This document shows, in pieces, positions 1 to 64,000 of a stretch of DNA of 64,000 nucleotides. The translations under genes were made by a program, and so were the position numbers. The notes under the pieces are model-generated. The model ran no database searches. It was not told the DNA's origin and saw nothing but the letters and a program-made list of their open reading frames with translations. The stretch is from a virus. Positions within the stretch are counted from its first letter, which is position 1, and every line of letters begins with the position of its first letter. Where the stretch lies: positions 64,001 to 128,000 of IMG/VR virus record IMGVR_UViG_3300022188_000007; one strand, written 5' to 3'.

Positions 1-882
1 TCTTCTGATGGTTCAGCTACTAGTTATAATTGGACAGTGTCCTCAGGTATATCTGAGACGGGCCCATGGGATGTAGTTTGGGAAAGCCCAACAGATATAG
101 ATCAACAGCAAAAGACCTTATGTTTTTCTGCTACTGGTTGGTATAAAGTTACAGGGTATGTTAATGGTACAGGTGCTACCACTAGTGATTATGAGACTTT
201 ATTAATTACAGAAACCTGCCCGGACTCTGCGGCTATTTACAATATATGGAATGGTACGGGTATACTAGATATAGAAGTAGATTGGCAGAGAACAGGAGCA
301 GGGGTTGAGACAACTGCTTCTAAGTACAGAGGTACAAATGGATTAGATGTAATATACGACAAGGCAGACAGTGTAGTAGAATTTACTAGAACTACAGACT
401 CTGATATTAATGATTATGACTTCTTATCTTTTTGGATTAATATTAGAGAATGGGATAGTAAGAAAGATGTTTATATTAAATTATTTTCTTCTAACTACAC
501 TTATGGTACTACGTTAGGTTTAAGTAATTATATCAATACATCTAATATAAATACTTGGACAAGGGTGATGATACCTTTATCCAGATTCAATTTAAAGGCT
601 CAATTTGCTGAGTTAGGCTGGCCTACATTAATTAATAGTTTAACTTTTGAAACAAAAGGCAACATTGACTATTGGTTAGATAATGTGGCGTTAAGCATGG
701 GTTCTTTGGTTACAGTACCTGTGTGTCCACCAGACATGGAAATTGCGGACATAGGTGATTTGACTATGACAGCGCAGAATATAGGGACAGTACCAATGGT
801 GGCTACTGAGCCTCCAGGAATAGAACCAATAACACCAGATGTTTCGGTTATTAGTCCTTTTCCGAAACCAATAAATATATAA
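1..882 (+). CDS. 5'-truncated virion surface protein with a PKD/Ig-like segment and a galactose-binding-like (CBM-type) domain
   Basis: Frame 1 is open from base 1 (SSDGSATSYNWTV...), so the GTG at 37 is probably internal. Pattern 'DYDFLSFWINI...WTRVMIPLSRF...YWLDNVAL' resembles jelly-roll CBM domains. Confidence 0.55.
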   Translation, partial: SSDGSATSYNWTVSSGISETGPWDVVWESPTDIDQQQKTLCFSATGWYKVTGYVNGTGATTSDYETLLITETCPDSAAIYNIWNGTGILDIEVDWQRTGAGVETTASKYRGTNGLDVIYDKADSVVEFTRTTDSDINDYDFLSFWINIREWDSKKDVYIKLFSSNYTYGTTLGLSNYINTSNINTWTRVMIPLSRFNLKAQFAELGWPTLINSLTFETKGNIDYWLDNVALSMGSLVTVPVCPPDMEIADIGDLTMTAQNIGTVPMVATEPPGIEPITPDVSVISPFPKPINI

Positions 883-898
883 TACGAAGGAGAGCATT

Positions 899-1903
899 AT
901 GATAGGTTTATCATTTACAATTGACAATATATCGACAGTACTTACCGCGTATAATCATATACAAATCGCTAAGTACACAGGAACAGAGTCTGATCAACCA
1001 CCAGGTCCTACAGATGACGTAGATAATTGGGTTACTATGTCAGGATCGGCTGAGTTTCCAATACCAATAGCTCTATCAGCTAACCAGTCTTTCTATCAAG
1101 CATATGACAATGACGGAGAGTATAATGATTGGTATAGCTCTAGGTATATCTGGATGACTACGGAGAGCGGAGTCAGTACTATAGACACTGCTAACGGCTG
1201 GTCCTCACCCATTCTGGGGGAGACTGGTGATCTTTACTATGACCCAGAGTTTCCAAAAGAAGTCAATTATGGTACAGCTGATCAACGTATTATAGATAGA
1301 ATAAGGATATATACCGGCGATCCTCTTTCTCTCAGAAGAGAGTATGGTGAAGAAGCTATGGCATCTATCCACCCTGATGGTAAAACCTATGAGCTTTCAG
1401 AGTCTGGTTGGCCAGTTTTTATAACTATGGGCGGTAAGGCTTTCAATGATACTTTAAACCCGTCAGTAAATGGTTATAGATATTTGAAGTTTCAAGAGTA
1501 TATAGATGAAATGTGCTCCACCTGTTCAGGTATCACAAGTGTTTGTGGAGAAGAAATAATAAAAGAAACCGTTCATGGAGTTGATATTTGGTATTATTCT
1601 TTCCGAGAGTCAGATCGTCAAATAATGAATGCATATGAAACATGCCCTGTGCCCTCACAATTAACTGAAACTACTGCAACTCCATCAGTTTATATGATAC
1701 AAACAGCTATAGATTTATTACGTAAAGAACTGATTGAAGATTCGACGGAATCAGGGGCAAAAATTCGTGATGAGGGTTCTTCATATGACCCCTCGGAAGG
1801 ATTAAAAATCAGAAAAGCTTTACTAGATGATTTAAAGAAGCGGTTAGATGAAATGATAAAAACTCTAATGATGCAATCTATTTCTGGGGTACTTATTGAT
1901 TAG
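899..1903 (+). CDS. Putative head-tail adaptor / neck protein
   Basis: AGGAG RBS; first gene of the neck cluster; helical C-terminal 'IIDRIRIYTGDP...AIDLLRKE' resembles adaptor proteins. Called mainly on synteny. Confidence 0.45.
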   Translation: MIGLSFTIDNISTVLTAYNHIQIAKYTGTESDQPPGPTDDVDNWVTMSGSAEFPIPIALSANQSFYQAYDNDGEYNDWYSSRYIWMTTESGVSTIDTANGWSSPILGETGDLYYDPEFPKEVNYGTADQRIIDRIRIYTGDPLSLRREYGEEAMASIHPDGKTYELSESGWPVFITMGGKAFNDTLNPSVNGYRYLKFQEYIDEMCSTCSGITSVCGEEIIKETVHGVDIWYYSFRESDRQIMNAYETCPVPSQLTETTATPSVYMIQTAIDLLRKELIEDSTESGAKIRDEGSSYDPSEGLKIRKALLDDLKKRLDEMIKTLMMQSISGVLID

Positions 1904-1912
1904 GAGTACGAC

Positions 1913-2785
1913 ATGAGTAAAAAATTAACAATTGACTATGTAAGAGGGCAGTTTAAGAAAGATAATTATACACTACTCAGTAGAGAGTATGTTAACGCCC
2001 ACACTAAATTAGATTTTGTATGCCCTAAAGGACATACAGGTGGTATTAGGTGGAATGATTGGAGTCAGGGTACCAGATGCCCTTATTGTGTTGGATTAGG
2101 TAAACCTACTATAGAAGAGGTTCAAAATTCTTTTGAGAAGGTAGGTTTTATACTTTTAAGTAATGAATACGTAAATAGTAAAATAAACTTAAAATATAAA
2201 TGTCCAGAAGGACATATTAATTCATTAAGGTGGGCAGATTGGCAACGAGGAGCAAGATGTAAAGTATGTACTAGAAATATTATAACAACACAGCAACGAA
2301 TAGATAAAAGTATTATAATAAAAAGTTTTGAAGATAGTGGTTGGAAGTTATTAAACTTTGAATATATATCCGCCCATAAACAATTTAAATGTGTTTGTCC
2401 TAATGGGCATGAGCAGACTAAAACTTGGAATAAATGGAGTAGAGGACGAAGGTGTAAGATATGTTCTGATATAAGTAATTCTGGAGGGAATTGTCATCTT
2501 TGGAAAGGCGGTATTTCTTTTGAGCCATACTGTGAAGCTTGGAAGGATAAGGAATATAAACAAGATATACGAGATCGTGATGGCAATAGGTGCTTAAATC
2601 CAGATTGTTGGAAAAAAGATGGTATGTTATCAATACATCATATTGATTACGATAAGAAGAATTGTAAACCTAGTAATTTGATAACAGTATGTCGTTCTTG
2701 TAACTCTAGAGCAAACACTGATAGACAATGGCATAAAGCCTGGTATAAAGCAATAATTAAAAATAGATATCAAAGAGAGGTTTAG
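1913..2785 (+). CDS. Free-standing HNH homing endonuclease with three N-terminal zinc-ribbon repeats
   Basis: Three repeats of CPxGH...W..W..G.RCxxC, then 'IRDRDGNRCLNPDC...SIHHIDYDKKNCKPSNLITVCRSCNS' (HNH core). Confidence 0.9.
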   Translation: MSKKLTIDYVRGQFKKDNYTLLSREYVNAHTKLDFVCPKGHTGGIRWNDWSQGTRCPYCVGLGKPTIEEVQNSFEKVGFILLSNEYVNSKINLKYKCPEGHINSLRWADWQRGARCKVCTRNIITTQQRIDKSIIIKSFEDSGWKLLNFEYISAHKQFKCVCPNGHEQTKTWNKWSRGRRCKICSDISNSGGNCHLWKGGISFEPYCEAWKDKEYKQDIRDRDGNRCLNPDCWKKDGMLSIHHIDYDKKNCKPSNLITVCRSCNSRANTDRQWHKAWYKAIIKNRYQREV

Positions 2786-2786
2786 T

Positions 2787-3377
2787 ATGGGATATAGCGG
2801 AATAAGTTCTAATACAAAACGTAGGTACAGAAAAGCCATGAAGAAGGTCATCAAAACTTTAAGCCGAAAGATTGTTGTTTATAAACAACCTTTAAAGGCG
2901 GAATGTCCTAATTGCTATTATGATAAGTTAACTGATAGTTCCACAGGCAAATGTAAATGGACTGCGTTGGAGGCTAGAAATAAACAGATAGAGATAGGAT
3001 TAGACAAGGAGCTTCGTTACAAATTCTTCAAGGTGGGTAGGTGCCCAATATGTAAAGGTAAGGGTTACTTAGAAACTCCTAGAAAGGTCTGGATTGATTG
3101 TTTGATTATTTGGAATCCTAATAACCGTAACAGTGTGTCATATACTCCTGCTGGAACTGAAGGATCTACCATAGTTGAATTAAAATCAGATACAAGACAC
3201 TTTGAGTTATTTAAAAACTGTGATAAGTTAACTATTGATGGTATTACTTGTAGATTATCTAAGCCCCCTATATTGAGAGGGTTAGGTAATCAAACTGTTT
3301 TAATAATAACAGCTTTCACTACTGATAAGGCTAGTATTGATAGTAATGAAATACTAAAGAATTATTCAGGAGACTAA
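2787..3377 (+). CDS. Putative head-closure (stopper) protein with Zn-finger insertion
   Basis: CPNC and CPICKGKG pairs; beta-rich C-terminus 'DKLTIDGITCRLSKPPILRGLG'; position in neck cluster. Confidence 0.5.
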   Translation: MGYSGISSNTKRRYRKAMKKVIKTLSRKIVVYKQPLKAECPNCYYDKLTDSSTGKCKWTALEARNKQIEIGLDKELRYKFFKVGRCPICKGKGYLETPRKVWIDCLIIWNPNNRNSVSYTPAGTEGSTIVELKSDTRHFELFKNCDKLTIDGITCRLSKPPILRGLGNQTVLIITAFTTDKASIDSNEILKNYSGD

Positions 3378-3994
3378 TGAATAGAATATTTAGAGAATCT
3401 CGTAAACATATAACTACTAGATTAGAACAATCACTAGAAGTTCAGGTTGAAGTCATCAAAGAAATTATTATGGATGCCTATGATAGTTTGTCTGTCAAAG
3501 TAAGCGATCCAAAAAGTAAGACCAATCCTGAGATGTTTAGGGACCGATTCAAAGAGAGATTAGAGATTTTTGAATATTTATATAAGAGTGGAGAAGTTAC
3601 AGAATTAATTTTACCTGCATTAGATAATTTTAATTTTACAGGTATACCTATAGTGGAACAGATACTAGAGGGGACGGTTGGTACTTTTGTAGAAATTTCT
3701 CATGAAGATCTTACTAAACTTACAGGTAAATCTACCATTAATAATGAACCTATAGATCCTACAGTTACTAAACAAAAGAGGGTCTACCTAGTAAAATATG
3801 ATGATAAAATAAGACGGGGTGAAAAAAATATTTTAAAGAAAAAATTAATAAAGTTTTCTTTCTCCAACACACCTGCTTTAGATGCTACTGTCTTTGGGCC
3901 GGCAGAAGAGTATGTGGATAGTAATATAGAAAAGTGGATAGAAGGTACATTGAAGATAAGTATAAAAGAAATCTCACAAAAGTATGGGGTATAA
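3377..3994 (+). CDS. Hypothetical neck/tail-completion region protein
   Basis: 205-aa ORF coupled to the previous gene by a TAATG overlap; lies between the head-closure and terminator genes. Confidence 0.4.
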   Translation: MNRIFRESRKHITTRLEQSLEVQVEVIKEIIMDAYDSLSVKVSDPKSKTNPEMFRDRFKERLEIFEYLYKSGEVTELILPALDNFNFTGIPIVEQILEGTVGTFVEISHEDLTKLTGKSTINNEPIDPTVTKQKRVYLVKYDDKIRRGEKNILKKKLIKFSFSNTPALDATVFGPAEEYVDSNIEKWIEGTLKISIKEISQKYGV

Positions 3995-3995
3995 T

Positions 3996-4967
3996 ATGAA
4001 AAATTTAAGAAAAGAAGATTTAAGTTTGTATCGTTATATAAAGGATACAGTTCTAAGAGACTTTATAGAAAAAGAAGAAATGGTGCCTTTAGAGTTACTA
4101 ACCGAATTATCATGTAATGGGAGTTATGTTTATCAAGCGCAATCTCCACTGGAACCTTCCCCAATTGATAGGGGTAGAGGGTGGGTGTTCTTTGATTGCC
4201 CAGCGTACGATGATAATGGTGATTGTATATATTCTACTGATAATTGTATCTCTGAATTTGTAACAGTTACAGGTACTGACTATGGTAATACTATATCAGG
4301 TACTGAATACCCAGGCAATCCTTGTACAGGTACCCCTGAGCAATCTAATAGGGTGGTACTGTATGATGAGAATCTAGTTGTTATATCCGGCACACCTTAT
4401 TTAGTAGATTACACAGATGGTAGAATTATAATGGAAACCAATACAGTAGTACCTAAGTACATAGACTACTATTGGAATTATATAAGTGTTGTAGATGAGT
4501 GGGCTTCTATTGAAGCTTCAGAACCACCGGTTGTAGTAATAGACACTAGTGGTACTGATAAGGAAGGTTATCAATTAGGTGGCGGAAAAAAAGTTAAAAG
4601 GAAAGCAGAAATACATGTTTTTGCTGGAAATACTTCTGAACGTAACGATATTATAGAGACCATTCATGATGGCCTATATAATAAGTCAGCACCGGTTTAT
4701 AATTTTGCTACTGGGGATGTGTTAGACTATGACGGAACTTTTTATGGTCGAAAATATACCTCCAATAAACTAACCTCCTTATTTAATAGAACGTCTTTAA
4801 ATGATTTAGGTCAGCTTCATGGAGGAATGACTTTTAATAAAGTCTCGTCCAGGCATGTTAATTTACCGTTATTAATGTCTAGGGATCGTGGAGAAGTAAT
4901 GTTAAGTGATCTAAATGCTTACAGATCTAGAATAAGTTTTGAAATAGAAACTTATACAAGAAAATAA
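3996..4967 (+). CDS. Putative tail terminator / tail completion protein
   Basis: 'PPVVVIDTSGTDKEGYQLGGG...AEIHVFAGNTSERNDIIETI...YRSRISFEIET' fits the terminator-fold pattern; directly upstream of the tube gene. Start is likely the ATG at 3996 just after the upstream TAA (alternative 3984). Confidence 0.6.
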   Translation: MKNLRKEDLSLYRYIKDTVLRDFIEKEEMVPLELLTELSCNGSYVYQAQSPLEPSPIDRGRGWVFFDCPAYDDNGDCIYSTDNCISEFVTVTGTDYGNTISGTEYPGNPCTGTPEQSNRVVLYDENLVVISGTPYLVDYTDGRIIMETNTVVPKYIDYYWNYISVVDEWASIEASEPPVVVIDTSGTDKEGYQLGGGKKVKRKAEIHVFAGNTSERNDIIETIHDGLYNKSAPVYNFATGDVLDYDGTFYGRKYTSNKLTSLFNRTSLNDLGQLHGGMTFNKVSSRHVNLPLLMSRDRGEVMLSDLNAYRSRISFEIETYTRK

Positions 4968-5075
4968 GGACAGGCTCGTTGCTGGTGAGATAGCCTCATT
5001 AATCCAGTGATGAGAGGACGTTTTAACTACCAACCTGAGTGCTATTTAAAAAAATAACAGGAGGAAAGAATAAAT

Positions 5076-6674
5076 ATGGCACGTAATAGAATAATTTATG
5101 CTTCACAATCCGTATGGGTTGATGGTGAAGTACTTTATAGAGTACAGTCTCTAGGTACAACTACATCTTTCACATCTGAGGATATCTTTGAGCTTGGTCA
5201 CCTTGATATTATCGATGTTGTTGATGATGTACCTGCAGTAACTGTAACTTTGAACACCAATGATTTTGGTGACGTAAAAACATTCGCTAAACTAGCACAA
5301 GTGGCTCCAGCAAAAATTGCTATGGACGCTACTGCTGATATAACTAATGCTAATCTTATTGCAAATGGAACTTATATGCATGGGGTGGCGCTAGCTGATT
5401 TCGCAGTAACTTGTGGTAATCTTACCGGTGTTACTTTATGGGCGCCAGTTCAGGACGAGTGTTCTATTGGTACTTTGGCTAATAACATTGATCAAACTTT
5501 GTTTCTCGATGAAGTGTATATCAATAGTCTGGAATACAGCTATACAACTGGAGCTAACGCTACAGAGAATTATGGCGCGGAAACAGACAATAAAATGTGG
5601 TTACTGAATGATGGTAGGTTTGTCAATTTTGAATCAACAATTTCAGGTTCTATGGCAGATACTGATGTTACTAATGCACTTAATGCTACCCATATAGGTA
5701 ATGGTTACGTCGAACTTAGTTTAGGGGCAGGTGTAATTGCTGACCTTTCAACAGGTTTAGGTTTTTTGAGAAAAGATAACAATGGAGTTTCAGCCGTCAC
5801 TCATTATAATATGGTAGCTGGAACCGCTGAAAATGTAGCAGTTGTAGCAGGAGTAGCAGCAGCTGTTGATACTTATGTTTATAATTCTACAGGACATCTA
5901 ATTTATTTCCCAACAGGGCCTAATGCTCCAGTGCTTGGGGATGTTCTTGCAGTTGTTTACTCAGCTGATGCCTATTCAGCAGCGATGAATAATTACTTTG
6001 TACCTCTAACAGAGGAAACTACTAGACCTGATGCCGTAGGCGCATTAAGACAGGGCCAAGTAGAAGTATACATTGTTGATCCAGACTCTAGTGCAGTTGA
6101 TTATGATAATGCTTGGAGATTAACTGGTGCTACTATCTCTACTGACCTTACTCGTGAACCCCTTGCGGAGCTCGGGCACTTGGGTCCTTATGATAGACCA
6201 CTTACTCTACCTATTCCAATTACTATGAGTATTGATACTACTGCTGGTGACTTGGAAAACTGGGCCAAGTTTGCAGGAAAACTGGTCGACTATGATGCAA
6301 CGACTATCCAATCTATAGATCTTACAGATCTTATGACTAAAGATAATCTGACTCTAGTTGTTAAAGTTTTTGAACAAACTGATGAAGAAGCTGGTGGGGC
6401 TACTGGTGCAGGACGTAAAGTTCTTACAGGCAGTGATATGATTGGCGACGAATATTTTCTTGACGGTACAATGACAACGTATAGCGCACTCGATCAAGAG
6501 TATGCACTTAAAACTATAGTTGTTAAAAACCTTAAGATCACCGATGAGGGTATGACCCTTGACGTTGGTTCTAATGCAACACAGACATTTGGTTTCAAAT
6601 CCAGTAATGACCTGTACGTAGTTAAAGGTGATATATCTTACGCTAACGTTAATGCTATCATGCGTAATGCTTAA
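5076..6674 (+). CDS. Major tail tube protein with two tandem tube-fold domains
   Basis: Strong GGAGG RBS, downstream hairpin, canonical position before the chaperones and TMP; internal duplication (EDIFELGH...GANATENY vs EPLAELGH...GSNATQTF). Confidence 0.7.
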   Translation: MARNRIIYASQSVWVDGEVLYRVQSLGTTTSFTSEDIFELGHLDIIDVVDDVPAVTVTLNTNDFGDVKTFAKLAQVAPAKIAMDATADITNANLIANGTYMHGVALADFAVTCGNLTGVTLWAPVQDECSIGTLANNIDQTLFLDEVYINSLEYSYTTGANATENYGAETDNKMWLLNDGRFVNFESTISGSMADTDVTNALNATHIGNGYVELSLGAGVIADLSTGLGFLRKDNNGVSAVTHYNMVAGTAENVAVVAGVAAAVDTYVYNSTGHLIYFPTGPNAPVLGDVLAVVYSADAYSAAMNNYFVPLTEETTRPDAVGALRQGQVEVYIVDPDSSAVDYDNAWRLTGATISTDLTREPLAELGHLGPYDRPLTLPIPITMSIDTTAGDLENWAKFAGKLVDYDATTIQSIDLTDLMTKDNLTLVVKVFEQTDEEAGGATGAGRKVLTGSDMIGDEYFLDGTMTTYSALDQEYALKTIVVKNLKITDEGMTLDVGSNATQTFGFKSSNDLYVVKGDISYANVNAIMRNA

Positions 6675-6691
6675 TTAGAAAGACAATATAT

Positions 6692-6727
6692 TAAGAAGGG
6701 AGGGGGATTTCCCCCCTCCTATTCTTA
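6692..6727 (+). terminator. GC-rich hairpin after the tail tube gene (terminator or mRNA stabiliser)
   Basis: TAAGAA-G-GGAGGGGG-attt-c-CCCCCTCC-ta-TTCTTA inverted repeat; U-tract is weak, so probably leaky. Confidence 0.6.
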
Positions 6728-6760
6728 GGACAAGAATATGACTAAAGGAAGGTAAAGGCT

Positions 6761-7015
6761 ATGGGAGAAAGATTTCAGGACAACAGCCGGAAAAAGCTGG
6801 TTCAAGCTATGCGTAAGGAAGTCACTAAAATGATGGAAAAGACATTAGATTTTGCTGACGTAGCTTGTCCTAAAGATAATTTTAAACAACTAAGATCTAA
6901 AATATTACGTGTGGGAAATGACTGCATGCGTAATCTTACTAAGGAGTTCGATGGGTACGTAATTGAATACGATAAACTTGGTGAAGAGATCATCGAATTT
7001 AGAAATAAAGGATAA
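6761..7015 (+). CDS. Hypothetical protein (84 aa)
   Basis: Purine-rich RBS, co-oriented, fills the gap between tube and chaperone genes. Confidence 0.6.
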   Translation: MGERFQDNSRKKLVQAMRKEVTKMMEKTLDFADVACPKDNFKQLRSKILRVGNDCMRNLTKEFDGYVIEYDKLGEEIIEFRNKG

Positions 7016-7027
7016 GGAGAAACTAAG

Positions 7028-7780
7028 ATGGTAGAAGAAATTTTTGAAGACAGAAGAAGTTTTACAGGCTCTGATGAAGAGACAGAGTACTTTATTGGAA
7101 CCCCCAGCGCAGAAGATATTCGTGGGGCTGACTGGCAATACAGCAAAGTGTACACTAAATGTTTAACTGAAGGCATCCCCACAAGTGCAGAACTTATGGA
7201 TATTTTGCGGAGACGTGGGGTAATAGGGGACGACTTTGATAGACGTGCACAAGAATTATCAATCACTCTAAACGAACTCATAACTAGATTAAATGGCACA
7301 GAGGTATACAACGACAAAGCTGCTCTAGCGGTAGAAGTTTCTCAAGCCAGAGAAGCTTTATTTCAGTGGAATCAACGTCTTAGTGGTCCTATGAGTAATA
7401 CTTGTGAGCAAATGGCTGATGACGCAAGACTTGAATACCTCACTGCTTGTATTCTACAAAATAAAGATGCTACTAAAGTTTGGGAAGACTATGATAAATT
7501 TTTGGCTTCCACAGATCAAAGTCTAACACTGAAGTCTAGATATGAGGTTATGTTATTCCTACAGGGGTATGAATCTAATTTTCTAGAGAATACACCTGAG
7601 GCTAGAGCTATGAAAGAAGTGGAGACTAGTATTCTACAGGAAGCCGCTGCAGCAGTAGAAGCGGAAGCAGCTGAAAAAATTGCAGAAGAAGCAGCGCTTA
7701 AAAAGAAAGAGAAACCAAAAACTAAGCCAAAAGCTAAAGCAAAAGCTAAAGCCAAAACTAAGCCGGCTGAAAAAAAATAA
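7028..7780 (+). CDS. Putative tail assembly chaperone with Lys/Ala-rich C-terminal tail
   Basis: AAGGAG RBS; sits between tube and TMP; helical; ends in KPKTKPKAKAKAKAKTKPAEKK. Confidence 0.5.
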   Translation: MVEEIFEDRRSFTGSDEETEYFIGTPSAEDIRGADWQYSKVYTKCLTEGIPTSAELMDILRRRGVIGDDFDRRAQELSITLNELITRLNGTEVYNDKAALAVEVSQAREALFQWNQRLSGPMSNTCEQMADDARLEYLTACILQNKDATKVWEDYDKFLASTDQSLTLKSRYEVMLFLQGYESNFLENTPEARAMKEVETSILQEAAAAVEAEAAEKIAEEAALKKKEKPKTKPKAKAKAKAKTKPAEKK

Positions 7781-7794
7781 GGAACTAATAAAGA

Positions 7795-8802
7795 ATGCTG
7801 CTAGAGGATGAGGAAGTTGAAAGACTTATTACAAGAATTTCTACAGGAGTAAGCATTAGTATAATTGGAGATAAACCAATTGTATTTAAATTCCCTAGCA
7901 ATATGGTTAAATTAGAAGCTGATGTTCTTTATGATAAAGAATACCAAGACGCTATTGATAATGGCCTATTAAATAGATCCTCATTAGAAGAATTAATTGA
8001 AAAAAGAAATTTATTCACTAGAGAGGATCAAAAGAAATTGGATGGCTTGAAAACAAAGCTAGAAGGGCAAAGAATTTTACTTGCCAAAACTACAGTTGTA
8101 AAAGCCAATCAATCTAGAATTAAGGGAGTTATGGCAAAATTAAAATCTGAGATTTATGAGCTTACTACCCAGAAGACTTCCAAGCTTATGATGTCTGCAG
8201 AAGTAAAAGCTAACGAAGAGAAGTCATTATTCCTATGTTGGAGATGTACTTTTAGAGCTGATAAATTATTATGGAAAACTTTTAAAGATTTTAAACACAC
8301 TACTGATTTAAAATTTAGAGATAAAGTTTTAACTCCATTCCTTATATTTTATTCTGGTTTATCAGCGGATGAGATTAGATTTATTGCTCGTCATAATCTT
8401 TGGCGAATTAGGTATGTTAATAGTCAAAAATTATCTGAAGCTTTATTTGGAGTTCCTTCTACAGAATATACAACTGATATGTTAAGTTTAGCATATTGGT
8501 CAAACTATTATGATAATATATACCAAATGATGTCGGAAGATAGACCTAGTGATTTAATTATAGAAGATGATGAAGCACTTGATGCTTTCATGAAAGCTTT
8601 TTACGAGGAAAGGACCCGCGAGGACGCCGCAAGGCGAAGTAAAAGTAGGTCACCAGGTAAACTATCAGCATTTGATTCCGAAGAAGTTATAGTAACAGCT
8701 TCTAATGAATTGTACCAAGATATAGAATATGATACTCCAAGAGAAGCCCAAAAACTTAAAGAGAGAAATGAAATTAAAAAAAGGACAAAGAGGACTGGCT
8801 AG
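7795..8802 (+). CDS. Putative second tail assembly chaperone (pre-TMP protein)
   Basis: Immediately upstream of the TMP; coiled-coil N-half similar in layout to the preceding gene; 'WSNYYDNIYQ...RPSDLIIEDDEALDAF' C-terminal block. Confidence 0.45.
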   Translation: MLLEDEEVERLITRISTGVSISIIGDKPIVFKFPSNMVKLEADVLYDKEYQDAIDNGLLNRSSLEELIEKRNLFTREDQKKLDGLKTKLEGQRILLAKTTVVKANQSRIKGVMAKLKSEIYELTTQKTSKLMMSAEVKANEEKSLFLCWRCTFRADKLLWKTFKDFKHTTDLKFRDKVLTPFLIFYSGLSADEIRFIARHNLWRIRYVNSQKLSEALFGVPSTEYTTDMLSLAYWSNYYDNIYQMMSEDRPSDLIIEDDEALDAFMKAFYEERTREDAARRSKSRSPGKLSAFDSEEVIVTASNELYQDIEYDTPREAQKLKERNEIKKRTKRTG

Positions 8803-8867
8803 GTAATTAAGTAACTACTAAAGGTTTAAAGGGATTTTTTTCTCAAAAATTTAGGGGGGCTATTAAC

Positions 8868-11800
8868 TTGGTTAAAAAATATATATTCGAACATGCTTCA
8901 AATGAATCTAAAACATCTAGTAAGAGCGGAGGTTCTAAAGGCGTAGCGGTTGTAGAACTTTCCAAATCCGATCAAGCAAATCAGAAAAAAGTCCATGATG
9001 GCTTAAGAGAGATCAAGGAAGTATTAAAAAAACAAACTAAAGACACTTCTAGTAGCGCACTAATGCGCATGCTGGAAAAAGTCATAAAGGCTTCAGGCCA
9101 ATCTTCTAAGATAAGTTCGGCAGAACTTAAAACACTAGCCACAGCTTTCGCAAATGAACTCTCACGCAAGGGTTTTGGAGGGAGTGGTAGTGCTACAGTT
9201 TCCGGCCCACAGGGCAAAGCCTTAGATCCTAATATTATTGCTAAAGCAATAAGTAACCAAATAGCCCCAGCCCTGAAATCAGTTTTCAAATCTTTAGAGA
9301 CTAAAGATATTAAAATTGATCCTAAATCCCAAGAAGCTCTTCGTAAAGCGATGGAGTCTTCTGTATCTGATATTATCCCTTCAAAATTCTATAAAGTAAT
9401 AAATGACTTAAATTCTACACTTACCTCTGTGTTGGCGTTAAGTAAGACTAGCTTAAAGGCGTTTAATTCTGCAAAAGGAATGGCCTCTGACAAAGGCGGT
9501 CTTGAAGTAAAAGAGATTACTGGTTTTTATACTAATTTAAAAAAAGGAAGTAGCGAACTAAAAACTTTAGTAGGTCATATCAGTTCTCTTGTAAGAGAGG
9601 CAGATAAGCTTCCAGCTGAGCTTAGGGCTGCCGCCAAAGGTATGATAGACGCCGCCAGAGAAGCAAAAGATAAAACGGTACGTGGTGCTAGGGCGGTTCG
9701 TGAGGGAGCTCAAGTCCCTCAAGCCAAACTTGTTAAAGAGGTTACTAAACTTTTAGCTTCAGAGATAAAAAAACACACAACTGGTTCCACCAATCCAGCC
9801 GTCAACAATCTTATAAAAGCCCTTGATACTTTTAGTTCTAGCGCCGATGAGTTGACTAAATTAACTAAAGCACTTGATAATTTTGGAAAATCTATAGGCT
9901 CATTACAGTCAGACGGCGGAGTAGACCTAAAAGGCCTTCAAGGTGTATTGGGTAAGTTAGAAAAGACTATTAGTGCTATACCAACAGAAATTAAAGGTGG
10001 GGCTGTAAAAAGTGATGAGTGGAAGGATTTCATAGATCAGGCTAATAAAGTTATAAACACTGTAAAAACATTAGTTGTAAAGATTCAATTACCTAAAGAT
10101 GAAATAGATAGGTTCGTGAAACAGTTACCAGGTGAGTTTGACGTGGTAGCTAATATAGACATTTCTAATGTGCCTAAGGCTATAAAAGAAATAACTAAAC
10201 CGGTAGGTATACCAGTTAAGACTATCTTTTCTGCAGATGACATACAGAGGCGATTACGTTATGAGCATCCTGAAATTAGTGTAACCCAGCGAATCACAAC
10301 AGTTCATAAACAAGTCGAGGAATACCAATCTTCTAAGTCAGGTAAAGCCGTTAAAGAAGTTAGTTTACCTAATGCTAAGAGTGAAGCAGTTAAATTTTCT
10401 AAGGATCTTAATACTAGTGTAAATAATCTAATAAAAGTCTTAGAAGGGCTAAGTAAAGTTCATGCCACTGCTTACGGGAAACCGGTAGCTCAAGGATCAG
10501 CAGGAGATATAGCTAGTGATAGAATATCAGAGTTAATACATAAAATCCAAGACAAGAGAGGTAATACCTCTCAATTAAGGGAGTATGTAGATAAAACTCA
10601 AGGCCATGCCCATAAGACAGGAATACTTAGTCAGGCTGCCAGAGATGGGATTAAAGAGGTATATGAGATATTACACTCTACAACTGATGATGTTTTTAAT
10701 TCAGTTAAAAAATCTTCAGATCAAGCAACAAAGAATCTTGAGAGTGTAAGTAAGGCCTTTGATGCTGTAAATAAATCTTCGAAACAAATGGCAGACACCG
10801 CTAAAAATAATTTAGCTCAAACCCAACCATCTACAATACCTAGTAGTAGGCATGGAGCAACGTCAGTTAACACTGCCAGACAGGCACCTGCTTCTACTCA
10901 AAAGGAAGTATATAAATACTTTGAAGGTAATATCACACCTGGCAAGACAGCAAATATTGATGCAGGTAAGAAGTTAAATCTTGGAGAGGATTCTAGGAAG
11001 ATAGTTCAAGAGCATGTAAGCGGTTTAGCAAATTCGTTGTTAGACTTACAGTCGTATATGGTATCAACCCTTGAGAAAGAATTTGCTAAAGTACGTAAGG
11101 AAAGCAACTCTGGTAAAGATTGGAGGATAGTAGGTAAAACTGATACTGGCTCTATATCCGATTATTTTAAACTCACTGAAGGGTATAATCAAAAAACTTC
11201 AGGCAACGAGTATAGTTTTAAAATTGCGGATGTAAAAAATCTTAAGAGGGTTACTGGTAGTAAGACTAATGACCCCACAGCATTGATTAGTAAATTTAAA
11301 GAAGGGGTGTTTAAAGAGTTATTAGCTAAGAATGAAGCTACTATAGCAGAGTCAATTGGTAGATGGATGAAAAGGTTCTCAGAATCAGATATTTCTAGTT
11401 GGAAAGGGTTAGACTCTAGTACAGCAAGGCAATTAGCCGATATCAAATCTACCCATGATAAGGGACAAGGGACCGCACCATCCAAGAGGATGGTAGAGGC
11501 TATAAAGGGGTTAGGGGCTACAGACCCATCCGCCTTAAATAGAATATTTGAAAAGACAATTAGTGACATTGAAGCCACTCGTAGATTAGGCGAGAGAAAG
11601 TATGGCAGCTCAGTTCTAGTTAAGAAAATAGCTATACCAGCAGCTAAATTATCTGCAACTGGAGCGGCTACTATTGACACAGCTACTGGTAGTAAACGTA
11701 TCATTCCTAAATTTGCAACGTATAAAACCGGCTTTGAGAAGGTCTTCGAATCACTACAGAAAACTAAAACTTTTGATGTAGAGCAGGATTATCAAGGTAA

Positions 11801-14800
11801 AGTTAGGAAATTGGGAATCAGGCCTTCCGGCACCCAGTTTGAGGAAGCAAATAAAGTAGCTAAAGCAATGTTGATAGACCTAAGTAGGGTCAAGGATATT
11901 GTAAATGCTACAGGACAGACTACAGTGGATTCAGGCGCTGTTAGGGCTGATCTTGCTAAGCAACTAGAAACCTCCGTCGTATTAAAGGCAGGAAAATTAG
12001 AAAAATCAAAACACGTGACATCGGCTTCCGATGTATTAGCAAAAATAGACAAGAGTATTTATGCTGAGTTTGCTTCGGGCACAAAAACAATGGAAGAATT
12101 CATAGCTGCTACTTCTAAGGCCGGAGTATCTGCTTATGATCTAGTTAAAGGTATGGAGAGTATAGACTTTCAAAATATATACCAAATTTTTCAGAAGATA
12201 CTTGAGGGAACTGACTCTGTTAGTTCACCTCTTAAAGCTGTAGGAAAGAATCCAGATTTTTCTAAGAGTGTGAGGGATTTGGAATCTTATATTGGTAAAA
12301 TGGTGGGCACCATACCTATAGCGGACCCATCTCGCCCAAGACGGGCGTCTCATCAAGAAAAAGTAATTAATCTTATGAGTATGACCTCCCCTATTTACAG
12401 TCAAAAAGGTAAGGTAGGTACACAAGGATTGACCGCAGAAGGCCAGAAACAGTTCCTTAGAGATTTGAACTTATCTTTGCGGGAGTTTGTCAGGGATACA
12501 GCTATATTAAAAGATGCTGGTATGGGGCAGGGTAGATTACCCGCAGATGTTAGGACTCTATCTAGTTTGGGAGTACCTGAATCTCAAGCTGGAACTATAT
12601 CAGAATATAGAAAAGACGGTAGAAATGAAAATACGAAATATCTGGCTGCTCTTAATGCTACGACTGTTAAAATGTATTCTGATTCACTTTCAGAGATGGC
12701 TCCGTTTGGAGCACAATTTCAACAACTAGGTAGGAATATTTCCAACACTACTAATGCTATGGCATATAGACCTGGTGGAGGAGGGGTAGGGACAGACTTC
12801 CCAAGTTTACGTTCTGAGAGAGAAACTAAGTTGATCTCTGGCGGAAGGTACGGCGACAAAGGTTACGGTTTTAATGTTATAGCAGAGTTAAGAAACACCG
12901 CCTCTACTTTTGAAGATCAGATAGTAATATCAGGGAAGCTTGCTGATGTATTAACTTCTGTAACTAAGACTATAGTTCAACCAGATAAATTAGGTAGATT
13001 GAATTTAGTTGGTTCAGATGGCCAAGTGTCCTCATCACAGGAAGGTAGGGTAGGAGATATTAAACCTGATCAACAGTTAATAGGTGCTATTGAAACCGCC
13101 AATAAAGTATTTCAGGATGTTCTAGGAGTTAAACAAGAGTACAGAGGTAGAGCTGATAACGCACTTATCAAAGAGGTAACGAGTGCTTTAACTACCGTTA
13201 GAGGTAAAGATGTGCAAGTCCAGTCAGCCAAAATAGCTGAAACTTTTTTTAACCACTACGGTAGAAAGTTTACTACTAGGTATGGGTCCAAGGGTGTTTC
13301 TATAACAGCTCCTGGCGGTACAGGTGAATTAACAGGTAAGCAGTTAAAAGATTTATATGCGGATAAGAAAGTAAAAGTTTTAAGTAAGTCTGAAAGAGCT
13401 ACTGCTGGATTAGGGACTGTAGCTTTACCTAAAAGTATGGGACAATTAGTGCAGGAAATATATAAGGAGTATGCTAAAGAATTAGGACTATCTAACGCGG
13501 ATCTGGATGAGTCTCGTAAAGCGCTTATTAATAGTGGTAATAAATTCATGCTTAGTATGTTCACTGATTCATCCTTAGGGGTAGTTCCTGAAGGCAAAGA
13601 CGTAAAAGCACAACAGACTTTATTTACTAAAACAAAAAAAGCTTTAGCTAAGTTAGATTTTGATTTAGCTAAAGATATTAGCGGTATAGAGGGCTTAATT
13701 GAAGTTTATAAAGGAATGGATGGCTCTAAATTATATGAAGAAAAGCCTATAGATATTCGTATTAGTTCTCATGGTATTGCTAAGCGTGGACTTCAGGCTG
13801 AGAATCTAGAAGCTATAATGAATAATGTCATAGATGCTGGAGTTGCAGGTTCTACATCTTTAAAAACTAAATTTGACCCAAGTACTTATAAAAGATTATT
13901 GGGTACAGAAGAAGACACTACTGGTAAATTTCCAAGTCTTAGTGAGATTAGTAAGGCTTTAGGTTTTGAGAGTCAAGGTAATCCTAAAAAAAGAGGTCTC
14001 TTAGTCAAGGACATGATGAAACTACTTAAATCTAGAAATGTCCCGGGCACTGAGGATAAGTTACTAGCACAAGCCGGAAAACTAGCTGATTTGGAGATTG
14101 GATCTAGTTTCTATAGTGATATGCGAGATGAGTTTGGAAAGAGCAGGAAGAGCCTAATAGGGCCCAAATTCGTTGAAGTAATCGAAGACCCTAATGCAAA
14201 TCCAGCATGGAGCGAAACTGATATAAAGAAACAGGTAGCCGGCCAGAAGATAAATATACCTGCCTTCGGCGCTTATGCTACTGTATTTGGCGAGCAATCC
14301 CAATTCATTAAACAGATGACCTCATCTATTCCTTTAGACTCTAAGAAGCACTGGGAGTACTTAAAAGCTCTACAGGTATTAAATGATGACAGTTCAGAGA
14401 TGGCAACGCAGTTGTTATCCTCTGCTCAAGAGGTAGACGTAAGTAGTTTAAGAACCTTTACAAAATCTACTGGAAAATTTGTATCTAGAGCATCAATGTC
14501 TAATATAACTGAGATGCCTGAAGAAGATCAAGAGAGGGTTTTAAATGATACTATATTGGATATTGCAAAATTTCCTGGAGCAATGAATTTAAAAATACCT
14601 AGTACTAAAGATCCTTCTAAACGTGAATCTTTTTATGTACCAGGTGCATTAGCTCGTACTACTTACCCTGAACCTTCTTTGGCAGGAGAACGCGGCCTAG
14701 ATATGACGGCTCGTAGATTACAGGCAGTCGTAAACGCGGCAAAGAACGTAGACGAAGTAGCCGGCCAGTCAGATGAGTCAGGTAGTAAAAAGTTATGGAA

Positions 14801-17800
14801 TACTGTAGGTAGAATTAAGAAGAGATTAGCTGGTTATAGAGGGAGAGTTAAAGGGATAGTTGGGGAGTCTCCAGGTACTAAACAATTAACTTCTGGTGAG
14901 GTAGGTGAACTTGAAGGTATTTTAAGCACACTATTAGTTACATTAGATCAATCATCTGCCGATGAGAGAATGCTTTATAAGAATCAGCAGCATTTAAAGG
15001 GTGGTACTAGAGGTGATGTTATCAGAGCGTTTAAAGATAATAAATCTGGTGAAGGCAAATCACAGGCCCAAGTTTACCAAACTACTATAGATCAGGCTGT
15101 GGACCAACTTATAGGCCCGCAAGGAAGCCCCGACCCTAAAAATCCTCAGTGGGCCAGTAGGTATGACAAGCAGGCTAATGTATTAGGAGGTAAGGCTTAT
15201 AACGCTGGTCTAGCATCAGTAGAGCAGTTCGCCAAAAGCTTGAATGTACAACCATCTGATTCTGAAGATGACTTAAAGAAAGCCCTTCAATCATTAGAAA
15301 GAGCGAAAATTGAATACTATAATACCTTGGCTACTTCTGCTTTAGGTAAGACAGGTTCAGTACAAGAATTTCTATTTAATAGAAAAATGCCAGCAGTAAT
15401 GGGCAAAGCCATAAATGCTACAGTGGATAAAACAGAGGATCTAGATAATTTTAGTAAAGAACTGCTTTCAATCAGCTCGTCTGCTGGAGGTATAGGGGTA
15501 GATTTAAGTGCTTTAGAGGAAGCCTCTGAAAATATAAAAAAAATAAAAATAGAGCATGCTGAAAATGTGGAGAGTGCGCGTTCTAAAGGGATGCCTGTAT
15601 TAACTCAACATCAAGTTGGTATCCCTGAAAGTTACGCATCTAAGCTACCTACTAACTTTGCTAGAAGGTATGAGGTAGATGGAGGAACCGTACAAGAATT
15701 AAAAAAACCTATTTTTGAAAAATCTAATTTAGCTAAAATGTTGGATTATAGAGAAGAGATACAAGGAGCCCTTGATAATGTAGCCCCCGGTATGCGCTCT
15801 AAGATGGAAGCCTATTTGGAATCAGAGCTTTCTCCTTATTTAGAAAGTATGCGTTTCCCTGTCACAGGTGTAGCGTCTATTCAGCCATATGAAGCCAAGC
15901 TATTAAAACAAGGAGAAGGTCGTCAAATGACCAAACATACTTTAATGGCCCCAGGTATGCCAGAGATAGATATGGGTAAGTTTGATGCAGCTAAAAAACA
16001 AGTTGACTCAGTAATTGACGAACTAACCGAACAAAGAAAACTAGAGTATAAAGAAGAGTCCCCTGATCTGGAAAGAATAAATCAGTTAACTGCTACTATA
16101 GCCGCACTAGATAAGGCTATCTCTGATGTAATTCCTAAGTTTATAGCAGTCCAACAGAATCTAGATTTTGACGGTGATCAGATACAATTACACGCCGCTA
16201 AGACAGCTCTAGCGAGGCAAGAAATTTCACAACACTTTAAAACTATAACTGATTATGATAAGCAGGGAGGCACTACTGCTCAAGCTTTAAGAGACCAATC
16301 CACCTATAAAGCTTTAATACCATCTACAGAGAAATATACTTTAGCAGAACAGCAGATAGCCTTTTCAAAGAAGTTCCCAGAAAAAGAAGGGTTCGGTTTT
16401 ATGACTAAACCTTTCCTTACTGAGGGGCTAGATTATTTAAAACCTCAAGAACAACTAGATATTTTAAGTACTTTTCCTGGAGCTGGTGGAACAGAGAATA
16501 CCCCATTAACTGTTTTAAATAATCTATTACCAGAGCTTTTTAGAAATGAAAAACATATGGCTAAAATTGCCATGACATTGCAGGCAGTAAAACCGGAAGC
16601 CGGTAAAGATACCGCATCCAGTCAAGCGCTATTAAACGCATTAGCAAAAATGAAGCCGGTAGAAGACCAACCCAGTAGTGGTAGAGAAAAGGCCGTATTT
16701 GAAGAAGGTATAAAGACTAAGTTATATGATACTAAAATGACTAATGCTATTAATGCCAACTTTTTTAAACTTAATACCGGACAAGACACTGAAGCTCTGA
16801 ATAGGCAGTTGAAGTTATTTGAAAGAAACTTAGGGTACGGTGGCGGAGTTATACGACAGGGTGCTCAATATGAGCCTACTGCTAATTTAGCAAGTCGTTT
16901 TCCCCTAGACCTTAAATCCATGGGCAACACAATGGGGGAAGAACTACATACCATGATGAATGAGTTTTTACGTGTAGGGGTACAGAAAGGGCTGGATGTA
17001 AAACATGCTGGAGAGACCCCAATTGCTACTGAAATGGCAAATCTAATATCTAAAGGGTCCCCAGGCGTTTCAAGCTTAATAGAAAAGATAAATGCCGGAG
17101 AAGGCTCATACGGCGACCTTACTGATTTTGCAGAGGCAAATAAGAAATCCTTAGGGCGTAGATTAGGTGGTATGTCTACCGAAGATTTGTATCTTGATGC
17201 AGCCAGTATTGCTGGAGGTAGAGGTGAGTCTACTACTAAACTAGATCCAGGTAATAGAGAAGAGCTTAAAGAATACATCACTAAATCTATAGGATTTGAG
17301 GGCTTTCTTCACGAGCTGAGTAATCAAGTAATTGAAGCGGCGCATGAAGGGCTTATGAAGTCAGTTAGTGCTTGGTCCGATACCAAAAAACAAAAAGAAT
17401 TTAAAGGTAGTTCAGCAGAAGACTATGTAAAGGCTTCTATTAGAAAACAACTTAAGGGTGACGGTATTAATATATTGGATTCAGCGGAAAGTCCTCTAAT
17501 GCCTTTATATAAAATGAGGACCTCTGGCGCATCAGGCTATCAACAACGTGGTCTATATCAGGATAAATATGGTGACGTAGAGGCTCCTGAACTCGAAGGA
17601 ATCTTCCAAGGCAAAGAGGCTGATGCTTATGCCGCTAAGTATAAGGAAGCTAAAGCAGTAGCTAAAAATATACAGGATGCTCTTATAGACTTTAGTTCTA
17701 ATAAAGGTGGTAATAAGAAAGGCAGTTATTCAATGCTACTTGAAAGCAGTATAGAGAATATCTACGCTGATCAGAAAGAGATTATGAAGTTAGTACAGGA

Positions 17801-20800
17801 AATGACACTTGAGAAAGATAGAACTTCTTCAAGTGTAATGGATAGATTAAGTGGTGACGCACCTATGCATGGTTTTGCCAGGGAAGCTCTAGGTAAGAAG
17901 AACAGTAAAACTCAGAAAGAATTTCTAGAGAAATATAGTAGAATTGTAGGAGTTCCTAGCCTAGGTCAAGAATCCACAGCACTTCTGAAACAAGAGTATC
18001 TTCCTCAGGCAGCTTTCCTAGCTAATGCAGAGAAGGGGCCAGCACCACTTCAAGGTGAAACTACAGACGGAGCATATCAAGATATATTAGATGCCCATGA
18101 TAAAGCTGTAGATAAGTTAAAAGAACAATATCTAGCGGATGCTATAGTAATAGCTCAAACAGATAATATATTAAAAGCAGCCAAAACTAAAACAGGAGAA
18201 GCAACCTTTTTAACGCAACTACTCCCCACCTCTAAAGGTGATTATGCTAGTAAATCTTATGATGATCGTAGACAACGTATATCTCAAATCGCAAAGGAGA
18301 AAGTCCAAAGAGCTAATTTTGAACAACTCACTCATCCAAGAGGCTTAGAGAGAGATGCTTTTGGCAGATCAATGCCAAGTGGAGGAGGTCCAGGAGGTCC
18401 AGGAGCACTGAGCGTAGGTGGTACAGGGCCAATTGTGGACGTAAATATTGCTAGTGTTGCTGAAGGTGTAGGCGTCTTCCTAGGAAGGGCAGCCGGAATG
18501 GCCAAGACTACTGAGGATACTAGTCCTAGATTTACAATTTCTGAAGAATTAGAAAAAAAATTAGTAAGGGCTGAGGAGATAGTAGATGAGATTACCGGTG
18601 GTTTAAATAAGGCTACAGGTGATAGTTTTGCTAATAAATATAGAGCCAGTGGGTTAAAGGGAGGTCAAGGGCTAGACCAAATAAATGAAATTAAAAAACA
18701 GATGCAGGGCATCAAAGCGGGTAGGAAAGCCCGAGATATTCTAGATTCATCATCTTTACTAGGTACAGGCATTCATGCTAAACTAGAAGATAGTTATAAG
18801 AAGGAGTATATAACAGAGAGACCAGTCAGGTACGACTCAGTAGCTGGAGAAATCTCTGGCACAGTAGATGCAATTAAATATGATGATAATGAGATTGCTA
18901 CTCATATAGTAGATATTAAAACTACAAGTCAAAAGAACTACGACGATTTAAAACAAGCTGTAGCTAGATTCCAAGAAAAAACTGGTAAAGAAACTCCTAC
19001 ACTAGATGAGATAAAAGACTATGTAGGTAAGAATCTAAAAGATAGTAAATTAGGTGATGTAGCCTCTCAGCTGAATCTATATCTTGCTGCCACCAGTGAG
19101 GATGCTAAAGCATCCGCTCATTTCTATAGTAGAACTAACCCTGATCAAGAACCTATTAAGCTAGACCAGTTTTTTGATAAAGAGCGGCTAGATAATGATG
19201 TTGCTGCGGTAGGTCAAGCTAGAAGGGAGATTAAGTTGGAAGGCGGATCATTCGCTAAAACAGCTTCTTATACTGAAGCCGAAGAGATAGAAGTTTTACT
19301 GAAAAAGAAAGAAGTGGCCGAAGCAACTATAGCTGAATTAATAGCTACCAGTACAGAGTATTATACACTAGTAACAAAGCAGGGTCTCCGTGCAAGAAAG
19401 AATCTACCTTCAACAGGCGGCCTATCTGATAAAAGTTTAAATATGATAGGTACACGTGCTAGAGAATTTCAAGCACAGTCTGTTAAATTTGATGATATGG
19501 TTACAGCGAATCCTATAGCTGAAGGTCGAGAGACTTATAAAGTGCATCAGAACCTTAATGTGCTGCATGAGCGTGCTAAATATTTTCAACAAAAAGAGGG
19601 TTATGAAACGTCTGGTCCCCGGTTTGATAAAATGCACCCCCAGATCCAAGAAAGAGTAACGGAGCACGGCGAGAAGGGCCCAGGGGGCGCAGCCTTTAGT
19701 GCCCTAGTGACTGAGCTTAAAGATACTGGTAAAATTGAGGGCGGAGAGATTAATGCAGCATGGAAGGCATACAGATTAGCTGTGGGGGATTACTTTGTTA
19801 AAAAGATGGCTGCTGCAAGAAAGGAATTAGATAATACAGACCCAGGGGCTGATAATATAGTAAATGTTTTCGGTGCCTACCAGAAGTCTGTTCAAGCTTT
19901 TCAGGATTTTGCTAAGCATGGTCTAGGCAAACCTACAGATATTTATACTTATAATAAACAGTACTTACATGCAGAATCTGCAAGAGGGGCCGGAATTTAT
20001 ATGGATTCAGCTGCCCTTCAAAAAAAAGCATCTCAGCCTCTAGGAGAAGACCCCACATTACGTAATATCTTCCAAAATATGACTAATCTAGAGGGCGACT
20101 CGGTACCAATTCCTAGAGATTCTGTTAGGGCAGCATTGGAAGATTTAATGGATATGGATAGATCATTGATTAATCTTTATACAAATGCAGAAAAAGTAGC
20201 CCATATGGGCAAAGATATAAATCTAGGATGGAATTTTGATAAAGTAAAAGGCGGATTATCTAGATTAAGAGCAGCCCTAGACTTACAACTGAAACAACCA
20301 GTAGGTGAGCTTTATAATGAAGATCAGATAACCTATCTTAGAACAGTTTTAAAGGAATTAAAAGGACTGGAGACTATTTATATCAGCCTAGATCTGGATA
20401 CAGACTCTTTTAAGAATCCCACAGGTGAATATAAATTCCCGACTTTAGTTCCTGTACCGAAACAATTATCTAGAGACCAGCAGTCTGCCATGCATTACCA
20501 GAATATTGAAAAAATTAAAGGTCATTATAGAACACCAGAGGCAGAAGGTGGGGCCAGGGAAGGGGATTCCTTTGTTTATAATGCTAAGACTTTCGGGCCT
20601 AGCGGTAAACAGATGGATAACCAGAGATTTGTAATTTCTAAATACGGTGAAGCAATAAATAGTGCAGGGAAGTCTGTTCCAATTCTGAAAAGTAGGCTAG
20701 ATAACTTAAATAAATCCTTAGTGGACGGTAACAGAACTTTCAGTGTTGCTATAGAGAGAGTAGTTAAATGGGGCGCAGCCGCCACACTAGTTTATGGTGG

Positions 20801-23800
20801 ACTAAGTTATATTAAAGATGCTGTTAAACACATGTCTGATGTTGAGACTGCTATGGCTAGATTACAGATGGTGATGAATCCATTAACTACTGATTTCGAC
20901 TCTCTACAAAAAGCAGCTTTAGGTTTTGCTAAGCAGTATGGTGTGGAGACTACGGATGTTTTAGGTAGTATGAAGGTATTTGCACAGCAAGGTTTGAGCC
21001 AAGGGGAAGTAGAAGAGAGGACCCAAACTTCTACATTAGCAGCTAATGTTACAACTTTGAGTGCTGTAGACGCTACTGAAGCCTTAACTGCAGCTATGAA
21101 GGTATTTAGAGCCGAGGGTGAGAGTTCTATGAGGTTCTTAGATTCTTGGAGTCAAGTAGAGGCAAGGGCAGCTATTACAGCCGGCGATTTAGCCGATGCC
21201 ATAAAAAAATCAGCTTCTGCTGGTAGGAATGCCGGGTTCACTTTTGATGAGTTGAATGGTATGGTAGCTGCTATAGGGTCTACTACACGTCAAACAGGTA
21301 AAGAGGTAGGTACTTCTTTAAGATTTATCTTCAGACGAATTTCAGCGGATAAAGGACCTAAAGCTCTAAAAGGTGTAGGAGTAGCAACTACTACACCGAA
21401 AGGCACACTCAGACCTGGTTATAAGGTACTTGAGGATTTGGCAGGTAAGTGGGAAGAGTTAGAACAAGCTCAAAAACTAAGTATAGCCCAGGCTATTGGT
21501 GGTACTCGTCAGTACAACCAGGTATTAGTATTGATGGATAACTGGGACCAAGTAGTGAAAAGCACAACCGATAGTATGAATGCTAAAGGTTCAGCTGAAA
21601 GAAGAAACCTTAAGTTGATGAAAACTTATTCTAAGCAATTAGAACAAACTAAAGCAGTCTTTTCTGCGTTAAAAGTAGAAGTAGGTAAAGTAGTTCTTCC
21701 TAGTTTTAAAGCAGGTCTAACCGGTATAAGAGGATTGGTAGAAGCGGTGAATAATGTCCCCGCATCTTTTAAATTAGCTGGAGCCGGGATGGTGTTATTT
21801 GTGGGATATATAACTAAAGGGGCTGAGGCCCTTAATACCATAATGAGCCTAGTAGATAGAACTAAACTTTCTTTTTCAGCCCTAAAAGATGATTTTTCTA
21901 AAGGGATAGATAAAGGGATGTTTGAGGTCTTTGGTAAAGGTACTCCAGAGCTAGATTCAGATTTATTTGGTCTTTCTAAGTTAAGTGATACTGGTACTGT
22001 AAATATTGATGATATGGAAAGCTCTTTAGGTAAGTTAGCTTTCGGGGCTTTATCAGCAGGTCAAGCCTTCAATAAATTCGCAGGCATAGTAGGCTCTGAC
22101 TCTGCGTCTGCAGTTTCTGCAGTCGGTAAATACGTGACAGCCTTTGGCGCTCTAGTAGAAAAAACAGGCACCGGTATATCTTTAATACCAGGGATACCTG
22201 GTCCAGTAGACGAAGCTGTAGGGGTAGCAACAAGCTTTACAGGCAAAGCAATAAAAGGTACTGGCGGAGCTTTTGATTTTGTAGGTGATAAGGTGGGTAA
22301 AGGGGCCCAGTCCTGGATGGAGGGCTTTGCTTCACAGAATACATCTGCAATGAAATCAATGGCCCCACTTTTAGGTACATTAGGGGGGATAGCTTTATTA
22401 GCCCCAACAATAATAGACGCATTCAAAAACTTAACTCAATCTGCAACAGACTATAAAGATGAGCAGTTAAATAGGTTGGAGGTAGATGCTAAGGAGATTG
22501 ATTCTCTACAGGGATTAATTACTTCATATAAAAATTTACAAGATCAGAAAGAGAAGATAACTAGATTATCAGACCCAAAGGTTCAGGCTAAGGGTATAAA
22601 ACGTGGCGAATATAAAAGCCCTATCTTGGAAAAGATTGACGCTTTAAAGGCTACTAGAACATTTGATTCTAACTTAGGCGCTATGGACCCTAGCATGATA
22701 GCAGGTTTCGATGAGTTTGGCCGTGTAATATTAAGTAATACAGCTAATCTAACAGGATATCTAGAGGAATTAAAAAGAGCCAAGACTGTCACACTAGCCT
22801 TATCTAAACTTAAAATAGCAGCCCGTTTTACAGACGATCTTACTGAGACGGGGGGCAATCAAGAATGGAAGCAGCAGGTTAAATCACTTGCAGCCGAATT
22901 CCCATTAATTGGTGAAATGTTGGCTAAGAATATCACTGTAGGGCCTAAGAAAGCACTAGAAGTTATAAGAGAAGAGCTAGATCAACTTTTAGCGGCTAAA
23001 GCAGAAGCCCCTATGTCTACGGCATTTGATTCAGACATAGAGAGATCATTAACAGCACATGCTAAAGTATTAAAAACTTTCAGTGCTACATATGCAGAAC
23101 TAGGTAAAACCTTAAGTAGTATAAGTACTGAAGGTGCTACTGTAACTGATATCGCGGATCTATATAAATCACCAGACGCATTGAAGACGTTTGATCTTCA
23201 GGCCGCATATGAAGATAAATACCAGATTGCTGAAGTAAGGGGAACTGTTAGTGGTAGAGACATCGCAGCATCTAAAGTATTAAGAACTCAATCAAGTGGA
23301 CTGGGTTCTTATATAGAAGCGTCTAGTGTTCTTACTGAAGCTAATTTATTTTCGGCAGGACGATTACCTAGGAAACCCAAGAAAGATGGCACTATAGGTG
23401 CATCAGATAATGACCTTGTTACACTTAATAAAAACTTTGCAGAGAAATATGGTATTGCTACAGGCCAAGCTACTTTGAAAATAGGTAAAGACCATAAGTT
23501 ATTCTTAGAATTTATAGACGCACTCACAACAACCCCGACTACTAAAGAGTTTTCACAAGCAGAAATTGAAGCAGCAGCAAGAGCTTTTTTCCCTGTTGAT
23601 GAGATATTACAAAAGGCCCAAATAAGTGTAACTAAGCTTAATACTTTTGTAGCTGGAGCGTCAGCAGGTATATTAGGGGTATCTGAAAAAAAATTAAATA
23701 CACGTCAGTTTGATTTAGGTGAACGCTTCTACGATCAAATTCCTACTAATGTATTATTACAGACTGAAAAAGGTTACAATACAAAAACAGGTACTTTTGG

Positions 23801-26800
23801 AAAACAGGACTATAAAGAAGATTATAGTTCAGACTTTATTGATAAGTATTATGATCCCCTACAAAAGTATAACACAGCCAAATCTGCCTTAGGGGGAGAC
23901 AACGCCTCATTGGACGCCTCAGTATTAGGAGGTCTGGCCGAACAACTTCGAGGCCTACAAGATATTTTAAAAAACAATTCAATAGCTTTTCAATATAGAG
24001 CAGCAATAGAGGATTTAAATAAAGCACTGTATGAGGGGGCTAGAGCCACAAGGAAAAGTATACTTGTAGAACAAGAAAGGCAAAAAGTTGATAAACATAC
24101 TGCTGGGTTTATGCGCGGTAAAACTAAAGGCGTGGCTTCTATTGATCAGGGGGTTACTAACTATAAAGATTTAAATGATCAGCAAAGAGCCTCGTTAATG
24201 TTTAAAGATTATGATGCCCTAGCAAAGAAAATTCTTGTACAAGAGACTAGTATTGAAGGCTTAATAGGCCAGTCTAAGTCAGTTGCAAGCACCTATGCGG
24301 ATATCCAAGAGATAGGTAAAGCTCCTGAAGGTTTTGATGCAATAATGACTAGGGGCCGTAATGTTGAGTTAATGAGTATTATGGATAAAGTAGATAACGA
24401 TAAGGGGGCTGCTCAAATTTCAATGAGAGTTTCGGAACTGAAGTCTCCTTTAGAGGGTATTTTAGCGAACACCGACATAATGGCCGCCAATACCTATGGA
24501 AGACCAGGGGATATTAAAAGAGCTGCAGCTACTGCAGAAGAGAACTTAGTTATAGCCGAACAAAGGAAGCTTGCAGGTAAAGGCCCATTGGATAATACTG
24601 TTGACAATAAAACTGATCCAGTGAAAACATTCAAAAGTCTTCAGAAACTAATGACCATCAGAGACGCCGCCGCAAAGGAAGGAGATACTGTTACTGTACG
24701 TGCACTGGACAATACACTTGCTGATTCTTATGGTAGGGCTTTGAAAGTATATGGTATGAAGGATTTTGCTAGGTTAACTAAACTAGTTGCTCCTACCAAG
24801 TTTTTTTCTTCCAATAACAAGGAATTAGTGGCATCAAGGGCATCCGCTTTAGCACAAAAAGGTATAGGTACAACTCCAGACAGAATGATGCAATCTATAG
24901 AGTCTGCTAAGATGGCAAAAGCCGCCCTAAGGACTCAGAGCTTTATTGATAAGTTAACTGCCTTTAAAGCCCCTGAGAAAGAGATCGAGCGTGCAAAGAA
25001 TAGGCAGTGGTATGTACCTTCTAAAGAAGTAAGGGACTATGAAAAAGCCTACGCAACAGATCCCAGTAAACCACTAATAAATCCTAAAATATTTGAGAAG
25101 GCTCTAATCGCTGGAGCAATACTTCCTGCTTTTCAGGGGAAATCTTTGGGTGAGAAGAGAACTACTATAGAAGATCAAATAAACAGGTTACAGAAACAAA
25201 AAGATAATTACCCTAAGGAAGGTAAAGAGGCTGAAAAGCTAGGGATTGATAAAAAAATAGAAGGCTATCAAAAGATATTAACGGATGATTTAGATCCTCA
25301 ACAATTTGTAACTTCCACTTTACAAGGGCTATCAACAACAGCACTTGCTGCATACGAAGGGGTGGGAATATTCGGAGGCTCCCAGTCTGATAAAGAAAAT
25401 ATGGCTGCCGTAGGTGCAGGTCTTTTTGTTATAATGAAATCACTAGAGTCTAGAATAGGTAAAGACAATATGCCACAATATTTCAAGGACTTTTCTAAAG
25501 AAGCAGTGGATAAGATTAAGATCGCGGTTGAAACAGGAGATTACTCTGATATGGCCAATGATCTAGGTAAAAAAACCAAAAAGTTTTTAAAGGGTTTTAA
25601 TAAGTCCATGGAAGCTCAAACCGAAAAGGCGGAAGACGCAGGCATTGACCCTGAGAAAGACATTAGAGAACGTCGTAAAAGACTAAAAAAGTTAAATGCT
25701 ACCCTGGATCTGGAGAGTACTACTAAGTCTCTTAATGAGGTCACTGATGTAGGGAGCAACAATTTGTTGAGAGGGTTAGAAGCCATAGCAGTTGTAATGA
25801 CTGCGCAAGCAGTTGGGGGCTGGAAATCTAAAAAAGGGGAAACAGCAGCCAGAGTCAAGGATGGTGTAAACGTAGCTAAACAACAAGGTCTAGCTTCTTT
25901 AGCTTACTCTGAAAAGAATGCTGCAGCCGTAGATGCCTACATAGGAAAGCTTGTACTGACCCAAAAGGAGTTGGCAGAGAAGAAAGGTCCTGATGGCGGA
26001 GCAATTAATATAGTTATGGATGTTATGGAGGACTTTAAAACTAGTTTAACATTGGCTGCTGCCGAAGGTAAAACACTTGAGGAAGCAATGTCAGGGCTTC
26101 AAGATAAAATAGGTGACACTAAAGTTTTTACCGGTATTTACACAGATGTGGCTAAATTAATAGGAGCTATGGAGAACTTTAGAGCAGAACTTCAAAAATC
26201 ATTTACAACTTTTGATGATAAACGTTTATTAGATCCTACACGTTCTTTAAAGGGAGAGTTATTGGGTTTTGGGGGCGAGACAACTCTTCCAATAGGTAGA
26301 CGTGACATGTCGACTCAACAAAGAGCTTACGCAGGTGGGTCAGACTCCTTAAGGTCATCCTTTGCAGTAATGTCTAAAGGGATTTTGATACAAGAGGCCC
26401 AAATAAAAACTTTAGGTTTTGTTAGATCTCAGATAGCTGACACTGAACAAAATATAGATTTTGGTACCAAATATGGAACATCTGATTCACAATTAGAAGC
26501 TTGGGAGATGCACTTAAAGGGGCTTGAAGGCACTCTGGCTAACTTACAAAACGTGACTACTTTAACTAGCCAACAGTTGCAGGCGTTGGGTACTTCTATG
26601 CGAGGGGCTATTAAGTACTCAGAGGCTATCAACAAATTAAATGATGCTTTGGCAGATGTTTCTGTGGAGCACGCTGTAACTGGTATAACAGGATTAAAAA
26701 CTTATTTTGATTCTTTTGAGGTGTTGCTAGGTGGCTCAGATCCGTTAGCCGCCCAACCTGTTTCACCAGAACAAGAAAGAATGGGAGCTAAGGTAGGAGT

Positions 26801-29800
26801 AAGATTAGTTTCTGGTGAATCAACCTCTATGGATATAGAACGTGCCCAGTTACTCACAGAGATAAAGAATGCCACAGACTCTAAATCTAGAACTGCTGCT
26901 AGTATAAAACTAGGAGATCTTGATGAGAAGTATAGAAGGTTAGGTATTGATAAAGAACAACAAGTCGAGAACCAGCGGCTTGGTTCTACTATGAAGCCTT
27001 ATGAGGATTTTTACCGTAATATGGAAGGGTTGTTAGGAAGTAATGAATTAAATGATAAACAATATGGAGAAATTAGTGGCGTTAAAAATGAATTTAAAGA
27101 AGCCATGAAAAGAGCTACGGAAAAAATACCTATAGATGAGGCAATAGCTCAGCTGGAAGGGCAAAAAGACAACTTAGGGGCTAATCAATTCAAGGAAGCC
27201 ATGAAAGAATTAGTGGCAATGAAAGCAACAGGGACTACACAAGTATATAGAGGTATGGATAGAACCAAAGACTGGCAAGGTATTATGAGTAGAGTCATGG
27301 CAGGTTATGATAAAGAAATAGATGCATACAAGGCTGCAACCGGTACTACTGATTTAGATACTTCTTTAGAAAACATGGTAACTAACCCACTAGTAAATGT
27401 TATTGGGATGTCTAATCTACTTCTAGCTGAATTAGTGACACACTTTGTAGACAAAAAAACTGCGGCAGACATACTCAATGGGCCTCAAAAAAAAGAGTTA
27501 GAACCAGATTACTTATTTTCTTCAATAGTCCCTGATAAAAAAGTTGTATTAGCAGAAGCACAAGATTTTCTGAAAGGCATTAGTATTAATCCTGCGGACA
27601 ATTTAAAAACACAGCCATATGATTTCAATAACGACAATATTGATCCAAATAGAGGCCGCCCTACATTGTTTGGTAGACCTGTAGGTCCAATAAGTAAAGA
27701 TGCGCTTGGGTTGCCTCCAATACAAGATAAGGTAGTACCTCCACCTCCAACAGAGGTCGAATTAGCTGCTAAAAAGCATCCTAGGTTTAAGGAAATGGAG
27801 ACTTACGTGAAAAATATAAGCCTTGATCCTATAGCTAATTTAAAAACAGAGCCATTTGGCCCTAATTCTGAGCAAGACAATTCACAAATTGTAGCTGTAA
27901 ATGAACTTCAGTTAGTAACTCTAAAAAAAATAGCTACCAGTCTTAGCAGTAATGGTTCTGGTGATTCCACTGAACCTACTACTAAAGCCGCAGGCGGAAG
28001 AATCTTTGGAGAAGGTGGTCCAAGAGAAGATAAGGTACCCGCTTATTTAAGTCCAGGAGAGTTTGTAATAAGAGCAGCTGCTGCACAACGGCTTGGTTAT
28101 GAGAATCTAGATGTAATGAATAAGAAAGGGCAGGTCCCTGTGGCTTTTGAGAGTGGGGGCTCCTTAAACCAGAGGCACATAACACAAGCACATCAGTATT
28201 TTGTAGATCCTGATGCGGTACTGCCCCCAGAGTTTAATCCAGAGTCAGAGCTATATAATAAAGGAATAACAGGTAAATATATTGATTTACGGAAGTCAAT
28301 GCTTTCTGAAGAACAGCGGGAAGCTGTTGCAGGTATCTCCACATTAAAGGGATTATATAATACTTTTTCTGATATGGCTGGTAATGATGAGGATAAATTA
28401 AATTCTTTATTTCCTGAAGATATAATGCCTGTAATGGAGCGTTTCGAAGAGAACAAAAAAGCCCAAGAAGAGAAAGGTATATTGGGTTGGATGAAAGGAA
28501 AATTAAAAACCAAAAATAAGGCAACAGCAGGTGCAAGGGCAGTTACAGGCCTTGATAAGGCCGAGTTATTAAAAGAAATAAGTACCTATGCTGACGGTGG
28601 CCGAACCATTAGTACTGTTACTGGTAAACCTATACCCACAGCAGAGGAAACAGAAGAGGGTATGGCAAAGATGCGAGAAGCTTTAGGTTTTGTAGCTTCT
28701 GTAGGTCACCCAATTACTTCTATCCCCACCTCTATCTATGGCATGTATCAAGGTTTTAAAGAAAAAGGTCTTAGTGCCCAACCAGCTGTTGAAGGTTTTG
28801 GGGGCTTAGAACTATTAAATTATATACCACAGGCTAAAAGACTCGGTAAAATGAAAACAATTTTAAGTAAAGGTTTTGGTAGATATTTTGATAACGCAGG
28901 GGACGTGAATGATTATTTTGATATTACTGGTAAGTTAGGGGGTAAACTAACTTCATCACACGGAGATGATTTTGACGCGTTACTAGCTTCCGAGAATACT
29001 TTTGAGGAGGGCGGCTTATCTCTTTGGGATAAATTACTGGGTAAACAGTTCGATCCTACAGAGAGATGGAAGGGTAAAAAGTTACCATCAGGTATGGGAA
29101 AATTTGATAAACCTGAGGTGACAAAAAAATTAGAAGACGAAATAAAAGCTACAAAACGCCATGATGTTCATTCTTTTAGTTTCCTACGCGAAAAACATGG
29201 TTTTGTGAAAGCATTACAACTTTATGGTGCAGGATCTCGTTTACAAGAAGGGGCAGATATATTAAAGAAGGCTGATGGTGGTAAGATAAGAAGTTTTATA
29301 GGTGATTCCACAGGAGTAGCAGAGGTAGGAGAAGAGTTATTTAATGAAAGAATCAATGCCCCTGTACTAACTCGGTCTGTGGCCAGTATGATTAAATCAG
29401 AGTTTGGCACCTCAGACGTAGGTAACAATCAATTAGGTGCGCCAGTAGATAAATTAATGGGCACTTCGTTTGATCCATCTGCTACCATGTTAAAAGATAG
29501 TAGAGCTTTTACAGCTGTTGGTAATAATATAAAATCATATGCTTCTACAGCCGATTTTAATACCGGTAGAGCGAAGTCTGATAAATTGAAGGGCAATATA
29601 GGTAAAGGTAATATAATCCCAGGTATGGATGGATTAACCTCTATATATGATGGATTCTTAACTTCCAAATACAATAGCCCCTTCTTATCGCAAGAAGAGC
29701 AATCCAACAATAGGGCTTGGTATGAAGCCACTAGAGAGCAAGAGATAACCAATAAACAGAAATATGAATTATTAGGTGATGCAAAAACAGACGCAGATAG

Positions 29801-32273
29801 GAAACAGCTTACTGACTACTGGCAGTCTGTGGGTAAGGCTGCTCCAAGTAAGTTTGCTGATGGAGGGAATGTCGATGAAGAAGAGCCTGTGATTGAGTGG
29901 GGACATACTACTGCTAAAGCTGTCATGGATAAATGGACAGCGGAAGCTAAAGATGCGGCTATGTATAGATCGTTACATGCTATGTCTAGTGCTGAAGATT
30001 TTGCATTAAAATTGGATAGAAATAAAAAAGCTAGAACCGACATGACCAGAATTCTAGCTGATAACGAATACTTAGATAAAGACACCCAAGAAGGGTATGA
30101 TTATTCATTTGATAAACACCGAGGATTAAGAATACTTACTGATGAAGATTCGGGGGTGAAGGTAGGTAGAGTAATTACTAAGTCATATCGTTCTGTAGAT
30201 GAAAGTTATAGACCTAGATCTATGGCAACTGTTAAGAAACAAGTACATGACCCATTTGCTATATCCGAAGATGCTTATTCTTCTGGCGCGCTTACTGATT
30301 TCTCCGAGAGATTATCTCTAGACAGTAACTATGGTAATGAGGCTTTTAGGTACCACGGTGAGGGCCGTGATATATGGAAGAATATGCAACGCTATAAGAA
30401 ATTATTTTATGGCTCTCCGGGTGAAAGTAAAGCATCTGAAGGGTATTTAGCAAAATTTCAAGCAGGCCAAAAGAACCTTGATAAAGTACGTTTAGTGATG
30501 AAGGTTTTAGAAGAAGGTGGTAATATTTATGATGACTCCAGACTTCAACAGAAAGTGGGCGGACCAGCTAGGTTAGAGGCTTTTGATTTTGGAGGTAAGA
30601 AAGGTACTGTAGATATACCTACTAGAAATTTCAAAAGAGCTGAACTACTTAAAGAATTACAAGCGTTATATGGGGATGAATCTCAAGGGGCCATCATTAG
30701 TGCTGAGAGGATAAAGAATGAAATCTCCGCTTTAAACGCGCAGAAAATAGAAACTTCTGATGGTACAGTGGAATACATAAGGGCAGATGAACAGAAATAT
30801 ACGTCTGTTTTACAGGATATTAAAGACGCCGCCGTAATTGCACGAGGTGAGTTAGATCCTAAAGGCAAAAATGCAAGAAGACGGGCTGTTACAAGAGCTC
30901 AGTCCCCTCTATTATATAATTATTCTAATACGCTACGGGACAAAGAATTGGCAAGAGCAGGGTTCCTAAAGCAGACTGGCCCACCGAAAGATTTTTCCGA
31001 CTTCGATAAAAAAGATATTCCAGATATGAAAAAATGGCTGGCTGCTGGAGATTATGGCTATGTAACTAGTGACACAGTGCAACGAATGAAGGACTTTATT
31101 ACGAGTGAGACATACAATGTGGGTGGTGTAGCTACTAGATCTATGCCAGTTAAACATTTTGGCGGTGTGGTAACACAAACTGGCCCAGTATTTGCTCAGA
31201 AAGGTGAATACATTATACCTAAAGGATTTAAAGATGGTACTTCGGGTTTGGGTGGTGTAACCTCCAGTCCAGCTTCCCAAGCTTTAACTTCAGGATCGAT
31301 GAGATTAGATGGTTCTGAGGTATTATCACAATTAAATAGTTTAAGTTTAAAGGTGGATAATACTACGGTTAAGGTAGACACTACTGAGGCAGCAAGTAGA
31401 CTATCATCTTCTATTAGTGATGCTTTTAGTGGTATAGAACCATTTAAAGTAGAAGATAAAACTCTATTAGTAGAAGATAAGGTTTTCTCAGTAGAAGATA
31501 AAAAGTTAACTGTGGAAGATAAAACTTTTACTATTGAAGATAAAACTTTTAAGGTAGAGGATAAAATTTTCTCAGTAGAAGATAAAAAGTTAACTGTGGA
31601 AGATAAAACTTTTACTATTGAAGATAAAACTTTTAAGGTAGAGGATAAAATTTTCTCAGTGGAAGACAAAAAATTAACCGTGGAAGACAAGGTTTTTACT
31701 ATTGAGGATAAGGTTTTTAAGGTAGAGGATAAAATTTTCTCAGTGGAAGACAAAAAATTAACCGTGGAAGACAAGGTTTTTACTATTGAGGATAAGGTTT
31801 TTAAGGTAGAGGATAAAGTACTAACAATAGATGCTTCTAATATTTCAGTAGATATCGGCGATGCAGAGGCTAGATTAGCTTCAGCGATTAGCAATGCGAT
31901 TAGTAGTGCGGTAGTTAATATAAAAGTTGAGGCCCCTACTACTGGAGGGTCAGTCGGCGCGGATAAATTCGATCAGTTAGCCCAAACAGTATCAGATGTA
32001 AACGATAAACTTATAAGTAGTTCTGTGATTATGGAGAGTAGAGTGAAGATTTTAGAAGGGGGTATAGACTTAGTTGTGGATGAAAGCGTGGAAAAAAAAC
32101 TAGCTTCTAAATTGATGAGTATTAATGAAAGTGTAACAGGGGCTCTCTTGAGTGTAGATACTGTAGCTAATAATGTAACCACTCAAATAGATAGTATAAG
32201 ACGTGAGTCTAACGAAATAAAATATCTAGCACATATGGCTTTAAATGCTAGAGGTTCAGGAAATATAACTTAA
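8868..32273 (+). CDS. Giant tape measure protein (7801 aa) fused to a two-barrel RNA polymerase and a PD-(D/E)xK nuclease
   Basis: Single uninterrupted ORF with TTG start after AGGGGGG; position after tube and chaperones; TP901-like TMP core at aa ~3960-4280; RNAP and nuclease motifs in the N-half (see sub-features). Confidence 0.9.
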   Translation: MVKKYIFEHASNESKTSSKSGGSKGVAVVELSKSDQANQKKVHDGLREIKEVLKKQTKDTSSSALMRMLEKVIKASGQSSKISSAELKTLATAFANELSRKGFGGSGSATVSGPQGKALDPNIIAKAISNQIAPALKSVFKSLETKDIKIDPKSQEALRKAMESSVSDIIPSKFYKVINDLNSTLTSVLALSKTSLKAFNSAKGMASDKGGLEVKEITGFYTNLKKGSSELKTLVGHISSLVREADKLPAELRAAAKGMIDAAREAKDKTVRGARAVREGAQVPQAKLVKEVTKLLASEIKKHTTGSTNPAVNNLIKALDTFSSSADELTKLTKALDNFGKSIGSLQSDGGVDLKGLQGVLGKLEKTISAIPTEIKGGAVKSDEWKDFIDQANKVINTVKTLVVKIQLPKDEIDRFVKQLPGEFDVVANIDISNVPKAIKEITKPVGIPVKTIFSADDIQRRLRYEHPEISVTQRITTVHKQVEEYQSSKSGKAVKEVSLPNAKSEAVKFSKDLNTSVNNLIKVLEGLSKVHATAYGKPVAQGSAGDIASDRISELIHKIQDKRGNTSQLREYVDKTQGHAHKTGILSQAARDGIKEVYEILHSTTDDVFNSVKKSSDQATKNLESVSKAFDAVNKSSKQMADTAKNNLAQTQPSTIPSSRHGATSVNTARQAPASTQKEVYKYFEGNITPGKTANIDAGKKLNLGEDSRKIVQEHVSGLANSLLDLQSYMVSTLEKEFAKVRKESNSGKDWRIVGKTDTGSISDYFKLTEGYNQKTSGNEYSFKIADVKNLKRVTGSKTNDPTALISKFKEGVFKELLAKNEATIAESIGRWMKRFSESDISSWKGLDSSTARQLADIKSTHDKGQGTAPSKRMVEAIKGLGATDPSALNRIFEKTISDIEATRRLGERKYGSSVLVKKIAIPAAKLSATGAATIDTATGSKRIIPKFATYKTGFEKVFESLQKTKTFDVEQDYQGKVRKLGIRPSGTQFEEANKVAKAMLIDLSRVKDIVNATGQTTVDSGAVRADLAKQLETSVVLKAGKLEKSKHVTSASDVLAKIDKSIYAEFASGTKTMEEFIAATSKAGVSAYDLVKGMESIDFQNIYQIFQKILEGTDSVSSPLKAVGKNPDFSKSVRDLESYIGKMVGTIPIADPSRPRRASHQEKVINLMSMTSPIYSQKGKVGTQGLTAEGQKQFLRDLNLSLREFVRDTAILKDAGMGQGRLPADVRTLSSLGVPESQAGTISEYRKDGRNENTKYLAALNATTVKMYSDSLSEMAPFGAQFQQLGRNISNTTNAMAYRPGGGGVGTDFPSLRSERETKLISGGRYGDKGYGFNVIAELRNTASTFEDQIVISGKLADVLTSVTKTIVQPDKLGRLNLVGSDGQVSSSQEGRVGDIKPDQQLIGAIETANKVFQDVLGVKQEYRGRADNALIKEVTSALTTVRGKDVQVQSAKIAETFFNHYGRKFTTRYGSKGVSITAPGGTGELTGKQLKDLYADKKVKVLSKSERATAGLGTVALPKSMGQLVQEIYKEYAKELGLSNADLDESRKALINSGNKFMLSMFTDSSLGVVPEGKDVKAQQTLFTKTKKALAKLDFDLAKDISGIEGLIEVYKGMDGSKLYEEKPIDIRISSHGIAKRGLQAENLEAIMNNVIDAGVAGSTSLKTKFDPSTYKRLLGTEEDTTGKFPSLSEISKALGFESQGNPKKRGLLVKDMMKLLKSRNVPGTEDKLLAQAGKLADLEIGSSFYSDMRDEFGKSRKSLIGPKFVEVIEDPNANPAWSETDIKKQVAGQKINIPAFGAYATVFGEQSQFIKQMTSSIPLDSKKHWEYLKALQVLNDDSSEMATQLLSSAQEVDVSSLRTFTKSTGKFVSRASMSNITEMPEEDQERVLNDTILDIAKFPGAMNLKIPSTKDPSKRESFYVPGALARTTYPEPSLAGERGLDMTARRLQAVVNAAKNVDEVAGQSDESGSKKLWNTVGRIKKRLAGYRGRVKGIVGESPGTKQLTSGEVGELEGILSTLLVTLDQSSADERMLYKNQQHLKGGTRGDVIRAFKDNKSGEGKSQAQVYQTTIDQAVDQLIGPQGSPDPKNPQWASRYDKQANVLGGKAYNAGLASVEQFAKSLNVQPSDSEDDLKKALQSLERAKIEYYNTLATSALGKTGSVQEFLFNRKMPAVMGKAINATVDKTEDLDNFSKELLSISSSAGGIGVDLSALEEASENIKKIKIEHAENVESARSKGMPVLTQHQVGIPESYASKLPTNFARRYEVDGGTVQELKKPIFEKSNLAKMLDYREEIQGALDNVAPGMRSKMEAYLESELSPYLESMRFPVTGVASIQPYEAKLLKQGEGRQMTKHTLMAPGMPEIDMGKFDAAKKQVDSVIDELTEQRKLEYKEESPDLERINQLTATIAALDKAISDVIPKFIAVQQNLDFDGDQIQLHAAKTALARQEISQHFKTITDYDKQGGTTAQALRDQSTYKALIPSTEKYTLAEQQIAFSKKFPEKEGFGFMTKPFLTEGLDYLKPQEQLDILSTFPGAGGTENTPLTVLNNLLPELFRNEKHMAKIAMTLQAVKPEAGKDTASSQALLNALAKMKPVEDQPSSGREKAVFEEGIKTKLYDTKMTNAINANFFKLNTGQDTEALNRQLKLFERNLGYGGGVIRQGAQYEPTANLASRFPLDLKSMGNTMGEELHTMMNEFLRVGVQKGLDVKHAGETPIATEMANLISKGSPGVSSLIEKINAGEGSYGDLTDFAEANKKSLGRRLGGMSTEDLYLDAASIAGGRGESTTKLDPGNREELKEYITKSIGFEGFLHELSNQVIEAAHEGLMKSVSAWSDTKKQKEFKGSSAEDYVKASIRKQLKGDGINILDSAESPLMPLYKMRTSGASGYQQRGLYQDKYGDVEAPELEGIFQGKEADAYAAKYKEAKAVAKNIQDALIDFSSNKGGNKKGSYSMLLESSIENIYADQKEIMKLVQEMTLEKDRTSSSVMDRLSGDAPMHGFAREALGKKNSKTQKEFLEKYSRIVGVPSLGQESTALLKQEYLPQAAFLANAEKGPAPLQGETTDGAYQDILDAHDKAVDKLKEQYLADAIVIAQTDNILKAAKTKTGEATFLTQLLPTSKGDYASKSYDDRRQRISQIAKEKVQRANFEQLTHPRGLERDAFGRSMPSGGGPGGPGALSVGGTGPIVDVNIASVAEGVGVFLGRAAGMAKTTEDTSPRFTISEELEKKLVRAEEIVDEITGGLNKATGDSFANKYRASGLKGGQGLDQINEIKKQMQGIKAGRKARDILDSSSLLGTGIHAKLEDSYKKEYITERPVRYDSVAGEISGTVDAIKYDDNEIATHIVDIKTTSQKNYDDLKQAVARFQEKTGKETPTLDEIKDYVGKNLKDSKLGDVASQLNLYLAATSEDAKASAHFYSRTNPDQEPIKLDQFFDKERLDNDVAAVGQARREIKLEGGSFAKTASYTEAEEIEVLLKKKEVAEATIAELIATSTEYYTLVTKQGLRARKNLPSTGGLSDKSLNMIGTRAREFQAQSVKFDDMVTANPIAEGRETYKVHQNLNVLHERAKYFQQKEGYETSGPRFDKMHPQIQERVTEHGEKGPGGAAFSALVTELKDTGKIEGGEINAAWKAYRLAVGDYFVKKMAAARKELDNTDPGADNIVNVFGAYQKSVQAFQDFAKHGLGKPTDIYTYNKQYLHAESARGAGIYMDSAALQKKASQPLGEDPTLRNIFQNMTNLEGDSVPIPRDSVRAALEDLMDMDRSLINLYTNAEKVAHMGKDINLGWNFDKVKGGLSRLRAALDLQLKQPVGELYNEDQITYLRTVLKELKGLETIYISLDLDTDSFKNPTGEYKFPTLVPVPKQLSRDQQSAMHYQNIEKIKGHYRTPEAEGGAREGDSFVYNAKTFGPSGKQMDNQRFVISKYGEAINSAGKSVPILKSRLDNLNKSLVDGNRTFSVAIERVVKWGAAATLVYGGLSYIKDAVKHMSDVETAMARLQMVMNPLTTDFDSLQKAALGFAKQYGVETTDVLGSMKVFAQQGLSQGEVEERTQTSTLAANVTTLSAVDATEALTAAMKVFRAEGESSMRFLDSWSQVEARAAITAGDLADAIKKSASAGRNAGFTFDELNGMVAAIGSTTRQTGKEVGTSLRFIFRRISADKGPKALKGVGVATTTPKGTLRPGYKVLEDLAGKWEELEQAQKLSIAQAIGGTRQYNQVLVLMDNWDQVVKSTTDSMNAKGSAERRNLKLMKTYSKQLEQTKAVFSALKVEVGKVVLPSFKAGLTGIRGLVEAVNNVPASFKLAGAGMVLFVGYITKGAEALNTIMSLVDRTKLSFSALKDDFSKGIDKGMFEVFGKGTPELDSDLFGLSKLSDTGTVNIDDMESSLGKLAFGALSAGQAFNKFAGIVGSDSASAVSAVGKYVTAFGALVEKTGTGISLIPGIPGPVDEAVGVATSFTGKAIKGTGGAFDFVGDKVGKGAQSWMEGFASQNTSAMKSMAPLLGTLGGIALLAPTIIDAFKNLTQSATDYKDEQLNRLEVDAKEIDSLQGLITSYKNLQDQKEKITRLSDPKVQAKGIKRGEYKSPILEKIDALKATRTFDSNLGAMDPSMIAGFDEFGRVILSNTANLTGYLEELKRAKTVTLALSKLKIAARFTDDLTETGGNQEWKQQVKSLAAEFPLIGEMLAKNITVGPKKALEVIREELDQLLAAKAEAPMSTAFDSDIERSLTAHAKVLKTFSATYAELGKTLSSISTEGATVTDIADLYKSPDALKTFDLQAAYEDKYQIAEVRGTVSGRDIAASKVLRTQSSGLGSYIEASSVLTEANLFSAGRLPRKPKKDGTIGASDNDLVTLNKNFAEKYGIATGQATLKIGKDHKLFLEFIDALTTTPTTKEFSQAEIEAAARAFFPVDEILQKAQISVTKLNTFVAGASAGILGVSEKKLNTRQFDLGERFYDQIPTNVLLQTEKGYNTKTGTFGKQDYKEDYSSDFIDKYYDPLQKYNTAKSALGGDNASLDASVLGGLAEQLRGLQDILKNNSIAFQYRAAIEDLNKALYEGARATRKSILVEQERQKVDKHTAGFMRGKTKGVASIDQGVTNYKDLNDQQRASLMFKDYDALAKKILVQETSIEGLIGQSKSVASTYADIQEIGKAPEGFDAIMTRGRNVELMSIMDKVDNDKGAAQISMRVSELKSPLEGILANTDIMAANTYGRPGDIKRAAATAEENLVIAEQRKLAGKGPLDNTVDNKTDPVKTFKSLQKLMTIRDAAAKEGDTVTVRALDNTLADSYGRALKVYGMKDFARLTKLVAPTKFFSSNNKELVASRASALAQKGIGTTPDRMMQSIESAKMAKAALRTQSFIDKLTAFKAPEKEIERAKNRQWYVPSKEVRDYEKAYATDPSKPLINPKIFEKALIAGAILPAFQGKSLGEKRTTIEDQINRLQKQKDNYPKEGKEAEKLGIDKKIEGYQKILTDDLDPQQFVTSTLQGLSTTALAAYEGVGIFGGSQSDKENMAAVGAGLFVIMKSLESRIGKDNMPQYFKDFSKEAVDKIKIAVETGDYSDMANDLGKKTKKFLKGFNKSMEAQTEKAEDAGIDPEKDIRERRKRLKKLNATLDLESTTKSLNEVTDVGSNNLLRGLEAIAVVMTAQAVGGWKSKKGETAARVKDGVNVAKQQGLASLAYSEKNAAAVDAYIGKLVLTQKELAEKKGPDGGAINIVMDVMEDFKTSLTLAAAEGKTLEEAMSGLQDKIGDTKVFTGIYTDVAKLIGAMENFRAELQKSFTTFDDKRLLDPTRSLKGELLGFGGETTLPIGRRDMSTQQRAYAGGSDSLRSSFAVMSKGILIQEAQIKTLGFVRSQIADTEQNIDFGTKYGTSDSQLEAWEMHLKGLEGTLANLQNVTTLTSQQLQALGTSMRGAIKYSEAINKLNDALADVSVEHAVTGITGLKTYFDSFEVLLGGSDPLAAQPVSPEQERMGAKVGVRLVSGESTSMDIERAQLLTEIKNATDSKSRTAASIKLGDLDEKYRRLGIDKEQQVENQRLGSTMKPYEDFYRNMEGLLGSNELNDKQYGEISGVKNEFKEAMKRATEKIPIDEAIAQLEGQKDNLGANQFKEAMKELVAMKATGTTQVYRGMDRTKDWQGIMSRVMAGYDKEIDAYKAATGTTDLDTSLENMVTNPLVNVIGMSNLLLAELVTHFVDKKTAADILNGPQKKELEPDYLFSSIVPDKKVVLAEAQDFLKGISINPADNLKTQPYDFNNDNIDPNRGRPTLFGRPVGPISKDALGLPPIQDKVVPPPPTEVELAAKKHPRFKEMETYVKNISLDPIANLKTEPFGPNSEQDNSQIVAVNELQLVTLKKIATSLSSNGSGDSTEPTTKAAGGRIFGEGGPREDKVPAYLSPGEFVIRAAAAQRLGYENLDVMNKKGQVPVAFESGGSLNQRHITQAHQYFVDPDAVLPPEFNPESELYNKGITGKYIDLRKSMLSEEQREAVAGISTLKGLYNTFSDMAGNDEDKLNSLFPEDIMPVMERFEENKKAQEEKGILGWMKGKLKTKNKATAGARAVTGLDKAELLKEISTYADGGRTISTVTGKPIPTAEETEEGMAKMREALGFVASVGHPITSIPTSIYGMYQGFKEKGLSAQPAVEGFGGLELLNYIPQAKRLGKMKTILSKGFGRYFDNAGDVNDYFDITGKLGGKLTSSHGDDFDALLASENTFEEGGLSLWDKLLGKQFDPTERWKGKKLPSGMGKFDKPEVTKKLEDEIKATKRHDVHSFSFLREKHGFVKALQLYGAGSRLQEGADILKKADGGKIRSFIGDSTGVAEVGEELFNERINAPVLTRSVASMIKSEFGTSDVGNNQLGAPVDKLMGTSFDPSATMLKDSRAFTAVGNNIKSYASTADFNTGRAKSDKLKGNIGKGNIIPGMDGLTSIYDGFLTSKYNSPFLSQEEQSNNRAWYEATREQEITNKQKYELLGDAKTDADRKQLTDYWQSVGKAAPSKFADGGNVDEEEPVIEWGHTTAKAVMDKWTAEAKDAAMYRSLHAMSSAEDFALKLDRNKKARTDMTRILADNEYLDKDTQEGYDYSFDKHRGLRILTDEDSGVKVGRVITKSYRSVDESYRPRSMATVKKQVHDPFAISEDAYSSGALTDFSERLSLDSNYGNEAFRYHGEGRDIWKNMQRYKKLFYGSPGESKASEGYLAKFQAGQKNLDKVRLVMKVLEEGGNIYDDSRLQQKVGGPARLEAFDFGGKKGTVDIPTRNFKRAELLKELQALYGDESQGAIISAERIKNEISALNAQKIETSDGTVEYIRADEQKYTSVLQDIKDAAVIARGELDPKGKNARRRAVTRAQSPLLYNYSNTLRDKELARAGFLKQTGPPKDFSDFDKKDIPDMKKWLAAGDYGYVTSDTVQRMKDFITSETYNVGGVATRSMPVKHFGGVVTQTGPVFAQKGEYIIPKGFKDGTSGLGGVTSSPASQALTSGSMRLDGSEVLSQLNSLSLKVDNTTVKVDTTEAASRLSSSISDAFSGIEPFKVEDKTLLVEDKVFSVEDKKLTVEDKTFTIEDKTFKVEDKIFSVEDKKLTVEDKTFTIEDKTFKVEDKIFSVEDKKLTVEDKVFTIEDKVFKVEDKIFSVEDKKLTVEDKVFTIEDKVFKVEDKVLTIDASNISVDIGDAEARLASAISNAISSAVVNIKVEAPTTGGSVGADKFDQLAQTVSDVNDKLISSSVIMESRVKILEGGIDLVVDESVEKKLASKLMSINESVTGALLSVDTVANNVTTQIDSIRRESNEIKYLAHMALNARGSGNIT
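11630..17050 (+). other. Domain: single-chain beta/beta'-like DNA-dependent RNA polymerase inside the TMP (aa ~920-2720)
   Basis: Collinear motifs: TFEDQIVIS (12909), GRKFTTRYGSKG (13260), PIDIRISSHGIAKR (13746), GKTGSVQEFLFNRKM (15345), HQVGIP (~15609), MRFPVTGVASIQ (15849), NLDFDGDQIQLH (16158). Confidence 0.9.
18640..19230 (+). other. Domain: RecB/Cas4-like PD-(D/E)xK nuclease inside the TMP (aa ~3260-3450)
   Basis: GTGIHAKLE (18762), ERPV, ISGTVDAI (18858), IVDIKT (18912), QLNLY (19068) appear in canonical order. Confidence 0.8.
20739..21720 (+). other. Domain: TP901/PhageMin_Tail-type tape-measure core
   Basis: 'VETAMARLQMVM...ALGFAKQYG...FAQQGLS...TLAANVTTLSAVDATEALTAAMKVF...AGFTFDELNGMVAAIGSTTRQTGKEVGTSLRFIFRRI...IGGTRQYNQVLVLMDNW'. 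Confidence 0.88.
31443..31820 (+). repeat. Coding tandem repeat: 18 x 21-nt (xx[V/I]EDKx heptads), including 4 x 84-nt higher-order units
   Basis: 84-nt units start at 31485, 31569, 31653 and 31737; units 1 and 2 match each other, as do units 3 and 4. Confidence 0.95.
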
Positions 32274-32289
32274 AGGGAAATGTATAAAT

Positions 32290-34314
32290 ATGGGAAATAA
32301 TCCACCATGTATAGATAGTTTTTGGGCCGCATATGGCGATTCTTCATTATTGATTGAAATCCCCCCTCAAGGTCCTACTGGTAGTATCGCCGCAGATGTA
32401 CTAGGTACTTATAGTATCCCGGCTGCGGCCAATTCTAATATTGGGGGAAATTTACAAGGTCTAGATATAAAACATATGGATGCTATGGCAGTTATTAATC
32501 TCTCGTTACTTGAAGAGATGGCTGATCGCTCTGGGGGGATGTTTGAAGCAATAGTTAATAATTCTGGTGAAGTCGAGTTTGTAGAAATAGGTAAAGGTAC
32601 TGCTAATTTAAGTGATATATACTATCAAGTACAGACATTTTCATATGTAGAGCCGTGTAAAGGTGTATTAGTACGAGGCGGCCAAATAATGCCTACGTGG
32701 AAAGAAATGAATTGGCAATATATTTGGGGTGATGGTACAAGTAAGGATGTACATCATACTACCCAGATGGTAACTAATTGTATGTACGATAATTTTAGTA
32801 CCCATGCTACTATAACTTTTAATGATCCACACTTAGATAATAGTTCTTATAATGACGGTATCGACAATCTATATGATGTAACAAGTCCGTGGGATAAGAT
32901 TATAGGTTATGCTCGATTTATAGATTGCCCTAACGCTACCCCGTCTACTAAGATAACCTTAGATACATCTACTACTATACCTATAGAGGTTGGAGGTAGA
33001 ACAAATAAAGGCCCTAATATGGGGACATTAAAACCCCGTCCTTCTCATGACCCTAATTCTGCTGATACTGCTGAGTGCTGGCAATGGATGGAGGGTGACT
33101 CTATAGGGAGTACATCAGATGGGGTAATAATAAATTTACCAGAGTCTCTTCGTTTTGAGGATGTATCTGGCCATAAAGTAGATAAATTTGTTAAAGTAGC
33201 AGAAGTTTTGCTTATAGGTAGAGAACTTTCTATGCTACATTCTGGGGCCCTAGATGATTCAACTGCAGTTAGTCAGGACCCTATAGATACCAATACATTA
33301 GCCCTAATTTCAGAAGATAATATGAATCAAATCATCTTTAGACTCGAAGAGGGGAAACATTATGCTATTCTTTATAAAGAGGACGGTGATTTTAAACAAC
33401 CCTATATTCTATTTGCAAAGGATGCTAGGCCTAATGAACCCAAAACGTACGGTCAGGACACCAAATATATAGTTAGTCAGTATGGGGAATCAGGGTACTT
33501 TAAGGCTGGTGAGACAGGAGTGGGGACAATATTCCCAGTAGCAGGTAATAGAGGTATATTAGTACAACAAATATACGCTCTAGTGGATTTAGACACCCCA
33601 TCTATATCAATATATGACCCTGAACAACCAGGAGCTGTAGGTGCCGCTTCTAAAGCTTTAGATTTAGCTAATGCCTTAGAGTATTGGGTTACTCCAATAA
33701 TGGTAACTGAACTACCACCTTCAATATCATTTAATGGCTCACCAATAGATCAAAAACCTTCTAAAGCAGATAATGATCCTACAACTGCCCAAGTCTTTGA
33801 TGATACTCCTCTTGAAGTAGCGTATGATCAAATGGATGGAGGTGGTGGGGTAGAGCTTACTCTACCGTTCTTTAATGATCCTTCTGATGACGTTAAATTA
33901 GATAGTTTATCGGGGGCTTTATATGATTTTATGAACGCTGGTACTGGATTGGATACTACTTATGTATGTGGTCCGGATACCGATGTTACTTTAGGGGAGG
34001 CTGGTCCCGCCGGCGGAATAGTGAATAGTATTTCATACTCTTACACCGATAGTGGGTCTTATACCGTCTCTGTTAATGAGGGCCCTAGACTAGTAAAAAA
34101 TTTTTCAGGTGGAGGGCCTTCTGGACCAACAATGAAGGCATCAGATAATTTTAGTTCAAGAGGAACGATCATAGATACTCTTGGGAATGGGATGTTTTTT
34201 AAAGTTAGAATAGATGGCTATGGGGAACGTATAGCTATAAACATGTCACCTTCAATTATAAAAATAGGTGATGTAGTACAGTGTACTGTACATAATAATC
34301 CAGTGGAGGCATAA
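32290..34314 (+). CDS. Putative tail-tip/baseplate hub protein with C-terminal OB-like domain
   Basis: First gene after the TMP; 'LLEEMADRSGGMFEAIVNNSGEVEF', 'GIVNSISYSYTDSGSYTVSV', and C-terminal 'GTIIDTLGNGMFFKVRIDGYGERIA...IGDVVQCTV'. Confidence 0.5.
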   Translation: MGNNPPCIDSFWAAYGDSSLLIEIPPQGPTGSIAADVLGTYSIPAAANSNIGGNLQGLDIKHMDAMAVINLSLLEEMADRSGGMFEAIVNNSGEVEFVEIGKGTANLSDIYYQVQTFSYVEPCKGVLVRGGQIMPTWKEMNWQYIWGDGTSKDVHHTTQMVTNCMYDNFSTHATITFNDPHLDNSSYNDGIDNLYDVTSPWDKIIGYARFIDCPNATPSTKITLDTSTTIPIEVGGRTNKGPNMGTLKPRPSHDPNSADTAECWQWMEGDSIGSTSDGVIINLPESLRFEDVSGHKVDKFVKVAEVLLIGRELSMLHSGALDDSTAVSQDPIDTNTLALISEDNMNQIIFRLEEGKHYAILYKEDGDFKQPYILFAKDARPNEPKTYGQDTKYIVSQYGESGYFKAGETGVGTIFPVAGNRGILVQQIYALVDLDTPSISIYDPEQPGAVGAASKALDLANALEYWVTPIMVTELPPSISFNGSPIDQKPSKADNDPTTAQVFDDTPLEVAYDQMDGGGGVELTLPFFNDPSDDVKLDSLSGALYDFMNAGTGLDTTYVCGPDTDVTLGEAGPAGGIVNSISYSYTDSGSYTVSVNEGPRLVKNFSGGGPSGPTMKASDNFSSRGTIIDTLGNGMFFKVRIDGYGERIAINMSPSIIKIGDVVQCTVHNNPVEA

Positions 34315-34317
34315 AAA

Positions 34318-34902
34318 ATGACAATTCAATTAGTACCAATACGTGCAACAATCACAATAGGAGCCCTTACTGTAAGTACGCCTTATATACAATCATTTAA
34401 TGTGCGTAAAACAAGAGGCCAAATTAGCTCATTTGATGCAAGTTTAAAAGTGGATCATGGTGCCATTACTGGTAGTAACATGGGAGGTTTTGTTACTATC
34501 AGTGCAGGTAGTAGTGGACAGAGTAAAATATACACGGGGATTTTAAAGAAATCTACAGTATCCCCTTGTTGGGATGACCCTGGGTACGTATTATTAAATA
34601 TCAGTGGAACAGATGTATTAAGTCATTTACAAGGTAAAAAATATACTAGAAGATGTAGAGCTACTAAGAGTACTTGGATTAGTATTGACTCTGTTACTAG
34701 GGAAGGCCTTAGGGATGGAAAATTTAAAAAAGAGCATCAAGTATTATCAACCATGCCTAGCGCTATAGAAAAAGCACAAGAGCCTACTAAAACTGCAATG
34801 CCTTCAGCTAAGGCTTATACTCCAAAATCAGAAACGGAAAAAGTTGTCATAGTAAACTTTACTTCTATTGTAGGTACAGACCCAGGTCAAGGTGTTGCAT
34901 AA
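34318..34902 (+). CDS. Putative tail-tip hub-like (gp27/gpD N-terminal barrel) protein
   Basis: 'IQSFNVRKTRGQISSFDASL...KIYTGILKK...LLNISGTDVLSHL' follows the hub-protein barrel pattern. Confidence 0.5.
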   Translation: MTIQLVPIRATITIGALTVSTPYIQSFNVRKTRGQISSFDASLKVDHGAITGSNMGGFVTISAGSSGQSKIYTGILKKSTVSPCWDDPGYVLLNISGTDVLSHLQGKKYTRRCRATKSTWISIDSVTREGLRDGKFKKEHQVLSTMPSAIEKAQEPTKTAMPSAKAYTPKSETEKVVIVNFTSIVGTDPGQGVA

Positions 34903-34917
34903 GGAGCTTAAAAATAT

Positions 34918-35307
34918 ATGGCTAATATAACAAATATCTCAATATATTTAAGAGCAGGGGAGTCTTATACGTTACATGTTCCCGTGAACATGGCCAATAA
35001 TATGGGATATTTCCCTAGAAAAGGAAGTATTAAAAAAGAAAACGGAGAACCTACTGATTTTAAGAATGGGTTTTATGTGGAAAATGAAGAAGTAGGTTCT
35101 ATAACCAAGACTCATGGAGACAAGGTAGCTGTTGATTATACACATAAACTTCCAGCGGCAAATACTATTTGGTTTCATGCAGTGACTGGTGAACGTGCTA
35201 GAATTATGATATCTAATATTCAAGTGCATTCTCATGAATCAATTGCTACAGGTGGTCCAGCTTATGGTACGTATTTTAGTGATATTGATGCAGGGGGGAC
35301 AGACTAA
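34918..35307 (+). CDS. Small tail-tip protein with C-terminal HxH motif
   Basis: AAGGAG RBS; 'IQVHSHESIATGGPAYG'. Confidence 0.4.
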   Translation: MANITNISIYLRAGESYTLHVPVNMANNMGYFPRKGSIKKENGEPTDFKNGFYVENEEVGSITKTHGDKVAVDYTHKLPAANTIWFHAVTGERARIMISNIQVHSHESIATGGPAYGTYFSDIDAGGTD

Positions 35308-35909
35308 TGGCAGGTTGCTGCACTTTAGTTGGAAATTTTTTAAACGATACTGGAATAAGTCTACCTAATGGTTGCTTTCTCTCAGTGAACAGTAATGTAA
35401 ATACAGAGTACTCTGATACAGGCTGTGATGAAATGCTAGGAGGTTATACTATCGGCTCTTTAAACCTATCCGGTTATGCTGGAACTGAAGTATATACTGG
35501 TTGTGGTGGTCGAGCTGGTACACAGGTAATCTGGTTACGTAAGTATGATTGTTCTTCAGATATATTGTATTTTATATATGCGGGGGAAGGAAGGTCTTTT
35601 TTATCTGAAGATATAACTTTAGATGAGATCTCATTAAATAATACTTATCCTAATCGAACAAGAGTTTTAAGTGCCTCCGCACAGTCCGGCCCTACAGGGT
35701 TTTATACTGATGTGACACAGGCAGAAGGAAAAGGTATGACGTATGCCGGCGGTCCTATTAATTTTGATACTTCAAGTGAGGTCGGCTGCACTTTAGCCGA
35801 TATTGGACTCAGTAATAGTGGTAGTTCGTTGTATTTACAGAATTTTAGTATTGAATTAGTACCAGGATCAATCCCGGTAGCTAATTATTCTTTTGCATAT
35901 AATCCTTAA
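35307..35909 (+). CDS. Hypothetical tail-tip protein (possible tube-like fold)
   Basis: TAATG coupling; beta-rich; C-terminal 'LYLQNFSIELVPGSIPVANYSF'. Confidence 0.45.
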   Translation: MAGCCTLVGNFLNDTGISLPNGCFLSVNSNVNTEYSDTGCDEMLGGYTIGSLNLSGYAGTEVYTGCGGRAGTQVIWLRKYDCSSDILYFIYAGEGRSFLSEDITLDEISLNNTYPNRTRVLSASAQSGPTGFYTDVTQAEGKGMTYAGGPINFDTSSEVGCTLADIGLSNSGSSLYLQNFSIELVPGSIPVANYSFAYNP

Positions 35910-35923
35910 GGAGGAATATAAAA

Positions 35924-36211
35924 ATGACAAGTATTAGCAGTGGTTTAGAGTATCGTTTGAGGGCAGGGAGTCCAATGCCTACGTCTTCCCCAGGGGTGTT
36001 TGTACTTCATTCATTTATGGCAACGCTTTCATCTGTATACATTGACGATTGTGCCTCAAGTTTACCCTCAAGTAGTCAATTTCAAGGCCAAAGTTCAGGA
36101 GGTTATTTATCCGCTAGTTATTCCAGATTACCTTTATCTGAAGAGAGGTTTAAAGGTAAGATAAACGAGGGCCCGGCCTATGTAAGCGAATCTGCAGGAG
36201 GATATAATTAA
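35924..36211 (+). CDS. Hypothetical protein
   Basis: AAGGAGG RBS; co-oriented in operon. Confidence 0.6.
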   Translation: MTSISSGLEYRLRAGSPMPTSSPGVFVLHSFMATLSSVYIDDCASSLPSSSQFQGQSSGGYLSASYSRLPLSEERFKGKINEGPAYVSESAGGYN

Positions 36212-36217
36212 ATAATT

Positions 36218-36463
36218 ATGACCACCTTTATGGAATGCGAGTCTTTATCTATAAGCTATAATATTATGGGGATAGCTACAGTTAATTATACATTGGTTTC
36301 TACTGAAGAAGCTCCAGCATGGCCTTATAATAATGTGTCTGCAGGGAACCAAGTTTTCTCTGGTGTAGTTACTAATGTCTACACTCAACCTATAGCCAAT
36401 ACAGAGGATGCTTTAGGTGGTCCGTGGTATACTATAAATGTAACATTATTAGCGACAACTTAA
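36218..36463 (+). CDS. Hypothetical small beta-rich protein
   Basis: Tightly packed 81-aa ORF in operon. Confidence 0.55.
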   Translation: MTTFMECESLSISYNIMGIATVNYTLVSTEEAPAWPYNNVSAGNQVFSGVVTNVYTQPIANTEDALGGPWYTINVTLLATT

Positions 36464-36479
36464 TAGAGGAGGAATACTT

Positions 36480-36707
36480 ATGGCGTGCGGTGGGTGTGGT
36501 AAGCGAAGAAGGCCTAGTCCTAATACAAGAGCGGTAACTCCAGAGGCGTACGATTTAACTGGTGGTGTCGATGTCAGAAGTTTAAATGATAGACAGATAA
36601 AGGCTAGATTGGAAGTTTTTAAGCGTAAATTTTGTAAAACTTGTAGTAACAGGTATGTATGTAGTTATGCTATATATCTAGATTGTAAAGGACTTAATCC
36701 ACGGTAA
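36480..36707 (+). CDS. Small basic Cys-rich protein
   Basis: GAGGAGG RBS; MACGGCGKRRR N-terminus; CKTC-x5-C-x7-C. Confidence 0.6.
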   Translation: MACGGCGKRRRPSPNTRAVTPEAYDLTGGVDVRSLNDRQIKARLEVFKRKFCKTCSNRYVCSYAIYLDCKGLNPR

Positions 36708-36709
36708 TT

Positions 36710-36730
36710 AAGTAACCTAATATATTATAG
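36710..36730 (+). promoter_or_regulatory. Candidate phage promoter/operator AAGTAACCTAAT-N4-TATAG
   Basis: Recurs at 46425-46445 with the same spacing; both copies are intergenic and just upstream of an RBS. Confidence 0.5.
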
Positions 36731-36746
36731 AAAGGAGAAATAAAAT

Positions 36747-37424
36747 ATGAGTATTCAAGTAGTTATAGGCCAGTCCACTATAGTAGATTTCGGATCTGCC
36801 TGTGTGATATCAGCAAACTGGGCATTTGAGCCTGGTAAACAAGATGCTTTTTGTTTAGGGAGCTGGGTCCCCAGCGAGGATCATATGATATTCAAACCAC
36901 AACAAACATTAAGTGTAACCCTATATGCCCCAGGACCCTCACATAATGTAGAGCCATCTGATTCATGCGATATGACCGACACAATCGATGCTAGTGTGTC
37001 TCCAGGCTTATGTAACGGAACATCTGCACCAATAACAGGGCCATGGATGGTTACGAGTTATAATTATTCTAAAGAATCAAAAGACCAACCCGCACAAGAA
37101 AGTTGGTCTTTAATTAAGTACATAGGAGCCAGCGCTTTTTTAACAGGCAATGCAGCGTTGAGAGCAGTAGAGCCAGGAACAGTACTTAGAGGAATAGCCC
37201 AAGGCCAGTGTACTGACGAAGGAGTAACCGGTATCACCTTTGGAACAGGGGGAGCTTATGCAACTTCTGTAAATGGTAGTGTATCCGCTGGAGCGATAGG
37301 AAAACAAACTACAATGCAACACGGTGTGGTAGGCTCGATAGGAGGAGGCTCCAGTGATAAAAATGCTACTGGTACAGGAAGTACTTCAATTCCTTTAAAC
37401 CCTATTTATCAGGATGTAAGTTAA
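36747..37424 (+). CDS. Hypothetical tail protein (possible tube-like fold, Gly/Thr-rich C-terminus)
   Basis: AAGGAG RBS; 'QDAFCLGS' echoes the tube protein's 'EDIFELGH'; 'WMVTSYNYSKE...QESWSL'. Confidence 0.45.
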   Translation: MSIQVVIGQSTIVDFGSACVISANWAFEPGKQDAFCLGSWVPSEDHMIFKPQQTLSVTLYAPGPSHNVEPSDSCDMTDTIDASVSPGLCNGTSAPITGPWMVTSYNYSKESKDQPAQESWSLIKYIGASAFLTGNAALRAVEPGTVLRGIAQGQCTDEGVTGITFGTGGAYATSVNGSVSAGAIGKQTTMQHGVVGSIGGGSSDKNATGTGSTSIPLNPIYQDVS

Positions 37425-37426
37425 TT

Positions 37427-37861
37427 ATGAATGAATTTTTATTATCAGAACAATTTAAGTTAGAGCTCCATTGGAAGCAAGCTGCATATGATCAAGCAGG
37501 TATATGTAGATTAAAGGGGGCTTATTTTACAGGCCCAGTTTTACAAGTAGCTGTCCAGATACAATCTAATGATAGTATGTTACTGGATCTATATTCTCAG
37601 TATATAATGCTTGTTAAAGGTACTTATGTAGTTAAATTTTTGTGGGGGGATGTAGTTTATAATGAAGATGGTTCGAAGGTTTTTTTGTCGGACGCCAGGC
37701 TAGAGCATGAGGCAGACCTTAATTCTACACCTAATTTAGATTCTCTAGATTACTTTGTAATTGACACGAGTGATCACGAAATTAGTATACATCATCGTCA
37801 TCTAGTGTATAAGACTTTTTTAATAAATTCTAACAACACTTTATATAGGTTTAATGAATGA
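37427..37861 (+). CDS. Hypothetical protein
   Basis: 144-aa ORF, ATGA overlap with the next gene. Confidence 0.6.
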   Translation: MNEFLLSEQFKLELHWKQAAYDQAGICRLKGAYFTGPVLQVAVQIQSNDSMLLDLYSQYIMLVKGTYVVKFLWGDVVYNEDGSKVFLSDARLEHEADLNSTPNLDSLDYFVIDTSDHEISIHHRHLVYKTFLINSNNTLYRFNE

Positions 37862-38352
37862 GTTATTTAGATAAGTTGTGCATAACAGTTTCTGGTACTA
37901 CCAGTGAGGAGATATGGAAAGAGATTCGTTCTTCTGTTGGTGGGACTCAATTTGATAGCCAAGACGCTATTGATCGAATGAATTGGGAGATAGCGGACTA
38001 TGACGCATGGGTAGGTGAGAATGGTTTTGTGCCCTTTGATAAGTGGTTGTTGTGGTTGATCAGAATAGGTACTGTTAGATATGGTAATTTACCTAGTAAT
38101 AAAATACATGAAGGTAAAGTTGGTCATAGTTATGCTCCATGTCCTTACTCTACTCAAAGTGATGAACTAAAGACCAGGCTCATGTTAAAGTTAAAACCAT
38201 CTGACCCATTACCTGCTAAAGCAGACCACACAGAGTCAGGGGTTACTTATTATTTAAGAACAACAGCTAGAGGTAGTAGGTGGGGGCAAGGGTGTACTTT
38301 TATAGGCTGCCCGTATTATATTTTAAATACTCAAAATTATTTTTATACTTAA
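37858..38352 (+). CDS. Hypothetical protein
   Basis: 164-aa ORF, translationally coupled. Confidence 0.6.
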   Translation: MSYLDKLCITVSGTTSEEIWKEIRSSVGGTQFDSQDAIDRMNWEIADYDAWVGENGFVPFDKWLLWLIRIGTVRYGNLPSNKIHEGKVGHSYAPCPYSTQSDELKTRLMLKLKPSDPLPAKADHTESGVTYYLRTTARGSRWGQGCTFIGCPYYILNTQNYFYT

Positions 38353-38370
38353 AAACTAGGAGGAAAAGAA

Positions 38371-39351
38371 ATGGCACTAAACATTGATACTCAGGATCTT
38401 GAAAATTTTCCTGGAACAACAAAAAGAATTACAATCGATTTAAGTAGTATAGTCCCGATAGGGGCTGAAGGGGATGAAAAGTTTGTATTAAGTACAGTAA
38501 CTAACTCTTATAGTGATAATGAGGAGCGTACAGGTATACAAGATCTTTATGTGACTAATATGACTGCAGGTTGGTGTAAAAGCTCAGGGTTTGCTGGCTC
38601 TTCAGGTAAGTTTTATTTAGATGATACGCATAAAAGCCTAAAGGTACGGATGGACGCTACAGTGAGCGGGACAGATGGTAGTGGTTTTTATACTGTAGAT
38701 CTGACTCCCAATGATGATGATACTCCGGTGTCAGGGGAAGTAGTAGCAGCTGAATTAGAAACAAAGATAAGGGCTGTAAGTGATGTTATTGATCCTATTG
38801 ACGCTGGGTTTTCTACCGCGTATAGAAATGCCTCTGTGGAATATAAAAATGGTAAATTCTGGATAGTTTCTGGAAGTATCAGTAATTATTACTCAGGCAA
38901 CCTAAGATCTTCGGTAGTTATTAAAGCAGCAACCGCTAACGATTGTGCTCAAGTTTTAGGGTTTGATCTTCCTACTACAAGTTTTGATTTATCTAACGTA
39001 GCAGTTAAAGAAACTCTATTAAACTCAGGATACACTGCTGATACAGATACATTGAGTGTAAATACTGGTACGGGAGCTTCAGCTGGTATGGCTTTTATGA
39101 TCACTGATGGCACTAACACTGAATATTTTACAGCGTTGTCAGGAACCACTGATTCTAGTATTAAAGTGGCTACTTTAGGAACCAATGCCTATACCGGAAT
39201 AGAAAATTCCTATGGAGCTAATTCTGCTAAGTTACAATTAATGAAGGAACAAGACCCTGAAAGTGTACCTACTAATTGGTATACTTCTATTGATCAATTG
39301 GTTCGTTATGGTATAAAGGCATTGGCAAGTCAAATAGATTACAGTAGTTAA
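38371..39351 (+). CDS. Virion structural protein with a domain shared with 51214..52788 and the last ORF
   Basis: GGAGG RBS; 'LKVRMD...VAAELETKIR...VEYKNGKFWIVSG...SSVVI...AQVLGF'. Confidence 0.5.
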   Translation: MALNIDTQDLENFPGTTKRITIDLSSIVPIGAEGDEKFVLSTVTNSYSDNEERTGIQDLYVTNMTAGWCKSSGFAGSSGKFYLDDTHKSLKVRMDATVSGTDGSGFYTVDLTPNDDDTPVSGEVVAAELETKIRAVSDVIDPIDAGFSTAYRNASVEYKNGKFWIVSGSISNYYSGNLRSSVVIKAATANDCAQVLGFDLPTTSFDLSNVAVKETLLNSGYTADTDTLSVNTGTGASAGMAFMITDGTNTEYFTALSGTTDSSIKVATLGTNAYTGIENSYGANSAKLQLMKEQDPESVPTNWYTSIDQLVRYGIKALASQIDYSS

Positions 39352-39370
39352 TTATTAAAAGGTTATCATT

Positions 39371-39793
39371 ATGAAGATACATAAGTTTTGGAACACACTC
39401 TGCATTGATTTGGACTATAGATTTTTTTCAGGTATCCCTATAGTGGATTTTAAGTTAATGTATGACTCTATGGATGTAGAATTCTTACACTTTGTCCCAA
39501 CTTTAGATGAAGTATTAGCGCTAGGATTAGTCAGTGGGATTAAGTTATCAGGGACAGAAGGGGCCGTAGTAATGAGTGCCAAAGCCTTTGATGTACTTAA
39601 GCCTCAATTTGATGGATTTAATAAAGTTTTTAGTGTACCTATACTATTTATTGTTGAAAATGATTACAATCCTTTAGGATTGCATCAAGCTGTATTGAAA
39701 GATGATGCTAATGTCATCAATAAATTAGTAGCATATATTAACAGTAGCAATGAATCAGCAATTTTAGTAATTAAAGGAGGGACACTGACATGA
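39371..39793 (+). CDS. Degenerate TPP-enzyme PYR-domain protein (ComD / phosphonopyruvate decarboxylase alpha-like)
   Basis: 'YRFFSGIP...HFVPTLDEVLALGLVSGIKLSGTEGAVVM' parallels the family pattern 'FFxGVP...IPxxxExxAVGIAAGAYLAGKxxAVLMQ'. Confidence 0.6.
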   Translation: MKIHKFWNTLCIDLDYRFFSGIPIVDFKLMYDSMDVEFLHFVPTLDEVLALGLVSGIKLSGTEGAVVMSAKAFDVLKPQFDGFNKVFSVPILFIVENDYNPLGLHQAVLKDDANVINKLVAYINSSNESAILVIKGGTLT

Positions 39794-40431
39794 CTATGAC
39801 TAGGAAAAAGATTCTAAATGGTATAGCCGCTTTGGTATTTGATACTGATATTGTTTTTTGTATTGGTAATACGTTATGTAGGGAAGCTCCAAAATTCACA
39901 GAGACTACTGTTTTTTTAGGTGATAATTTTACTGATTTTTTCTCAGTAATTACTGGAGTAGCGATGACGACCGATAAACGTGTGCTTGTTATAGTGGAAG
40001 ACCAGTATCTGTTAAGATATTTTAACTCTATTCTTCAAGCAGCAGTAAGTAAATGCACTAATTTATTTATAATAGTTGTAGTTACGTCTCTATATGAGGC
40101 ATTAGTAACTCAACCTAACTTATTTAAGGCATTAAGATCTATTAAAGGCATATTATTTAATTCAGGGATGTTAACTCATGAGTATACTAGGTATTTGGAA
40201 ACTAAAGCTTCAATTAAACAGTTGAAAGATATATACTATAATACTATGGGGCCGGTAGTAGGTTTAGTAGCTGTGTCGAGTAATAGGTTATATAATATTA
40301 ATTCTGATAGTATTTTTACAGAAGAGTTGGATACAATAAGTGAATTTATACAGAATAAAGAAATAGAGACTTCAATTCCAGAAGAGAAGCGTAGGGTACT
40401 AGATTTAGATAAAATCATGAAGGTGAAATAA
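39790..40431 (+). CDS. Degenerate TPP-enzyme PP-domain protein (ComE / decarboxylase beta-like)
   Basis: 'MTRKKIL...DIVFCIGNTLCRE...SVITGVAMTTDKRVLVIVEDQYLLRYFNSI...NLFIIVVVTSLYEALVTQP' parallels ComE; GDG is replaced by EDQ and the terminal DN by TS. Confidence 0.6.
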   Translation: MTMTRKKILNGIAALVFDTDIVFCIGNTLCREAPKFTETTVFLGDNFTDFFSVITGVAMTTDKRVLVIVEDQYLLRYFNSILQAAVSKCTNLFIIVVVTSLYEALVTQPNLFKALRSIKGILFNSGMLTHEYTRYLETKASIKQLKDIYYNTMGPVVGLVAVSSNRLYNINSDSIFTEELDTISEFIQNKEIETSIPEEKRRVLDLDKIMKVK

Positions 40432-40950
40432 ATGGCACATATTTTAGTTAAAAATAGTTTAAGTAATTATAAGGCAGTGTTAGTTGACATTAATTTTCCT
40501 ATAACTGTAACAACTGATTCTGCAGGTGACCCTCAGTGGGTTTTAGAAACTGCTTCTACATACCCATCTGCTAGTGGTACTAAGATCAGACCGGCTTATG
40601 CACATAAAGCTACAGCATTTAATAGTCTAGATGACGCAGTTGCTGATGCTATATCAGAGATTGCTAAGCAAATTGATTGGCTTCCTTTAGTGGAGGATGA
40701 TACTCCTCCATATATATCAGATATAAGGCCTTTAGGTGGTGCTGTTTCAATAGCTTCTAATATTAATATAGATATAAAGGACGATGTTCCTTCAGCCGGC
40801 ATAGATTTATCAGAAGTAAAGGTAACACTGACTACAGAGAATACTGAATTTGATATTACAGATGAATGTGTTATGGATGGAGATCCTTTTTATTATAATA
40901 TACATTGGGAACCTCCTACTAGGGTAACAAGAAATTATAAACAGGAGTAA
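40432..40950 (+). CDS. Virion protein with C-terminal Ig-like domain
   Basis: 'DDTPPYISDIRP...NINIDIKDD..SAGIDLSEVKVTL' resembles Big_5/SbsA-type Ig domains. Confidence 0.55.
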   Translation: MAHILVKNSLSNYKAVLVDINFPITVTTDSAGDPQWVLETASTYPSASGTKIRPAYAHKATAFNSLDDAVADAISEIAKQIDWLPLVEDDTPPYISDIRPLGGAVSIASNINIDIKDDVPSAGIDLSEVKVTLTTENTEFDITDECVMDGDPFYYNIHWEPPTRVTRNYKQE

Positions 40951-40952
40951 TT

Positions 40953-42209
40953 ATGACTACAGATAATTTAAAATTTAGAAAACCTCACATGACTTTCATA
41001 GACGGCTATTTTTACATGCTTGATGATGACACAGACATGCTTCTTCAGAAAACAGATGATGGCATTACTGCATTTTCTTACCCATTTGATACTTTAATGA
41101 CAGACGAGGTCCTAAGTCTTGAGTATGATGGCATCAACTTTTGGTCCCTGCATAATGGGGAAGTTGCTAGTACCTTAGTCGTTGGTAGGTGGAGAATAGA
41201 AAATTATATATGTAAATTAAAAGAAACTATTACATTGAGCAATCCAGGACACAATTTTAATGGCGAAGCATTTACTGTGGAACACTACCATTGTACTATA
41301 AGCGGTGCTTATTTACCTGGGGATGCAATTATAACCGTTGAATCAGATATTGCAGAATTACCTGGTGAATTATTAAGTGGTATGTCTGCCACTATAGGTC
41401 CTAATTATAATGGAAAAAGTGAAACAATCAACATCCAACATGTTGATGGTAATGTAATAACTTTTGCCGACCCTTTAGAGTACAATTATGAGGAGGGCCA
41501 GGAACTTAAATTTTATAATCATATATGGTTATTTAATAATGCTCATGAATTGGATACAAATAATGGCGCGCTTTATAAAATAAATGCCTACTCAGGGTCT
41601 ATTTTATTTATATATCCCAGTGGGGTATACAAGGATGTAAAAGCAACCACTTTTTCAGAGATAGATCATTTCATAGATTTCGGGGTGATAAACTCTTTGA
41701 TGTATGTAAAGGCTAGTAATTTATTATTTGTTGATATAACTTCGTCTGTATTAGAGTTGGGGTATTATGGCTCTATGGCAATGGACACTATAGACGCTAA
41801 CGAGGTGGATATCCTGGATGTTCTTGATATTTCTGTGTACGGAAAGAATGTGTATAGGTTACAGGAGAAAGCAACTTATTTCGGTACTACCTCCACTTGG
41901 GCGACTTATAGTTATCAAGCAGCTACATTTAATCAGATGGTAGCTTCCATATCAATGACAGCAACGCCTAATATTATAGCTGCTAATGAGGTCAGTGTTT
42001 CAGAAATAGAAGCTAGAGTTAAGGACCAATTTTTACAGCCAATAGTAGGCCGTTTAATTTATTTTGCTGTAGCTTCTCAATCTACTGGAGTTATCGTAGA
42101 TGGCTCAGAATATGTTAATACAGACGCTAGTGGGGTGGCGCTTTCTACATATAGATCTGGGTTGGAGGCAGAACTAATTCAGATAACAGCAAGGGTACAA
42201 CAGGTCTAG
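40953..42209 (+). CDS. Virion protein with C-terminal Big_1 (invasin-like) Ig domain, paralog 1
   Basis: 'SISMTATPNIIAANEVSVSEIEARVKDQFLQPIVGRLIYF...NTDASGVALSTY'. Confidence 0.65.
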   Translation: MTTDNLKFRKPHMTFIDGYFYMLDDDTDMLLQKTDDGITAFSYPFDTLMTDEVLSLEYDGINFWSLHNGEVASTLVVGRWRIENYICKLKETITLSNPGHNFNGEAFTVEHYHCTISGAYLPGDAIITVESDIAELPGELLSGMSATIGPNYNGKSETINIQHVDGNVITFADPLEYNYEEGQELKFYNHIWLFNNAHELDTNNGALYKINAYSGSILFIYPSGVYKDVKATTFSEIDHFIDFGVINSLMYVKASNLLFVDITSSVLELGYYGSMAMDTIDANEVDILDVLDISVYGKNVYRLQEKATYFGTTSTWATYSYQAATFNQMVASISMTATPNIIAANEVSVSEIEARVKDQFLQPIVGRLIYFAVASQSTGVIVDGSEYVNTDASGVALSTYRSGLEAELIQITARVQQV

Positions 42210-42211
42210 TA

Positions 42212-43429
42212 ATGACTTATGAGAATATTAAATTTAATAAAGACCACTGCGTAGTACGTAATGGTTATTTTTATTATATAGATGAGTTAAATAATGTTCT
42301 ATACCAGAAAGCTTCTGATGGCTTAGCTGTTTTTACATATCCCATCATAGACATAGTTGGCTCCCCAGTAAAATGTATGGGGTTCGATGGTCGTTACTTT
42401 TGGGCTCTTCAAGAGGGCCCCACCAGCCAGGACATCACCATAAAAAAATATTACGAAGTTAATTATGTAATACATTTAAAAGAAACGTTAGAGTTTTATA
42501 ATGACCCAGACCATTCTTTTGATGTGGACACTTTTACGTTAGAGTTCTATAATACCACTTTGTCAGGTGCTGTGTCTAAAAATGATACTTCGATAGTTAT
42601 TAGTAATTACACCGAGAGGGCAGTACCTGGTACTGTTGTGACATTAGGCCCTAACAGTAAGGGGGACTATGAGGATGTAACGGTTACCGGAACACTTAGT
42701 GATAGTCAGACACTTGGCCTAGACTTTTTTATTGAGCACGACTACGCTGGAGGCGTTCCAGTATATTTTGCAACTAATTTATGGTTATTAAACAAATACG
42801 CATTTAAGGTCTATGATGATGGAGCTCTTTATAAGGTCAACCTACCTAAAAAAGAAATCGAATCTATAACTGTTGATGCTGATTTTGCGGCCATAACTGC
42901 TAGTTGTTTTTATACTACATTCACAGACAGCTATGTACTTCTTGCTTGGGAGAATAGTTTGCGTTTTTTAAATCTTAATACCTTGGTAGTAGATAAAACT
43001 ATGGTATTAGATAATATAAAAGTGGACAAGGCCACTATAATACCTATAGTCGCATTACAATTGGATGGTGACACTTTATATAGATTACAAAGATCAGCGA
43101 CATATTTTGGTGTGGATAATGATTTCTCAACTGTTAATTTTCAACCCTCTCCGATGCGTCCTTTTGTGGACTCAGTGTCCATAGATGTATTACCTAAGAT
43201 TCTGCCAGCTAATGGTATAAATGTAGCTGATGTAGAGGCTGTAGTAAAGGATCAATATGGTGCGCCTATTCAAATTAAACCAGTGGTTTTTGAAGACTCA
43301 GATGAGGTAGGGTTTATAACAATAAAAGATGTTTATACTAATTTAGTAGGAACAGCTAAAACTTATTACAAGGCTGGGATAGTACCTAATACTGTATTTT
43401 TGATGGTAACAGCCACTCAATATGACTAA
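42212..43429 (+). CDS. Virion protein with C-terminal Big_1 Ig domain, paralog 2
   Basis: Full-length similarity to 40953..42209 (NIKF, QKASDG..F.YP, GALYK.N, YRLQ..ATYFG, VKDQ). Confidence 0.65.
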   Translation: MTYENIKFNKDHCVVRNGYFYYIDELNNVLYQKASDGLAVFTYPIIDIVGSPVKCMGFDGRYFWALQEGPTSQDITIKKYYEVNYVIHLKETLEFYNDPDHSFDVDTFTLEFYNTTLSGAVSKNDTSIVISNYTERAVPGTVVTLGPNSKGDYEDVTVTGTLSDSQTLGLDFFIEHDYAGGVPVYFATNLWLLNKYAFKVYDDGALYKVNLPKKEIESITVDADFAAITASCFYTTFTDSYVLLAWENSLRFLNLNTLVVDKTMVLDNIKVDKATIIPIVALQLDGDTLYRLQRSATYFGVDNDFSTVNFQPSPMRPFVDSVSIDVLPKILPANGINVADVEAVVKDQYGAPIQIKPVVFEDSDEVGFITIKDVYTNLVGTAKTYYKAGIVPNTVFLMVTATQYD

Positions 43430-43443
43430 AGGGGTTCATTCTA

Positions 43444-46422
43444 ATGTTTGAAAATATAAGGGTTAACAACCCTAACTTTTGTATAGGCCCACAAACTGGA
43501 ACGTATTGTTCAGTGGATTCAGATAATGACCCAGTAGTCATGCATGTAAGGAATGATAACGGGGAGTTAATAAGAACATATGGATTTTATGAGCCAGGGA
43601 TATTAGAATCAGGCCCTTATGAATATGAGGATGACACGCCCATTAGTTCTACGGGTTATTTCTATAATGAGTTTGTTACCATTAAATATATTGGCCCAAA
43701 GGACCAAGATTCTTATTTTGACGGTGCAGTATTTTATACATTAGAAAGACGTGCCAAAGTGTATAGAGAATTTTATACTTTTGAACGTGAGATGGATGTA
43801 GAAGGTCATCCATATGAACTAATAGATCCGGTTAAACCTGAAAATATAGATGATATAGTATTACCTCGCCCCACTCCTTATGAGGCCTATAATCTTAATG
43901 AAGCTCTAGGTTACCTACCTACAGATGACCATCCAGAATACAGTAGTAATATAATACGTAGATGGGTACTTGACGAAGCTAACGCCAGGTTAGTTTTAAA
44001 TTCTACCACAATAAAAAACTCAAATGACACGGATTGGTTTGGCGGAGACGCTTTTGCGGTACTACATACTGTATCTCCTATGACAGATCATACCGCGAAA
44101 GGCTCAGGCCAAATTTCTATCCCCACCACAACCACTTCAGGTCTAAAAAAATATGACACAATAATGTTAGGTCCCTCTGCTGATCAAGATAATGTTGGTG
44201 AGATAGAGGAAGTTTATGTACATAGTATAGATGGAGAAACAGTTGTAGTTAAGACTTATGAGGGATATATTCCTCCCAAGTACGACTATATGGAAGGTGA
44301 TTCTGTAACCACCTTTGGGGATATCCTTTTGTTTGGAAATACCAGGCCTGTAATTAACGAGATTCAGGTCGAATACACTACAGCTACGTCATTTGGTACA
44401 TTATTTCATTTAGACCAGACTAATTATGGGGAAGTTTCCCATAGAGAATATAGTGGGGTGTATGGTGACATACACGCCGCAGTTTGGAATGTGTATATGA
44501 ATACACTTAGTTTTGTTAAAGGTACAAATTTATTTCATATGGATATAGATGATTATGAAATAACCAGGTCACAGAATTTAGGTTTAGAGTACCCCGTTAC
44601 GAATGAATTAATAGTATTGTATGATCTAGATATAAAAGATGTGACTATCTATAGATTACAAGATGAGGTCATAAAAAAAGATGACTCGGGGCAATACGCT
44701 AAAGTAGGTTGGGACACTTATAATTACCATGCGGATTCTTTATTACCTTATTCTTTTTCTATAGCTTTACAGGCAGATAAAAATGTTTTGATGGTCGCTA
44801 ATAGATCCAATATCACTGCTACTGTAAGAGATCAATTCGGTGTAGGGCTTATTAATAAAAATATATGGTTCACCACTGAAGGTGATGCCGGAGCAGTAAT
44901 ACAGCCTGTAGACGGGTATGGACAGTCAGACCCCGATGGTCAAGCCTTTTTAATATATGATTCTGGCTATAATTCACAAGCACAAGTACAAATTAAAGTT
45001 GTAGTGGATGGCGGAAACATCACTTACGGCACCTCTTTTGTTAATGGGGTTATAAATTTAACTCAACATAATGAGTTCCTGACGGAAATGCAAGCAGTAA
45101 ATATAAATGATTTTTCTAGTGGATGCGCTGTACTTACTAAGAAGTACTTAATACCCTCTCAAGTTAAGGGTGCCCCAGTCCAGCGCCAAACCACAGTTCC
45201 AGCCTGTGATGGAACCATAGCGCTTAAACAAGTTGTTTCTTTTATGTTCCCAAGAAATGACCTATTAATGGAGGAGGATTGGCCGGATTATGGGGATCTT
45301 CTTAAGTACCCTTTTTTAATAAAACTACACGCTGAACCTGATATGCACCGAATCTTGCCCGGACTTATAGATGTAGAAGGTTTTTACAATGAATGTAGCA
45401 GCATGGCGGTAACTGTTATTAAATTGTTACTATGTAGTAATGATAGGGAGGAGAGTTACCTTAATATACCTGCTATTTCTGAGGGATTTTCTGAACATTA
45501 TCTCAGTCAAAACTATATTAGTAGGCATTTATTATATGGACACACTGCTATTGTATCATTAGACCAGTTTACTTTTGTACAAGAAGCAGTTCCAGCTATG
45601 TGGTCTGAGAAGAATAATGTGACCACCGATTACTGGATTAGGCTTCGCCCTTTTGCTAGTGATTTGGACCCTACTACTCTTGTAATAAAATTTAAGGAAG
45701 AGTCTTACTTAGGAATGGGAGAATGGTATGAGGTGACTATAGATGGGGTAATAACTATGTTTGATGCTGGAGGAGGATTAAATGGTATTGATTTTTATTA
45801 TATACCTCCAGTTGTTTTTCATCATAACGCAATTGTATATGTTTCTATTGAAGTATATGACACTTCTAATATACCAAATAAAATTTTAGTAGATTACTGG
45901 TTTAAATTAATACCTGATTTTAAAGCTCCTCATTTAGACAAGTATTTCCCAGCAATAGAAGAGCCCGAAGCTAATATCAACACACCTATTACATTTGATT
46001 GTTTAGATGTGGGTGAGGGTGTAGATATTGATACTTTAGAGATATTTGTTAATAATAGATCAACTACATTTGAGTACAATGAGTTTGAACCAGGGAACTA
46101 CCATATTACATGTAATCTTTCTTATATTTTTTATTACGGTCAGACAGTTAACGTGGTAGTTGATGTAAAAGATAGATCAGCTAATTCTAATAGATTGTTT
46201 GATGGTTGGAAATTTTTTATTACAGAAAGTTCCACACCTTGGTTTAATATGAATAACACAGAGCCTCGCCGTTGTATAGAGGGTCTTCGTAGAGACCAAG
46301 ATGTGTCTTTACAAGTTTATGGTGTAGATGACACTGGGATTAAATATGATAGTTTAAGACTAGAAGTTGGAGGTCGTTATAGAACTATTAAGATAATACC
46401 TATTGTCTATAGATTAAGCTAA
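43444..46422 (+). CDS. Large virion protein, paralog 3, with Big_1 plus further Ig-like domains
   Basis: ENIRV N-terminus, LGPS...EEVYV, IYRLQD, ITATVRDQFG...SDPDGQA; C-terminal 'PDFKAP...DVGEGVDIDTLEIFVN' Ig repeats. Confidence 0.6.
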   Translation: MFENIRVNNPNFCIGPQTGTYCSVDSDNDPVVMHVRNDNGELIRTYGFYEPGILESGPYEYEDDTPISSTGYFYNEFVTIKYIGPKDQDSYFDGAVFYTLERRAKVYREFYTFEREMDVEGHPYELIDPVKPENIDDIVLPRPTPYEAYNLNEALGYLPTDDHPEYSSNIIRRWVLDEANARLVLNSTTIKNSNDTDWFGGDAFAVLHTVSPMTDHTAKGSGQISIPTTTTSGLKKYDTIMLGPSADQDNVGEIEEVYVHSIDGETVVVKTYEGYIPPKYDYMEGDSVTTFGDILLFGNTRPVINEIQVEYTTATSFGTLFHLDQTNYGEVSHREYSGVYGDIHAAVWNVYMNTLSFVKGTNLFHMDIDDYEITRSQNLGLEYPVTNELIVLYDLDIKDVTIYRLQDEVIKKDDSGQYAKVGWDTYNYHADSLLPYSFSIALQADKNVLMVANRSNITATVRDQFGVGLINKNIWFTTEGDAGAVIQPVDGYGQSDPDGQAFLIYDSGYNSQAQVQIKVVVDGGNITYGTSFVNGVINLTQHNEFLTEMQAVNINDFSSGCAVLTKKYLIPSQVKGAPVQRQTTVPACDGTIALKQVVSFMFPRNDLLMEEDWPDYGDLLKYPFLIKLHAEPDMHRILPGLIDVEGFYNECSSMAVTVIKLLLCSNDREESYLNIPAISEGFSEHYLSQNYISRHLLYGHTAIVSLDQFTFVQEAVPAMWSEKNNVTTDYWIRLRPFASDLDPTTLVIKFKEESYLGMGEWYEVTIDGVITMFDAGGGLNGIDFYYIPPVVFHHNAIVYVSIEVYDTSNIPNKILVDYWFKLIPDFKAPHLDKYFPAIEEPEANINTPITFDCLDVGEGVDIDTLEIFVNNRSTTFEYNEFEPGNYHITCNLSYIFYYGQTVNVVVDVKDRSANSNRLFDGWKFFITESSTPWFNMNNTEPRRCIEGLRRDQDVSLQVYGVDDTGIKYDSLRLEVGGRYRTIKIIPIVYRLS

Positions 46423-46424
46423 TA

Positions 46425-46445
46425 AAGTAACCTAATTATATATAG
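46425..46445 (+). promoter_or_regulatory. Candidate phage promoter/operator AAGTAACCTAAT-N4-TATAG (second copy)
   Basis: 17 of 21 positions identical to 36710-36730; intergenic, upstream of AAGGAG. Confidence 0.5.
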
Positions 46446-46462
46446 GAAGATAAGGAGAAACA

Positions 46463-47167
46463 ATGTCAGAACCTATTTTAACATTTTTGTATAATTATTC
46501 AGAGAGTGACACACCATACCCAGGTACTGGAGAGGCTGCTGCCGATTGGCACAGTATTTTTTTAGCTACTGGATCTGGGGTTAGTCCTGATAGAAAAGTG
46601 TATACTGGTGGAGGAATTCATCAGTCATTACCTACACCTACTGCTATTTATGGTAGAAGAGAGGCAACTTTACGACCAACTGTAGGAACATATCCAGTGC
46701 CTCAGATTTATATTGAATCTGAACTTGATAATATAATGTATCATGTGCCTTTAGCTAGTGGCCAACCAAACACTAATAGGTTTGTTTTTGGTGTTTATGT
46801 AGATGGTTTAATAACTAGTGATTTATATCTTGAGATGTGGGATGATGTTACTTTTTCAACATCTTCTATACCTACTTTATCTGGATCTATAAATTATCCT
46901 CATTCAGTTTTTAATGCCATTAGTACTACAGATTCAGCTCCTCCTGAATTTTGGACAGGTGCTGATCTTGTTACTACTTCAGGAACTGTTGTTTCAGGTA
47001 CTCCAGGAGCAGTATGTTTAGCAGGTTATACTAATAGATTAAGATTAAAAGATGCCGATGAGATACAAAATGAATGCTTATACTATAGTATGTATGCGGC
47101 TATACCATGGGATCTTGATTTTACACATGATAGACCGATAGAATCTTATAGATATTTATATATATAA
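46463..47167 (+). CDS. Hypothetical virion protein
   Basis: AAGGAG RBS; 'LYLEMWDDVTFST' resembles 'CRLTAWDDDTHST' in 47647..49320. Confidence 0.55.
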   Translation: MSEPILTFLYNYSESDTPYPGTGEAAADWHSIFLATGSGVSPDRKVYTGGGIHQSLPTPTAIYGRREATLRPTVGTYPVPQIYIESELDNIMYHVPLASGQPNTNRFVFGVYVDGLITSDLYLEMWDDVTFSTSSIPTLSGSINYPHSVFNAISTTDSAPPEFWTGADLVTTSGTVVSGTPGAVCLAGYTNRLRLKDADEIQNECLYYSMYAAIPWDLDFTHDRPIESYRYLYI

Positions 47168-47179
47168 AGGAACTTAATA

Positions 47180-47632
47180 ATGGATAAAAGAGTAAAACCA
47201 ATAAAAGGTTTAGACGCAGTAGATGGTGCTATATATGGTAAACATAATAGAGCCAAGATGGTTAATCCATATAAATCATATTTTATTGTACACTACGATG
47301 ATGGTGCTATATTTAAAGGTAAGAATTTATATGATACAGGCTGGCATAGTGTTAGACATGGTATTAAAACTTTACAATATAAGTTGTCTACTGGGCATTT
47401 AATTACTATTCCAAAATTTCAAGGCTATTTACCTACTATAGAAGTAAGTGAGTCAATAGAGGGCTTTAAGCTATTTCATGCTATCCATGTTAATTGTATA
47501 GCACATGATAAAACAATGAAGTATAAAATAATTTTGAAACAGGATAACATAAGTAAATATAATATAGGAGATATAATAGTCTCAACCTCGACTAAAAGGA
47601 TGAAGTCATCCCAATGGAAGATGGCTGTATAA
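47180..47632 (+). CDS. Hypothetical basic protein
   Basis: AAGGA RBS; 150 aa. Confidence 0.6.
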   Translation: MDKRVKPIKGLDAVDGAIYGKHNRAKMVNPYKSYFIVHYDDGAIFKGKNLYDTGWHSVRHGIKTLQYKLSTGHLITIPKFQGYLPTIEVSESIEGFKLFHAIHVNCIAHDKTMKYKIILKQDNISKYNIGDIIVSTSTKRMKSSQWKMAV

Positions 47633-47646
47633 AGGAGCTTAAATAG

Positions 47647-49320
47647 ATGGCAGTAACTATAATAAAAAATTTCTGGAATGGGACCGAGTATAAGAGTATC
47701 GCAAAGATAGTTTTTACTAGTCCTAATTTTACTAGTCCTTATCAGGCCGGTACCAGGTCTCATATGCAACCGGGCGGCCTATACATGGGGACTTGGTATG
47801 AAGCAGTCGACTTCATGTACAGACAACTAGTTAATCAGGATTACGTCGAGCTACCTGATGAAATGGAAGGTTTCTTTGGTAGAGTCACTGTAGACGGTGC
47901 ATTTGATTTCTCTACTGATACTACTTTAACAGTTCTACATGAGTACGGCAATACCTTTGATTTAGAAGGTCCAGGGGCATACCCTAATATACTATATAGA
48001 GATAGGGATAATTATGGCTCTATTGTTAGTGCGTCAGGCACTGGCACAGCTCCTAATGGACAAACGATAACGGATATAATACTCACCGACGTAGTAGGTG
48101 ACGCAATATTGAATGAGTGGGGAAATAATACAACTAGTGGTACAATAATTGATACTATTACAGGGCTTGCTAACCCAGTAGGTGAGCTTACTACTCTTTC
48201 CGAAATTTATACCACTACTGTGATTGCTAATGATGAGTTTAGTTCTGATTTATCAGGAGATATAACTGCAGCTGTGAGTGGTATCATGTACAGTGTGGAA
48301 AATGAGACTGTAAGTGGCACTTTAAATGGCGAATTCAGCGGTCTCTTTACGGGAGTTGTAGCTGACGGTTTAGGTACTCCAGCATCCAGTACTATATCTA
48401 GTGCAGTTTCTGTAGCAGCTACCGGTCATGATTATGGTACAACCCTTAGTGGTATTTTAGAGACTTCAATAGCTGAAACTATGTCACCTATAGGTGAAGT
48501 TATGACTACCTCTGTAAGCGGTATGGTTACTACATATACAAGTGACTCAACCTATACAACTATCAGCGGTCTGGTAGGCGGAGAGTTAAGTGGTACAGTA
48601 ATTAGTGGTACAGTGTATCCTAATGTGTCCGGCACGCTTTCGGGCACGGTTACAGGCATCTTAGAAGGGCATGATTTTATTAATGATGTTGATGTCTATA
48701 GCAGTGTTTCAGGTACCATGGTTATACCACTTACAGGACTTGAACATGTAATGTTTAATTCTACAGACACATGTAGTATCTCTGGGGTAGTAACTGGGCC
48801 AATAAGTGGAACAGTAAGTGGTACAATAGAAGGTAGTTTTGTTAAACCTTCCGAACTTTTATACCATCAGTATTCCGATGCTTACATTAATGAAGCCTCA
48901 ACTGTACCTAGGCCTCGTAGACACCATGGAGAAAATTCTATAATATTTTCAATTACCTTTGGGGAAGCCTATGATTGTAGACTTACAGCTTGGGACGATG
49001 ATACGCACTCTACAACACTTAATAAAGTATTGACCGAGGAACATTATAGAGTTGATGCAGCAACCTATAGATCTAATATGGCGGATACTGCACATTCTCC
49101 TACTTTTAGGAAGACTAATAATTTAGTATTTCCTCCTGCAATCGATGTAGTACTGAAAGGTGACGAGAGATACTATGGTAATTTTGATTTAATCTTCTCC
49201 ATAGAGGCAGATGAGTATGGAGAGTATTTAGCATTTATACCGAGGTTGGTAGATATAGATGAGTCATTTATTGCAGGGAGTTATGATTTTGTGACTACAT
49301 TGCATTACCAATATACTTAA
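47647..49320 (+). CDS. Virion protein with a central Ser/Gly/Thr-rich ([VILT]SG[TV]) repeat region
   Basis: AAGGAG RBS; many xSGx units between ~48020 and 48840. Confidence 0.6.
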   Translation: MAVTIIKNFWNGTEYKSIAKIVFTSPNFTSPYQAGTRSHMQPGGLYMGTWYEAVDFMYRQLVNQDYVELPDEMEGFFGRVTVDGAFDFSTDTTLTVLHEYGNTFDLEGPGAYPNILYRDRDNYGSIVSASGTGTAPNGQTITDIILTDVVGDAILNEWGNNTTSGTIIDTITGLANPVGELTTLSEIYTTTVIANDEFSSDLSGDITAAVSGIMYSVENETVSGTLNGEFSGLFTGVVADGLGTPASSTISSAVSVAATGHDYGTTLSGILETSIAETMSPIGEVMTTSVSGMVTTYTSDSTYTTISGLVGGELSGTVISGTVYPNVSGTLSGTVTGILEGHDFINDVDVYSSVSGTMVIPLTGLEHVMFNSTDTCSISGVVTGPISGTVSGTIEGSFVKPSELLYHQYSDAYINEASTVPRPRRHHGENSIIFSITFGEAYDCRLTAWDDDTHSTTLNKVLTEEHYRVDAATYRSNMADTAHSPTFRKTNNLVFPPAIDVVLKGDERYYGNFDLIFSIEADEYGEYLAFIPRLVDIDESFIAGSYDFVTTLHYQYT

Positions 49321-49335
49321 AGGAGTATATTACTT

Positions 49336-50994
49336 ATGCCTTTACAGGACCATGAAATACCTACGATTGTTATTGTAGGGCCACTAGACTCACATGAAGC
49401 CGATATAGCCTCTAATGTAGTATATAGTACTACTGATAGTGGCACAACTTCAATATTCATGGACTACTCTAAGTATAACGCAGATTTCACTGATACAGAC
49501 AATACAGAGGTAGAGGTAACTACACTGGATACAGAAGTTTCTTATACATCTATTATTGATACACTTGAGGTGGCTGATTTAAAGGATAAGGCATTAGACA
49601 TAGTAAGTACTGCATTTTTAGCAAAGAAAAACTCTTTTGCATATGATATAGATACTGAGTGGTATTTAAGCCCATATATTAGTACTGTATCTAATGACAC
49701 TTATATGGATTTTAGGATCAATTTAGGGGTAATACCTATTAGAGATGATATAAATGTAGACATGTTTTTTTCTAATGTGACCTACTACAGTTGTACTGCT
49801 GATCTTTATTGTTGTCTTACAGATACACCTAGGATAATAGACATAGATGTGAAGCAAGGAGATGGTAGGATAACTAGATTATCAACTGATATTTATACTG
49901 CTACTTTTGATACCTCATACTTAAATGCATCTGTTTATAGCACTGCGATGGGGATGGCTCCATCAGGCTCTAATAAACACTGTTGCTCGTATTCAGGTAT
50001 ATCGTGTTCCGGTACTGATTACCCAGGTGCCACTTTTTGCTCCACAACGTATTCTGGGTTGTTGGCTTTATGTAGTACATACTCTGGTTGTGTATATGAA
50101 GCATTAGATTACTGTATACGCACATGTTCAGGTACTTCATACTATGGCAGTGTACAGAATGATTTGGGTTATTGTATAAACACATACTCTGGTACTACGT
50201 ATTCTGGGGCAACGTACTCTGGATGTACATATGATTATTTGGATTATCGTGTTGATACTTATCCTAGAGGTATTCTTTCTGATTTAGAAGTAAGTACTGG
50301 GGGTATAACTTTGATTAATTTAGATATTTATTCTACATCGCTAGGATTATCAGCACCGACTTCAGTAGATTTTAAGACTAGAAGTCTTTTTACCGGAGAT
50401 TTTTTTGTAGAAAGAGACCAATTTGTAACAGCGTCTTCGATTGCTTGGGTAGATGTTATAGATTATTTATACCCTATTAATACTGATAACACTTTTTTCT
50501 ATGTAGAGGGTGTTTTAGCAAGCGGAGTTTATTTTGAAGACATACCAAATGGTAAACGGATGTATTATAACCCATTGAATGATTTTTACTCTGATGGAGT
50601 ATTGAATTATTCTATTCATGTAGAGAATAGTATGGGTGAAGTAGAAGAAAAGGATTTTTATTTTCTATATGGCTATGATTTACAGCTAGATGAGGTAGTT
50701 GATTGGGGTCCTAATAAACAGGTATTAGTTAGAGCAGAAGCAGGTAACTTAGTGTTTTGTCCTGGTTTAGCTGGAGCAGCTTTTGAGTTTGGAACGGTTG
50801 ATTTAACATCGTTTAATTTAGGTTGTTCAATAACACCGGTAGGTTTTGAAGATCTGACTTTTAAAATAGTACCTCAAAGTACAGTATTTTTCTATGGAAA
50901 GACTTATACTGTGAGGTTACACAATGTAAAAGATTTTGCGGGAAATACTATGCCAGATTTAGAATATGAATTTACTATAGAGGACCCAAACTAA
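49336..50994 (+). CDS. Virion protein with Cys/Tyr-rich TYSG repeat insert and C-terminal Ig-like domains
   Basis: TYSG/CSG repeats at ~49975-50265; C-terminal 'YGKTYTVRLHNVKDFAGNTMPDLEYEFTI' is Big_5-like. Confidence 0.6.
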   Translation: MPLQDHEIPTIVIVGPLDSHEADIASNVVYSTTDSGTTSIFMDYSKYNADFTDTDNTEVEVTTLDTEVSYTSIIDTLEVADLKDKALDIVSTAFLAKKNSFAYDIDTEWYLSPYISTVSNDTYMDFRINLGVIPIRDDINVDMFFSNVTYYSCTADLYCCLTDTPRIIDIDVKQGDGRITRLSTDIYTATFDTSYLNASVYSTAMGMAPSGSNKHCCSYSGISCSGTDYPGATFCSTTYSGLLALCSTYSGCVYEALDYCIRTCSGTSYYGSVQNDLGYCINTYSGTTYSGATYSGCTYDYLDYRVDTYPRGILSDLEVSTGGITLINLDIYSTSLGLSAPTSVDFKTRSLFTGDFFVERDQFVTASSIAWVDVIDYLYPINTDNTFFYVEGVLASGVYFEDIPNGKRMYYNPLNDFYSDGVLNYSIHVENSMGEVEEKDFYFLYGYDLQLDEVVDWGPNKQVLVRAEAGNLVFCPGLAGAAFEFGTVDLTSFNLGCSITPVGFEDLTFKIVPQSTVFFYGKTYTVRLHNVKDFAGNTMPDLEYEFTIEDPN

Positions 50995-51007
50995 ATAGGA
51001 GAAGGCT

Positions 51008-51220
51008 TTGAATAAATTAACTTATAAGTTAGTAGAAGATCAATTTGATTTAAGAGGCTACAAGTTACTTTCTAAAAAATATAAATCTAATAGAATTAAA
51101 CTAGATTATGTTTGTAGTGAAGGACATTATAGTAGTTGTAACTCAAGAGCTAACTCAGAAAGAGAATGGCACGAGGCTTGGTATAAAGCGATAATATTAA
51201 GGAGGAGTAAATTATGGTAG
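51008..51220 (+). pseudogene. Internally deleted HNH endonuclease remnant (mini-HNH, still in frame)
   Basis: First 40 aa match the N-terminus of 1913..2785 (KLT...QF...Y.LLS..Y......KLD.VC..GH) and join directly to that protein's C-terminus (SCNSRAN..R.WH.AWYKAII). Confidence 0.85.
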
Positions 51221-52788
51221 CGATCACAAGGTGGATTTCTTTTCCGGCAGATGCTGGAGGAGAAGTTACAGACGGTAATGGAAGCACGTATAAGGGTAAG
51301 CAAGGTTATAGTAGAGCAACTGCTAGTGTAGCAGATACTTTTACAATAGGCCCGACATCTAATAGATTATATGTTTCAATAGATGGAGATACAGGTCCGT
51401 ATATAACTATGTATTCAGGAACAAACCTTGACCCAAGATTTTTGGCAAAAGATATTACTGAGAAGATGCATGATTTAGGTAAAAATAATGATAGATGGGA
51501 TGCGGCCAAATGTGTTTGGACAAACAATAAAGCAGAGGGTAATTGTTTTGAGATATACTCAGGTACATTGGGCTCTTCGTCTAGTGTTGTAATTACTACT
51601 GGTGGCTCTAACGATGGCTCTGCTTTGTTAGGTTATGCAACTGCCATGGAGCAAGGTGGTTTAGCAGACTCTAATGGTTTTACAGGGGATATAACGGTTA
51701 CAGGGGACTACTATGGATTTTTGGATGAAACTTACACAATAGTAATTACAAATGATTCATATAGTGAAGCAGGGGTGGCTCCTAGGGGAATTGGGACTCC
51801 AGTAAAAGATTCATCTAATAGTTATGATGGTTCAATGATGACCGGAGGTGTATTTAATGGACCTTCCGATTTAACCTACACTATAAATGTAGATGTAACT
51901 AATGGCTCTACTATGGGTGGTGGATGGGGAAATGTTCCAAGAATATCTTGGGTATCTACAGGTAGTGATTCTTCAACAGTTAGTACTGAATTACTTTTTC
52001 CTAATTACTGGTACAAAGTAGGTGATTACGGGTTAATGGTTAAATTTACTGACGCAGTATTTAATCAAGTTAGTCCTGCATGGACTATAGGTTGTAAAAA
52101 ACCGGATTACGTGGGGGGAACTAATGCTTCGGGTCCCGTAGCCACAGCAGAGTATGTTTGGGCATCAGACCGTGGAGAGATGAGTTCATCTCCCTTTTTG
52201 ACTTCTTCAGGTGTAGCTACTCAATTAGGTACCAGGGGCCTATCAGTGGTATTTAATCCTAATGGGTCGGACAATTTTAATGCTGGGGACGAATTCCGTG
52301 TAATTTGTACTGCCCCTAAACCTACTAGTTATAACATAACTAGCCTTAACTACGGTAATGTTACGGTCAGTACGGAGTCCAGTGTAAAATGTGTGGTATT
52401 TGAAATTGAAGCTGGAGCGGTAGAAATGTCTACTGTAAAGTTCGGTCTTCAAAATCATGGGACTTTTAGTCATCACGATGCAGGTAATAACGATACTGAG
52501 TTTAGGTTTGGAACTGTAGGGCCTGATAATACTTCAGGGTCTAATCCATCGAATGGTATCGAATGGTGGCCTAATGTAGTTCCTGGTGATATAGATGATA
52601 ATACTGCACCAACTTATTTGTATAATACAAAAGCTAATTTATCTGTTGTATCTACGGCAGATGACAGTGAGAGTATAGGTAATACGGGATTAATGTCTGA
52701 TCCAATTTGGACAGGAATTCGACTTGGAAGTTCAGAAACAGGCGCTAATAGTACTATCAACATGCGTCTTTACTTCGATTATAGTTGA
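51214..52788 (+). CDS. Virion structural protein (Gly/Ser/Thr/Asn-rich, beta)
   Basis: AAGGAGG RBS inside the HNH remnant; N-terminal domain shared with 38371..39351. Confidence 0.6.
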   Translation: MVAITRWISFPADAGGEVTDGNGSTYKGKQGYSRATASVADTFTIGPTSNRLYVSIDGDTGPYITMYSGTNLDPRFLAKDITEKMHDLGKNNDRWDAAKCVWTNNKAEGNCFEIYSGTLGSSSSVVITTGGSNDGSALLGYATAMEQGGLADSNGFTGDITVTGDYYGFLDETYTIVITNDSYSEAGVAPRGIGTPVKDSSNSYDGSMMTGGVFNGPSDLTYTINVDVTNGSTMGGGWGNVPRISWVSTGSDSSTVSTELLFPNYWYKVGDYGLMVKFTDAVFNQVSPAWTIGCKKPDYVGGTNASGPVATAEYVWASDRGEMSSSPFLTSSGVATQLGTRGLSVVFNPNGSDNFNAGDEFRVICTAPKPTSYNITSLNYGNVTVSTESSVKCVVFEIEAGAVEMSTVKFGLQNHGTFSHHDAGNNDTEFRFGTVGPDNTSGSNPSNGIEWWPNVVPGDIDDNTAPTYLYNTKANLSVVSTADDSESIGNTGLMSDPIWTGIRLGSSETGANSTINMRLYFDYS

Positions 52789-52819
52789 TCGTTACAATAA
52801 TTATATTATGGTTAAGTAC

Positions 52820-52847
52820 TTGACATTTAATTAGGGTTACTTATATT
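52820..52847 (+). promoter_or_regulatory. Sigma70-like promoter TTGACA-N16-TATATT
   Basis: Perfect -35, 5/6 match to -10, intergenic, followed by AAGGAG and the ATG at 52863. Confidence 0.55.
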
Positions 52848-52862
52848 AAGAAGGAGTAATGG

Positions 52863-53078
52863 ATGAAATCAAAAATTTATTTAAAGGAAGTAGTGGATAA
52901 TAAATACAGGAAGTTTGGATCTAACCTGGAATATTATCCTGTTAGATTAGAAAATAATGATGGCTCTTTTACTGATGCTTTATTCACAAAGGGTCAGTTG
53001 GAGCGTGCAATAAAAAGAGCAATAGTTAACCCCGAAGATATACCAGAATTAACTTTTCTGCAAAGTATTTTCGGATAG
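52863..53078 (+). CDS. Hypothetical protein (71 aa)
   Basis: AAGGAG RBS; downstream of the promoter. Confidence 0.65.
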   Translation: MKSKIYLKEVVDNKYRKFGSNLEYYPVRLENNDGSFTDALFTKGQLERAIKRAIVNPEDIPELTFLQSIFG

Positions 53079-53094
53079 ATAAGGAGTAGTACAT

Positions 53095-53292
53095 ATGCCG
53101 TTATATGAATTTGAGTGTGAATGTGGGAACGCATTAGATAGATTAGTACCTATGGGGACTAGCTCTATTCAATGCGAGGATTGTGGAAAGGATATGAAAA
53201 AAATTATTTCAAGATCTAGTTTTATTTTGAAAGGGCCTGGATGGGCATTTGATAACTATGGTTTAAAGGGTACTAAAAAAACCAACAAATAA
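53095..53292 (+). CDS. FmdB-family zinc-ribbon protein
   Basis: 'MPLYEFECECG...CEDCG..MKKIISRSSFILKGPGWAFDNY' matches the family pattern MPxYEYxC..CG...CPxCG...S..F.LKGSGW...DY. Confidence 0.85.
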   Translation: MPLYEFECECGNALDRLVPMGTSSIQCEDCGKDMKKIISRSSFILKGPGWAFDNYGLKGTKKTNK

Positions 53293-53312
53293 TATATAAG
53301 GGGTGCAACTAT

Positions 53313-53618
53313 ATGAGAAGAGGATGGCAAGTAGAACTTCTTGATGGTTCTATACTGGAGGAAGGTAATATTGAATGGAGAAAAGTACCTAAAGTCAAGA
53401 TTAAGCGTTTGTCCTTGTTGTATGACGGCCGGCAATGGGACTTGTCTGGTAAGGCGGCTTATTTTATTAAAAATAAAGCCTCCATGGTACCTGGTATAGC
53501 GGCTTCTTTTAGAATTGAACGTAGATGTGTAGGTTACTACGACGGCGCTAAAAAGATTCATTATATAGTGGATGAGTCTACTGGTAAGTTTAATATGGAG
53601 GTCGTAGATAACGGGTAA
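53313..53618 (+). CDS. Hypothetical protein (101 aa)
   Basis: Co-oriented; weak resemblance to 47180..47632 (V...DG.I.......W..V....IK.L). Confidence 0.6.
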   Translation: MRRGWQVELLDGSILEEGNIEWRKVPKVKIKRLSLLYDGRQWDLSGKAAYFIKNKASMVPGIAASFRIERRCVGYYDGAKKIHYIVDESTGKFNMEVVDNG

Positions 53619-53623
53619 ATCTA

Positions 53624-56600
53624 ATGAAAACAGATTCTATTAATAAATGCCAGTACTGGAATAAATATGAACCAACTCTTTGTATATACTGGGATGATGG
53701 TGCTACTACGTGTAATTATCAAGCAATCGCAGCAGCCGCAGCTCAAGATTCGGCTAATGCCCTTAAAGTTCCAAATCATTCTCCAGCTTGTAATTTACTT
53801 GGTACTTCTGTCAGTTGTTCTCACTATATAGCATCTTCCCCAGGTGAAGTATTAGCAAGATGTATTCTACCTGATCCTAGAAGACATGTATGTAATAGGG
53901 CTACTGGAAAAAGTTGGGTAGTTGTCGGCGAACCAACTGGTGATGTTAATGATAGCGGCATTGAGTTGTTTGATTGGGACTTTGACACAATAAATGGGTA
54001 CAATGAGGGGGAGTGCGACGGTACTGGTACTGATACTACTTGTTCTGGTTATGCCCCATATCATATGGGTTTTGGCACCCTTCAACCCTCAGATAGCCCA
54101 GATTTAGACACTTTTGAGTCCGGTCATTATTCTTTAGATGTTGAATTTGGTTTCAGACTTCCTACTAATTTTACTATCTATAATATTCGAGCGGCACTAT
54201 CTAGGTGTCATTGGTGGAGAACTGACCCGGGCACATTTGCAGTTGACGCTGAAGGTAAAGTGAAATTAAAAGGTAATTGGGAATGTTCTTGCCCTAAGGA
54301 TACTAGTGCTTATAGTGAATTTACACTTGAAAATGGTCCCCCATGTAATGGGTGTAAGCCTGAGTGTTCTAACTATACTGGGGTTTGCTGGCAGTACTGT
54401 ATAGATGAGAAAATGGAGGATGGTGACCCTATATTAGCGGAACAGATACATGAACTGAGATATTATCATAGAGAAAATAACTGGACTAAAGAAGCAATAC
54501 AAGCAATATTTATCGATGAAGGAGAAATCTTTACTTGGCACGGCTCTGCTGATTCAGGTAAGTGTGCAACAGATGGATCTAGCCAGTCGATGGAAGAAGA
54601 CTGTGAAGATGGAGGGGCCTCTATACATGGTATATTATCTACTACTGTTGGTTCTGATGGTAATATAGAAGAGTATAGAATTCCTGCAGTTAAAGTGTCT
54701 ATGCCTTCATTTGAAGAGTTCACTATTGAAACTCAGAATGTGGAGTTGACTCAAGGCACAGAGGTGGCTGGCACACTAGAGAATTTTCCTACCTTAGTAA
54801 GAGCGTTACAATTATTCCCTTTATCCCCCATAATAAAAACAGAGTTTAATAAGCATACTACCTCTAATGATGTAGATATCGGGTTCTTTGAAACTCCTTA
54901 TCTAGCGGAAGGGATTAGTACTTTAATTTATGGTAAACTATTTTATTCTACTGTAGCTTATGCCATTAATTTGAGCGATGCTGAGGTACAGGCCATACTT
55001 CCTGTGGAATTGTATTATTTTGATGATATATACATACTAGAATCTGAACTAGGACCTGAGGCTTATGAGGTGTTTAATATTAAGTTAGAGGCTACATTGA
55101 AAGCAATAGCGACAATATCCCCTGAAAAAGTAATTCCTAATTCTTTACCTGATGAAGACAGAACATTTTTAATGGATGTGCCTGTGTTATCTAAAGACCG
55201 TACATATGACGGGTCCAATAAAAATACCATTTTGGTCTTTCAAAAAGCCAATAATATATTTACTTTCGATAAAGTAACATTTACTAAGCGAGTTGTAGGG
55301 GGTATGTTATTCCAAGATGACTTTCAGATTATAGGGGATCAGAAACTAGTTAGAAAACCGATTCCTAATTTTGAGAAATCCTTTATGACTAATTTAAATA
55401 ACAACGGCTCTATGTCGTTTCATTTCGAGCCTTTTATAGACGCAGGTCTTGCAACAGATGCGTTATATACATACAACGATGTCCGCCATGTTGATCCTGT
55501 AGACGATCCTATCTATGTTGGTAGTACTAAATATAAAATTACTATACCTCAATATACACTTGAAACTTCTACTGTTCCAGGTTCCCCACAGGAATTTAAG
55601 GTTATTGGTTCAAATGGCTATGCTCTTATCACATTGAATGACTTATTTGTTAATAATGTTATAGAGAATTGGGAAGCTAAAAAAATAGTAGCTACTTATG
55701 GTAATGATACTATAGATGAGGAGGGTAACCTAACTACCGAGTATACTGAGTGTGAAATGCAAATTGTACGCCATGGAGGGGATCGTAAATTAGCTAGCGG
55801 TCAGGTACTAGTTAAACCTAAGGATATGAGTGATTTTAATTCATTATGTGGTGATACTTTAGTGGAAATAAATGATTTAACGTATATGGAAAAAAGAAGT
55901 TTTGAACAGCCCCCAGATATAGATCTTGGTACTTATGAAGAAATAGACACAAATGGAAATGAGGTTCTTATAGAGGCGGGCGAATTTGAGGGTACTTCTG
56001 AGCAGTTCACTATTAAAAATTATAAATTTGTTCTTACTTTAGCTACGGTTATGCAAGATAGTACTGGTAGGCCTTTTACTATGTCAAGAACTAAACCTAT
56101 AGGTATGGTTAAGCAGGTAGCTTGCCCAGACGTAGAGATATATTATAAATGGACCGCGGTGTATAACCTATGGCAAAATCTTCCTATATGTACATGTTGT
56201 GGTCCTCGATCAGAAAAATTTCTAGCCTCTGGTATTTTAATATCAAACGTACCTTTATGTGGCGATCACTTTGAATGTAAAGGGTGTTATCCTGCTGCTG
56301 TCTGGTGGCCTTATAACATGTGTCAAGGATACACGGGGTACAATCAAGTCACAAATTTAGATAATTGGGACGTATCAATGATTGGGTTATTTAAAACCAA
56401 ATCTACAGATACAGAGGGCAATGAGAGTTACGATCACGGATCACATGATATGCGCATGATGGGGCCGCATATACGTTATGCCTCCAGCGGTTTGTATTGT
56501 CCACCTAAACCCTGTGCTTGTCCTATGTTGACGTATAACAATTATATGACGGAGGAGCCTTATTTCACAGGGTATGGTAGGATAAGGGCTGGAGTTAATG

Positions 56601-59215
56601 ACTATCAAATAGGAATTTGGATAGATACTGGTAGTTACCCTATAATGCAGTTTGGGAATGAATTTCGTTCTGTTCTTCGTTCATATCGTACTACGGACCA
56701 AGCTCCATATGTTAGAACAGATACTGACCCTAAAACAGGGCGTTCTGAACCTAGAACAGATTGGCATCTCATGCCGGCGGCACAAATGTTTTCTTCATCA
56801 GATATAACTGCTGATTCTGACCCTATGTGGGATTATTTTTGTGATCCTAGTGGCCCAAATGTTATTAATCCGTTAGGATTTTATCTTGCAGATGAGTTTG
56901 ATGGTATGGCTATTGATGAGACAGTGGACTACTATAATCGTTTTAGATTTGAAGATATCATAACCGTACAAAATGAATTAAATTTAGGTTATCCTAAAAC
57001 TATAGGGCAATACGTTGTATCTACTGGAGGCGCAATAATTTCTCCTTTCTATAATTTTAAAGCTTATGAAGCAGGCGGCTCGTCTACTTTCATTCAATGG
57101 GCTTGGCAAGAAGTTTGGAAACCTCTAGAAAGAAATATTAAGGAAGGCGCGGGGTATTCTTATAGTGATTTTATAGCGTTATATCTAGAAAAAGGGGTGG
57201 TAGGGAACGTTAAAGGTACCTATTTAGATAATAGCGGCTCGGTAGTAGGTAGTCACCGAATGATACAAGTTGAGTATCCCGACTATAAGTATGATTGGCA
57301 AAATAAAGAATTTAGACTTGTATGTGATGAGAATATGCAGTCCTCTATTAGGTTTTGGGCACCTGAAGAGAAAGATAAATACACTGGTGAGTATTTAGGC
57401 TACCCTTCTTTACAATTGAATAATGGCCCAAAACGAGGAATTAATTGGGCTGGTGAATGGCTTACTCCAAATAATGGCGACGGAGAACTAGCAGAGGGCC
57501 AGTCCTTGGAAGAAGAATATAATGTAACACTGTATGAGACATGTATCGGCAATCCCTCATTCGAGGGTACTATTAAATCTGGTTGGGCAGAGCAGGTAAC
57601 TTTATTTGATACAGGGTATGATGCTGACTCTATTGAGGCAGCCATAGAAGATGAGCGCCATGTTGTAACTATTAATACTATTACTGGAGATAAAATCAAT
57701 ACTTATTTTCAACGCGGTTTAAACGTAGAACTACTTTTGAATGGGCTAGGTAGCGCACCATTAAGACTTGAGCACTTGACTCAACTCACCAAACTGGGTG
57801 AACTCATGGAAGTAATGTGTGGTACCTTTGATGAGTTATCTATTGGTTTTACATTTGATAGTATAGTTCGTACTGTGGGCAGGTTTAGTTTTAGTTATGA
57901 ATACGGCCCTAAATTAGTATCACCGGAGATACCTGCAACAGCAACTACCAAGAAGGTACCTGCTGTTTACAGCTACCATCATATGCCAGAGGTATCTATT
58001 TATAAATCAGACTTAGGCAGTTCAGAGGGAGCAACTTTGTTGTATAAATCTGATGGAATGGAGCTATATGATGGTCCAAAAACAAGTCTTAATTCTTTTG
58101 AAGTAAGAGATGAGACCATAGAATGGGGGAATACTTGGGATTATATAGCTGGGGGCGGATCAGGCTTGTATGTTGTATTTAGGGTCACCCCTACAATAGC
58201 AGAAATTACCGCACTTGATGCTAGTATAACAGACCCAGGCAGATATACTAAGTACCCTAATTTTGTAAATGTATTGAATACTCAGGTATATGAAGAACAA
58301 TTGATTAATGCACAAGAGAATATAAAAAATTGGGAAAGGAAATACTATGTTTCCCACGGCTCCTCTGCTGATGGTCCTCCTCAAGGGGGAGGCGATGAAA
58401 AAACTCTGACGGCTATTCCAAATTTCCCTCATACAGTTTGGCAAGTAGATGATGTGGACGGGGTAAAAGGAATCCGTGATTCTGCCGGCCCAGCTGTATT
58501 TATAAATAAATGCAGGGGAAGATTTGTTTTTGATACCTGGGAAGATTTAACGTTATTAGACTCAGGGTCTATTCCAGAAATGGAAAATTTACAATATAAG
58601 TTATACAATCAGGCGGCTGAAAAGGCAACACAGCAATCTACTATGAAGCCGTTAATGCCCCCGGGTTTGCAAGAACTTCTTACTAAAAATGGTGTTAACT
58701 TCGCGGGCGCTGGTCCTCTTGTGCTAACAAATTCTTTAATATCTACATTGGGAGGGATAAATCAATTCCCCATAATGCAGGCAGAAGGGCATTCTTATAT
58801 AGCTAGCGAGCCCTGGACGGAGGCTTGTGCTGGGGATAATGGTTGTTATGGAGGAGATACTTTTGCATGGAGGTATACAAATTATGATGATATGTCGTCT
58901 CATACAGCAGTAGAATCATTAACTCAATATAATATGGGAACTTATTGGATGTTACAGCGTAGAAAGATGAACATAGATTTGAATGTTGGTCTTTATGTGA
59001 GGTGGTACTCAAGAAGTACAGGGAATAGGATATACCAAGCCTCTGAAGAAGAATTTTCTACTTTAATTTATCCTGAGATGGATATTAAGCCCCTTGTAGG
59101 TGGCCTAGGGACAGTAGTAGCACCTACAAAGGGCAACCCAGTCCGAAACTTGTTTTTAGGCGGCTCCTGGGGCTCAATTCAGGAGTCCATATATGGACCT
59201 GATGCCACCTGGTGA
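53624..59215 (+). CDS. Very large Cys-rich acidic protein (1863 aa), probably virion-associated
   Basis: Uninterrupted ORF; Cys clusters at the N-terminus (CQYW, CIYW, CNGCKPEC) and middle (CTCCG, CPPKPCAC). Confidence 0.65.
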   Translation: MKTDSINKCQYWNKYEPTLCIYWDDGATTCNYQAIAAAAAQDSANALKVPNHSPACNLLGTSVSCSHYIASSPGEVLARCILPDPRRHVCNRATGKSWVVVGEPTGDVNDSGIELFDWDFDTINGYNEGECDGTGTDTTCSGYAPYHMGFGTLQPSDSPDLDTFESGHYSLDVEFGFRLPTNFTIYNIRAALSRCHWWRTDPGTFAVDAEGKVKLKGNWECSCPKDTSAYSEFTLENGPPCNGCKPECSNYTGVCWQYCIDEKMEDGDPILAEQIHELRYYHRENNWTKEAIQAIFIDEGEIFTWHGSADSGKCATDGSSQSMEEDCEDGGASIHGILSTTVGSDGNIEEYRIPAVKVSMPSFEEFTIETQNVELTQGTEVAGTLENFPTLVRALQLFPLSPIIKTEFNKHTTSNDVDIGFFETPYLAEGISTLIYGKLFYSTVAYAINLSDAEVQAILPVELYYFDDIYILESELGPEAYEVFNIKLEATLKAIATISPEKVIPNSLPDEDRTFLMDVPVLSKDRTYDGSNKNTILVFQKANNIFTFDKVTFTKRVVGGMLFQDDFQIIGDQKLVRKPIPNFEKSFMTNLNNNGSMSFHFEPFIDAGLATDALYTYNDVRHVDPVDDPIYVGSTKYKITIPQYTLETSTVPGSPQEFKVIGSNGYALITLNDLFVNNVIENWEAKKIVATYGNDTIDEEGNLTTEYTECEMQIVRHGGDRKLASGQVLVKPKDMSDFNSLCGDTLVEINDLTYMEKRSFEQPPDIDLGTYEEIDTNGNEVLIEAGEFEGTSEQFTIKNYKFVLTLATVMQDSTGRPFTMSRTKPIGMVKQVACPDVEIYYKWTAVYNLWQNLPICTCCGPRSEKFLASGILISNVPLCGDHFECKGCYPAAVWWPYNMCQGYTGYNQVTNLDNWDVSMIGLFKTKSTDTEGNESYDHGSHDMRMMGPHIRYASSGLYCPPKPCACPMLTYNNYMTEEPYFTGYGRIRAGVNDYQIGIWIDTGSYPIMQFGNEFRSVLRSYRTTDQAPYVRTDTDPKTGRSEPRTDWHLMPAAQMFSSSDITADSDPMWDYFCDPSGPNVINPLGFYLADEFDGMAIDETVDYYNRFRFEDIITVQNELNLGYPKTIGQYVVSTGGAIISPFYNFKAYEAGGSSTFIQWAWQEVWKPLERNIKEGAGYSYSDFIALYLEKGVVGNVKGTYLDNSGSVVGSHRMIQVEYPDYKYDWQNKEFRLVCDENMQSSIRFWAPEEKDKYTGEYLGYPSLQLNNGPKRGINWAGEWLTPNNGDGELAEGQSLEEEYNVTLYETCIGNPSFEGTIKSGWAEQVTLFDTGYDADSIEAAIEDERHVVTINTITGDKINTYFQRGLNVELLLNGLGSAPLRLEHLTQLTKLGELMEVMCGTFDELSIGFTFDSIVRTVGRFSFSYEYGPKLVSPEIPATATTKKVPAVYSYHHMPEVSIYKSDLGSSEGATLLYKSDGMELYDGPKTSLNSFEVRDETIEWGNTWDYIAGGGSGLYVVFRVTPTIAEITALDASITDPGRYTKYPNFVNVLNTQVYEEQLINAQENIKNWERKYYVSHGSSADGPPQGGGDEKTLTAIPNFPHTVWQVDDVDGVKGIRDSAGPAVFINKCRGRFVFDTWEDLTLLDSGSIPEMENLQYKLYNQAAEKATQQSTMKPLMPPGLQELLTKNGVNFAGAGPLVLTNSLISTLGGINQFPIMQAEGHSYIASEPWTEACAGDNGCYGGDTFAWRYTNYDDMSSHTAVESLTQYNMGTYWMLQRRKMNIDLNVGLYVRWYSRSTGNRIYQASEEEFSTLIYPEMDIKPLVGGLGTVVAPTKGNPVRNLFLGGSWGSIQESIYGPDATW

Positions 59216-59250
59216 TTTAAAAATAAATAATATAATTAAGGAGTAAATAG

Positions 59251-59655
59251 ATGATGGATTTAATTTGTTCTAAATGTGATAGTGAGCTTTATGAAAATTC
59301 TATAGCCACTACTTTTGAATACAATAAGGACATAAAGGTATTAATGTCGGAAGCGGGCGAGTTAGTTATTAAAAATGCTCCTAGATATATGATATTCGCT
59401 TGTAATAAATGTGGTTTTACACGGAAAATTTTTTTTGAAGATTATTTTGCTTCTAGACAAGCAGTGGCTTTAAAAACTTTAGGTAAAATGCGTTCTGATT
59501 CTTGTGTACGTACATTAGATCATTCTGTAAAATATAGTGAGGATAGCGGTTTAACTTTTTGCGGCCTCTGTCCTGGTTTGTTTGATGGTGATGGAATGTG
59601 TACTAATGATGTAATAGCTGGCTGTTCTGTAAGGAGACATCTCCTTGAAGACTAA
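59251..59655 (+). CDS. Small Zn-binding protein
   Basis: AAGGAG RBS; CSKC...CNKC and CGLC...C...C. Confidence 0.65.
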   Translation: MMDLICSKCDSELYENSIATTFEYNKDIKVLMSEAGELVIKNAPRYMIFACNKCGFTRKIFFEDYFASRQAVALKTLGKMRSDSCVRTLDHSVKYSEDSGLTFCGLCPGLFDGDGMCTNDVIAGCSVRRHLLED

Positions 59656-62600
59656 TTATAATCTACTAAAAGACGCTTATAGTATTAAGAATATATCTAC
59701 TTGTCAGTATGACTCATTGCATGGTTATGTGAGTGATTTTAGTAAGAATGGTGATGTGGATGGCTGGGATATATATTCTAATATATGTCTGTATGGTGTA
59801 TGGGACACAGTACTGTTCGGTACTTCTTTAGATAGGGAGTGTTACATTAGTAGAACTAATATATTTATACCTATTCCAGCAGAATCATATCATATAATGA
59901 AAGTTACAATGAAATTAACTTTACCTGATGATCTCCCTGAACAGTTTATTCCTACCAAAGGTAGGCTCATGTGGCAGACGGTAGCTGATCCTTCATGGAG
60001 TGAACAAAAATCTATAGACTTCGATCTTATTGTAAATGACCAATGGTATTCTTATATAATAAACACTGGAGAATCTCAATACTGGCAAGGTGATATTAAT
60101 AACGTCAGGATTTATCCTTTTACTGATGGCAAGCCTGAAATACGCTTTACTATTAAGGCTATTAATATTGATTCTACTGATTATTTTCAATGTATTAATA
60201 CACAGTGCGACTACTATTCTAAATATAGCCATCCTTGTGAAGGTATTGGCAAACGGGCATCGATTACTTCAGGTATTCCTAAAGAAACTTTTACAACTGT
60301 ATCCGGACTCAATGATAAGTTACTACTTAATATAGACGGTTACGGTGACCAGCAAATAAATTTAGGTAATTTTACTAATATAACTGGTAGTGATATGGCA
60401 AAAGTATTAGTAAATAGAATAAGTTTGGTAGACGTAGGGCAGTATACTTATGTAGAATCTACGTTTGATTATACTCAAAATACACTTATAATTCATTCAG
60501 GTTCGTCTACTGAAGGTGGGACAATTAGTATAGGTGGTCCAGCAGCAGAAATCTTGGGCTTTTTTAATGAGTTAGGGGAAGATGTATCTGTTGAGACTAT
60601 AGGTAAGTCTCCGGCATCTGGTTTTGATTACTCAGCCTCTCGTAGGTTAAAAGGTTTCGAGATAAATGCCTTGATCGATTCGGATGAAGAACATACCGCT
60701 TATTATCATAATCCTAATCAATATACTGTGGAAGCTGGTCGATCTGACTTTATCGATTCAATGAGCTCATCCCATGCTCCCCGGCCAATTGACATAGACT
60801 ACTATAAAGAGATAGATGGTAATAATAAATTAATCATAGACGGTTCTCATCCAGTTAATGATTCTGGAAGACTTACTTTAATAAAAGTTAACGGAACTAG
60901 ATGTAAAGATGTCGACGAGAATATGTTTGTTTCTTCAAGATTTAGTTCTTCTTTTAGTAAAGTGGTGTTGTTAAGGACTTATAGAATGACTGATGTTGAA
61001 ACTTCCTTTGTTCAAATAATTTATACAGCCACTATTGAAGATCCAGAAAAAGGCGCTGTACATACTTCAGATGATGTTACATATAGCATAGAAGTAGATT
61101 GGTTAGTAAACAAAGGTGATTTAATTGGATTTTATAATTTTAACGTACTGTGCCCCCATTCTATGCAACAGCGGCAGCCAAACGCTGTCTACTTTGAAGT
61201 GGCTGGAATGCCTGAAGGTAAATTTTCAATCGGAAAACCTGCAGCCAAAGGGGTAATAGGTTTATCTTTTTATGCAAGAAGTAGTAGAATTCAAGAGAAC
61301 ATCCAGTTGGAAATAGATCTAGGTCGGAGAGCTAATATAGCTGATTTACATGTTCATGGTGAGGAATTGAAAACTGATTATGAGTATAATGTAGCTGCAT
61401 GCCTAGATGTAACTTGGGAAGTCAATTTACATAATGACACACATTGGCACGATGTAAATCATTGCTATACCGGAGTGGTAGGCCGTAAAGTAGAGCATAG
61501 AAATAAAGCTTATGGTTTGGAATGCTTAGATGATTGTATAACTACCCCAGATAATGGTCAACAAGGCAGTACTTATACAAGTAATTCTCATGGAGGGAGT
61601 CTGCACTGGGACGGCTCCAATTACATTCAAAATGATGATCCAGATACTTATAGCGGCCTGGTTACTATTGGAGAACATAGTTATTTTTATGTTAATGGTG
61701 ATGGGGAATGGAACAGTGCTGAATGCGGGGCTACCGGAGATGAGGATGCTGCTTATCGTTATATGGAGTTTCAAAGCCCCTGGACTACAGGCGAGCCTTA
61801 TGATTATGAGTTTGACCCCTTAACATTTACCTTATTATTTCCTCCTGGCCGGCAAGTTAAAATACACAAAACTGCTATTTATTTTAAAGAGTCTAATAAC
61901 TTTAAACATCTTTCTTTGTCTTATTACCTTGGGGAGTTTGGAGGGAACGGAGATGCCGAAGAGATACATTGGAAGTATGTCCCAACATTTACTTCTGTAG
62001 ATTTAGATGGTACCATGTTATATGAAGGTTTGACTGATGGTGAAAGACGAAGTCAGCAGTATGATGATATTTATTTTTCTAATCCATGGCCTTGGGGCAA
62101 ACCTGAGTATGTGAATGGTGTTTGCACTAATTGGGATATATATCAGACTCTAATGAATGAGCGTATGAATACTCTAAAACACTACTTTGAGCCTGTCGAG
62201 TGTTATGGGTTCAGATATCATAATGAGTGGCATAAAAGTACTAAAATAACTGAAATAGAGGTGTTTAGTTATTTATACATAGAACCTTCTTTACTAGATA
62301 ATGTTAGTATGTACAGTTCAGTGTATAGTAATGAATGGCATGAGTTGTCTTTTACTGCAGATGAGGACGACGATGAAAAGATTACGGCACATGTTTCGGG
62401 CAGTCCTAGGTATTTTAAACTCGAAATAAAATCACAAGATATATTTAAACTCAAAGAATTAAATGCTACTATTTCTATGGAATATATAAAAGATTTAGAT
62501 TGCTATAATACTATTAGTGCTGATTATGCACCTAAAGGTATTGTAACAGAATCAAAAGAGCTGATTATAGAAAATACTTATGATATTCCTTTGAATCTAA

Positions 62601-64000
62601 TAGTAGATATTCCTACCAGTTTATTTAAACAAGATGACATATTGTCCTGGGTCAGGTTTGACTCAGAAGATTCTACTATTAATGCTGAAATAGGTCCAGG
62701 AGCTATAGTACGTAAAAATCCAGACTATCCTTTATATATGGCTGATGGTCAAATAGCGAATAATTGTATTGCTTATTATTTAAAAAATATGATTGATAAT
62801 AAACCATCATATCAATTTATAAATAATTACAAATGGACTTTTTACAAAACATTACACCATAATGAAGATGTAGCTTATACTAATGACCCTACAGGAAAAC
62901 AGTACTCTGTTTCATTCGATAAAGTATCTAGTAAATATTGGAAGTTAGGGGTTTTTGACACAGGTCGTTATGAATTAAATAGTTTTAAATTATATAATGG
63001 CCTTAGTTTATTAGATAATTATAATATATATATTCAAGCACGTACTGATTTTTTTAGTGGTAAATTTAAAACTTCTATTGACCCTATTACAGGCAACATA
63101 CTTCCAGTAAGTGTGGTAGAGGATGATTTTTCTAACAGTACTTATTTAGATTATTGGGATTATGACTTCGGGCTTAATCCCGGGAATAATAATCTTGTAG
63201 AGGCATATGATAGTATATTTCCTTATTTAGATGGGTGGGGCATGGCAGCAATAAATAAAACCTTTTGGCCAGGTGCCCTTAGTTTCAGTGTGGACATACA
63301 TTTTAAATTTGGGCTACCTAGTAGTTTAAAATACACTGTGGAGCTACTAGATGAAGATGAAAGAGTTTTGTTTACTATGGAATTAACCGGCCAAGGAGAT
63401 GATACAGCTACTTTAGATATTTGGGCAACATACCCAATTAGTCAAGAGATGAAACACTTACAGTATTGGGGCACCGACCCCATGTTATATGCTGGAGGGC
63501 AATCAATCACAAACCCAGATTCAAAAGATTTAATATTTAGTGTAGAAAAAGTTGGTAATACTTTTTCTTATATTTCCTTAGACACTGTTGATGGTGCTAA
63601 TATTTTTAATACTACATCTCAACTTTCATTCCCTGATAGGGTTAGCAAGTTAAATATACGTTATGAAAACATGTCTTCAGATGAATATTATACTCAAACT
63701 ACTAAAGTAAGTACCAGTAGTGTGGTTGTTCAAGCACTCCCTTATCTAAGTGCGCAAGAATTTATAGCTTTTGATTTTAATGATAGTGAACCTGTCGATA
63801 AATTTGAAATAGTACATACTCAATCTGAGTTGTTGAAACCAGCTATTTTGATAGGCAACTTGGATAAGGATGACTATATATTCTGGGCATATAGTTTTGC
63901 TAAGACTGGAGATTTGACACCTGTTAGCCGTAGTATATATAGTAATAATGGTTTTTATAACTCAGGTAACAATGCTCTTGATTCAAACCCCTGGAATCTT
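59645..64000 (+). CDS. 3'-truncated large virion protein (>1452 aa) with CBM/discoidin-like domains; missing from the ORF track
   Basis: AAGGAG at 59631 and TTG at 59645 (MKTNYNLLKDAY...). The frame reads open at both ends and the track lists no terminated ORF in it. 'DQWYSYIINTGESQYWQGDINNVRIYP' and 'VSSKYWKLGV' are jelly-roll-like. Confidence 0.8.
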   Translation, partial: MKTNYNLLKDAYSIKNISTCQYDSLHGYVSDFSKNGDVDGWDIYSNICLYGVWDTVLFGTSLDRECYISRTNIFIPIPAESYHIMKVTMKLTLPDDLPEQFIPTKGRLMWQTVADPSWSEQKSIDFDLIVNDQWYSYIINTGESQYWQGDINNVRIYPFTDGKPEIRFTIKAINIDSTDYFQCINTQCDYYSKYSHPCEGIGKRASITSGIPKETFTTVSGLNDKLLLNIDGYGDQQINLGNFTNITGSDMAKVLVNRISLVDVGQYTYVESTFDYTQNTLIIHSGSSTEGGTISIGGPAAEILGFFNELGEDVSVETIGKSPASGFDYSASRRLKGFEINALIDSDEEHTAYYHNPNQYTVEAGRSDFIDSMSSSHAPRPIDIDYYKEIDGNNKLIIDGSHPVNDSGRLTLIKVNGTRCKDVDENMFVSSRFSSSFSKVVLLRTYRMTDVETSFVQIIYTATIEDPEKGAVHTSDDVTYSIEVDWLVNKGDLIGFYNFNVLCPHSMQQRQPNAVYFEVAGMPEGKFSIGKPAAKGVIGLSFYARSSRIQENIQLEIDLGRRANIADLHVHGEELKTDYEYNVAACLDVTWEVNLHNDTHWHDVNHCYTGVVGRKVEHRNKAYGLECLDDCITTPDNGQQGSTYTSNSHGGSLHWDGSNYIQNDDPDTYSGLVTIGEHSYFYVNGDGEWNSAECGATGDEDAAYRYMEFQSPWTTGEPYDYEFDPLTFTLLFPPGRQVKIHKTAIYFKESNNFKHLSLSYYLGEFGGNGDAEEIHWKYVPTFTSVDLDGTMLYEGLTDGERRSQQYDDIYFSNPWPWGKPEYVNGVCTNWDIYQTLMNERMNTLKHYFEPVECYGFRYHNEWHKSTKITEIEVFSYLYIEPSLLDNVSMYSSVYSNEWHELSFTADEDDDEKITAHVSGSPRYFKLEIKSQDIFKLKELNATISMEYIKDLDCYNTISADYAPKGIVTESKELIIENTYDIPLNLIVDIPTSLFKQDDILSWVRFDSEDSTINAEIGPGAIVRKNPDYPLYMADGQIANNCIAYYLKNMIDNKPSYQFINNYKWTFYKTLHHNEDVAYTNDPTGKQYSVSFDKVSSKYWKLGVFDTGRYELNSFKLYNGLSLLDNYNIYIQARTDFFSGKFKTSIDPITGNILPVSVVEDDFSNSTYLDYWDYDFGLNPGNNNLVEAYDSIFPYLDGWGMAAINKTFWPGALSFSVDIHFKFGLPSSLKYTVELLDEDERVLFTMELTGQGDDTATLDIWATYPISQEMKHLQYWGTDPMLYAGGQSITNPDSKDLIFSVEKVGNTFSYISLDTVDGANIFNTTSQLSFPDRVSKLNIRYENMSSDEYYTQTTKVSTSSVVVQALPYLSAQEFIAFDFNDSEPVDKFEIVHTQSELLKPAILIGNLDKDDYIFWAYSFAKTGDLTPVSRSIYSNNGFYNSGNNALDSNPWNL

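Follow-up and report, generated by a model that had tools for sequence, protein, structure and literature searches.

A probable single-chain two-barrel RNA polymerase within the tape measure protein of uncultured jumbo phages

Residues ~900-2900 of a giant tape measure protein encoded in the window (the whole 64,000-nucleotide stretch of viral DNA analysed here) are likely to make up a two-barrel RNA polymerase (RNAP) of the cellular type within a single chain; the enzyme would be a component of the tail and be injected into the host, transcribing the first phage genes. The preliminary description of this DNA had proposed such an enzyme from a collinear set of beta-like and then beta-prime-like motifs, and this set proves real and conserved, with all 13 listed strings (13/13) found at the residues given for them and one motif being variable.

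Results

The protein (7,801 aa) is encoded by a single uninterrupted open frame (8868..32273, plus strand), in which the conservation map shows a variable region at the N-terminus followed by the RNAP module, then a nuclease and the tape-measure core, and a second variable region at the C-terminus. Within one chain, the beta-like module (11586..14384 (+), aa about 907-1839) would pass directly into the beta-prime-like module (14385..17567 (+), aa 1840 to about 2900). Following a variable stretch and a Gly/Pro linker, GGGPGGPG (18381..18404 (+), aa 3172-3179), is a PD-(D/E)XK (Cas4/RecB-like) nuclease domain (18801..19082 (+), aa about 3312-3405; Pfam PF12705, E 0.038; PHROG 1706, E 2.5e-4), whose Asp3334 and Lys3351 are 86% conserved across homologues. 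The tape-measure core is identified by PF10145 (PhageMin_Tail; 20907..21503 (+), aa 4014-4212) with E 9.5e-28 and 97.9 bits (Pfam gathering cut-off 33.2), and by 13 PHROG tape-measure families matching aa about 3,900-4,760 (best PHROG 4211, E 5e-80). The RNAP therefore appears to be an integral tail component of the virion, since it shares one polypeptide with the nuclease and the TP901-type core, and its position N-terminal to PF10145 in the same frame is the order seen in Thermus phage gp96 (see Discussion). The C-terminal region contains an 84-nt (28-aa) tandem repeat in 4.4 copies (31452..31817 (+)); in a near-identical protein from a 318-kb contig, precisely two of these 28-aa units are missing.

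This architecture recurs in 50 giant proteins, 109 representative clusters, 34 IMG/VR loci and 91 metagenome loci. At 50% identity the family comprises about 100 clusters; its contigs reach 325 kb and its tape measures span 6.5-12 thousand residues. Every near-full-length member, the most distant included, retains the fusion of RNAP and tape measure, and the catalytic residues are 95-100% kept at an overall identity among members of 24-35%. Because more than 100 independent assemblies share the architecture, the open reading frame is not a misassembly, the objection that the preliminary description had raised against itself. Its expectation that pipelines would label such genes as tape measures only is borne out: the homologues carry the database name 'TP901 family phage tail tape measure protein', and their only precomputed domain is PF10145. 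No description of the family was found in the literature searched.

The beta-like motifs are GAATI (932), GSKRII (941), MAPFGAQF (1277), GFNV..FEDQIVIS (1334), GRKFTTRYGSKG (1465, containing Lys1467 and Lys1475), PIDIRISSHGIAKR (1627) and GQKINIPAFGAY (1792), and the beta-prime-like motifs are YVPGALAR (1923), QAVDQLI (2076), LGKTGSVQEFLFNRKM (2159), PVLTQHQVGIP (2243), MRFPVTGVASIQPYE (2328) and NLDFDGDQIQLH (2431, containing Asp2433, Asp2435 and Asp2437). Their order is collinear with E. coli (beta 134, 669, 812, 1063 and 1269; beta-prime 424 and 458; positions taken from NC_000913), and all but one lie on conserved columns among about 100 metagenomic homologues. Conservation was quantified over 77 giant homologues with a mean identity of 35% over aa 900-2900. 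The catalytic Asp residues and both Lys residues, described earlier as intact, are so in all or nearly all of this set: Asp2433, Asp2435, Gly2436 and Asp2437 are 100% kept, with DxDGD invariant in 77/77, while Lys1467, Lys1475, Gly1476, Glu1349 and Asp1350 are kept in 97% of the homologues, as are Arg2329 and Pro2331. When the entire 144-kb record is translated in six frames, the site in the giant ORF is the only one of DxDGD type among ORFs of at least 150 aa. Judged from sequence, the motif pattern exceeds chance. The other six-frame match in the record is a DFDAD in a 180-aa ORF.

Two of the motif assignments need revision. The region of QAVDQLI is variable and poorly aligned (mean identity 0.25, coverage 0.6), and its resemblance to a beta-prime motif is probably due to chance. 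The string at Gly1792 is present as reported; however, Phe1807-Gly1808-Glu1809, which is 97-99% conserved, seems to fit beta 'RFGEME' better.

Within the beta-like module, MAPFGAQFQQLGRN (12696..12737 (+), aa 1277-1290) is the counterpart of beta 'PFLEHDDANRA' (E. coli 669), with Pro1279, Phe1284 and Arg1289 at least 91% conserved, and aa 1255-1368 match the separate RNAP of related phages (hhalign, Prob 93, E 3e-7). The beta-type barrel would start at GFNVIAELRNTASTFEDQIVIS (12867..12932 (+), aa 1334-1355; E. coli FEDS at 812), of which Glu1349-Gln1351 fall within the predicted beta/beta-prime interface, at a local pLDDT below 50 around aa 1334-1355. The Lys pair lies in GRKFTTRYGSKGV (13260..13298 (+), aa 1465-1477), where Lys1467/Lys1475 correspond to E. 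coli beta Lys1065/Lys1073; the segment is 95-97% conserved, Lys1467 and Lys1475-Val1477 are within the predicted interface, and the only hhalign match to E. coli RpoB aligns this motif, weakly (E 0.18), to beta 1062-1076. The counterpart of beta 'PVDIVLNPLGVPSR', PIDIRISSHGIAKRG (13746..13790 (+), aa 1627-1641), is modelled as a strand and then a helix, with Gly1636 and Lys1639-Leu1642 at least 92% conserved and Ser1634-Gly1641 among the tightest predicted contacts to the beta-prime-like part. PF00562 gave no match on the whole record.

In the beta-prime-like module, MRFPVTGVASIQPYE (15849..15893 (+), aa 2328-2342) is the counterpart of beta-prime 'NRAPTLHRLGIQAFE' (E. coli 424); its Arg2329, Pro2331, Thr2333 and Gly2334 are 95-99% conserved and within the predicted interface. 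It precedes NLDFDGDQIQLH (16158..16193 (+), aa 2431-2442), which holds the Mg-binding Asp triad, and the module thus shows the DFDGD triad preceded by an R-x-P-T motif that marks a beta-prime-type barrel. PF00623 matches at DFDGD under its cut-off of 25.3 (E 0.001-0.003, 18-21 bits) and is the sole Pfam family that recurs among members, in 14 of 27 and each time at this site, which also aligns to E. coli beta-prime 457-481 (hhalign, E 0.008). A candidate bridge helix (16734..16856 (+), aa 2623-2663) is suggested by the conserved Lys2634, Thr2637, Gly2638, Glu2642 and Arg2646 and by the helical periodicity of its predicted contacts to the beta-like chain (2623, 2624, 2627, 2631, 2641, 2642, 2645, 2646 and 2649). 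The motif NE..R...QKGLDVKHAG (16959..17012 (+), aa 2698-2715) may represent the trigger loop: its positions are 91-99% conserved, and its Q-to-H spacing equals that from Gln929 to His936 of E. coli beta-prime (TFHIGG at 934). Lineage-specific helical insertions also occur, e.g., of ~60 residues within the beta-prime barrel.

Co-folding of aa 1270-1839 with aa 2290-2719 gives an ipSAE of 0.79, against 0.00 for the best of three controls; 58 of 80 solved complexes attain this mark, compared with 2 of 110 mismatched pairs. At least 72% of contacts are common to the runs, and partner pLDDT is at least 73. The predicted interface gathers Glu1349-Gln1351, Lys1467, Lys1475-Val1477, Asp2433-Asp2435 and His2442, in line with the earlier proposal that DFDGD and the two Lys residues converge. 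The two barrels face each other around one active centre in this model, which may reflect likeness to solved RNAPs; because beta/beta-prime complexes have already been solved, the co-fold result shows likeness to them. A pair of double-psi barrels, as first proposed, is recovered in part: the beta-prime-type signature is present, but both AF2 models place the two conserved motifs of the beta-type barrel (aa 1346-1355 and aa 1468-1487) at pLDDT below 50 and render part of them as helix, so that the double-psi geometry of that barrel is absent from these models. In fold comparison, the models resemble the beta and beta-prime subunits of RNAP: DNA-dependent multisubunit RNAP subunits are by far the best structural matches, over long collinear stretches at ~10-17% identity. 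Neither model matched anything in Foldseek at E <= 0.001. In an unbiased structure search with the beta-prime model, RNAP chains tied with short four-helix bundles. PDB sequence and profile searches found no RNAP, and sequence-only searches for RNAP identity were all sub-threshold.

The giant protein contains no Cys in 7,801 aa; the remaining ORFs of this genome have 12.1 per 1,000 aa. Cys is likewise absent from 61 of 79 giant homologues and from P23-45 gp96 (0 in 5,002 aa). This pattern is consistent with ejection and, by analogy, would support virion delivery and early transcription. Some related phages also encode a free single-chain RNAP (L127:712-4020, minus strand; 1,102 aa with 16 Cys) that matches PF00562 and PF00623; a second RNAP was not found on the present, 55%-complete record or in three of five large relatives.

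Discussion

To our knowledge, no tail protein was known as a polymerase before 2024, and the single example on record, from a small group of Thermus phages, is a minimal enzyme that lacks a clamp. That case is gp96 of P23-45 (Oshimavirus; also P74-26, G20c and TSP4; PDB 8H2M and 8H2N), a virion RNAP fused to the tape measure, whose delivery is experimentally supported and which transcribes the first phage genes independently of the host; the virion of the crAss-like phage phi14:2 likewise ejects its RNAP, gp66 (Chaban et al. 2024, PMC10770324). Like gp96, the present protein is a giant, Cys-free polypeptide with a two-barrel RNAP N-terminal to the tape-measure part and a DFDGD-type triad, and P23-45 also has a separate single-chain RNAP gene, as some relatives do here. 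The gp96 precedent cited earlier thus holds for the arrangement but not for descent. The RNAP domain has no sequence homology to gp96 residues 327-1124; when the family profiles are aligned to gp96 1-1200 with hhalign, the matches are confined to the surroundings of DFDGD (E 0.02) and to an unrelated helix (E 0.16), and neither 8H2M nor 8H2N was matched in the PDB sequence or profile searches. Given this lack of kinship and the full beta/beta-prime resemblance, an independent fusion looks likely.

The resemblance to cellular RNAPs (E. coli RpoB/RpoC; eukaryotic Rpb2/Rpb1 and A135/A190) comprises collinear motifs, the best structural matches, and a Lys pair and Asp triad predicted to come together. 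Unlike these enzymes, the present one is one chain rather than two and embedded in a virion protein, with no alpha, omega or sigma partner identified; in the absence of cysteines (15 in E. coli RpoC), both beta-prime Zn sites are missing. With both barrels in one chain, beta-like first, it resembles SPbeta YonO, phi14:2 gp66, QDE-1 and the relatives' 1,102-aa RNAP, the last of which has significant similarity to its beta-like part (E 3e-7). The jumbo-phage RNAPs (AR9 nvRNAP, 7S00/7S01; phiKZ nvRNAP, 7OGP) consist of four or five separate polypeptides that are not tail proteins, and the virion counterparts of these enzymes are packaged into the head.

As a plausible mechanism, the giant protein would leave through the tail during infection, probably unfolded or partly folded given its near-total absence of cysteine, and its RNAP part, which keeps the DFDGD triad and RxPxTG as well as the FED motif and Lys pair belonging to the beta-type barrel, would then transcribe the earliest phage genes independently of host RNAP, by analogy with gp96. 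In at least some relatives, the free single-chain RNAP could take over later transcription.

A folded polymerase of ~2,000 residues is too large for the lumen of the tail tube, which counts against delivery and would favour an RNAP that is active but not delivered in fused form, either because a protease releases it as the tail assembles, after which it is discarded or packaged on its own, or because the giant precursor acts as a polymerase in the infected cell ahead of assembly. The poorly conserved stretch and Gly/Pro linker (aa ~2900-3180) that divide the RNAP from the remainder fit such a cleavage, and the tape measure proteins of other phages are known to be processed. We nevertheless regard this as unlikely, as the fusion persists even in the most distant near-full-length members and the Cys avoidance, common to gp96, spans the RNAP part, which is hard to fit to a purely cytoplasmic enzyme when the relatives' free RNAP has 16 Cys. 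About equally improbable is a different main task, either as a transcribing motor that pulls in the ~300-kb genome or as a QDE-1-like primer- or RNA-templated polymerase; the long collinear matches are to DNA-dependent multisubunit subunits, and a motor role is compatible with early transcription.

That the beta-type barrel is not confidently modelled could also indicate a catalytically dead relic serving as structural bulk or a tail plug. The near-complete retention of catalytic residues in so divergent a family is a signature of selection on catalysis and makes this very improbable. The probability that assembly artificially joined a polymerase gene to a tape-measure gene is negligible: more than 100 independent contigs of varied origin show the same order, with proteins of comparable size (6.5-8 thousand aa), and, two repeat units aside, the identical protein occurs on the separate 318-kb contig.

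On the preferred reading, that of a tail-delivered early RNAP, the strategy of gp96 recurs here with a distinct and considerably fuller polymerase that unites beta and beta-prime in one chain, in a large and widespread family in which annotation pipelines overlook the polymerase entirely. An entire lineage of jumbo phages, so far uncultured, may begin infection without host RNAP, and a natural single-chain beta/beta-prime without Zn sites would be useful for defining the minimal requirements of multisubunit-type RNAPs. It also sharpens the physical question of how a tail can store, and let through, an enzyme of ~220 kDa. More speculatively, and taken as a whole doubtful, the full beta/beta-prime and the nuclease may have been fused independently to the ruler as a cysteine-free train of injected enzymes, threaded unfolded and refolding in the cell to start transcription and thereby aid in drawing in the ~300-kb genome, with the nuclease directed against DNA of the host or of competitors; tail-delivered polymerases would then be recurrent and convergent in long-tailed phages and no peculiarity of a single genus. 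The tail in this scenario would measure roughly half a micrometre or more.

Domain organization of the giant tape measure protein

The tape measure protein is encoded by an uninterrupted plus-strand frame of 7,801 codons (window 8868..32273) within a 144-kb virus record that is 55% complete by CheckV. Pfam and PHROGs recognize only the middle of this protein as tape measure, through the core family PF10145 at aa 4014-4212 (97.9 bits against a Pfam cut-off of 33.2) and through PHROG tape-measure families at aa ~3,900-4,760 (best E 5e-80). Upstream of the core, PF00623 (RNAP Rpb1 domain 2) gives a weak match (E 0.003) located exactly at NLDFDGDQIQLH. When conservation was mapped across 77 giant homologues, the polypeptide resolved into a series of blocks. 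Its N-terminus (aa 1 to ~700) is variable, and aa ~900-2900, corresponding to the RNAP module, are conserved. A variable stretch then runs to a GGGPGGPG linker at aa 3172, after which come the nuclease, a tape-measure block of strong conservation (aa ~3600-5100) and a variable C-terminal half. The nuclease, a PD-(D/E)XK (Cas4/RecB-like) domain at aa ~3312-3405 (window 18801-19082) detected by weak Pfam and PHROG matches, with a match at aa ~3312-3365, is placed between the RNAP module and the tape-measure core, and its Asp3334 and Lys3351 are kept in 86% of the family. Near the C-terminus, an 84-nt tandem repeat (28 aa, 'VEDK..') is present in 4.4 copies (window 31452-31817); a protein on a separate 318-kb contig is identical to the giant ORF minus exactly two of the 28-residue units, so repeat copy number differs between near-identical phages.

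The fusion recurs throughout the family. With aa 900-2900, we recovered 50 homologues in proteins of 4,290-13,652 aa (nearly all of 6.5-8 thousand residues), every one of which carries PF10145. When 1.84 billion representatives were searched exhaustively with phmmer, 109 clusters emerged, each of them the tape-measure/RNAP family or its fragments, and further scans recovered 34 IMG/VR and 91 metagenome loci (80 of the latter kept) on contigs of up to 325 kb. Because the same fusion is found across these clusters, loci and contigs, it cannot be an assembly chimera that joined a polymerase gene to a tape-measure gene. The named homologues are all annotated 'TP901 family phage tail tape measure protein', as expected in the preliminary description, according to which pipelines would probably see the tape measure only. 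The most distant relative is a 256-kb record with a completeness of 97%; its homologous frame (L124; G003:C1, around 108020-108100) spans 12,316 codons.

Conservation of beta and beta-prime motifs

Each motif string quoted in the preliminary description, which had proposed a complete beta and beta-prime polymerase hidden in this protein, is present at the residues assigned to it, and 12 of 13 motifs fall on well-aligned columns of above-average conservation. Over aa 900-2900, where the mean identity of the homologues is 35%, Asp2433, Asp2435, Gly2436 and Asp2437 are kept in 100% of them; Lys1467, Lys1475, Gly1476, Glu1349 and Asp1350 are kept in 97%, and Arg2329, Pro2331 and Gly2334 in 97-99%. 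The order of the motifs is that of E. coli (beta 134, 669, 812, 1063 and 1269; beta-prime 424 and 458, read from NC_000913), and the Lys1467/Lys1475 interval exactly equals that of beta Lys1065/Lys1073. One proposed correspondence did not hold: QAVDQLI, put forward as the counterpart of beta-prime QEAVDALL, lies on columns with an identity of 0.25 and a coverage of 0.6 and is not conserved in the family, and we therefore reject it and regard the resemblance as chance. When all 27 members of a first alignment were scanned singly, PF00623 was the only recurrent Pfam family (14/27), always at the Asp triad.

Sequence-only tests gave weak signals, yet directed at the right places. Both phmmer with aa 850-2900 and hmmsearch with the family profile returned only coiled-coil noise and no RNAP from all PDB sequences, tblastn against 50,697 GenBank phages gave no match, PHROGs gave none on the RNAP part, and PF00562 found no candidate in the whole record, even at E 10. 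With hhalign, the only place where the family profile matched E. coli RpoB was GRKFTTRYGSKGVS, aligned to beta 1062-1076 (E 0.18); with RpoC, the alignment was confined to the DFDGD stretch and fell on beta-prime 457-481 (E 0.008).

Predicted structure of the RNAP module

The AlphaFold2 model of aa 900-1900, which covers the beta-like part (aa ~907-1839), reached a pLDDT of 82 and a pTM of 0.71 with a 78-row alignment (A3). Compared with 48,161 PDB cluster representatives by a procedure independent of Foldseek, this model placed second-largest RNAP subunits in all top nine positions, plastid PEP beta among them. Foldseek against the PDB returned no row at E ≤ 0.001 for the beta-like and beta-prime-like models, and RNAP beta-prime and beta chains were over-represented among the weak rows. 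For aa 2440-3170, the ESM Atlas gave only unnamed viral clusters, below 0.9. Overall, the ~2,000-residue module aligned with almost all of beta and with the clamp-containing first third of beta-prime.

We then consider the co-fold of aa 1270-1839 with aa 2290-2719, each supplied with its own alignment. It scored 0.79 (best of three controls, 0.00); 58 of 80 solved complexes score this high, and so do 2 of 110 mismatched pairs. Since solved structures include many beta/beta-prime complexes, this score indicates likeness to them and is not independent proof. At least 72% of the contacts were common to the three runs, with partner pLDDT of at least 73. The confident interface comprises Glu1349, Asp1350, Gln1351, Lys1467 and Lys1475-Val1477 on the beta-like side, and the R-P-T-G neighbours, Asp2433, Phe2434, Asp2435, Gln2438 and His2442 on the beta-prime-like side. 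The DFDGD motif, whose Asp residues the preliminary description called catalytic, and the two lysines are thus predicted to converge on one site. Helix-periodic contacts at residues 2623, 2624, 2627, 2631, 2641, 2642, 2645, 2646 and 2649 of the co-fold form the pattern that a bridge helix would be expected to give.

Relation to P23-45 gp96 and to a free polymerase

In literature searches, the only tape-measure/RNAP fusion to emerge was that of the Thermus phage P23-45, whose gp96 is a tape-measure-fused virion RNAP (PMC10770324) with structures in the PDB (8H2M and 8H2N). The 'moraphage' (PMC12619734) belongs to a different, contractile-tailed lineage and is not relevant here. Tested against gp96 residues 1-1200, our family profiles showed no similarity outside the DFDGD neighbourhood (E 0.02), and gp96 appeared neither in the sequence-search results nor among the structural matches listed; the RNAP module thus differs from gp96 in lacking sequence kinship beyond that neighbourhood, and membership in the gp96 family is rejected. 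Because this similarity is missing and the module matches almost all of beta together with the first third of beta-prime, we regard it as a fusion of independent origin that would function as gp96 does.

Two large related records (100% and 87% complete) additionally carry a free RNAP of 1,102 or 1,178 aa (L127:712-4020, minus strand, and L128:1-3537, plus strand; records G002 and G004), in which PF00562 and PF00623 occur in one chain and the motifs of beta and beta-prime are clear. Against this free RNAP, the tape-measure family's beta-like profile gives a far better match (Prob 93, E 3e-7) than against E. coli RpoB, which suggests a common phage-borne origin of the two polymerases. The free RNAP is a candidate non-virion polymerase, and its co-occurrence with the tape-measure RNAP parallels the virion and non-virion polymerase pair of P23-45. 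Since searches did not find the gene in the present record (55% complete) or in three other relatives, the pairing is either not universal or was missed there.

Cysteine avoidance and a proposed virion role

The giant ORF contains no Cys in 7,801 residues, as gp96 contains none in 5,002. At the frequency of the other ORFs of the record (12.1 Cys per 1,000 residues), the chance of finding none in the giant ORF is ~5e-42. Of 79 giant homologues, 61 are Cys-free and none has more than 4; the relatives' free RNAP has 16. The beta-prime-like part (aa 1840 to ~2900) therefore has neither of the two Zn sites found in cellular beta-prime. The absence of Cys would fit storage or translocation of the protein in an unfolded state and its passage across the envelope.

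Taken together, these results show that the tape-measure polypeptide includes a conserved beta/beta-prime homologue in a single chain, its catalytic residues intact; they confirm the initial observation and support its interpretation. By analogy and composition, we propose that the RNAP module may be a virion component, ejected together with the tape measure, that would refold and then transcribe the first phage genes. The PD-(D/E)XK nuclease would travel with it, and in some members the free RNAP may later take over. The lineage of uncultured jumbo phages that carries the module is widespread, and in it the module would represent an independent, cellular-type form of the virion RNAP fused to a tape measure.

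Genomic neighbourhood

Among 20 neighbouring ORFs (10 scanned by Pfam and PHROG, 10 more by PHROG only), the family matches were confined to an HNH endonuclease upstream of the tail genes (window 1913-2785; PHROG 559, E 3.5e-26) and a weak, sub-threshold match to Big_1 (window 43444-46422), both in the first set of 10, so that the tail-module context comes solely from the tape-measure domain. A search of 5 records for the tail sheath family PF04984 gave no hit, which is consistent with, and not proof of, a non-contractile tail. If ~4,200 residues serve as the ruler, the tail would be expected to measure at least ~0.6 micrometre. Farther downstream, two more very large ORFs, at window 53624-59215 (1,863 aa) and 59645-64000 (continuing in the record to a frame of ~3,395 aa), match no Pfam or PHROG family. 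Almost every credible gene of the window is on the plus strand.

Follow-up and report, generated by a model that had tools for sequence, protein, structure and literature searches.

A giant open reading frame of an uncultured large phage encodes, with a probability that we put at roughly 70%, the tape measure protein of the phage tail, which doubles as a vehicle for the delivery of enzymes. In one chain of 7,801 residues that contains no cysteine, an RNA polymerase (RNAP) module and a nuclease module precede the tape measure part. The open reading frame (ORF) lies at nucleotides 8868–32273 of the window, the 64,000-nucleotide stretch of DNA analysed here, which corresponds to positions 64,001–128,000 of the 144-kb IMG/VR record IMGVR_UViG_3300022188_000007 (a fragment, with a CheckV completeness of 55%). 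All features described below are located on the plus strand and are given in coordinates of the window. The ORF starts with TTG, with the strong Shine–Dalgarno sequence AGGGGGG about 8 nucleotides 5′ of it, and its 7,801 codons are uninterrupted by a stop at 39% GC. A 318-kb contig (ENA) from a second, independent assembly encodes the same giant protein, the sole difference being the number of heptads in a C-terminal VEDK array (10 there versus 18 in the record), which argues against a missed stop codon or frameshift. The single uninterrupted ORF reported in an initial annotation of this DNA is thus confirmed.

In phage genomes, tail genes have a canonical order, in which the tail assembly chaperone genes usually occupy the slot between those of the tube and the tape measure, and the distal tail genes follow. 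The giant ORF appears to fit this order: 2.2 kb upstream of it, an ORF encodes a tail-tube-like protein of 532 residues (5076–6674), recognized by structural matches in the ESM Atlas to the Phi812_tail_tube and Phage_tube_2 clusters (TM 0.81–0.85, by match), and two ORFs of 250 and 335 residues (7028–8802) are placed by position in the putative chaperone slot. Pfam and PHROG searches returned no match for the tube-like protein, and no family match for the 250- and 335-residue ORFs or for the ORFs downstream of the giant; the only matches among 20 neighbouring ORFs were to an HNH endonuclease and, weakly, to Big_1. Likewise, the tail sheath families PF04984 and PF17482 have no match in the 144-kb record. 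Contigs in metagenome-assembled genomes were considered as a guide to the host and set aside: there are just three short ones, bearing the labels Woesearchaeota, Fermentibacteria and Altiarchaeales, and they probably represent phage DNA that was mis-binned.

The tape measure part is identified by family membership. Residues 4014–4212 (20907–21503) match the full Pfam PhageMin_Tail model (PF10145, model positions 1–201) with an E-value of 1.3e-27 and a score of 97.4 bits (cut-off 33.2), and this core is shared by all 83 near-full-length homologues, which range from 4.5 to 8 kaa in length. It is part of a conserved tape measure region, residues 3600–5100 (19665–24167), that is covered in 81–83 of the 83 homologues and matches PHROG tape measure families with E-values down to 1e-79. 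The tape measure core of the initial annotation is therefore present, but it begins near residue 4014 as defined by Pfam, not at residue 3960. Two hydrophobic, membrane-type segments (residues 4297–4315 and 4498–4516; 21756–22415 including the stretch between them) were detected using 19-residue Kyte–Doolittle windows of at least 1.5; like the tube-like gene upstream, they agree with a tape measure. The chain from about residue 3600 to 5100 and beyond would provide the ruler and insert into the membrane. The C-terminal part that follows (approximately residues 5200–7526; 24468–31447) is variable according to the BLAST coverage and belongs to no family by Pfam or PHROG; it includes four x-GG anchor motifs (residues 6427–6996). 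The VEDK array itself (h-x-V/I-E-D-K-x; 31448–31817) comes next. Hydrophobic segments, GG motifs and VEDK repeat had all been noticed earlier, and all three were found. The length of a tape measure sets that of the tail, at about 0.15 nm per residue. With the entire chain as the ruler, the predicted tail measures about 1.1–1.2 micron, and with a ruler starting around residue 3600, about 0.6 micron; on this prediction, the tails of the family, at about 0.6–1.2 micron, would be the longest known among phages.

N-terminal to the tape measure part, the BLAST coverage profile delimits a conserved single-chain RNAP module at approximately residues 700–2900, in which a β-like half is followed by a β′-like half. 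No other part of the protein is as well conserved as this module, which is present in 80–83 of the 83 homologues. An RNAP had been predicted in the chain at residues 920–2720; the prediction was correct, although homologue coverage gives the module a wider span. It is preceded by an N-terminal leader (residues 1–700; 8868–10967) that is rich in lysine and variable among homologues. The β-like half consists of an N-terminal part corresponding to the lobe and protrusion (residues 701–1277; 10968–12698) and a catalytic part containing the DPBB-B region (residues 1278–1840; 12699–14387). The motifs of the latter are APFG..F..GRN, FEDQI (E1349 and D1350), GRKFTTRYGSKGV (K1467 and K1475) and PIDIRISS; the two lysines (GxKxxxRxGxKG) and the acidic pair of the FED motif, by which DPBB-B is recognized, are invariant in 27–28 homologues. 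Aligned with hhalign to the family of stand-alone phage RNAPs described below, the β half has a probability of 96.9 and an E-value of 1.9e-10 over 178 columns, with a second segment at 5.9e-5; profile–profile comparison of the β′ half with the same family gives an E-value of 5e-5. In the structure model, the DPBB-B region has a pLDDT below 50 and is built as helices, the barrel fold not being recovered, and the second barrel is thus assigned from sequence alone.

In the β′-like half, the N-terminal portion (residues 1841–2470; 14388–16277) comprises a clamp-like region and DPBB-A. It contains the metal-binding motif DFDGD (residues 2433–2437; 16164–16178), the DxDGD loop by which DPBB-A is recognized: its three aspartates (2433, 2435 and 2437) are invariant in the alignments, and the motif D[FY]DGD is found in 83 of 84 giant homologues. 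Conservation continues through residues 2471–2900 (16278–17567), which are kept in 81–83 of the 83 homologues and include invariant K, G, E, R, Q and K columns. Inspection by eye suggests candidates for a bridge helix (..NTGQDTEA..) and a trigger loop (..QKGLDVKHAG..) in the conserved stretch at about residues 2630–2720. The predicted folds of the β N-terminal half and the β′ N-terminal half align colinearly with cellular RNAP. The module thus appears to be a complete or near-complete cellular-type β/β′ RNAP, full-size and with a predicted clamp.

Searches with single sequences and curated models delineate how far this RNAP has diverged. Pfam PF00623 matches the DFDGD region locally, with an E-value of 0.003 and 18.1 bits (20.7 bits on the genome), below its cut-off of 25.3, and PF00562 has no match in the 144-kb record; the curated RNAP models thus do not reach their cut-offs. 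No RNAP was retrieved from the PDB by a five-sequence RNAP profile, phmmer searches of PDB sequences with the RNAP and nuclease stretches gave chance matches only, and a feature search of the ESM Atlas with the RNAP stretch gave no usable match. Foldseek comparison of both 1,200-residue models with the PDB yielded nothing at E ≤ 0.001, the second model retrieving helical-repeat proteins only. Using tblastn, residues 1001–3000 had no match in 50,697 phage records. When the family modules were aligned by hhalign with the single sequences of Escherichia coli RpoB and RpoC and of gp96 and gp64 of Thermus phage P23-45, the top local matches fell on the right motifs and were not significant.

The nuclease follows a Gly/Pro-rich linker, PSGGGPGGPG (residues 3170–3179; 18375–18404), which is located where it had been annotated. 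Residues 3230–3440 (18555–19187) form a Cas4/RecB-like PD-(D/E)xK nuclease without cysteine. Its key residues, H3303, E3317, D3334, D3349-I-K3351 and Q3401..Y3405, fall within a motif span of residues 3299–3405, and the set H..E..D..DxK..QxxxY is invariant, in this order, in 17 aligned homologues. The nuclease profile matches Cas4 SSO0001 in the PDB (4ic1; E 9.5e-4), and matches were also obtained to Pfam PDDEXK_1 (E 7e-4; 20.0 bits, under the cut-off of 22) and PHROG 1706 (E 3e-4). The PD-(D/E)xK nuclease proposed from the sequence is borne out by its motifs, and the 4ic1 match agrees with it.

The nuclease region maps in 56 of the 83 giants, and the enzyme cargo differs by lineage: a nuclease, an RNase T, or an RNA ligase together with a phosphoesterase and an RNase H. 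In another lineage, the leader region carries an RNase_T exonuclease (Pfam PF00929, residues 307–415 of L016), and the RNA ligase, 3′-phosphoesterase and RNase H of a further relative are encoded in one open frame of 12,316 codons. Across lineages, the enzyme modules occupy two different slots. A broader and more speculative proposal, which we advance tentatively, is that the giant tape measures of this lineage may serve in general as modular platforms for injection. A Cys-free, full-size RNAP would be flanked by two cargo slots that hold interchangeable nucleic-acid enzymes; the chain of about 860 kDa would lie extended or unfolded in a tail of more than 1 micron, and would be threaded and then refolded without metal–Cys cofactors, delivering transcription, attack on host DNA and RNA repair (counter-defence) before phage gene expression.

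More than 100 metagenomic homologues share a common plan. A hidden Markov model (HMM) search of 1.84 billion proteins gave 115 matches only; all the full-length ones that were checked are fusions of RNAP and tape measure, and the short members look like fragments. The three-part chain of RNAP, nuclease and tape measure is real and conserved in the family. A second, stand-alone RNAP is encoded in two related genomes, G003 (100% complete) and G005 (87%), with lengths of 1,102 and 1,178 residues. The longest contigs of four stand-alone RNAPs and of four giants are equal in size (325,297; 307,814; 311,571; and 275,832), which suggests that they are the same contigs. The two members of the stand-alone family that were scanned match Pfam Rpb2_6 and Rpb1_2; one of them reaches the Rpb1_2 cut-off (25.6 versus 25.3 bits), and the remaining matches are just below. 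Alignments of the family with E. coli RpoB and gp96 have E-values of 2.6e-5 and 2.7e-5, respectively. In the 144-kb record, itself 55% complete, no second RNAP was detected by a DxDGD scan or with the stand-alone RNAP of G003 as the query.

A feature that sets the giant protein apart from its neighbours is the absence of cysteine. Its computed count is 0 in 7,801 residues, whereas the other 27 large ORFs in the window have 170 in 12,065 residues (1.41%); at this rate, about 110 would be expected in the giant, and the probability of finding none is about 1e-48. The same DNA has 73 and 372 TGT/TGC triplets in the two other frames. Computation thus bears out what had been noted by eye, a Cys-free chain beside Cys-rich neighbours, together with the loss of the Zn-binding Cys sites of β′. 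The four-Cys Fe–S cluster of Cas4 proper is absent as well. Avoidance extends to the whole family: the giants have 28 cysteines in 612,816 residues, and 67 of the 84 have none, compared with 1.27% in their upstream neighbours at 25 related loci and 1.62% in the stand-alone RNAPs of related phages (minimum 9 per protein).

However, this trait is not peculiar to the present chain: P23-45 gp96 has 0 cysteines in 5,002 residues, and distantly related long tape measures without RNAP have 0.07%. In view of the latter figure, we rejected Cys-freeness as a mark of RNAP-bearing tape measures. It belongs to tape measures and extends to their cargo, and, being general to long tape measures, it is not on its own evidence that the enzyme half passes through the tail. 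A literature search for cysteine-free tape measures returned nothing relevant. The absence of cysteine, and hence of Cys-held Zn or Fe–S sites, fits a chain that is stored extracellularly and has to cross into the cell and refold with neither cross-links nor cofactors. Related phages provide an internal control for the demands of ejection, with 0.005% cysteine in the fused enzyme versus 1.6% in its cytoplasmic counterpart.

A virion RNAP fused to a tape measure has been published: gp96 of Thermus phage P23-45, an Oshimavirus, with homologues in phages P74-26, G20c and TSP4 (Chaban et al. 2024; PMC10770324). gp96 is present at full length in virions, is active, and transcribes the pre-early genes, including that of a non-virion RNAP (PMC10770324). 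The initial annotation had regarded the combination of RNAP, nuclease and tape measure as undescribed; this does not hold for the RNAP–tape measure fusion, and it is the added nuclease and the present lineage that appear undescribed in the literature searched.

The integrity of the ORF, its domain composition, the conservation of catalytic residues, the family-wide avoidance of cysteine and the stand-alone RNAP in two related genomes are direct observations. From gp96 we infer, in addition, virion presence, ejection, enzyme activity (including that of the RNAP) and timing, which together suggest the following mechanism. The giant chain would be built into the virion together with the tail. Upon infection, the tape measure would exit the tail first and open a channel in the envelope, and the N-terminal enzyme half would follow, just ahead of the DNA. 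The RNAP would transcribe the first-entering genes, probably including the gene for the second, stand-alone RNAP known from complete relatives, and the nuclease would act on host or incoming DNA. As judged by the gp96 precedent, the enzymes are probably injected along with the DNA. A clamp-bearing, full-size RNAP is unlikely to pass through the tail tube folded, and a step of unfolding and refolding must therefore be assumed; the data are compatible with a chain that is stored unfolded in the tail, then threaded and refolded.

The size of the RNAP also bears on a different fate for the chain. The giant may be a polyprotein, a precursor cut by a phage protease at linkers such as that at residue 3170; the C-terminal ~4,000 residues would be the ruler, and the freed RNAP and nuclease would either be housed in the head or neck, as ejection proteins are in other large phages, or be active only in the producing cell. 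Flexible Gly-rich linkers separate the modules, lineage-variable enzymes in two slots are what separable cargo would look like, and a folded full-size RNAP would be too big for the tail tube. Yet the enzyme half avoids cysteine as strictly as the ruler half, compared with 1.6% in the cytoplasmic stand-alone RNAP, which is unexpected of a module released for the cytoplasm of the producing cell only, although head-packaged ejection cargo might share this avoidance. Neither a protease site nor a protease gene was identified. We consider processing of this kind unlikely.

The conservation of catalytic residues speaks to a further possibility, that the RNAP- and nuclease-like regions are catalytically dead relics, structural filler that lengthens the ruler in a phage using the host RNAP. 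Such decay would account for sequences that have diverged beyond the Pfam thresholds, for the loss of the Zn and Fe–S cysteines of the cellular RNAP and Cas4 counterparts, and for a second barrel without a confident model. However, DFDGD, the FED pair, both β lysines and the H/E/D/DxK/QxxxY residues of the nuclease are all invariant down to 20–30% identity, the RNAP module is conserved above any other part of the protein, and gp96, which is likewise Cys-free, is active (PMC10770324); we regard inactivity as highly improbable. That two or more genes, for polymerase, nuclease and tape measure, were joined artificially through errors in sequencing or a chimeric assembly is effectively refuted. 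In favour of such an artefact, the VEDK copy number differs between the assemblies, making the repeats of this gene assembly-sensitive, and two TAG codons lie in frame in the relative L029. Against it, the chain is the same in both independent assemblies except for the number of repeats, the uninterrupted order recurs in more than 100 homologues drawn from many samples, and a stop-free frame of this length is found at 39% GC.

The reading of the giant protein as a tape measure that delivers enzymes has implications beyond this phage. The P23-45 case could have been an oddity of one thermophilic phage group. The same solution, an RNAP fused to the tail ruler plus a second stand-alone RNAP, now appears in a protein family that is much larger and unrelated in sequence, with more than 100 relatives, in uncultured phages of 200–330 kb, suggesting that tail-delivered transcription may be a recurrent strategy. 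In this family, a near-complete cellular-type β/β′ enzyme would function, if it functions, without cysteine or a Zn site. Exchangeable enzyme cargo beside the polymerase is the family's further addition.

Among known systems, N4 vRNAP (gp50) and gp66 of phi14:2, a crAss-like phage, are similar to the giant, as interpreted here, in being large virion proteins with a first-round polymerase, and both polymerases are fused to large, functionally uncharacterized regions (PMC10770324). Unlike here, these phages are short-tailed and have no tape measure; N4 vRNAP is T7-like rather than two-barrel, and phi14:2 gp66 belongs to a QDE-1-like clade. In the comparison with virion RNAPs of this type, the Foldseek match to 6vr4 is weak. 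The nuclease shares with Cas4/RecB (Saccharolobus solfataricus SSO0001, 4ic1) the motifs GTxxH, E, GxxD, DIKT and QxxxY in canonical order, but it has no cysteine and so no 4Fe–4S cluster, has an insert of about 45 residues between DxK and QxxxY, and is embedded in a predicted virion protein. With RpoB/RpoC, Rpb2/Rpb1 and the split non-virion RNAPs of AR9 and phiKZ, the giant shares the motif order FED pair, GxKxxxRxGxKG, PxDI, RxPxxxxxSxQ and NxDFDGD; in contrast to them, both subunits are fused in one chain within a structural protein, Zn-binding cysteines are absent, the Pfam RNAP thresholds are missed, and no α or ω partners are evident.

The closest parallel in design is gp96, from which the giant differs in sequence: blastp found nothing below an E-value of 1.7, the RNAP HMM was not significant, the HMM of the family tape measure core (built on the PF10145 region) had no match in gp96, and hhalign aligned the DFDGD loop only (P 0.04). 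The gp96 RNAP is minimal, clamp-less and about 1,200 residues long, and is located at the extreme N terminus (PMC10770324), whereas that of the giant is predicted to span about 2,200 residues after a 700-residue leader, with β lobes and a clamp-like region. It is also followed by a nuclease, of which the gp96 paper makes no mention (PMC10770324). What the two have in common is the plan: in each, one cysteine-free chain carries a two-barrel RNAP with DFDGD N-terminal to a tape measure part. A second, stand-alone RNAP, gp64, occurs in P23-45, and stand-alone RNAPs of 1,100–1,180 residues occur in complete relatives of the present phage.

A single 7,801-codon open reading frame (8868-32273, + strand) encodes the giant tape-measure (TMP) chain. 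The frame starts with a TTG codon that has an AGGGGGG ribosome-binding site ~8 nt 5′ of it, and it lies between a gene ending at 8802 and another beginning at 32290. The source record is a linear 144,485-bp IMG/VR fragment, 55% complete according to CheckV, of which the window covers positions 64001-128000. The same protein is encoded by a second assembly, a 318,366-bp ENA contig. Over the first 7,580 residues and again over the last 185, the two chains are identical. They differ solely in the copy number of a C-terminal heptad with a V/I-E-D-K core, arranged in a 28-aa super-repeat (31448-31817; 18 copies in the IMG/VR record, 10 in the ENA assembly); either the array truly varies in length or one of the assemblies has collapsed it. 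Since the second assembly and the homologues keep one frame, missed stops or frameshifts are excluded as the source of its length.

In the ruler part, the whole Pfam PF10145 model aligns to aa 4014-4212 (E = 1.3e-27), and 11 of the 12 PHROG matches returned for the tape-measure stretch are tape-measure families, spanning aa ~3900-4890 with E values down to 1e-79. Two hydrophobic segments (aa 4297-4315 and 4498-4516) lie C-terminal to the PF10145 core. An ORF of 532 aa, 2.2 kb upstream, is similar to tail tube proteins, and no tail sheath families were found in the 144,485-bp fragment.

Nearly all large ORFs in the window (1-64000) are on the + strand, and GC skew is steadily positive. Amid the structural gene block, a Cys-rich ORF (1913-2785, +; 17 Cys in 290 aa) encodes an HNH endonuclease (PHROG 559, E = 3.5e-26), which may be a homing endonuclease. 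Downstream of the giant are two very large frames, one at 53624-59215 (+; 1,863 aa, 39 Cys) and the other at 59645-64000 (+), continuing to ~69817 on the window scale (3,395 codons, 33 Cys). Neither has a PHROG match. Both are rich in Cys, in contrast to the tape measure, and they probably encode components of fibres or the baseplate. Almost none of 20 neighbouring proteins tested against Pfam and PHROG matched a family, indicating a very poorly charted phage lineage.

Direct database evidence for the identity of the polymerase module is weak: a Pfam scan detected the DFDGD loop only, with a score under threshold, PF00562 gave no match, and a five-sequence profile searched against the PDB found no polymerase. 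The identification is instead built from several lines taken together. BLAST coverage by 83 homologues reveals two near-universal blocks, aa ~700-2900 and aa ~3600-5100. The first carries, in order, the signatures of cellular β and then β′, invariant in 27-28 sequences down to 20-30% identity: the β-type motifs APFG..F..GRN and FEDQI (E1349 and D1350), followed by GRKFTTRYGSKGV (K1467 and K1475), PIDIRISS, LGKTGSV..F.RK, RFPVTG..S.QP and NLDFDGDQI.LH. Using hhalign, the β-like block aligns with a family of stand-alone, single-chain polymerases of related phages (probability 96.9%, E = 1.9e-10, 178 columns); a further segment, colinear with the first, scores E = 5.9e-5, and the β′-like block aligns with the same family around DFDGD (E = 5e-5). 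Two AlphaFold models of the module were built from the 27-28-sequence alignments; the DPBB-B stretch (aa ~1285-1515) is poorly modelled in both. By eye, a candidate bridge helix and trigger loop can be placed at aa ~2630-2720. Motifs, conservation, profile comparison and structure models together indicate a near-full-size β-then-β′ fusion of ~2,200 residues lacking Zn-binding cysteines. In one relative, two in-frame TAG codons are located within the polymerase region of the giant ORF (L029:10001-14737); TAG recoding, a pseudogene or sequencing error could account for them.

Between polymerase and ruler, aa 3230-3440 contain the motifs YRAS, GTxxH, E, GxxD, DIKT and SQxNxY, all invariant in 17 aligned homologues. 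The sole significant match in a profile search of the PDB is the Cas4 protein SSO0001 (4ic1, E = 9.5e-4), in an alignment that begins at GTxxH and includes the lysine of DIKT as its end. Pfam PDDEXK_1 scores 20 bits, short of its cut-off of 22, and PHROG 1706 (CRISPR/Cas-associated) matches with E = 3e-4. On these sequence grounds, the region is probably an active RecB/Cas4-like nuclease. We rejected its assignment as Cas4 proper, as the Fe-S cysteines of Cas4 are absent. The initial annotation had proposed polymerase, nuclease and tape measure in one chain, and domain matches, motifs and conservation confirm this architecture.

A word-indexed search of metagenomic proteins returned 83 giants of 4,530-7,998 aa. 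All 83 contain PF10145; the nuclease region maps in 56, and the PD-(D/E)xK domain is missing from the other 27. An exhaustive HMMER search with the β′ module among 1.84 billion cluster representatives gave 115 proteins only, so the family is rare, though it turns up in many different samples and the contigs that carry it reach 325 kb. Every full-length member checked, a more distant set of 4,100-5,600 aa among them, pairs D[FYL]DGD with the TMP core typical of the family and has 0-2 Cys; in shorter or truncated proteins the count is 0-3. Family fragments also occur on 16-50-kb contigs in metagenome-assembled genomes labelled Woesearchaeota, Fermentibacteria and Altiarchaeales (loci L040, L041 and L042), probably phage contigs binned there and unreliable as host evidence.

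The stretch between polymerase and ruler varies among the giants. In the most divergent relative (L034; G004:C1, around 108020), an open frame of 12,316 codons, the slot downstream of the polymerase holds matches to an RNA ligase (PF09414), a LigD-type 3′-phosphoesterase (PF13298) and an RNase H-like domain (PF13456/PF00075), a predicted RNA-repair-type cargo replacing the PD-(D/E)xK nuclease. In protein P0075 (L016:6971-13489), the leader N-terminal to the polymerase contains an exonuclease domain of the RNase_T (DEDD) type (E = 1.6e-8), which marks a second cargo slot in this clade. Precomputed Pfam annotations place lytic transglycosylase or PT-TG domains in other members.

The chain had been described as apparently cysteine-free, and a computed count bears this out: it has 0 Cys in 7,801 residues. 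The remaining 27 large ORFs in the window total 12,065 aa with 170 Cys (1.41%), a rate that predicts ~110 in the giant; by our arithmetic, the probability of zero by chance is ~1e-48. Read in its two other frames, the same DNA has plentiful TGT/TGC triplets (73 and 372), so Cys is absent at the level of the protein. Across 84 giant proteins there are 28 Cys in 612,816 aa, with none in 67, and at 25 related loci Cys makes up 0.010% of the giant ORF versus 1.27% of the ORFs immediately upstream. The polymerase-fused tape measure of Thermus phage P23-45, gp96, also has none in 5,002 aa. Long tape measures that are distant relatives and lack a polymerase contain 183 Cys in 254,511 aa (0.07%), which makes Cys avoidance a tape-measure trait rather than a peculiarity of the giant. 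Stand-alone polymerases have 1.62% Cys (median 19 per protein, minimum 9). Among these phages, the TMP-fused polymerase has shed all its cysteines, whereas the free polymerase has kept them.

Such free polymerases are encoded by the related genomes G003 (100% complete; L049:2712-6020, −; 1,102 aa, DFDGD near aa 806) and G005 (87%; L050:1001-4537, +; 1,178 aa). Both show Rpb2_6 followed by Rpb1_2 in Pfam; one Rpb1_2 match is above the cut-off (25.6 versus 25.3 bits) and the remaining matches are below. The family, of more than 235 members, aligns with residues 1031-1208 of Escherichia coli RpoB (E = 2.6e-5) and residues 714-788 of gp96 (E = 2.7e-5). Other giants and stand-alone polymerases apparently share contigs; for four of each, the longest source contigs are equal in size. 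The stand-alone protein is likely the counterpart of gp64, the non-virion polymerase of P23-45.

By demonstration or homology, the giant is made as one protein, and its ruler part templates tail assembly. Lambda-type tape measures have their C terminus at the tail tip, so the N-terminal enzyme half would sit at the head-proximal end, adjoining the DNA end. At infection the tape measure would leave first, its hydrophobic segments helping to build an envelope channel, and polymerase and nuclease would then enter the cytoplasm with the leading DNA. There, the polymerase may transcribe the earliest genes; by analogy with P23-45, that of the stand-alone polymerase is plausibly one of them. The nuclease may attack host DNA or process DNA ends.

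A polymerase of ~2,200 residues that has lobes and a clamp-like domain could not plausibly go through the tail tube in folded form. The chain is therefore either stored or translocated at least partly unfolded, or cut and packaged outside the tail, the rival polyprotein arrangement. That every cysteine is gone, together with the Zn and Fe-S sites, fits storage or translocation in a partly unfolded state, because the trait is common to tape measures and not to the cytoplasmic stand-alone polymerase; it does not amount to proof.

The giant has a published parallel. Chaban et al. (2024, PMC10770324) showed that in gp96, a chain of 5,002 aa, the first ~1,200 residues form an active RNA polymerase of the two-barrel type. 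Virions contain this polymerase within the full-length chain, and it transcribes pre-early genes, among them that of gp64; it is flat and clamp-less, a shape that the authors connect with its route through the tail. The initial annotation regarded the combination as undescribed. For the fusion of polymerase to tape measure this does not hold, but that paper mentions neither a nuclease nor cysteine, and our literature search for TMP-fused polymerases found no other. gp96 and the giants have no detectable sequence similarity in either polymerase or ruler part, yet the plan is the same, down to the absence of cysteine and, in genomes related to the giant's, a stand-alone polymerase alongside. The giant is a larger, more modular variant of the TMP-fused virion polymerase.

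Follow-up and report, generated by a model that had tools for sequence, protein, structure and literature searches.

A predicted Cas4/RecB-type nuclease as an optional cassette in the RNA polymerase-tape-measure fusion proteins of uncultured giant phages

The window analyzed here is a stretch of 64,000 nucleotides that spans positions 64001-128000 of an IMG/VR virus record, 144.5 kb long and estimated to be 55% complete. It contains a giant open reading frame (8868..32273, on the plus strand, as are the features within it given below) encoding a protein of 7,801 aa that is homologous to 70 clusters of giant proteins of 4.5-8 kaa. In order, the protein comprises an N-terminal region, a single-chain RNA polymerase (RNAP), a nuclease, a helical spacer, a tape-measure core of the TP901 type and a long C-terminal section; a second occurrence of the nuclease-bearing giant protein lies on a 318-kb contig. 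The RNAP is marked by its metal-binding motif, DFDGD, at aa 2433-2437 (16164..16178), about 800 aa upstream of the nuclease, in a region with a weak match to PF00623, and the motif is conserved in the homologs. The tape-measure core (20898..21647) matches PF10145 (PhageMin_Tail) at aa ~4014-4212 with E=2.1e-27, and phrog_4211 with E=1.8e-72. One polypeptide therefore carries both a tape-measure domain and a DxDGD RNAP motif, as in fusions of the type of gp96 of Thermus phage P23-45, and the nuclease lies between the two, where the initial annotation of this DNA had placed it.

On its upstream side the nuclease cassette is preceded by a Gly/Pro-rich linker recognizable from its sequence (SGGGPGGPG, aa 3171-3179; 18378..18404). 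On its downstream side a mostly helical spacer with tape-measure-like features (aa 3471-4010; 19278..20897), modeled by AF2 with a pLDDT of 77, leads from the nuclease to the core; Foldseek gave no match to this spacer at E<=0.001, and no further enzyme or known fold was found in it. Searches of the neighboring ORFs (10 each) against Pfam and PHROG gave no PHROG match, and the only Pfam matches were weak ones, below the cut-off, to HNH and CapR in a single ORF (window 1913-2785). A sheath protein was searched for as well, and none was found.

The folded nuclease domain occupies aa 3240-3470 (18585..19277) and is modeled by AF2 with a pLDDT of 91. In the numbering of the model, it consists of helix 47-71, strands 76-85, 88-99 and 105-114, and helix 116-133, followed by helix 149-169, strands 175-182 and 191-195, and helix 199-218. 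The core alpha-beta-beta-beta-alpha-beta fold is present, and every strong match found with Foldseek or VIA shares it, so that the predicted structure has the restriction-endonuclease-like fold expected of a PD-(D/E)xK nuclease.

We inspected an alignment of 65 copies of the domain, including copies from further giants recruited by way of their RNAP region. The aligned domains are 19-70% identical to the window's copy, with a median of 28%, and eight residues are nevertheless identical in all of them: G3299, H3303, E3317, G3331, D3334, K3351, Q3401 and Y3405. Motif I (GTGIH; 18762..18776), with the invariant G3299 and H3303, lies in helix 47-71, and H3303 is presumably a metal ligand, by analogy with RecB His956. 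E3317 (18816..18818), on strand 76-85, is the invariant acidic residue of the first core strand. Motif II (G-T-V-D; 18858..18869), with G3331 and D3334, lies on strand 88-99, and motif III, the (D/E)xK signature D3349-I-K3351 (18912..18920), is on strand 105-114, its first position being D in 64 copies and E in one. The QxxxY motif (Q3401-L-N-L-Y3405; 19068..19082), in which N3403 is also kept in 64 of 65 copies, lies on helix 149-169, and an N-terminal YRAS motif (aa 3258-3261; 18639..18650) retains its serine, S3261, in 61 of 65.

The active-site residues are thus located where the family would have them, with the histidine on the first long helix, the glutamate on strand 1, the aspartate on strand 2, the DxK on strand 3 and QxxxY on the next helix. 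An acidic residue on strand 2 (D3334) together with D3349-x-K3351 on strand 3 is the site of the PD-(D/E)xK superfamily, and QxxxY on the helix after the core, together with the conserved histidine in motif I, identifies the RecB/Cas4/lambda-exonuclease branch, of whose nucleases the QxxxY motif is typical.

These results bear out most of what had been read from the letters of the sequence. The motifs quoted in the initial annotation are all present in the frame of the giant ORF and its residue numbers are exact: YRASGL begins at aa 3258, GTGIHAKLE at 3299, ERPV at 3317, ISGTVDAI at 3329, IVDIKT at 3347 and QLNLY at 3401. Its start for the feature, 18640, is one base out of codon phase, as the codon begins at 18639, and 18640-19230 translated as it stands therefore contains many stops. 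The claim that the motif set is complete holds, and the set is conserved, but the glutamate of "AKLE", E3307, is variable (Q in 34 copies and E in 27), and the invariant acid is instead E3317 of "ERPV". The initial annotation had named two outcomes that would refute it, a different fold and variable catalytic residues, and neither was observed. The catalytic residues do not vary among the 65 homologs, and with the predicted fold and a complete conserved active site, the assignment to the RecB/Cas4 type of PD-(D/E)xK nuclease stands.

At the level of sequence, curated families detect the domain only below their thresholds. The PF12705 (PDDEXK_1) HMM, which had been proposed as a check, gives 16.8-20.3 bits on the window's domain against a gathering cut-off of 22 bits; it produced a match of any kind at E<=1 in just 3 of 10 family members. 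The TIGR00372 Cas4 model scores 18.4 bits (E=0.0015), below the NCBIfam cut-off of 65 bits, and the Cas4-like phrog_1706 matches with E=7.6e-6, the matches to PF12705 and phrog_1706 both falling on the motif III stretch. Sequence and profile searches with the domain gave no meaningful match among PDB sequences, and YqaJ (PF09588) had no match in the source record or in related records. Evidence from sequence alone for the family assignment is accordingly weak. Taking the predicted fold and the invariant site into account, we consider it very probable that aa 3240-3470 are an active PD-(D/E)xK nuclease that depends on metal, belongs to the Cas4/RecB/lambda-exonuclease branch of that superfamily and does without an Fe-S cluster.

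The absence of the Fe-S cysteines of Cas4, also noted initially, proved to be general. There are no cysteines in the window's domain or in any of the 65 aligned domains, and therefore no Cas4-type Fe-S cluster. Nor is there a cysteine anywhere else in the 7,801-aa protein, where about 95 would be predicted from the 1.2% cysteine content of the record's remaining ORFs that are 150 aa or longer; relatives of the giant protein have between 0 and 4. We infer that this may be an adaptation to unfolded passage through the tail and the cell envelope, and a cofactor-free nuclease, rather than one with an Fe-S cluster, may have been recruited because the protein must make that passage.

The tape-measure nuclease family has a narrow distribution. 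An HMMER scan of 1.84 billion representatives returned just 22 related clusters, all of them proteins of 4.5-8 kaa or pieces of these giants, and no free-standing version of the family; a search for cultured relatives gave no blastn or tblastn match in 50,697 phage records. The family is known only inside giant RNAP/tape-measure fusions of uncultured phages, on contigs of up to 325 kb.

Within these fusions the domain is optional, being present in 60 of 72 giant RNAP-tape-measure proteins. The 12 absences were counted after jackhmmer, as a 10-sequence HMM had missed the divergent copies P0054, P0056, P0039 and P0077. In BLASTP comparisons with these 12 nuclease-less members, similarity to the window's protein ends at about aa 3124-3203 and restarts at about aa 3538-3588, and the breakpoints define an excisable cassette of ~335 aa (aa ~3202-3537; 18471..19478), in place of which the 12 proteins have a linker of 63-222 aa. 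The spacing between the RNAP motif and the core is correspondingly ~1580-1620 aa with the cassette and ~1200-1300 aa without it. When RNAP and core segments were concatenated for a tree, the nuclease domain fell on both sides of the midpoint root, and the 12 absences represent 6 changes, at least 5 of them forced by well-supported branches. The cassette has thus been cleanly lost in at least five independent events. We found no relocated, stand-alone copy of the nuclease in the four nuclease-less records searched, one of which is 86% complete and three of which are incomplete.

Because the loss is clean and repeated, and because P23-45 gp96 also does without the domain, the nuclease is dispensable for polymerase and tail alike and is accessory cargo. 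The initial annotation had proposed that the nuclease might give the phage RNAP a single-stranded template. That the nuclease is needed for this purpose is made less likely by the 12 of 72 proteins that keep the RNAP without the cassette, and by gp96. The annotation's other proposals, processing of genome ends and attack on host DNA or defence systems, are among the readings weighed below.

Additional nucleases are found in some of the relatives. A separate Cas4-like nuclease of 388-427 aa occurs in each of three related records (L056:1486-2652, L057:1066-2349 and L058:1447-2664), of which two have a nuclease-less tape measure and the third carries the cassette. This protein matches PF12705 above the cut-off (E~1e-28), has four cysteines as in a Cas4-type Fe-S site and adjoins a DnaJ-like gene. 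The corresponding gene was not found in the source record, of which 55% is estimated to be present. We considered a recent duplication of this stand-alone nuclease into the tape-measure protein, but hhalign aligned just the LGTxxH motif and the alignment is not significant. As there is no significant profile-profile match between the two, the tape-measure domain is a family of its own, with a specialised role, and not the phage's general recombination nuclease. In one clade the giant protein itself also carries a DEDDh 3'-5' exonuclease (PF00929), with its motifs near the N-terminus. The possibility that a PF00929 domain replaces or follows the PD-(D/E)xK module was rejected, since the extra ~165 aa concerned are a Gly/Pro-rich, helical linker. 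An exonuclease of the DEDDh type at this place suits an attack on foreign nucleic acid no less than it suits controlled resection.

In long-tailed phages the C-terminus of the tape measure is at the tail tip, and its N-terminal half, in which the nuclease lies, is the one closest to head and DNA end. Only a few copies of the tape-measure protein are expected per virion, and enzymes of the Cas4/RecB/lambda-exonuclease branch act on DNA ends, mostly in the 5'->3' direction. The fused RNAP of P23-45 is a virion protein that, 5 min after infection, binds only the 9 kb adjoining the first-entering genome end, and its authors proposed that it sits at the tape-measure pore during passage of the DNA (PMC10770324). 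Given the fusion to a tape measure and this precedent, it is likely, by analogy, that the nuclease is delivered into the cell.

The tape measure would exit the tail before the DNA, its N-terminal half coming out last and adjoining the leading DNA end, and the nuclease could then regain its fold where the entry channel opens into the cytoplasm, with the RNAP next to it. There it may carry out a limited resection of the phage genome at the end that enters first, and perhaps also at the one that enters last, leaving a 3' single-stranded tail that would be a poor substrate for host enzymes of the RecBCD/AddAB type and might be usable for annealing or for polymerase loading. The choice of the phage's own genome end as the target is tentative; it is our best guess, yet in our estimation less likely than not. 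Resection would be a helpful accessory step; in view of the repeated loss it cannot be essential, and P23-45 manages without a fused nuclease. A nuclease chewing the phage's own leading end, the presumed site of the pre-early genes, could do harm unless tightly limited. Our best explanation as a whole, that of an optional, active nuclease cassette delivered through the tail, with trimming of the entering genome end as the likeliest of its roles, has in our estimation a probability of about 0.5. A more elaborate form of it, in which nuclease and RNAP make up one entry-site machine, the tethered nuclease stripping the 5' strand as the leading genome end comes out behind the tape measure, and the adjacent sigma-less, single-chain RNAP using the strand laid bare to begin pre-early transcription, seems to us improbable. 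Were it true, transcription would start in a tail-delivered, end-dependent manner that also shields the end from RecBCD/AddAB, and the cassette-less lineages would have evolved double-strand promoters or would be using a host nuclease.

The nuclease might instead be a weapon that, freed or tethered in the cytoplasm, degrades the DNA of the host chromosome, of plasmids, of competing phages or of defence systems, for host takeover or counter-defence, and leaves the phage's own ends alone. Conflict genes typically show this pattern of an optional cassette lost again and again, no copy has a changed active site, and the clade with the DEDDh domain has a second nuclease of opposite polarity in the same protein; a proposal cited in PMC7824862 assigns such a mode of action to "polyvalent" proteins, which carry several enzymes and are injected. 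On the other hand, the few copies expected per virion would have a small reach if the enzyme stays tethered to the membrane channel, an intact chromosome offers none of the DNA ends that enzymes of this branch need, and an unsystematic look brought to notice no self/non-self mechanism such as DNA modification. Few copies, probably tethered, are more plausibly engaged in a local task than in destroying host DNA in bulk, and we regard the weapon, though it is the main rival, as rather unlikely. RNA might also be the substrate, if the nuclease processes or terminates the transcripts of the phage RNAP, cuts host mRNA as herpesvirus SOX does, or acts on 5' ends as DXO/Rai1 does; SOX and DXO/Rai1 have the same fold as the tape-measure nuclease, and we nonetheless give a role on RNA little credence.

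Two further readings dispense with cleavage in the infected cell. The domain could grip the genome terminus in the virion and, as a pilot, draw it behind the tape measure into the cell, hardly cutting or not cutting at all in vivo, which would suit a family that threads DNA ends, the proximity of the N-terminal tape-measure half to the DNA end in siphophage tails, and a P23-45 RNAP that acts only beside the first-entering end. Binding alone, however, does not require that all metal-binding and catalytic residues be invariant in 65 divergent copies, and the cassette is dispensable, so that a mere holder of DNA ends is very unlikely. Alternatively, the N-terminal half could be cleaved off or serve in assembly only, for instance in trimming DNA at the head-tail joint, so that the nuclease never meets the host cytoplasm, and the Gly/Pro-rich linkers flanking the module could be processing sites. 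The fused RNAP of P23-45 is nevertheless in the virion and active 5 min after infection (PMC10770324), and the fact that 7,801 aa contain not one cysteine speaks for a route outside the cytoplasm; we consider non-delivery highly improbable. Resection of the entering genome end remains the reading that we prefer.

Fold and chemistry of this nuclease are well known. We found no paper in the literature on a nuclease inside a tape-measure protein or beside a tape-measure-fused RNAP. Tape-measure proteins have long been viewed as rulers and channel formers, and the work on P23-45 in 2024 added that a tape measure can deliver an RNA polymerase (PMC10770324). Here uncultured giant phages of a large and widespread group, with 70 protein clusters and contigs reaching 325 kb, build a predicted DNA nuclease into the same putatively delivered protein, and selection appears to have kept that nuclease active even though it has been dropped several times. 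DNA may then be cut by the phage itself at the site of its entry, within seconds of the start of infection. On the host side this has a mirror image in nucleases such as SNIPE, stationed at the tape measure to cut phage DNA on its way in (PMC13190303). It is also a compact Cas4/RecB-type nuclease, free of cysteine and of cofactor, that must be able to refold after ejection if it is delivered, and one that lends itself readily to expression and assay. Sister phages with and without the cassette are natural pairs for a comparative test of its function.

Among known systems, Cas4 (Sulfolobus SSO0001, PDB 4ic1; Pyrobaculum Pcal_0546, PDB 4r5q) has a four-cysteine Fe-S cluster, whereas the tape-measure nuclease has none, is without CRISPR context and is embedded in a 7,801-aa structural protein. 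To lambda exonuclease, LHK-Exo and the YqaJ type (PDB 1avq, 3syy, 3k93) and to RecE it is 8-13% identical. The lambda-exonuclease type of enzyme is free-standing, forms toroidal oligomers and is made after infection, while the tape-measure nuclease is putative virion cargo for which no annealase partner was identified. The nuclease domains of RecB, AddB and AdnAB, together with EXO5, MGME1 and Dna2, have the fold and the motif set in common with it, and all are DNA-end-dependent nucleases. The RecB site, as commonly described, has one histidine, two aspartates and one lysine, to which H3303, D3334, D3349 and K3351 correspond. These enzymes are attached to helicases or work in repair; the tape-measure nuclease has no helicase and has the RNAP and a helical spacer as its neighbors, and the Fe-S cluster of AddB, EXO5 and Dna2 is absent from it, as is that of Cas4. 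The stand-alone Cas4-like nuclease of the relatives belongs to the same superfamily and differs in its four cysteines and in being kept with or without the tape-measure cassette.

The closest parallel in architecture is P23-45 gp96, the sole characterised fusion of a tape measure with an RNAP (PMC10770324). With the RNAP region and the nuclease as tblastn queries, no sequence homology to it was found in the phage collection, of which P23-45 (EU100883) is a member. Searches with Pfam and two family HMMs and for the motifs detected no PD-(D/E)xK domain in gp96, which has an M23 peptidase instead, and the paper describing it mentions no nuclease (PMC10770324). Like the giant protein described here, gp96 is a tape measure with an N-terminal DFDGD RNAP, and it too has no cysteine, in 5,002 aa.

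Directly C-terminal to the nuclease fold of the 7,801-aa giant protein (window 8868-32273) lies a short F-A-K-T-A-S motif (window 19251-19268, aa 3462-3467), which most family members keep and whose threonine and serine (T226 and S228 in the numbering of the nuclease domain) are invariant across the seven closest homologs. The motif could form a final strand, serve in docking or mark where processing occurs. The nuclease is joined to the tape-measure core by a 540-aa spacer (window 19278-20897) that is conserved family-wide; the residues invariant in 21 copies include F3610, G3687, D3691, Y3693 and T3694, at positions 142, 219, 223, 225 and 226 of the spacer itself. Modeling predicts that helices make up most of the spacer, along with a single three-stranded sheet; a comparison with solved structures gave no match for it.

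One clade of the giant tape-measure proteins carries a DEDDh exonuclease (RNase T/DnaQ-type, PF00929) near the N-terminus, together with the PD-(D/E)xK domain in the same proteins. In the homolog P0054 the exonuclease spans aa ~235-420 and has the motifs VAVDLET, NIKGFD and HDATFD; it is also found in P0056, P0057, P0062, P0066, P0070, P0073, P0078 and P0080. This clade has an additional insert of ~165 aa, Gly/Pro-rich and helical, located after the nuclease and before the tape-measure core. A canonical four-cysteine Cas4-like PDDEXK_1 protein (E~1e-28) is separately encoded in each of three related phage records (L056:1486-2652; L057:1066-2349, minus strand; L058:1447-2664), being kept with or without the nuclease cassette in the tape measure, and in the two loci examined, L056 and L057, its gene adjoins one for a DnaJ-like zinc-finger chaperone.

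Close to the C-terminus of the giant protein (window ~31400-31800) is a 28-aa tandem repeat (EDKxFxVEDK...). The copy on the 318-kb contig (P0002) diverges from the window's protein at nt ~31608 and lacks 56 aa, which amounts to precisely two units of the repeat, the rest being identical; this difference reflects either strain variation or repeat collapse during assembly.

Fourteen neighboring ORFs (window 1-8802 and 32290-43429) were scanned, ten against PHROG and ten against Pfam. The PHROG scan returned zero matches, and the Pfam scan nothing beyond weak matches to HNH and CapR in the 290-aa ORF at 1913-2785, the HNH endonuclease matches being C-terminal and both below the cut-off (PF13392, E=2.4e-4; PF01844, E=6e-4). 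The phage lineage is very divergent. A sheath protein (PF04984) was sought in the window's record and in one 100%-complete relative and was not found; the lineage probably has a long non-contractile tail.

The giant protein contains no cysteine over its entire length, against a mean of 1.2% in the record's remaining ORFs of at least 150 aa, and its relatives have zero to four cysteines per ~7,500 aa. Such marked avoidance of cysteine may be characteristic of proteins that are ejected through the tail; P23-45 gp96 (L061), the tape-measure-fused virion RNAP of a Thermus phage, likewise has none over 5,002 aa.
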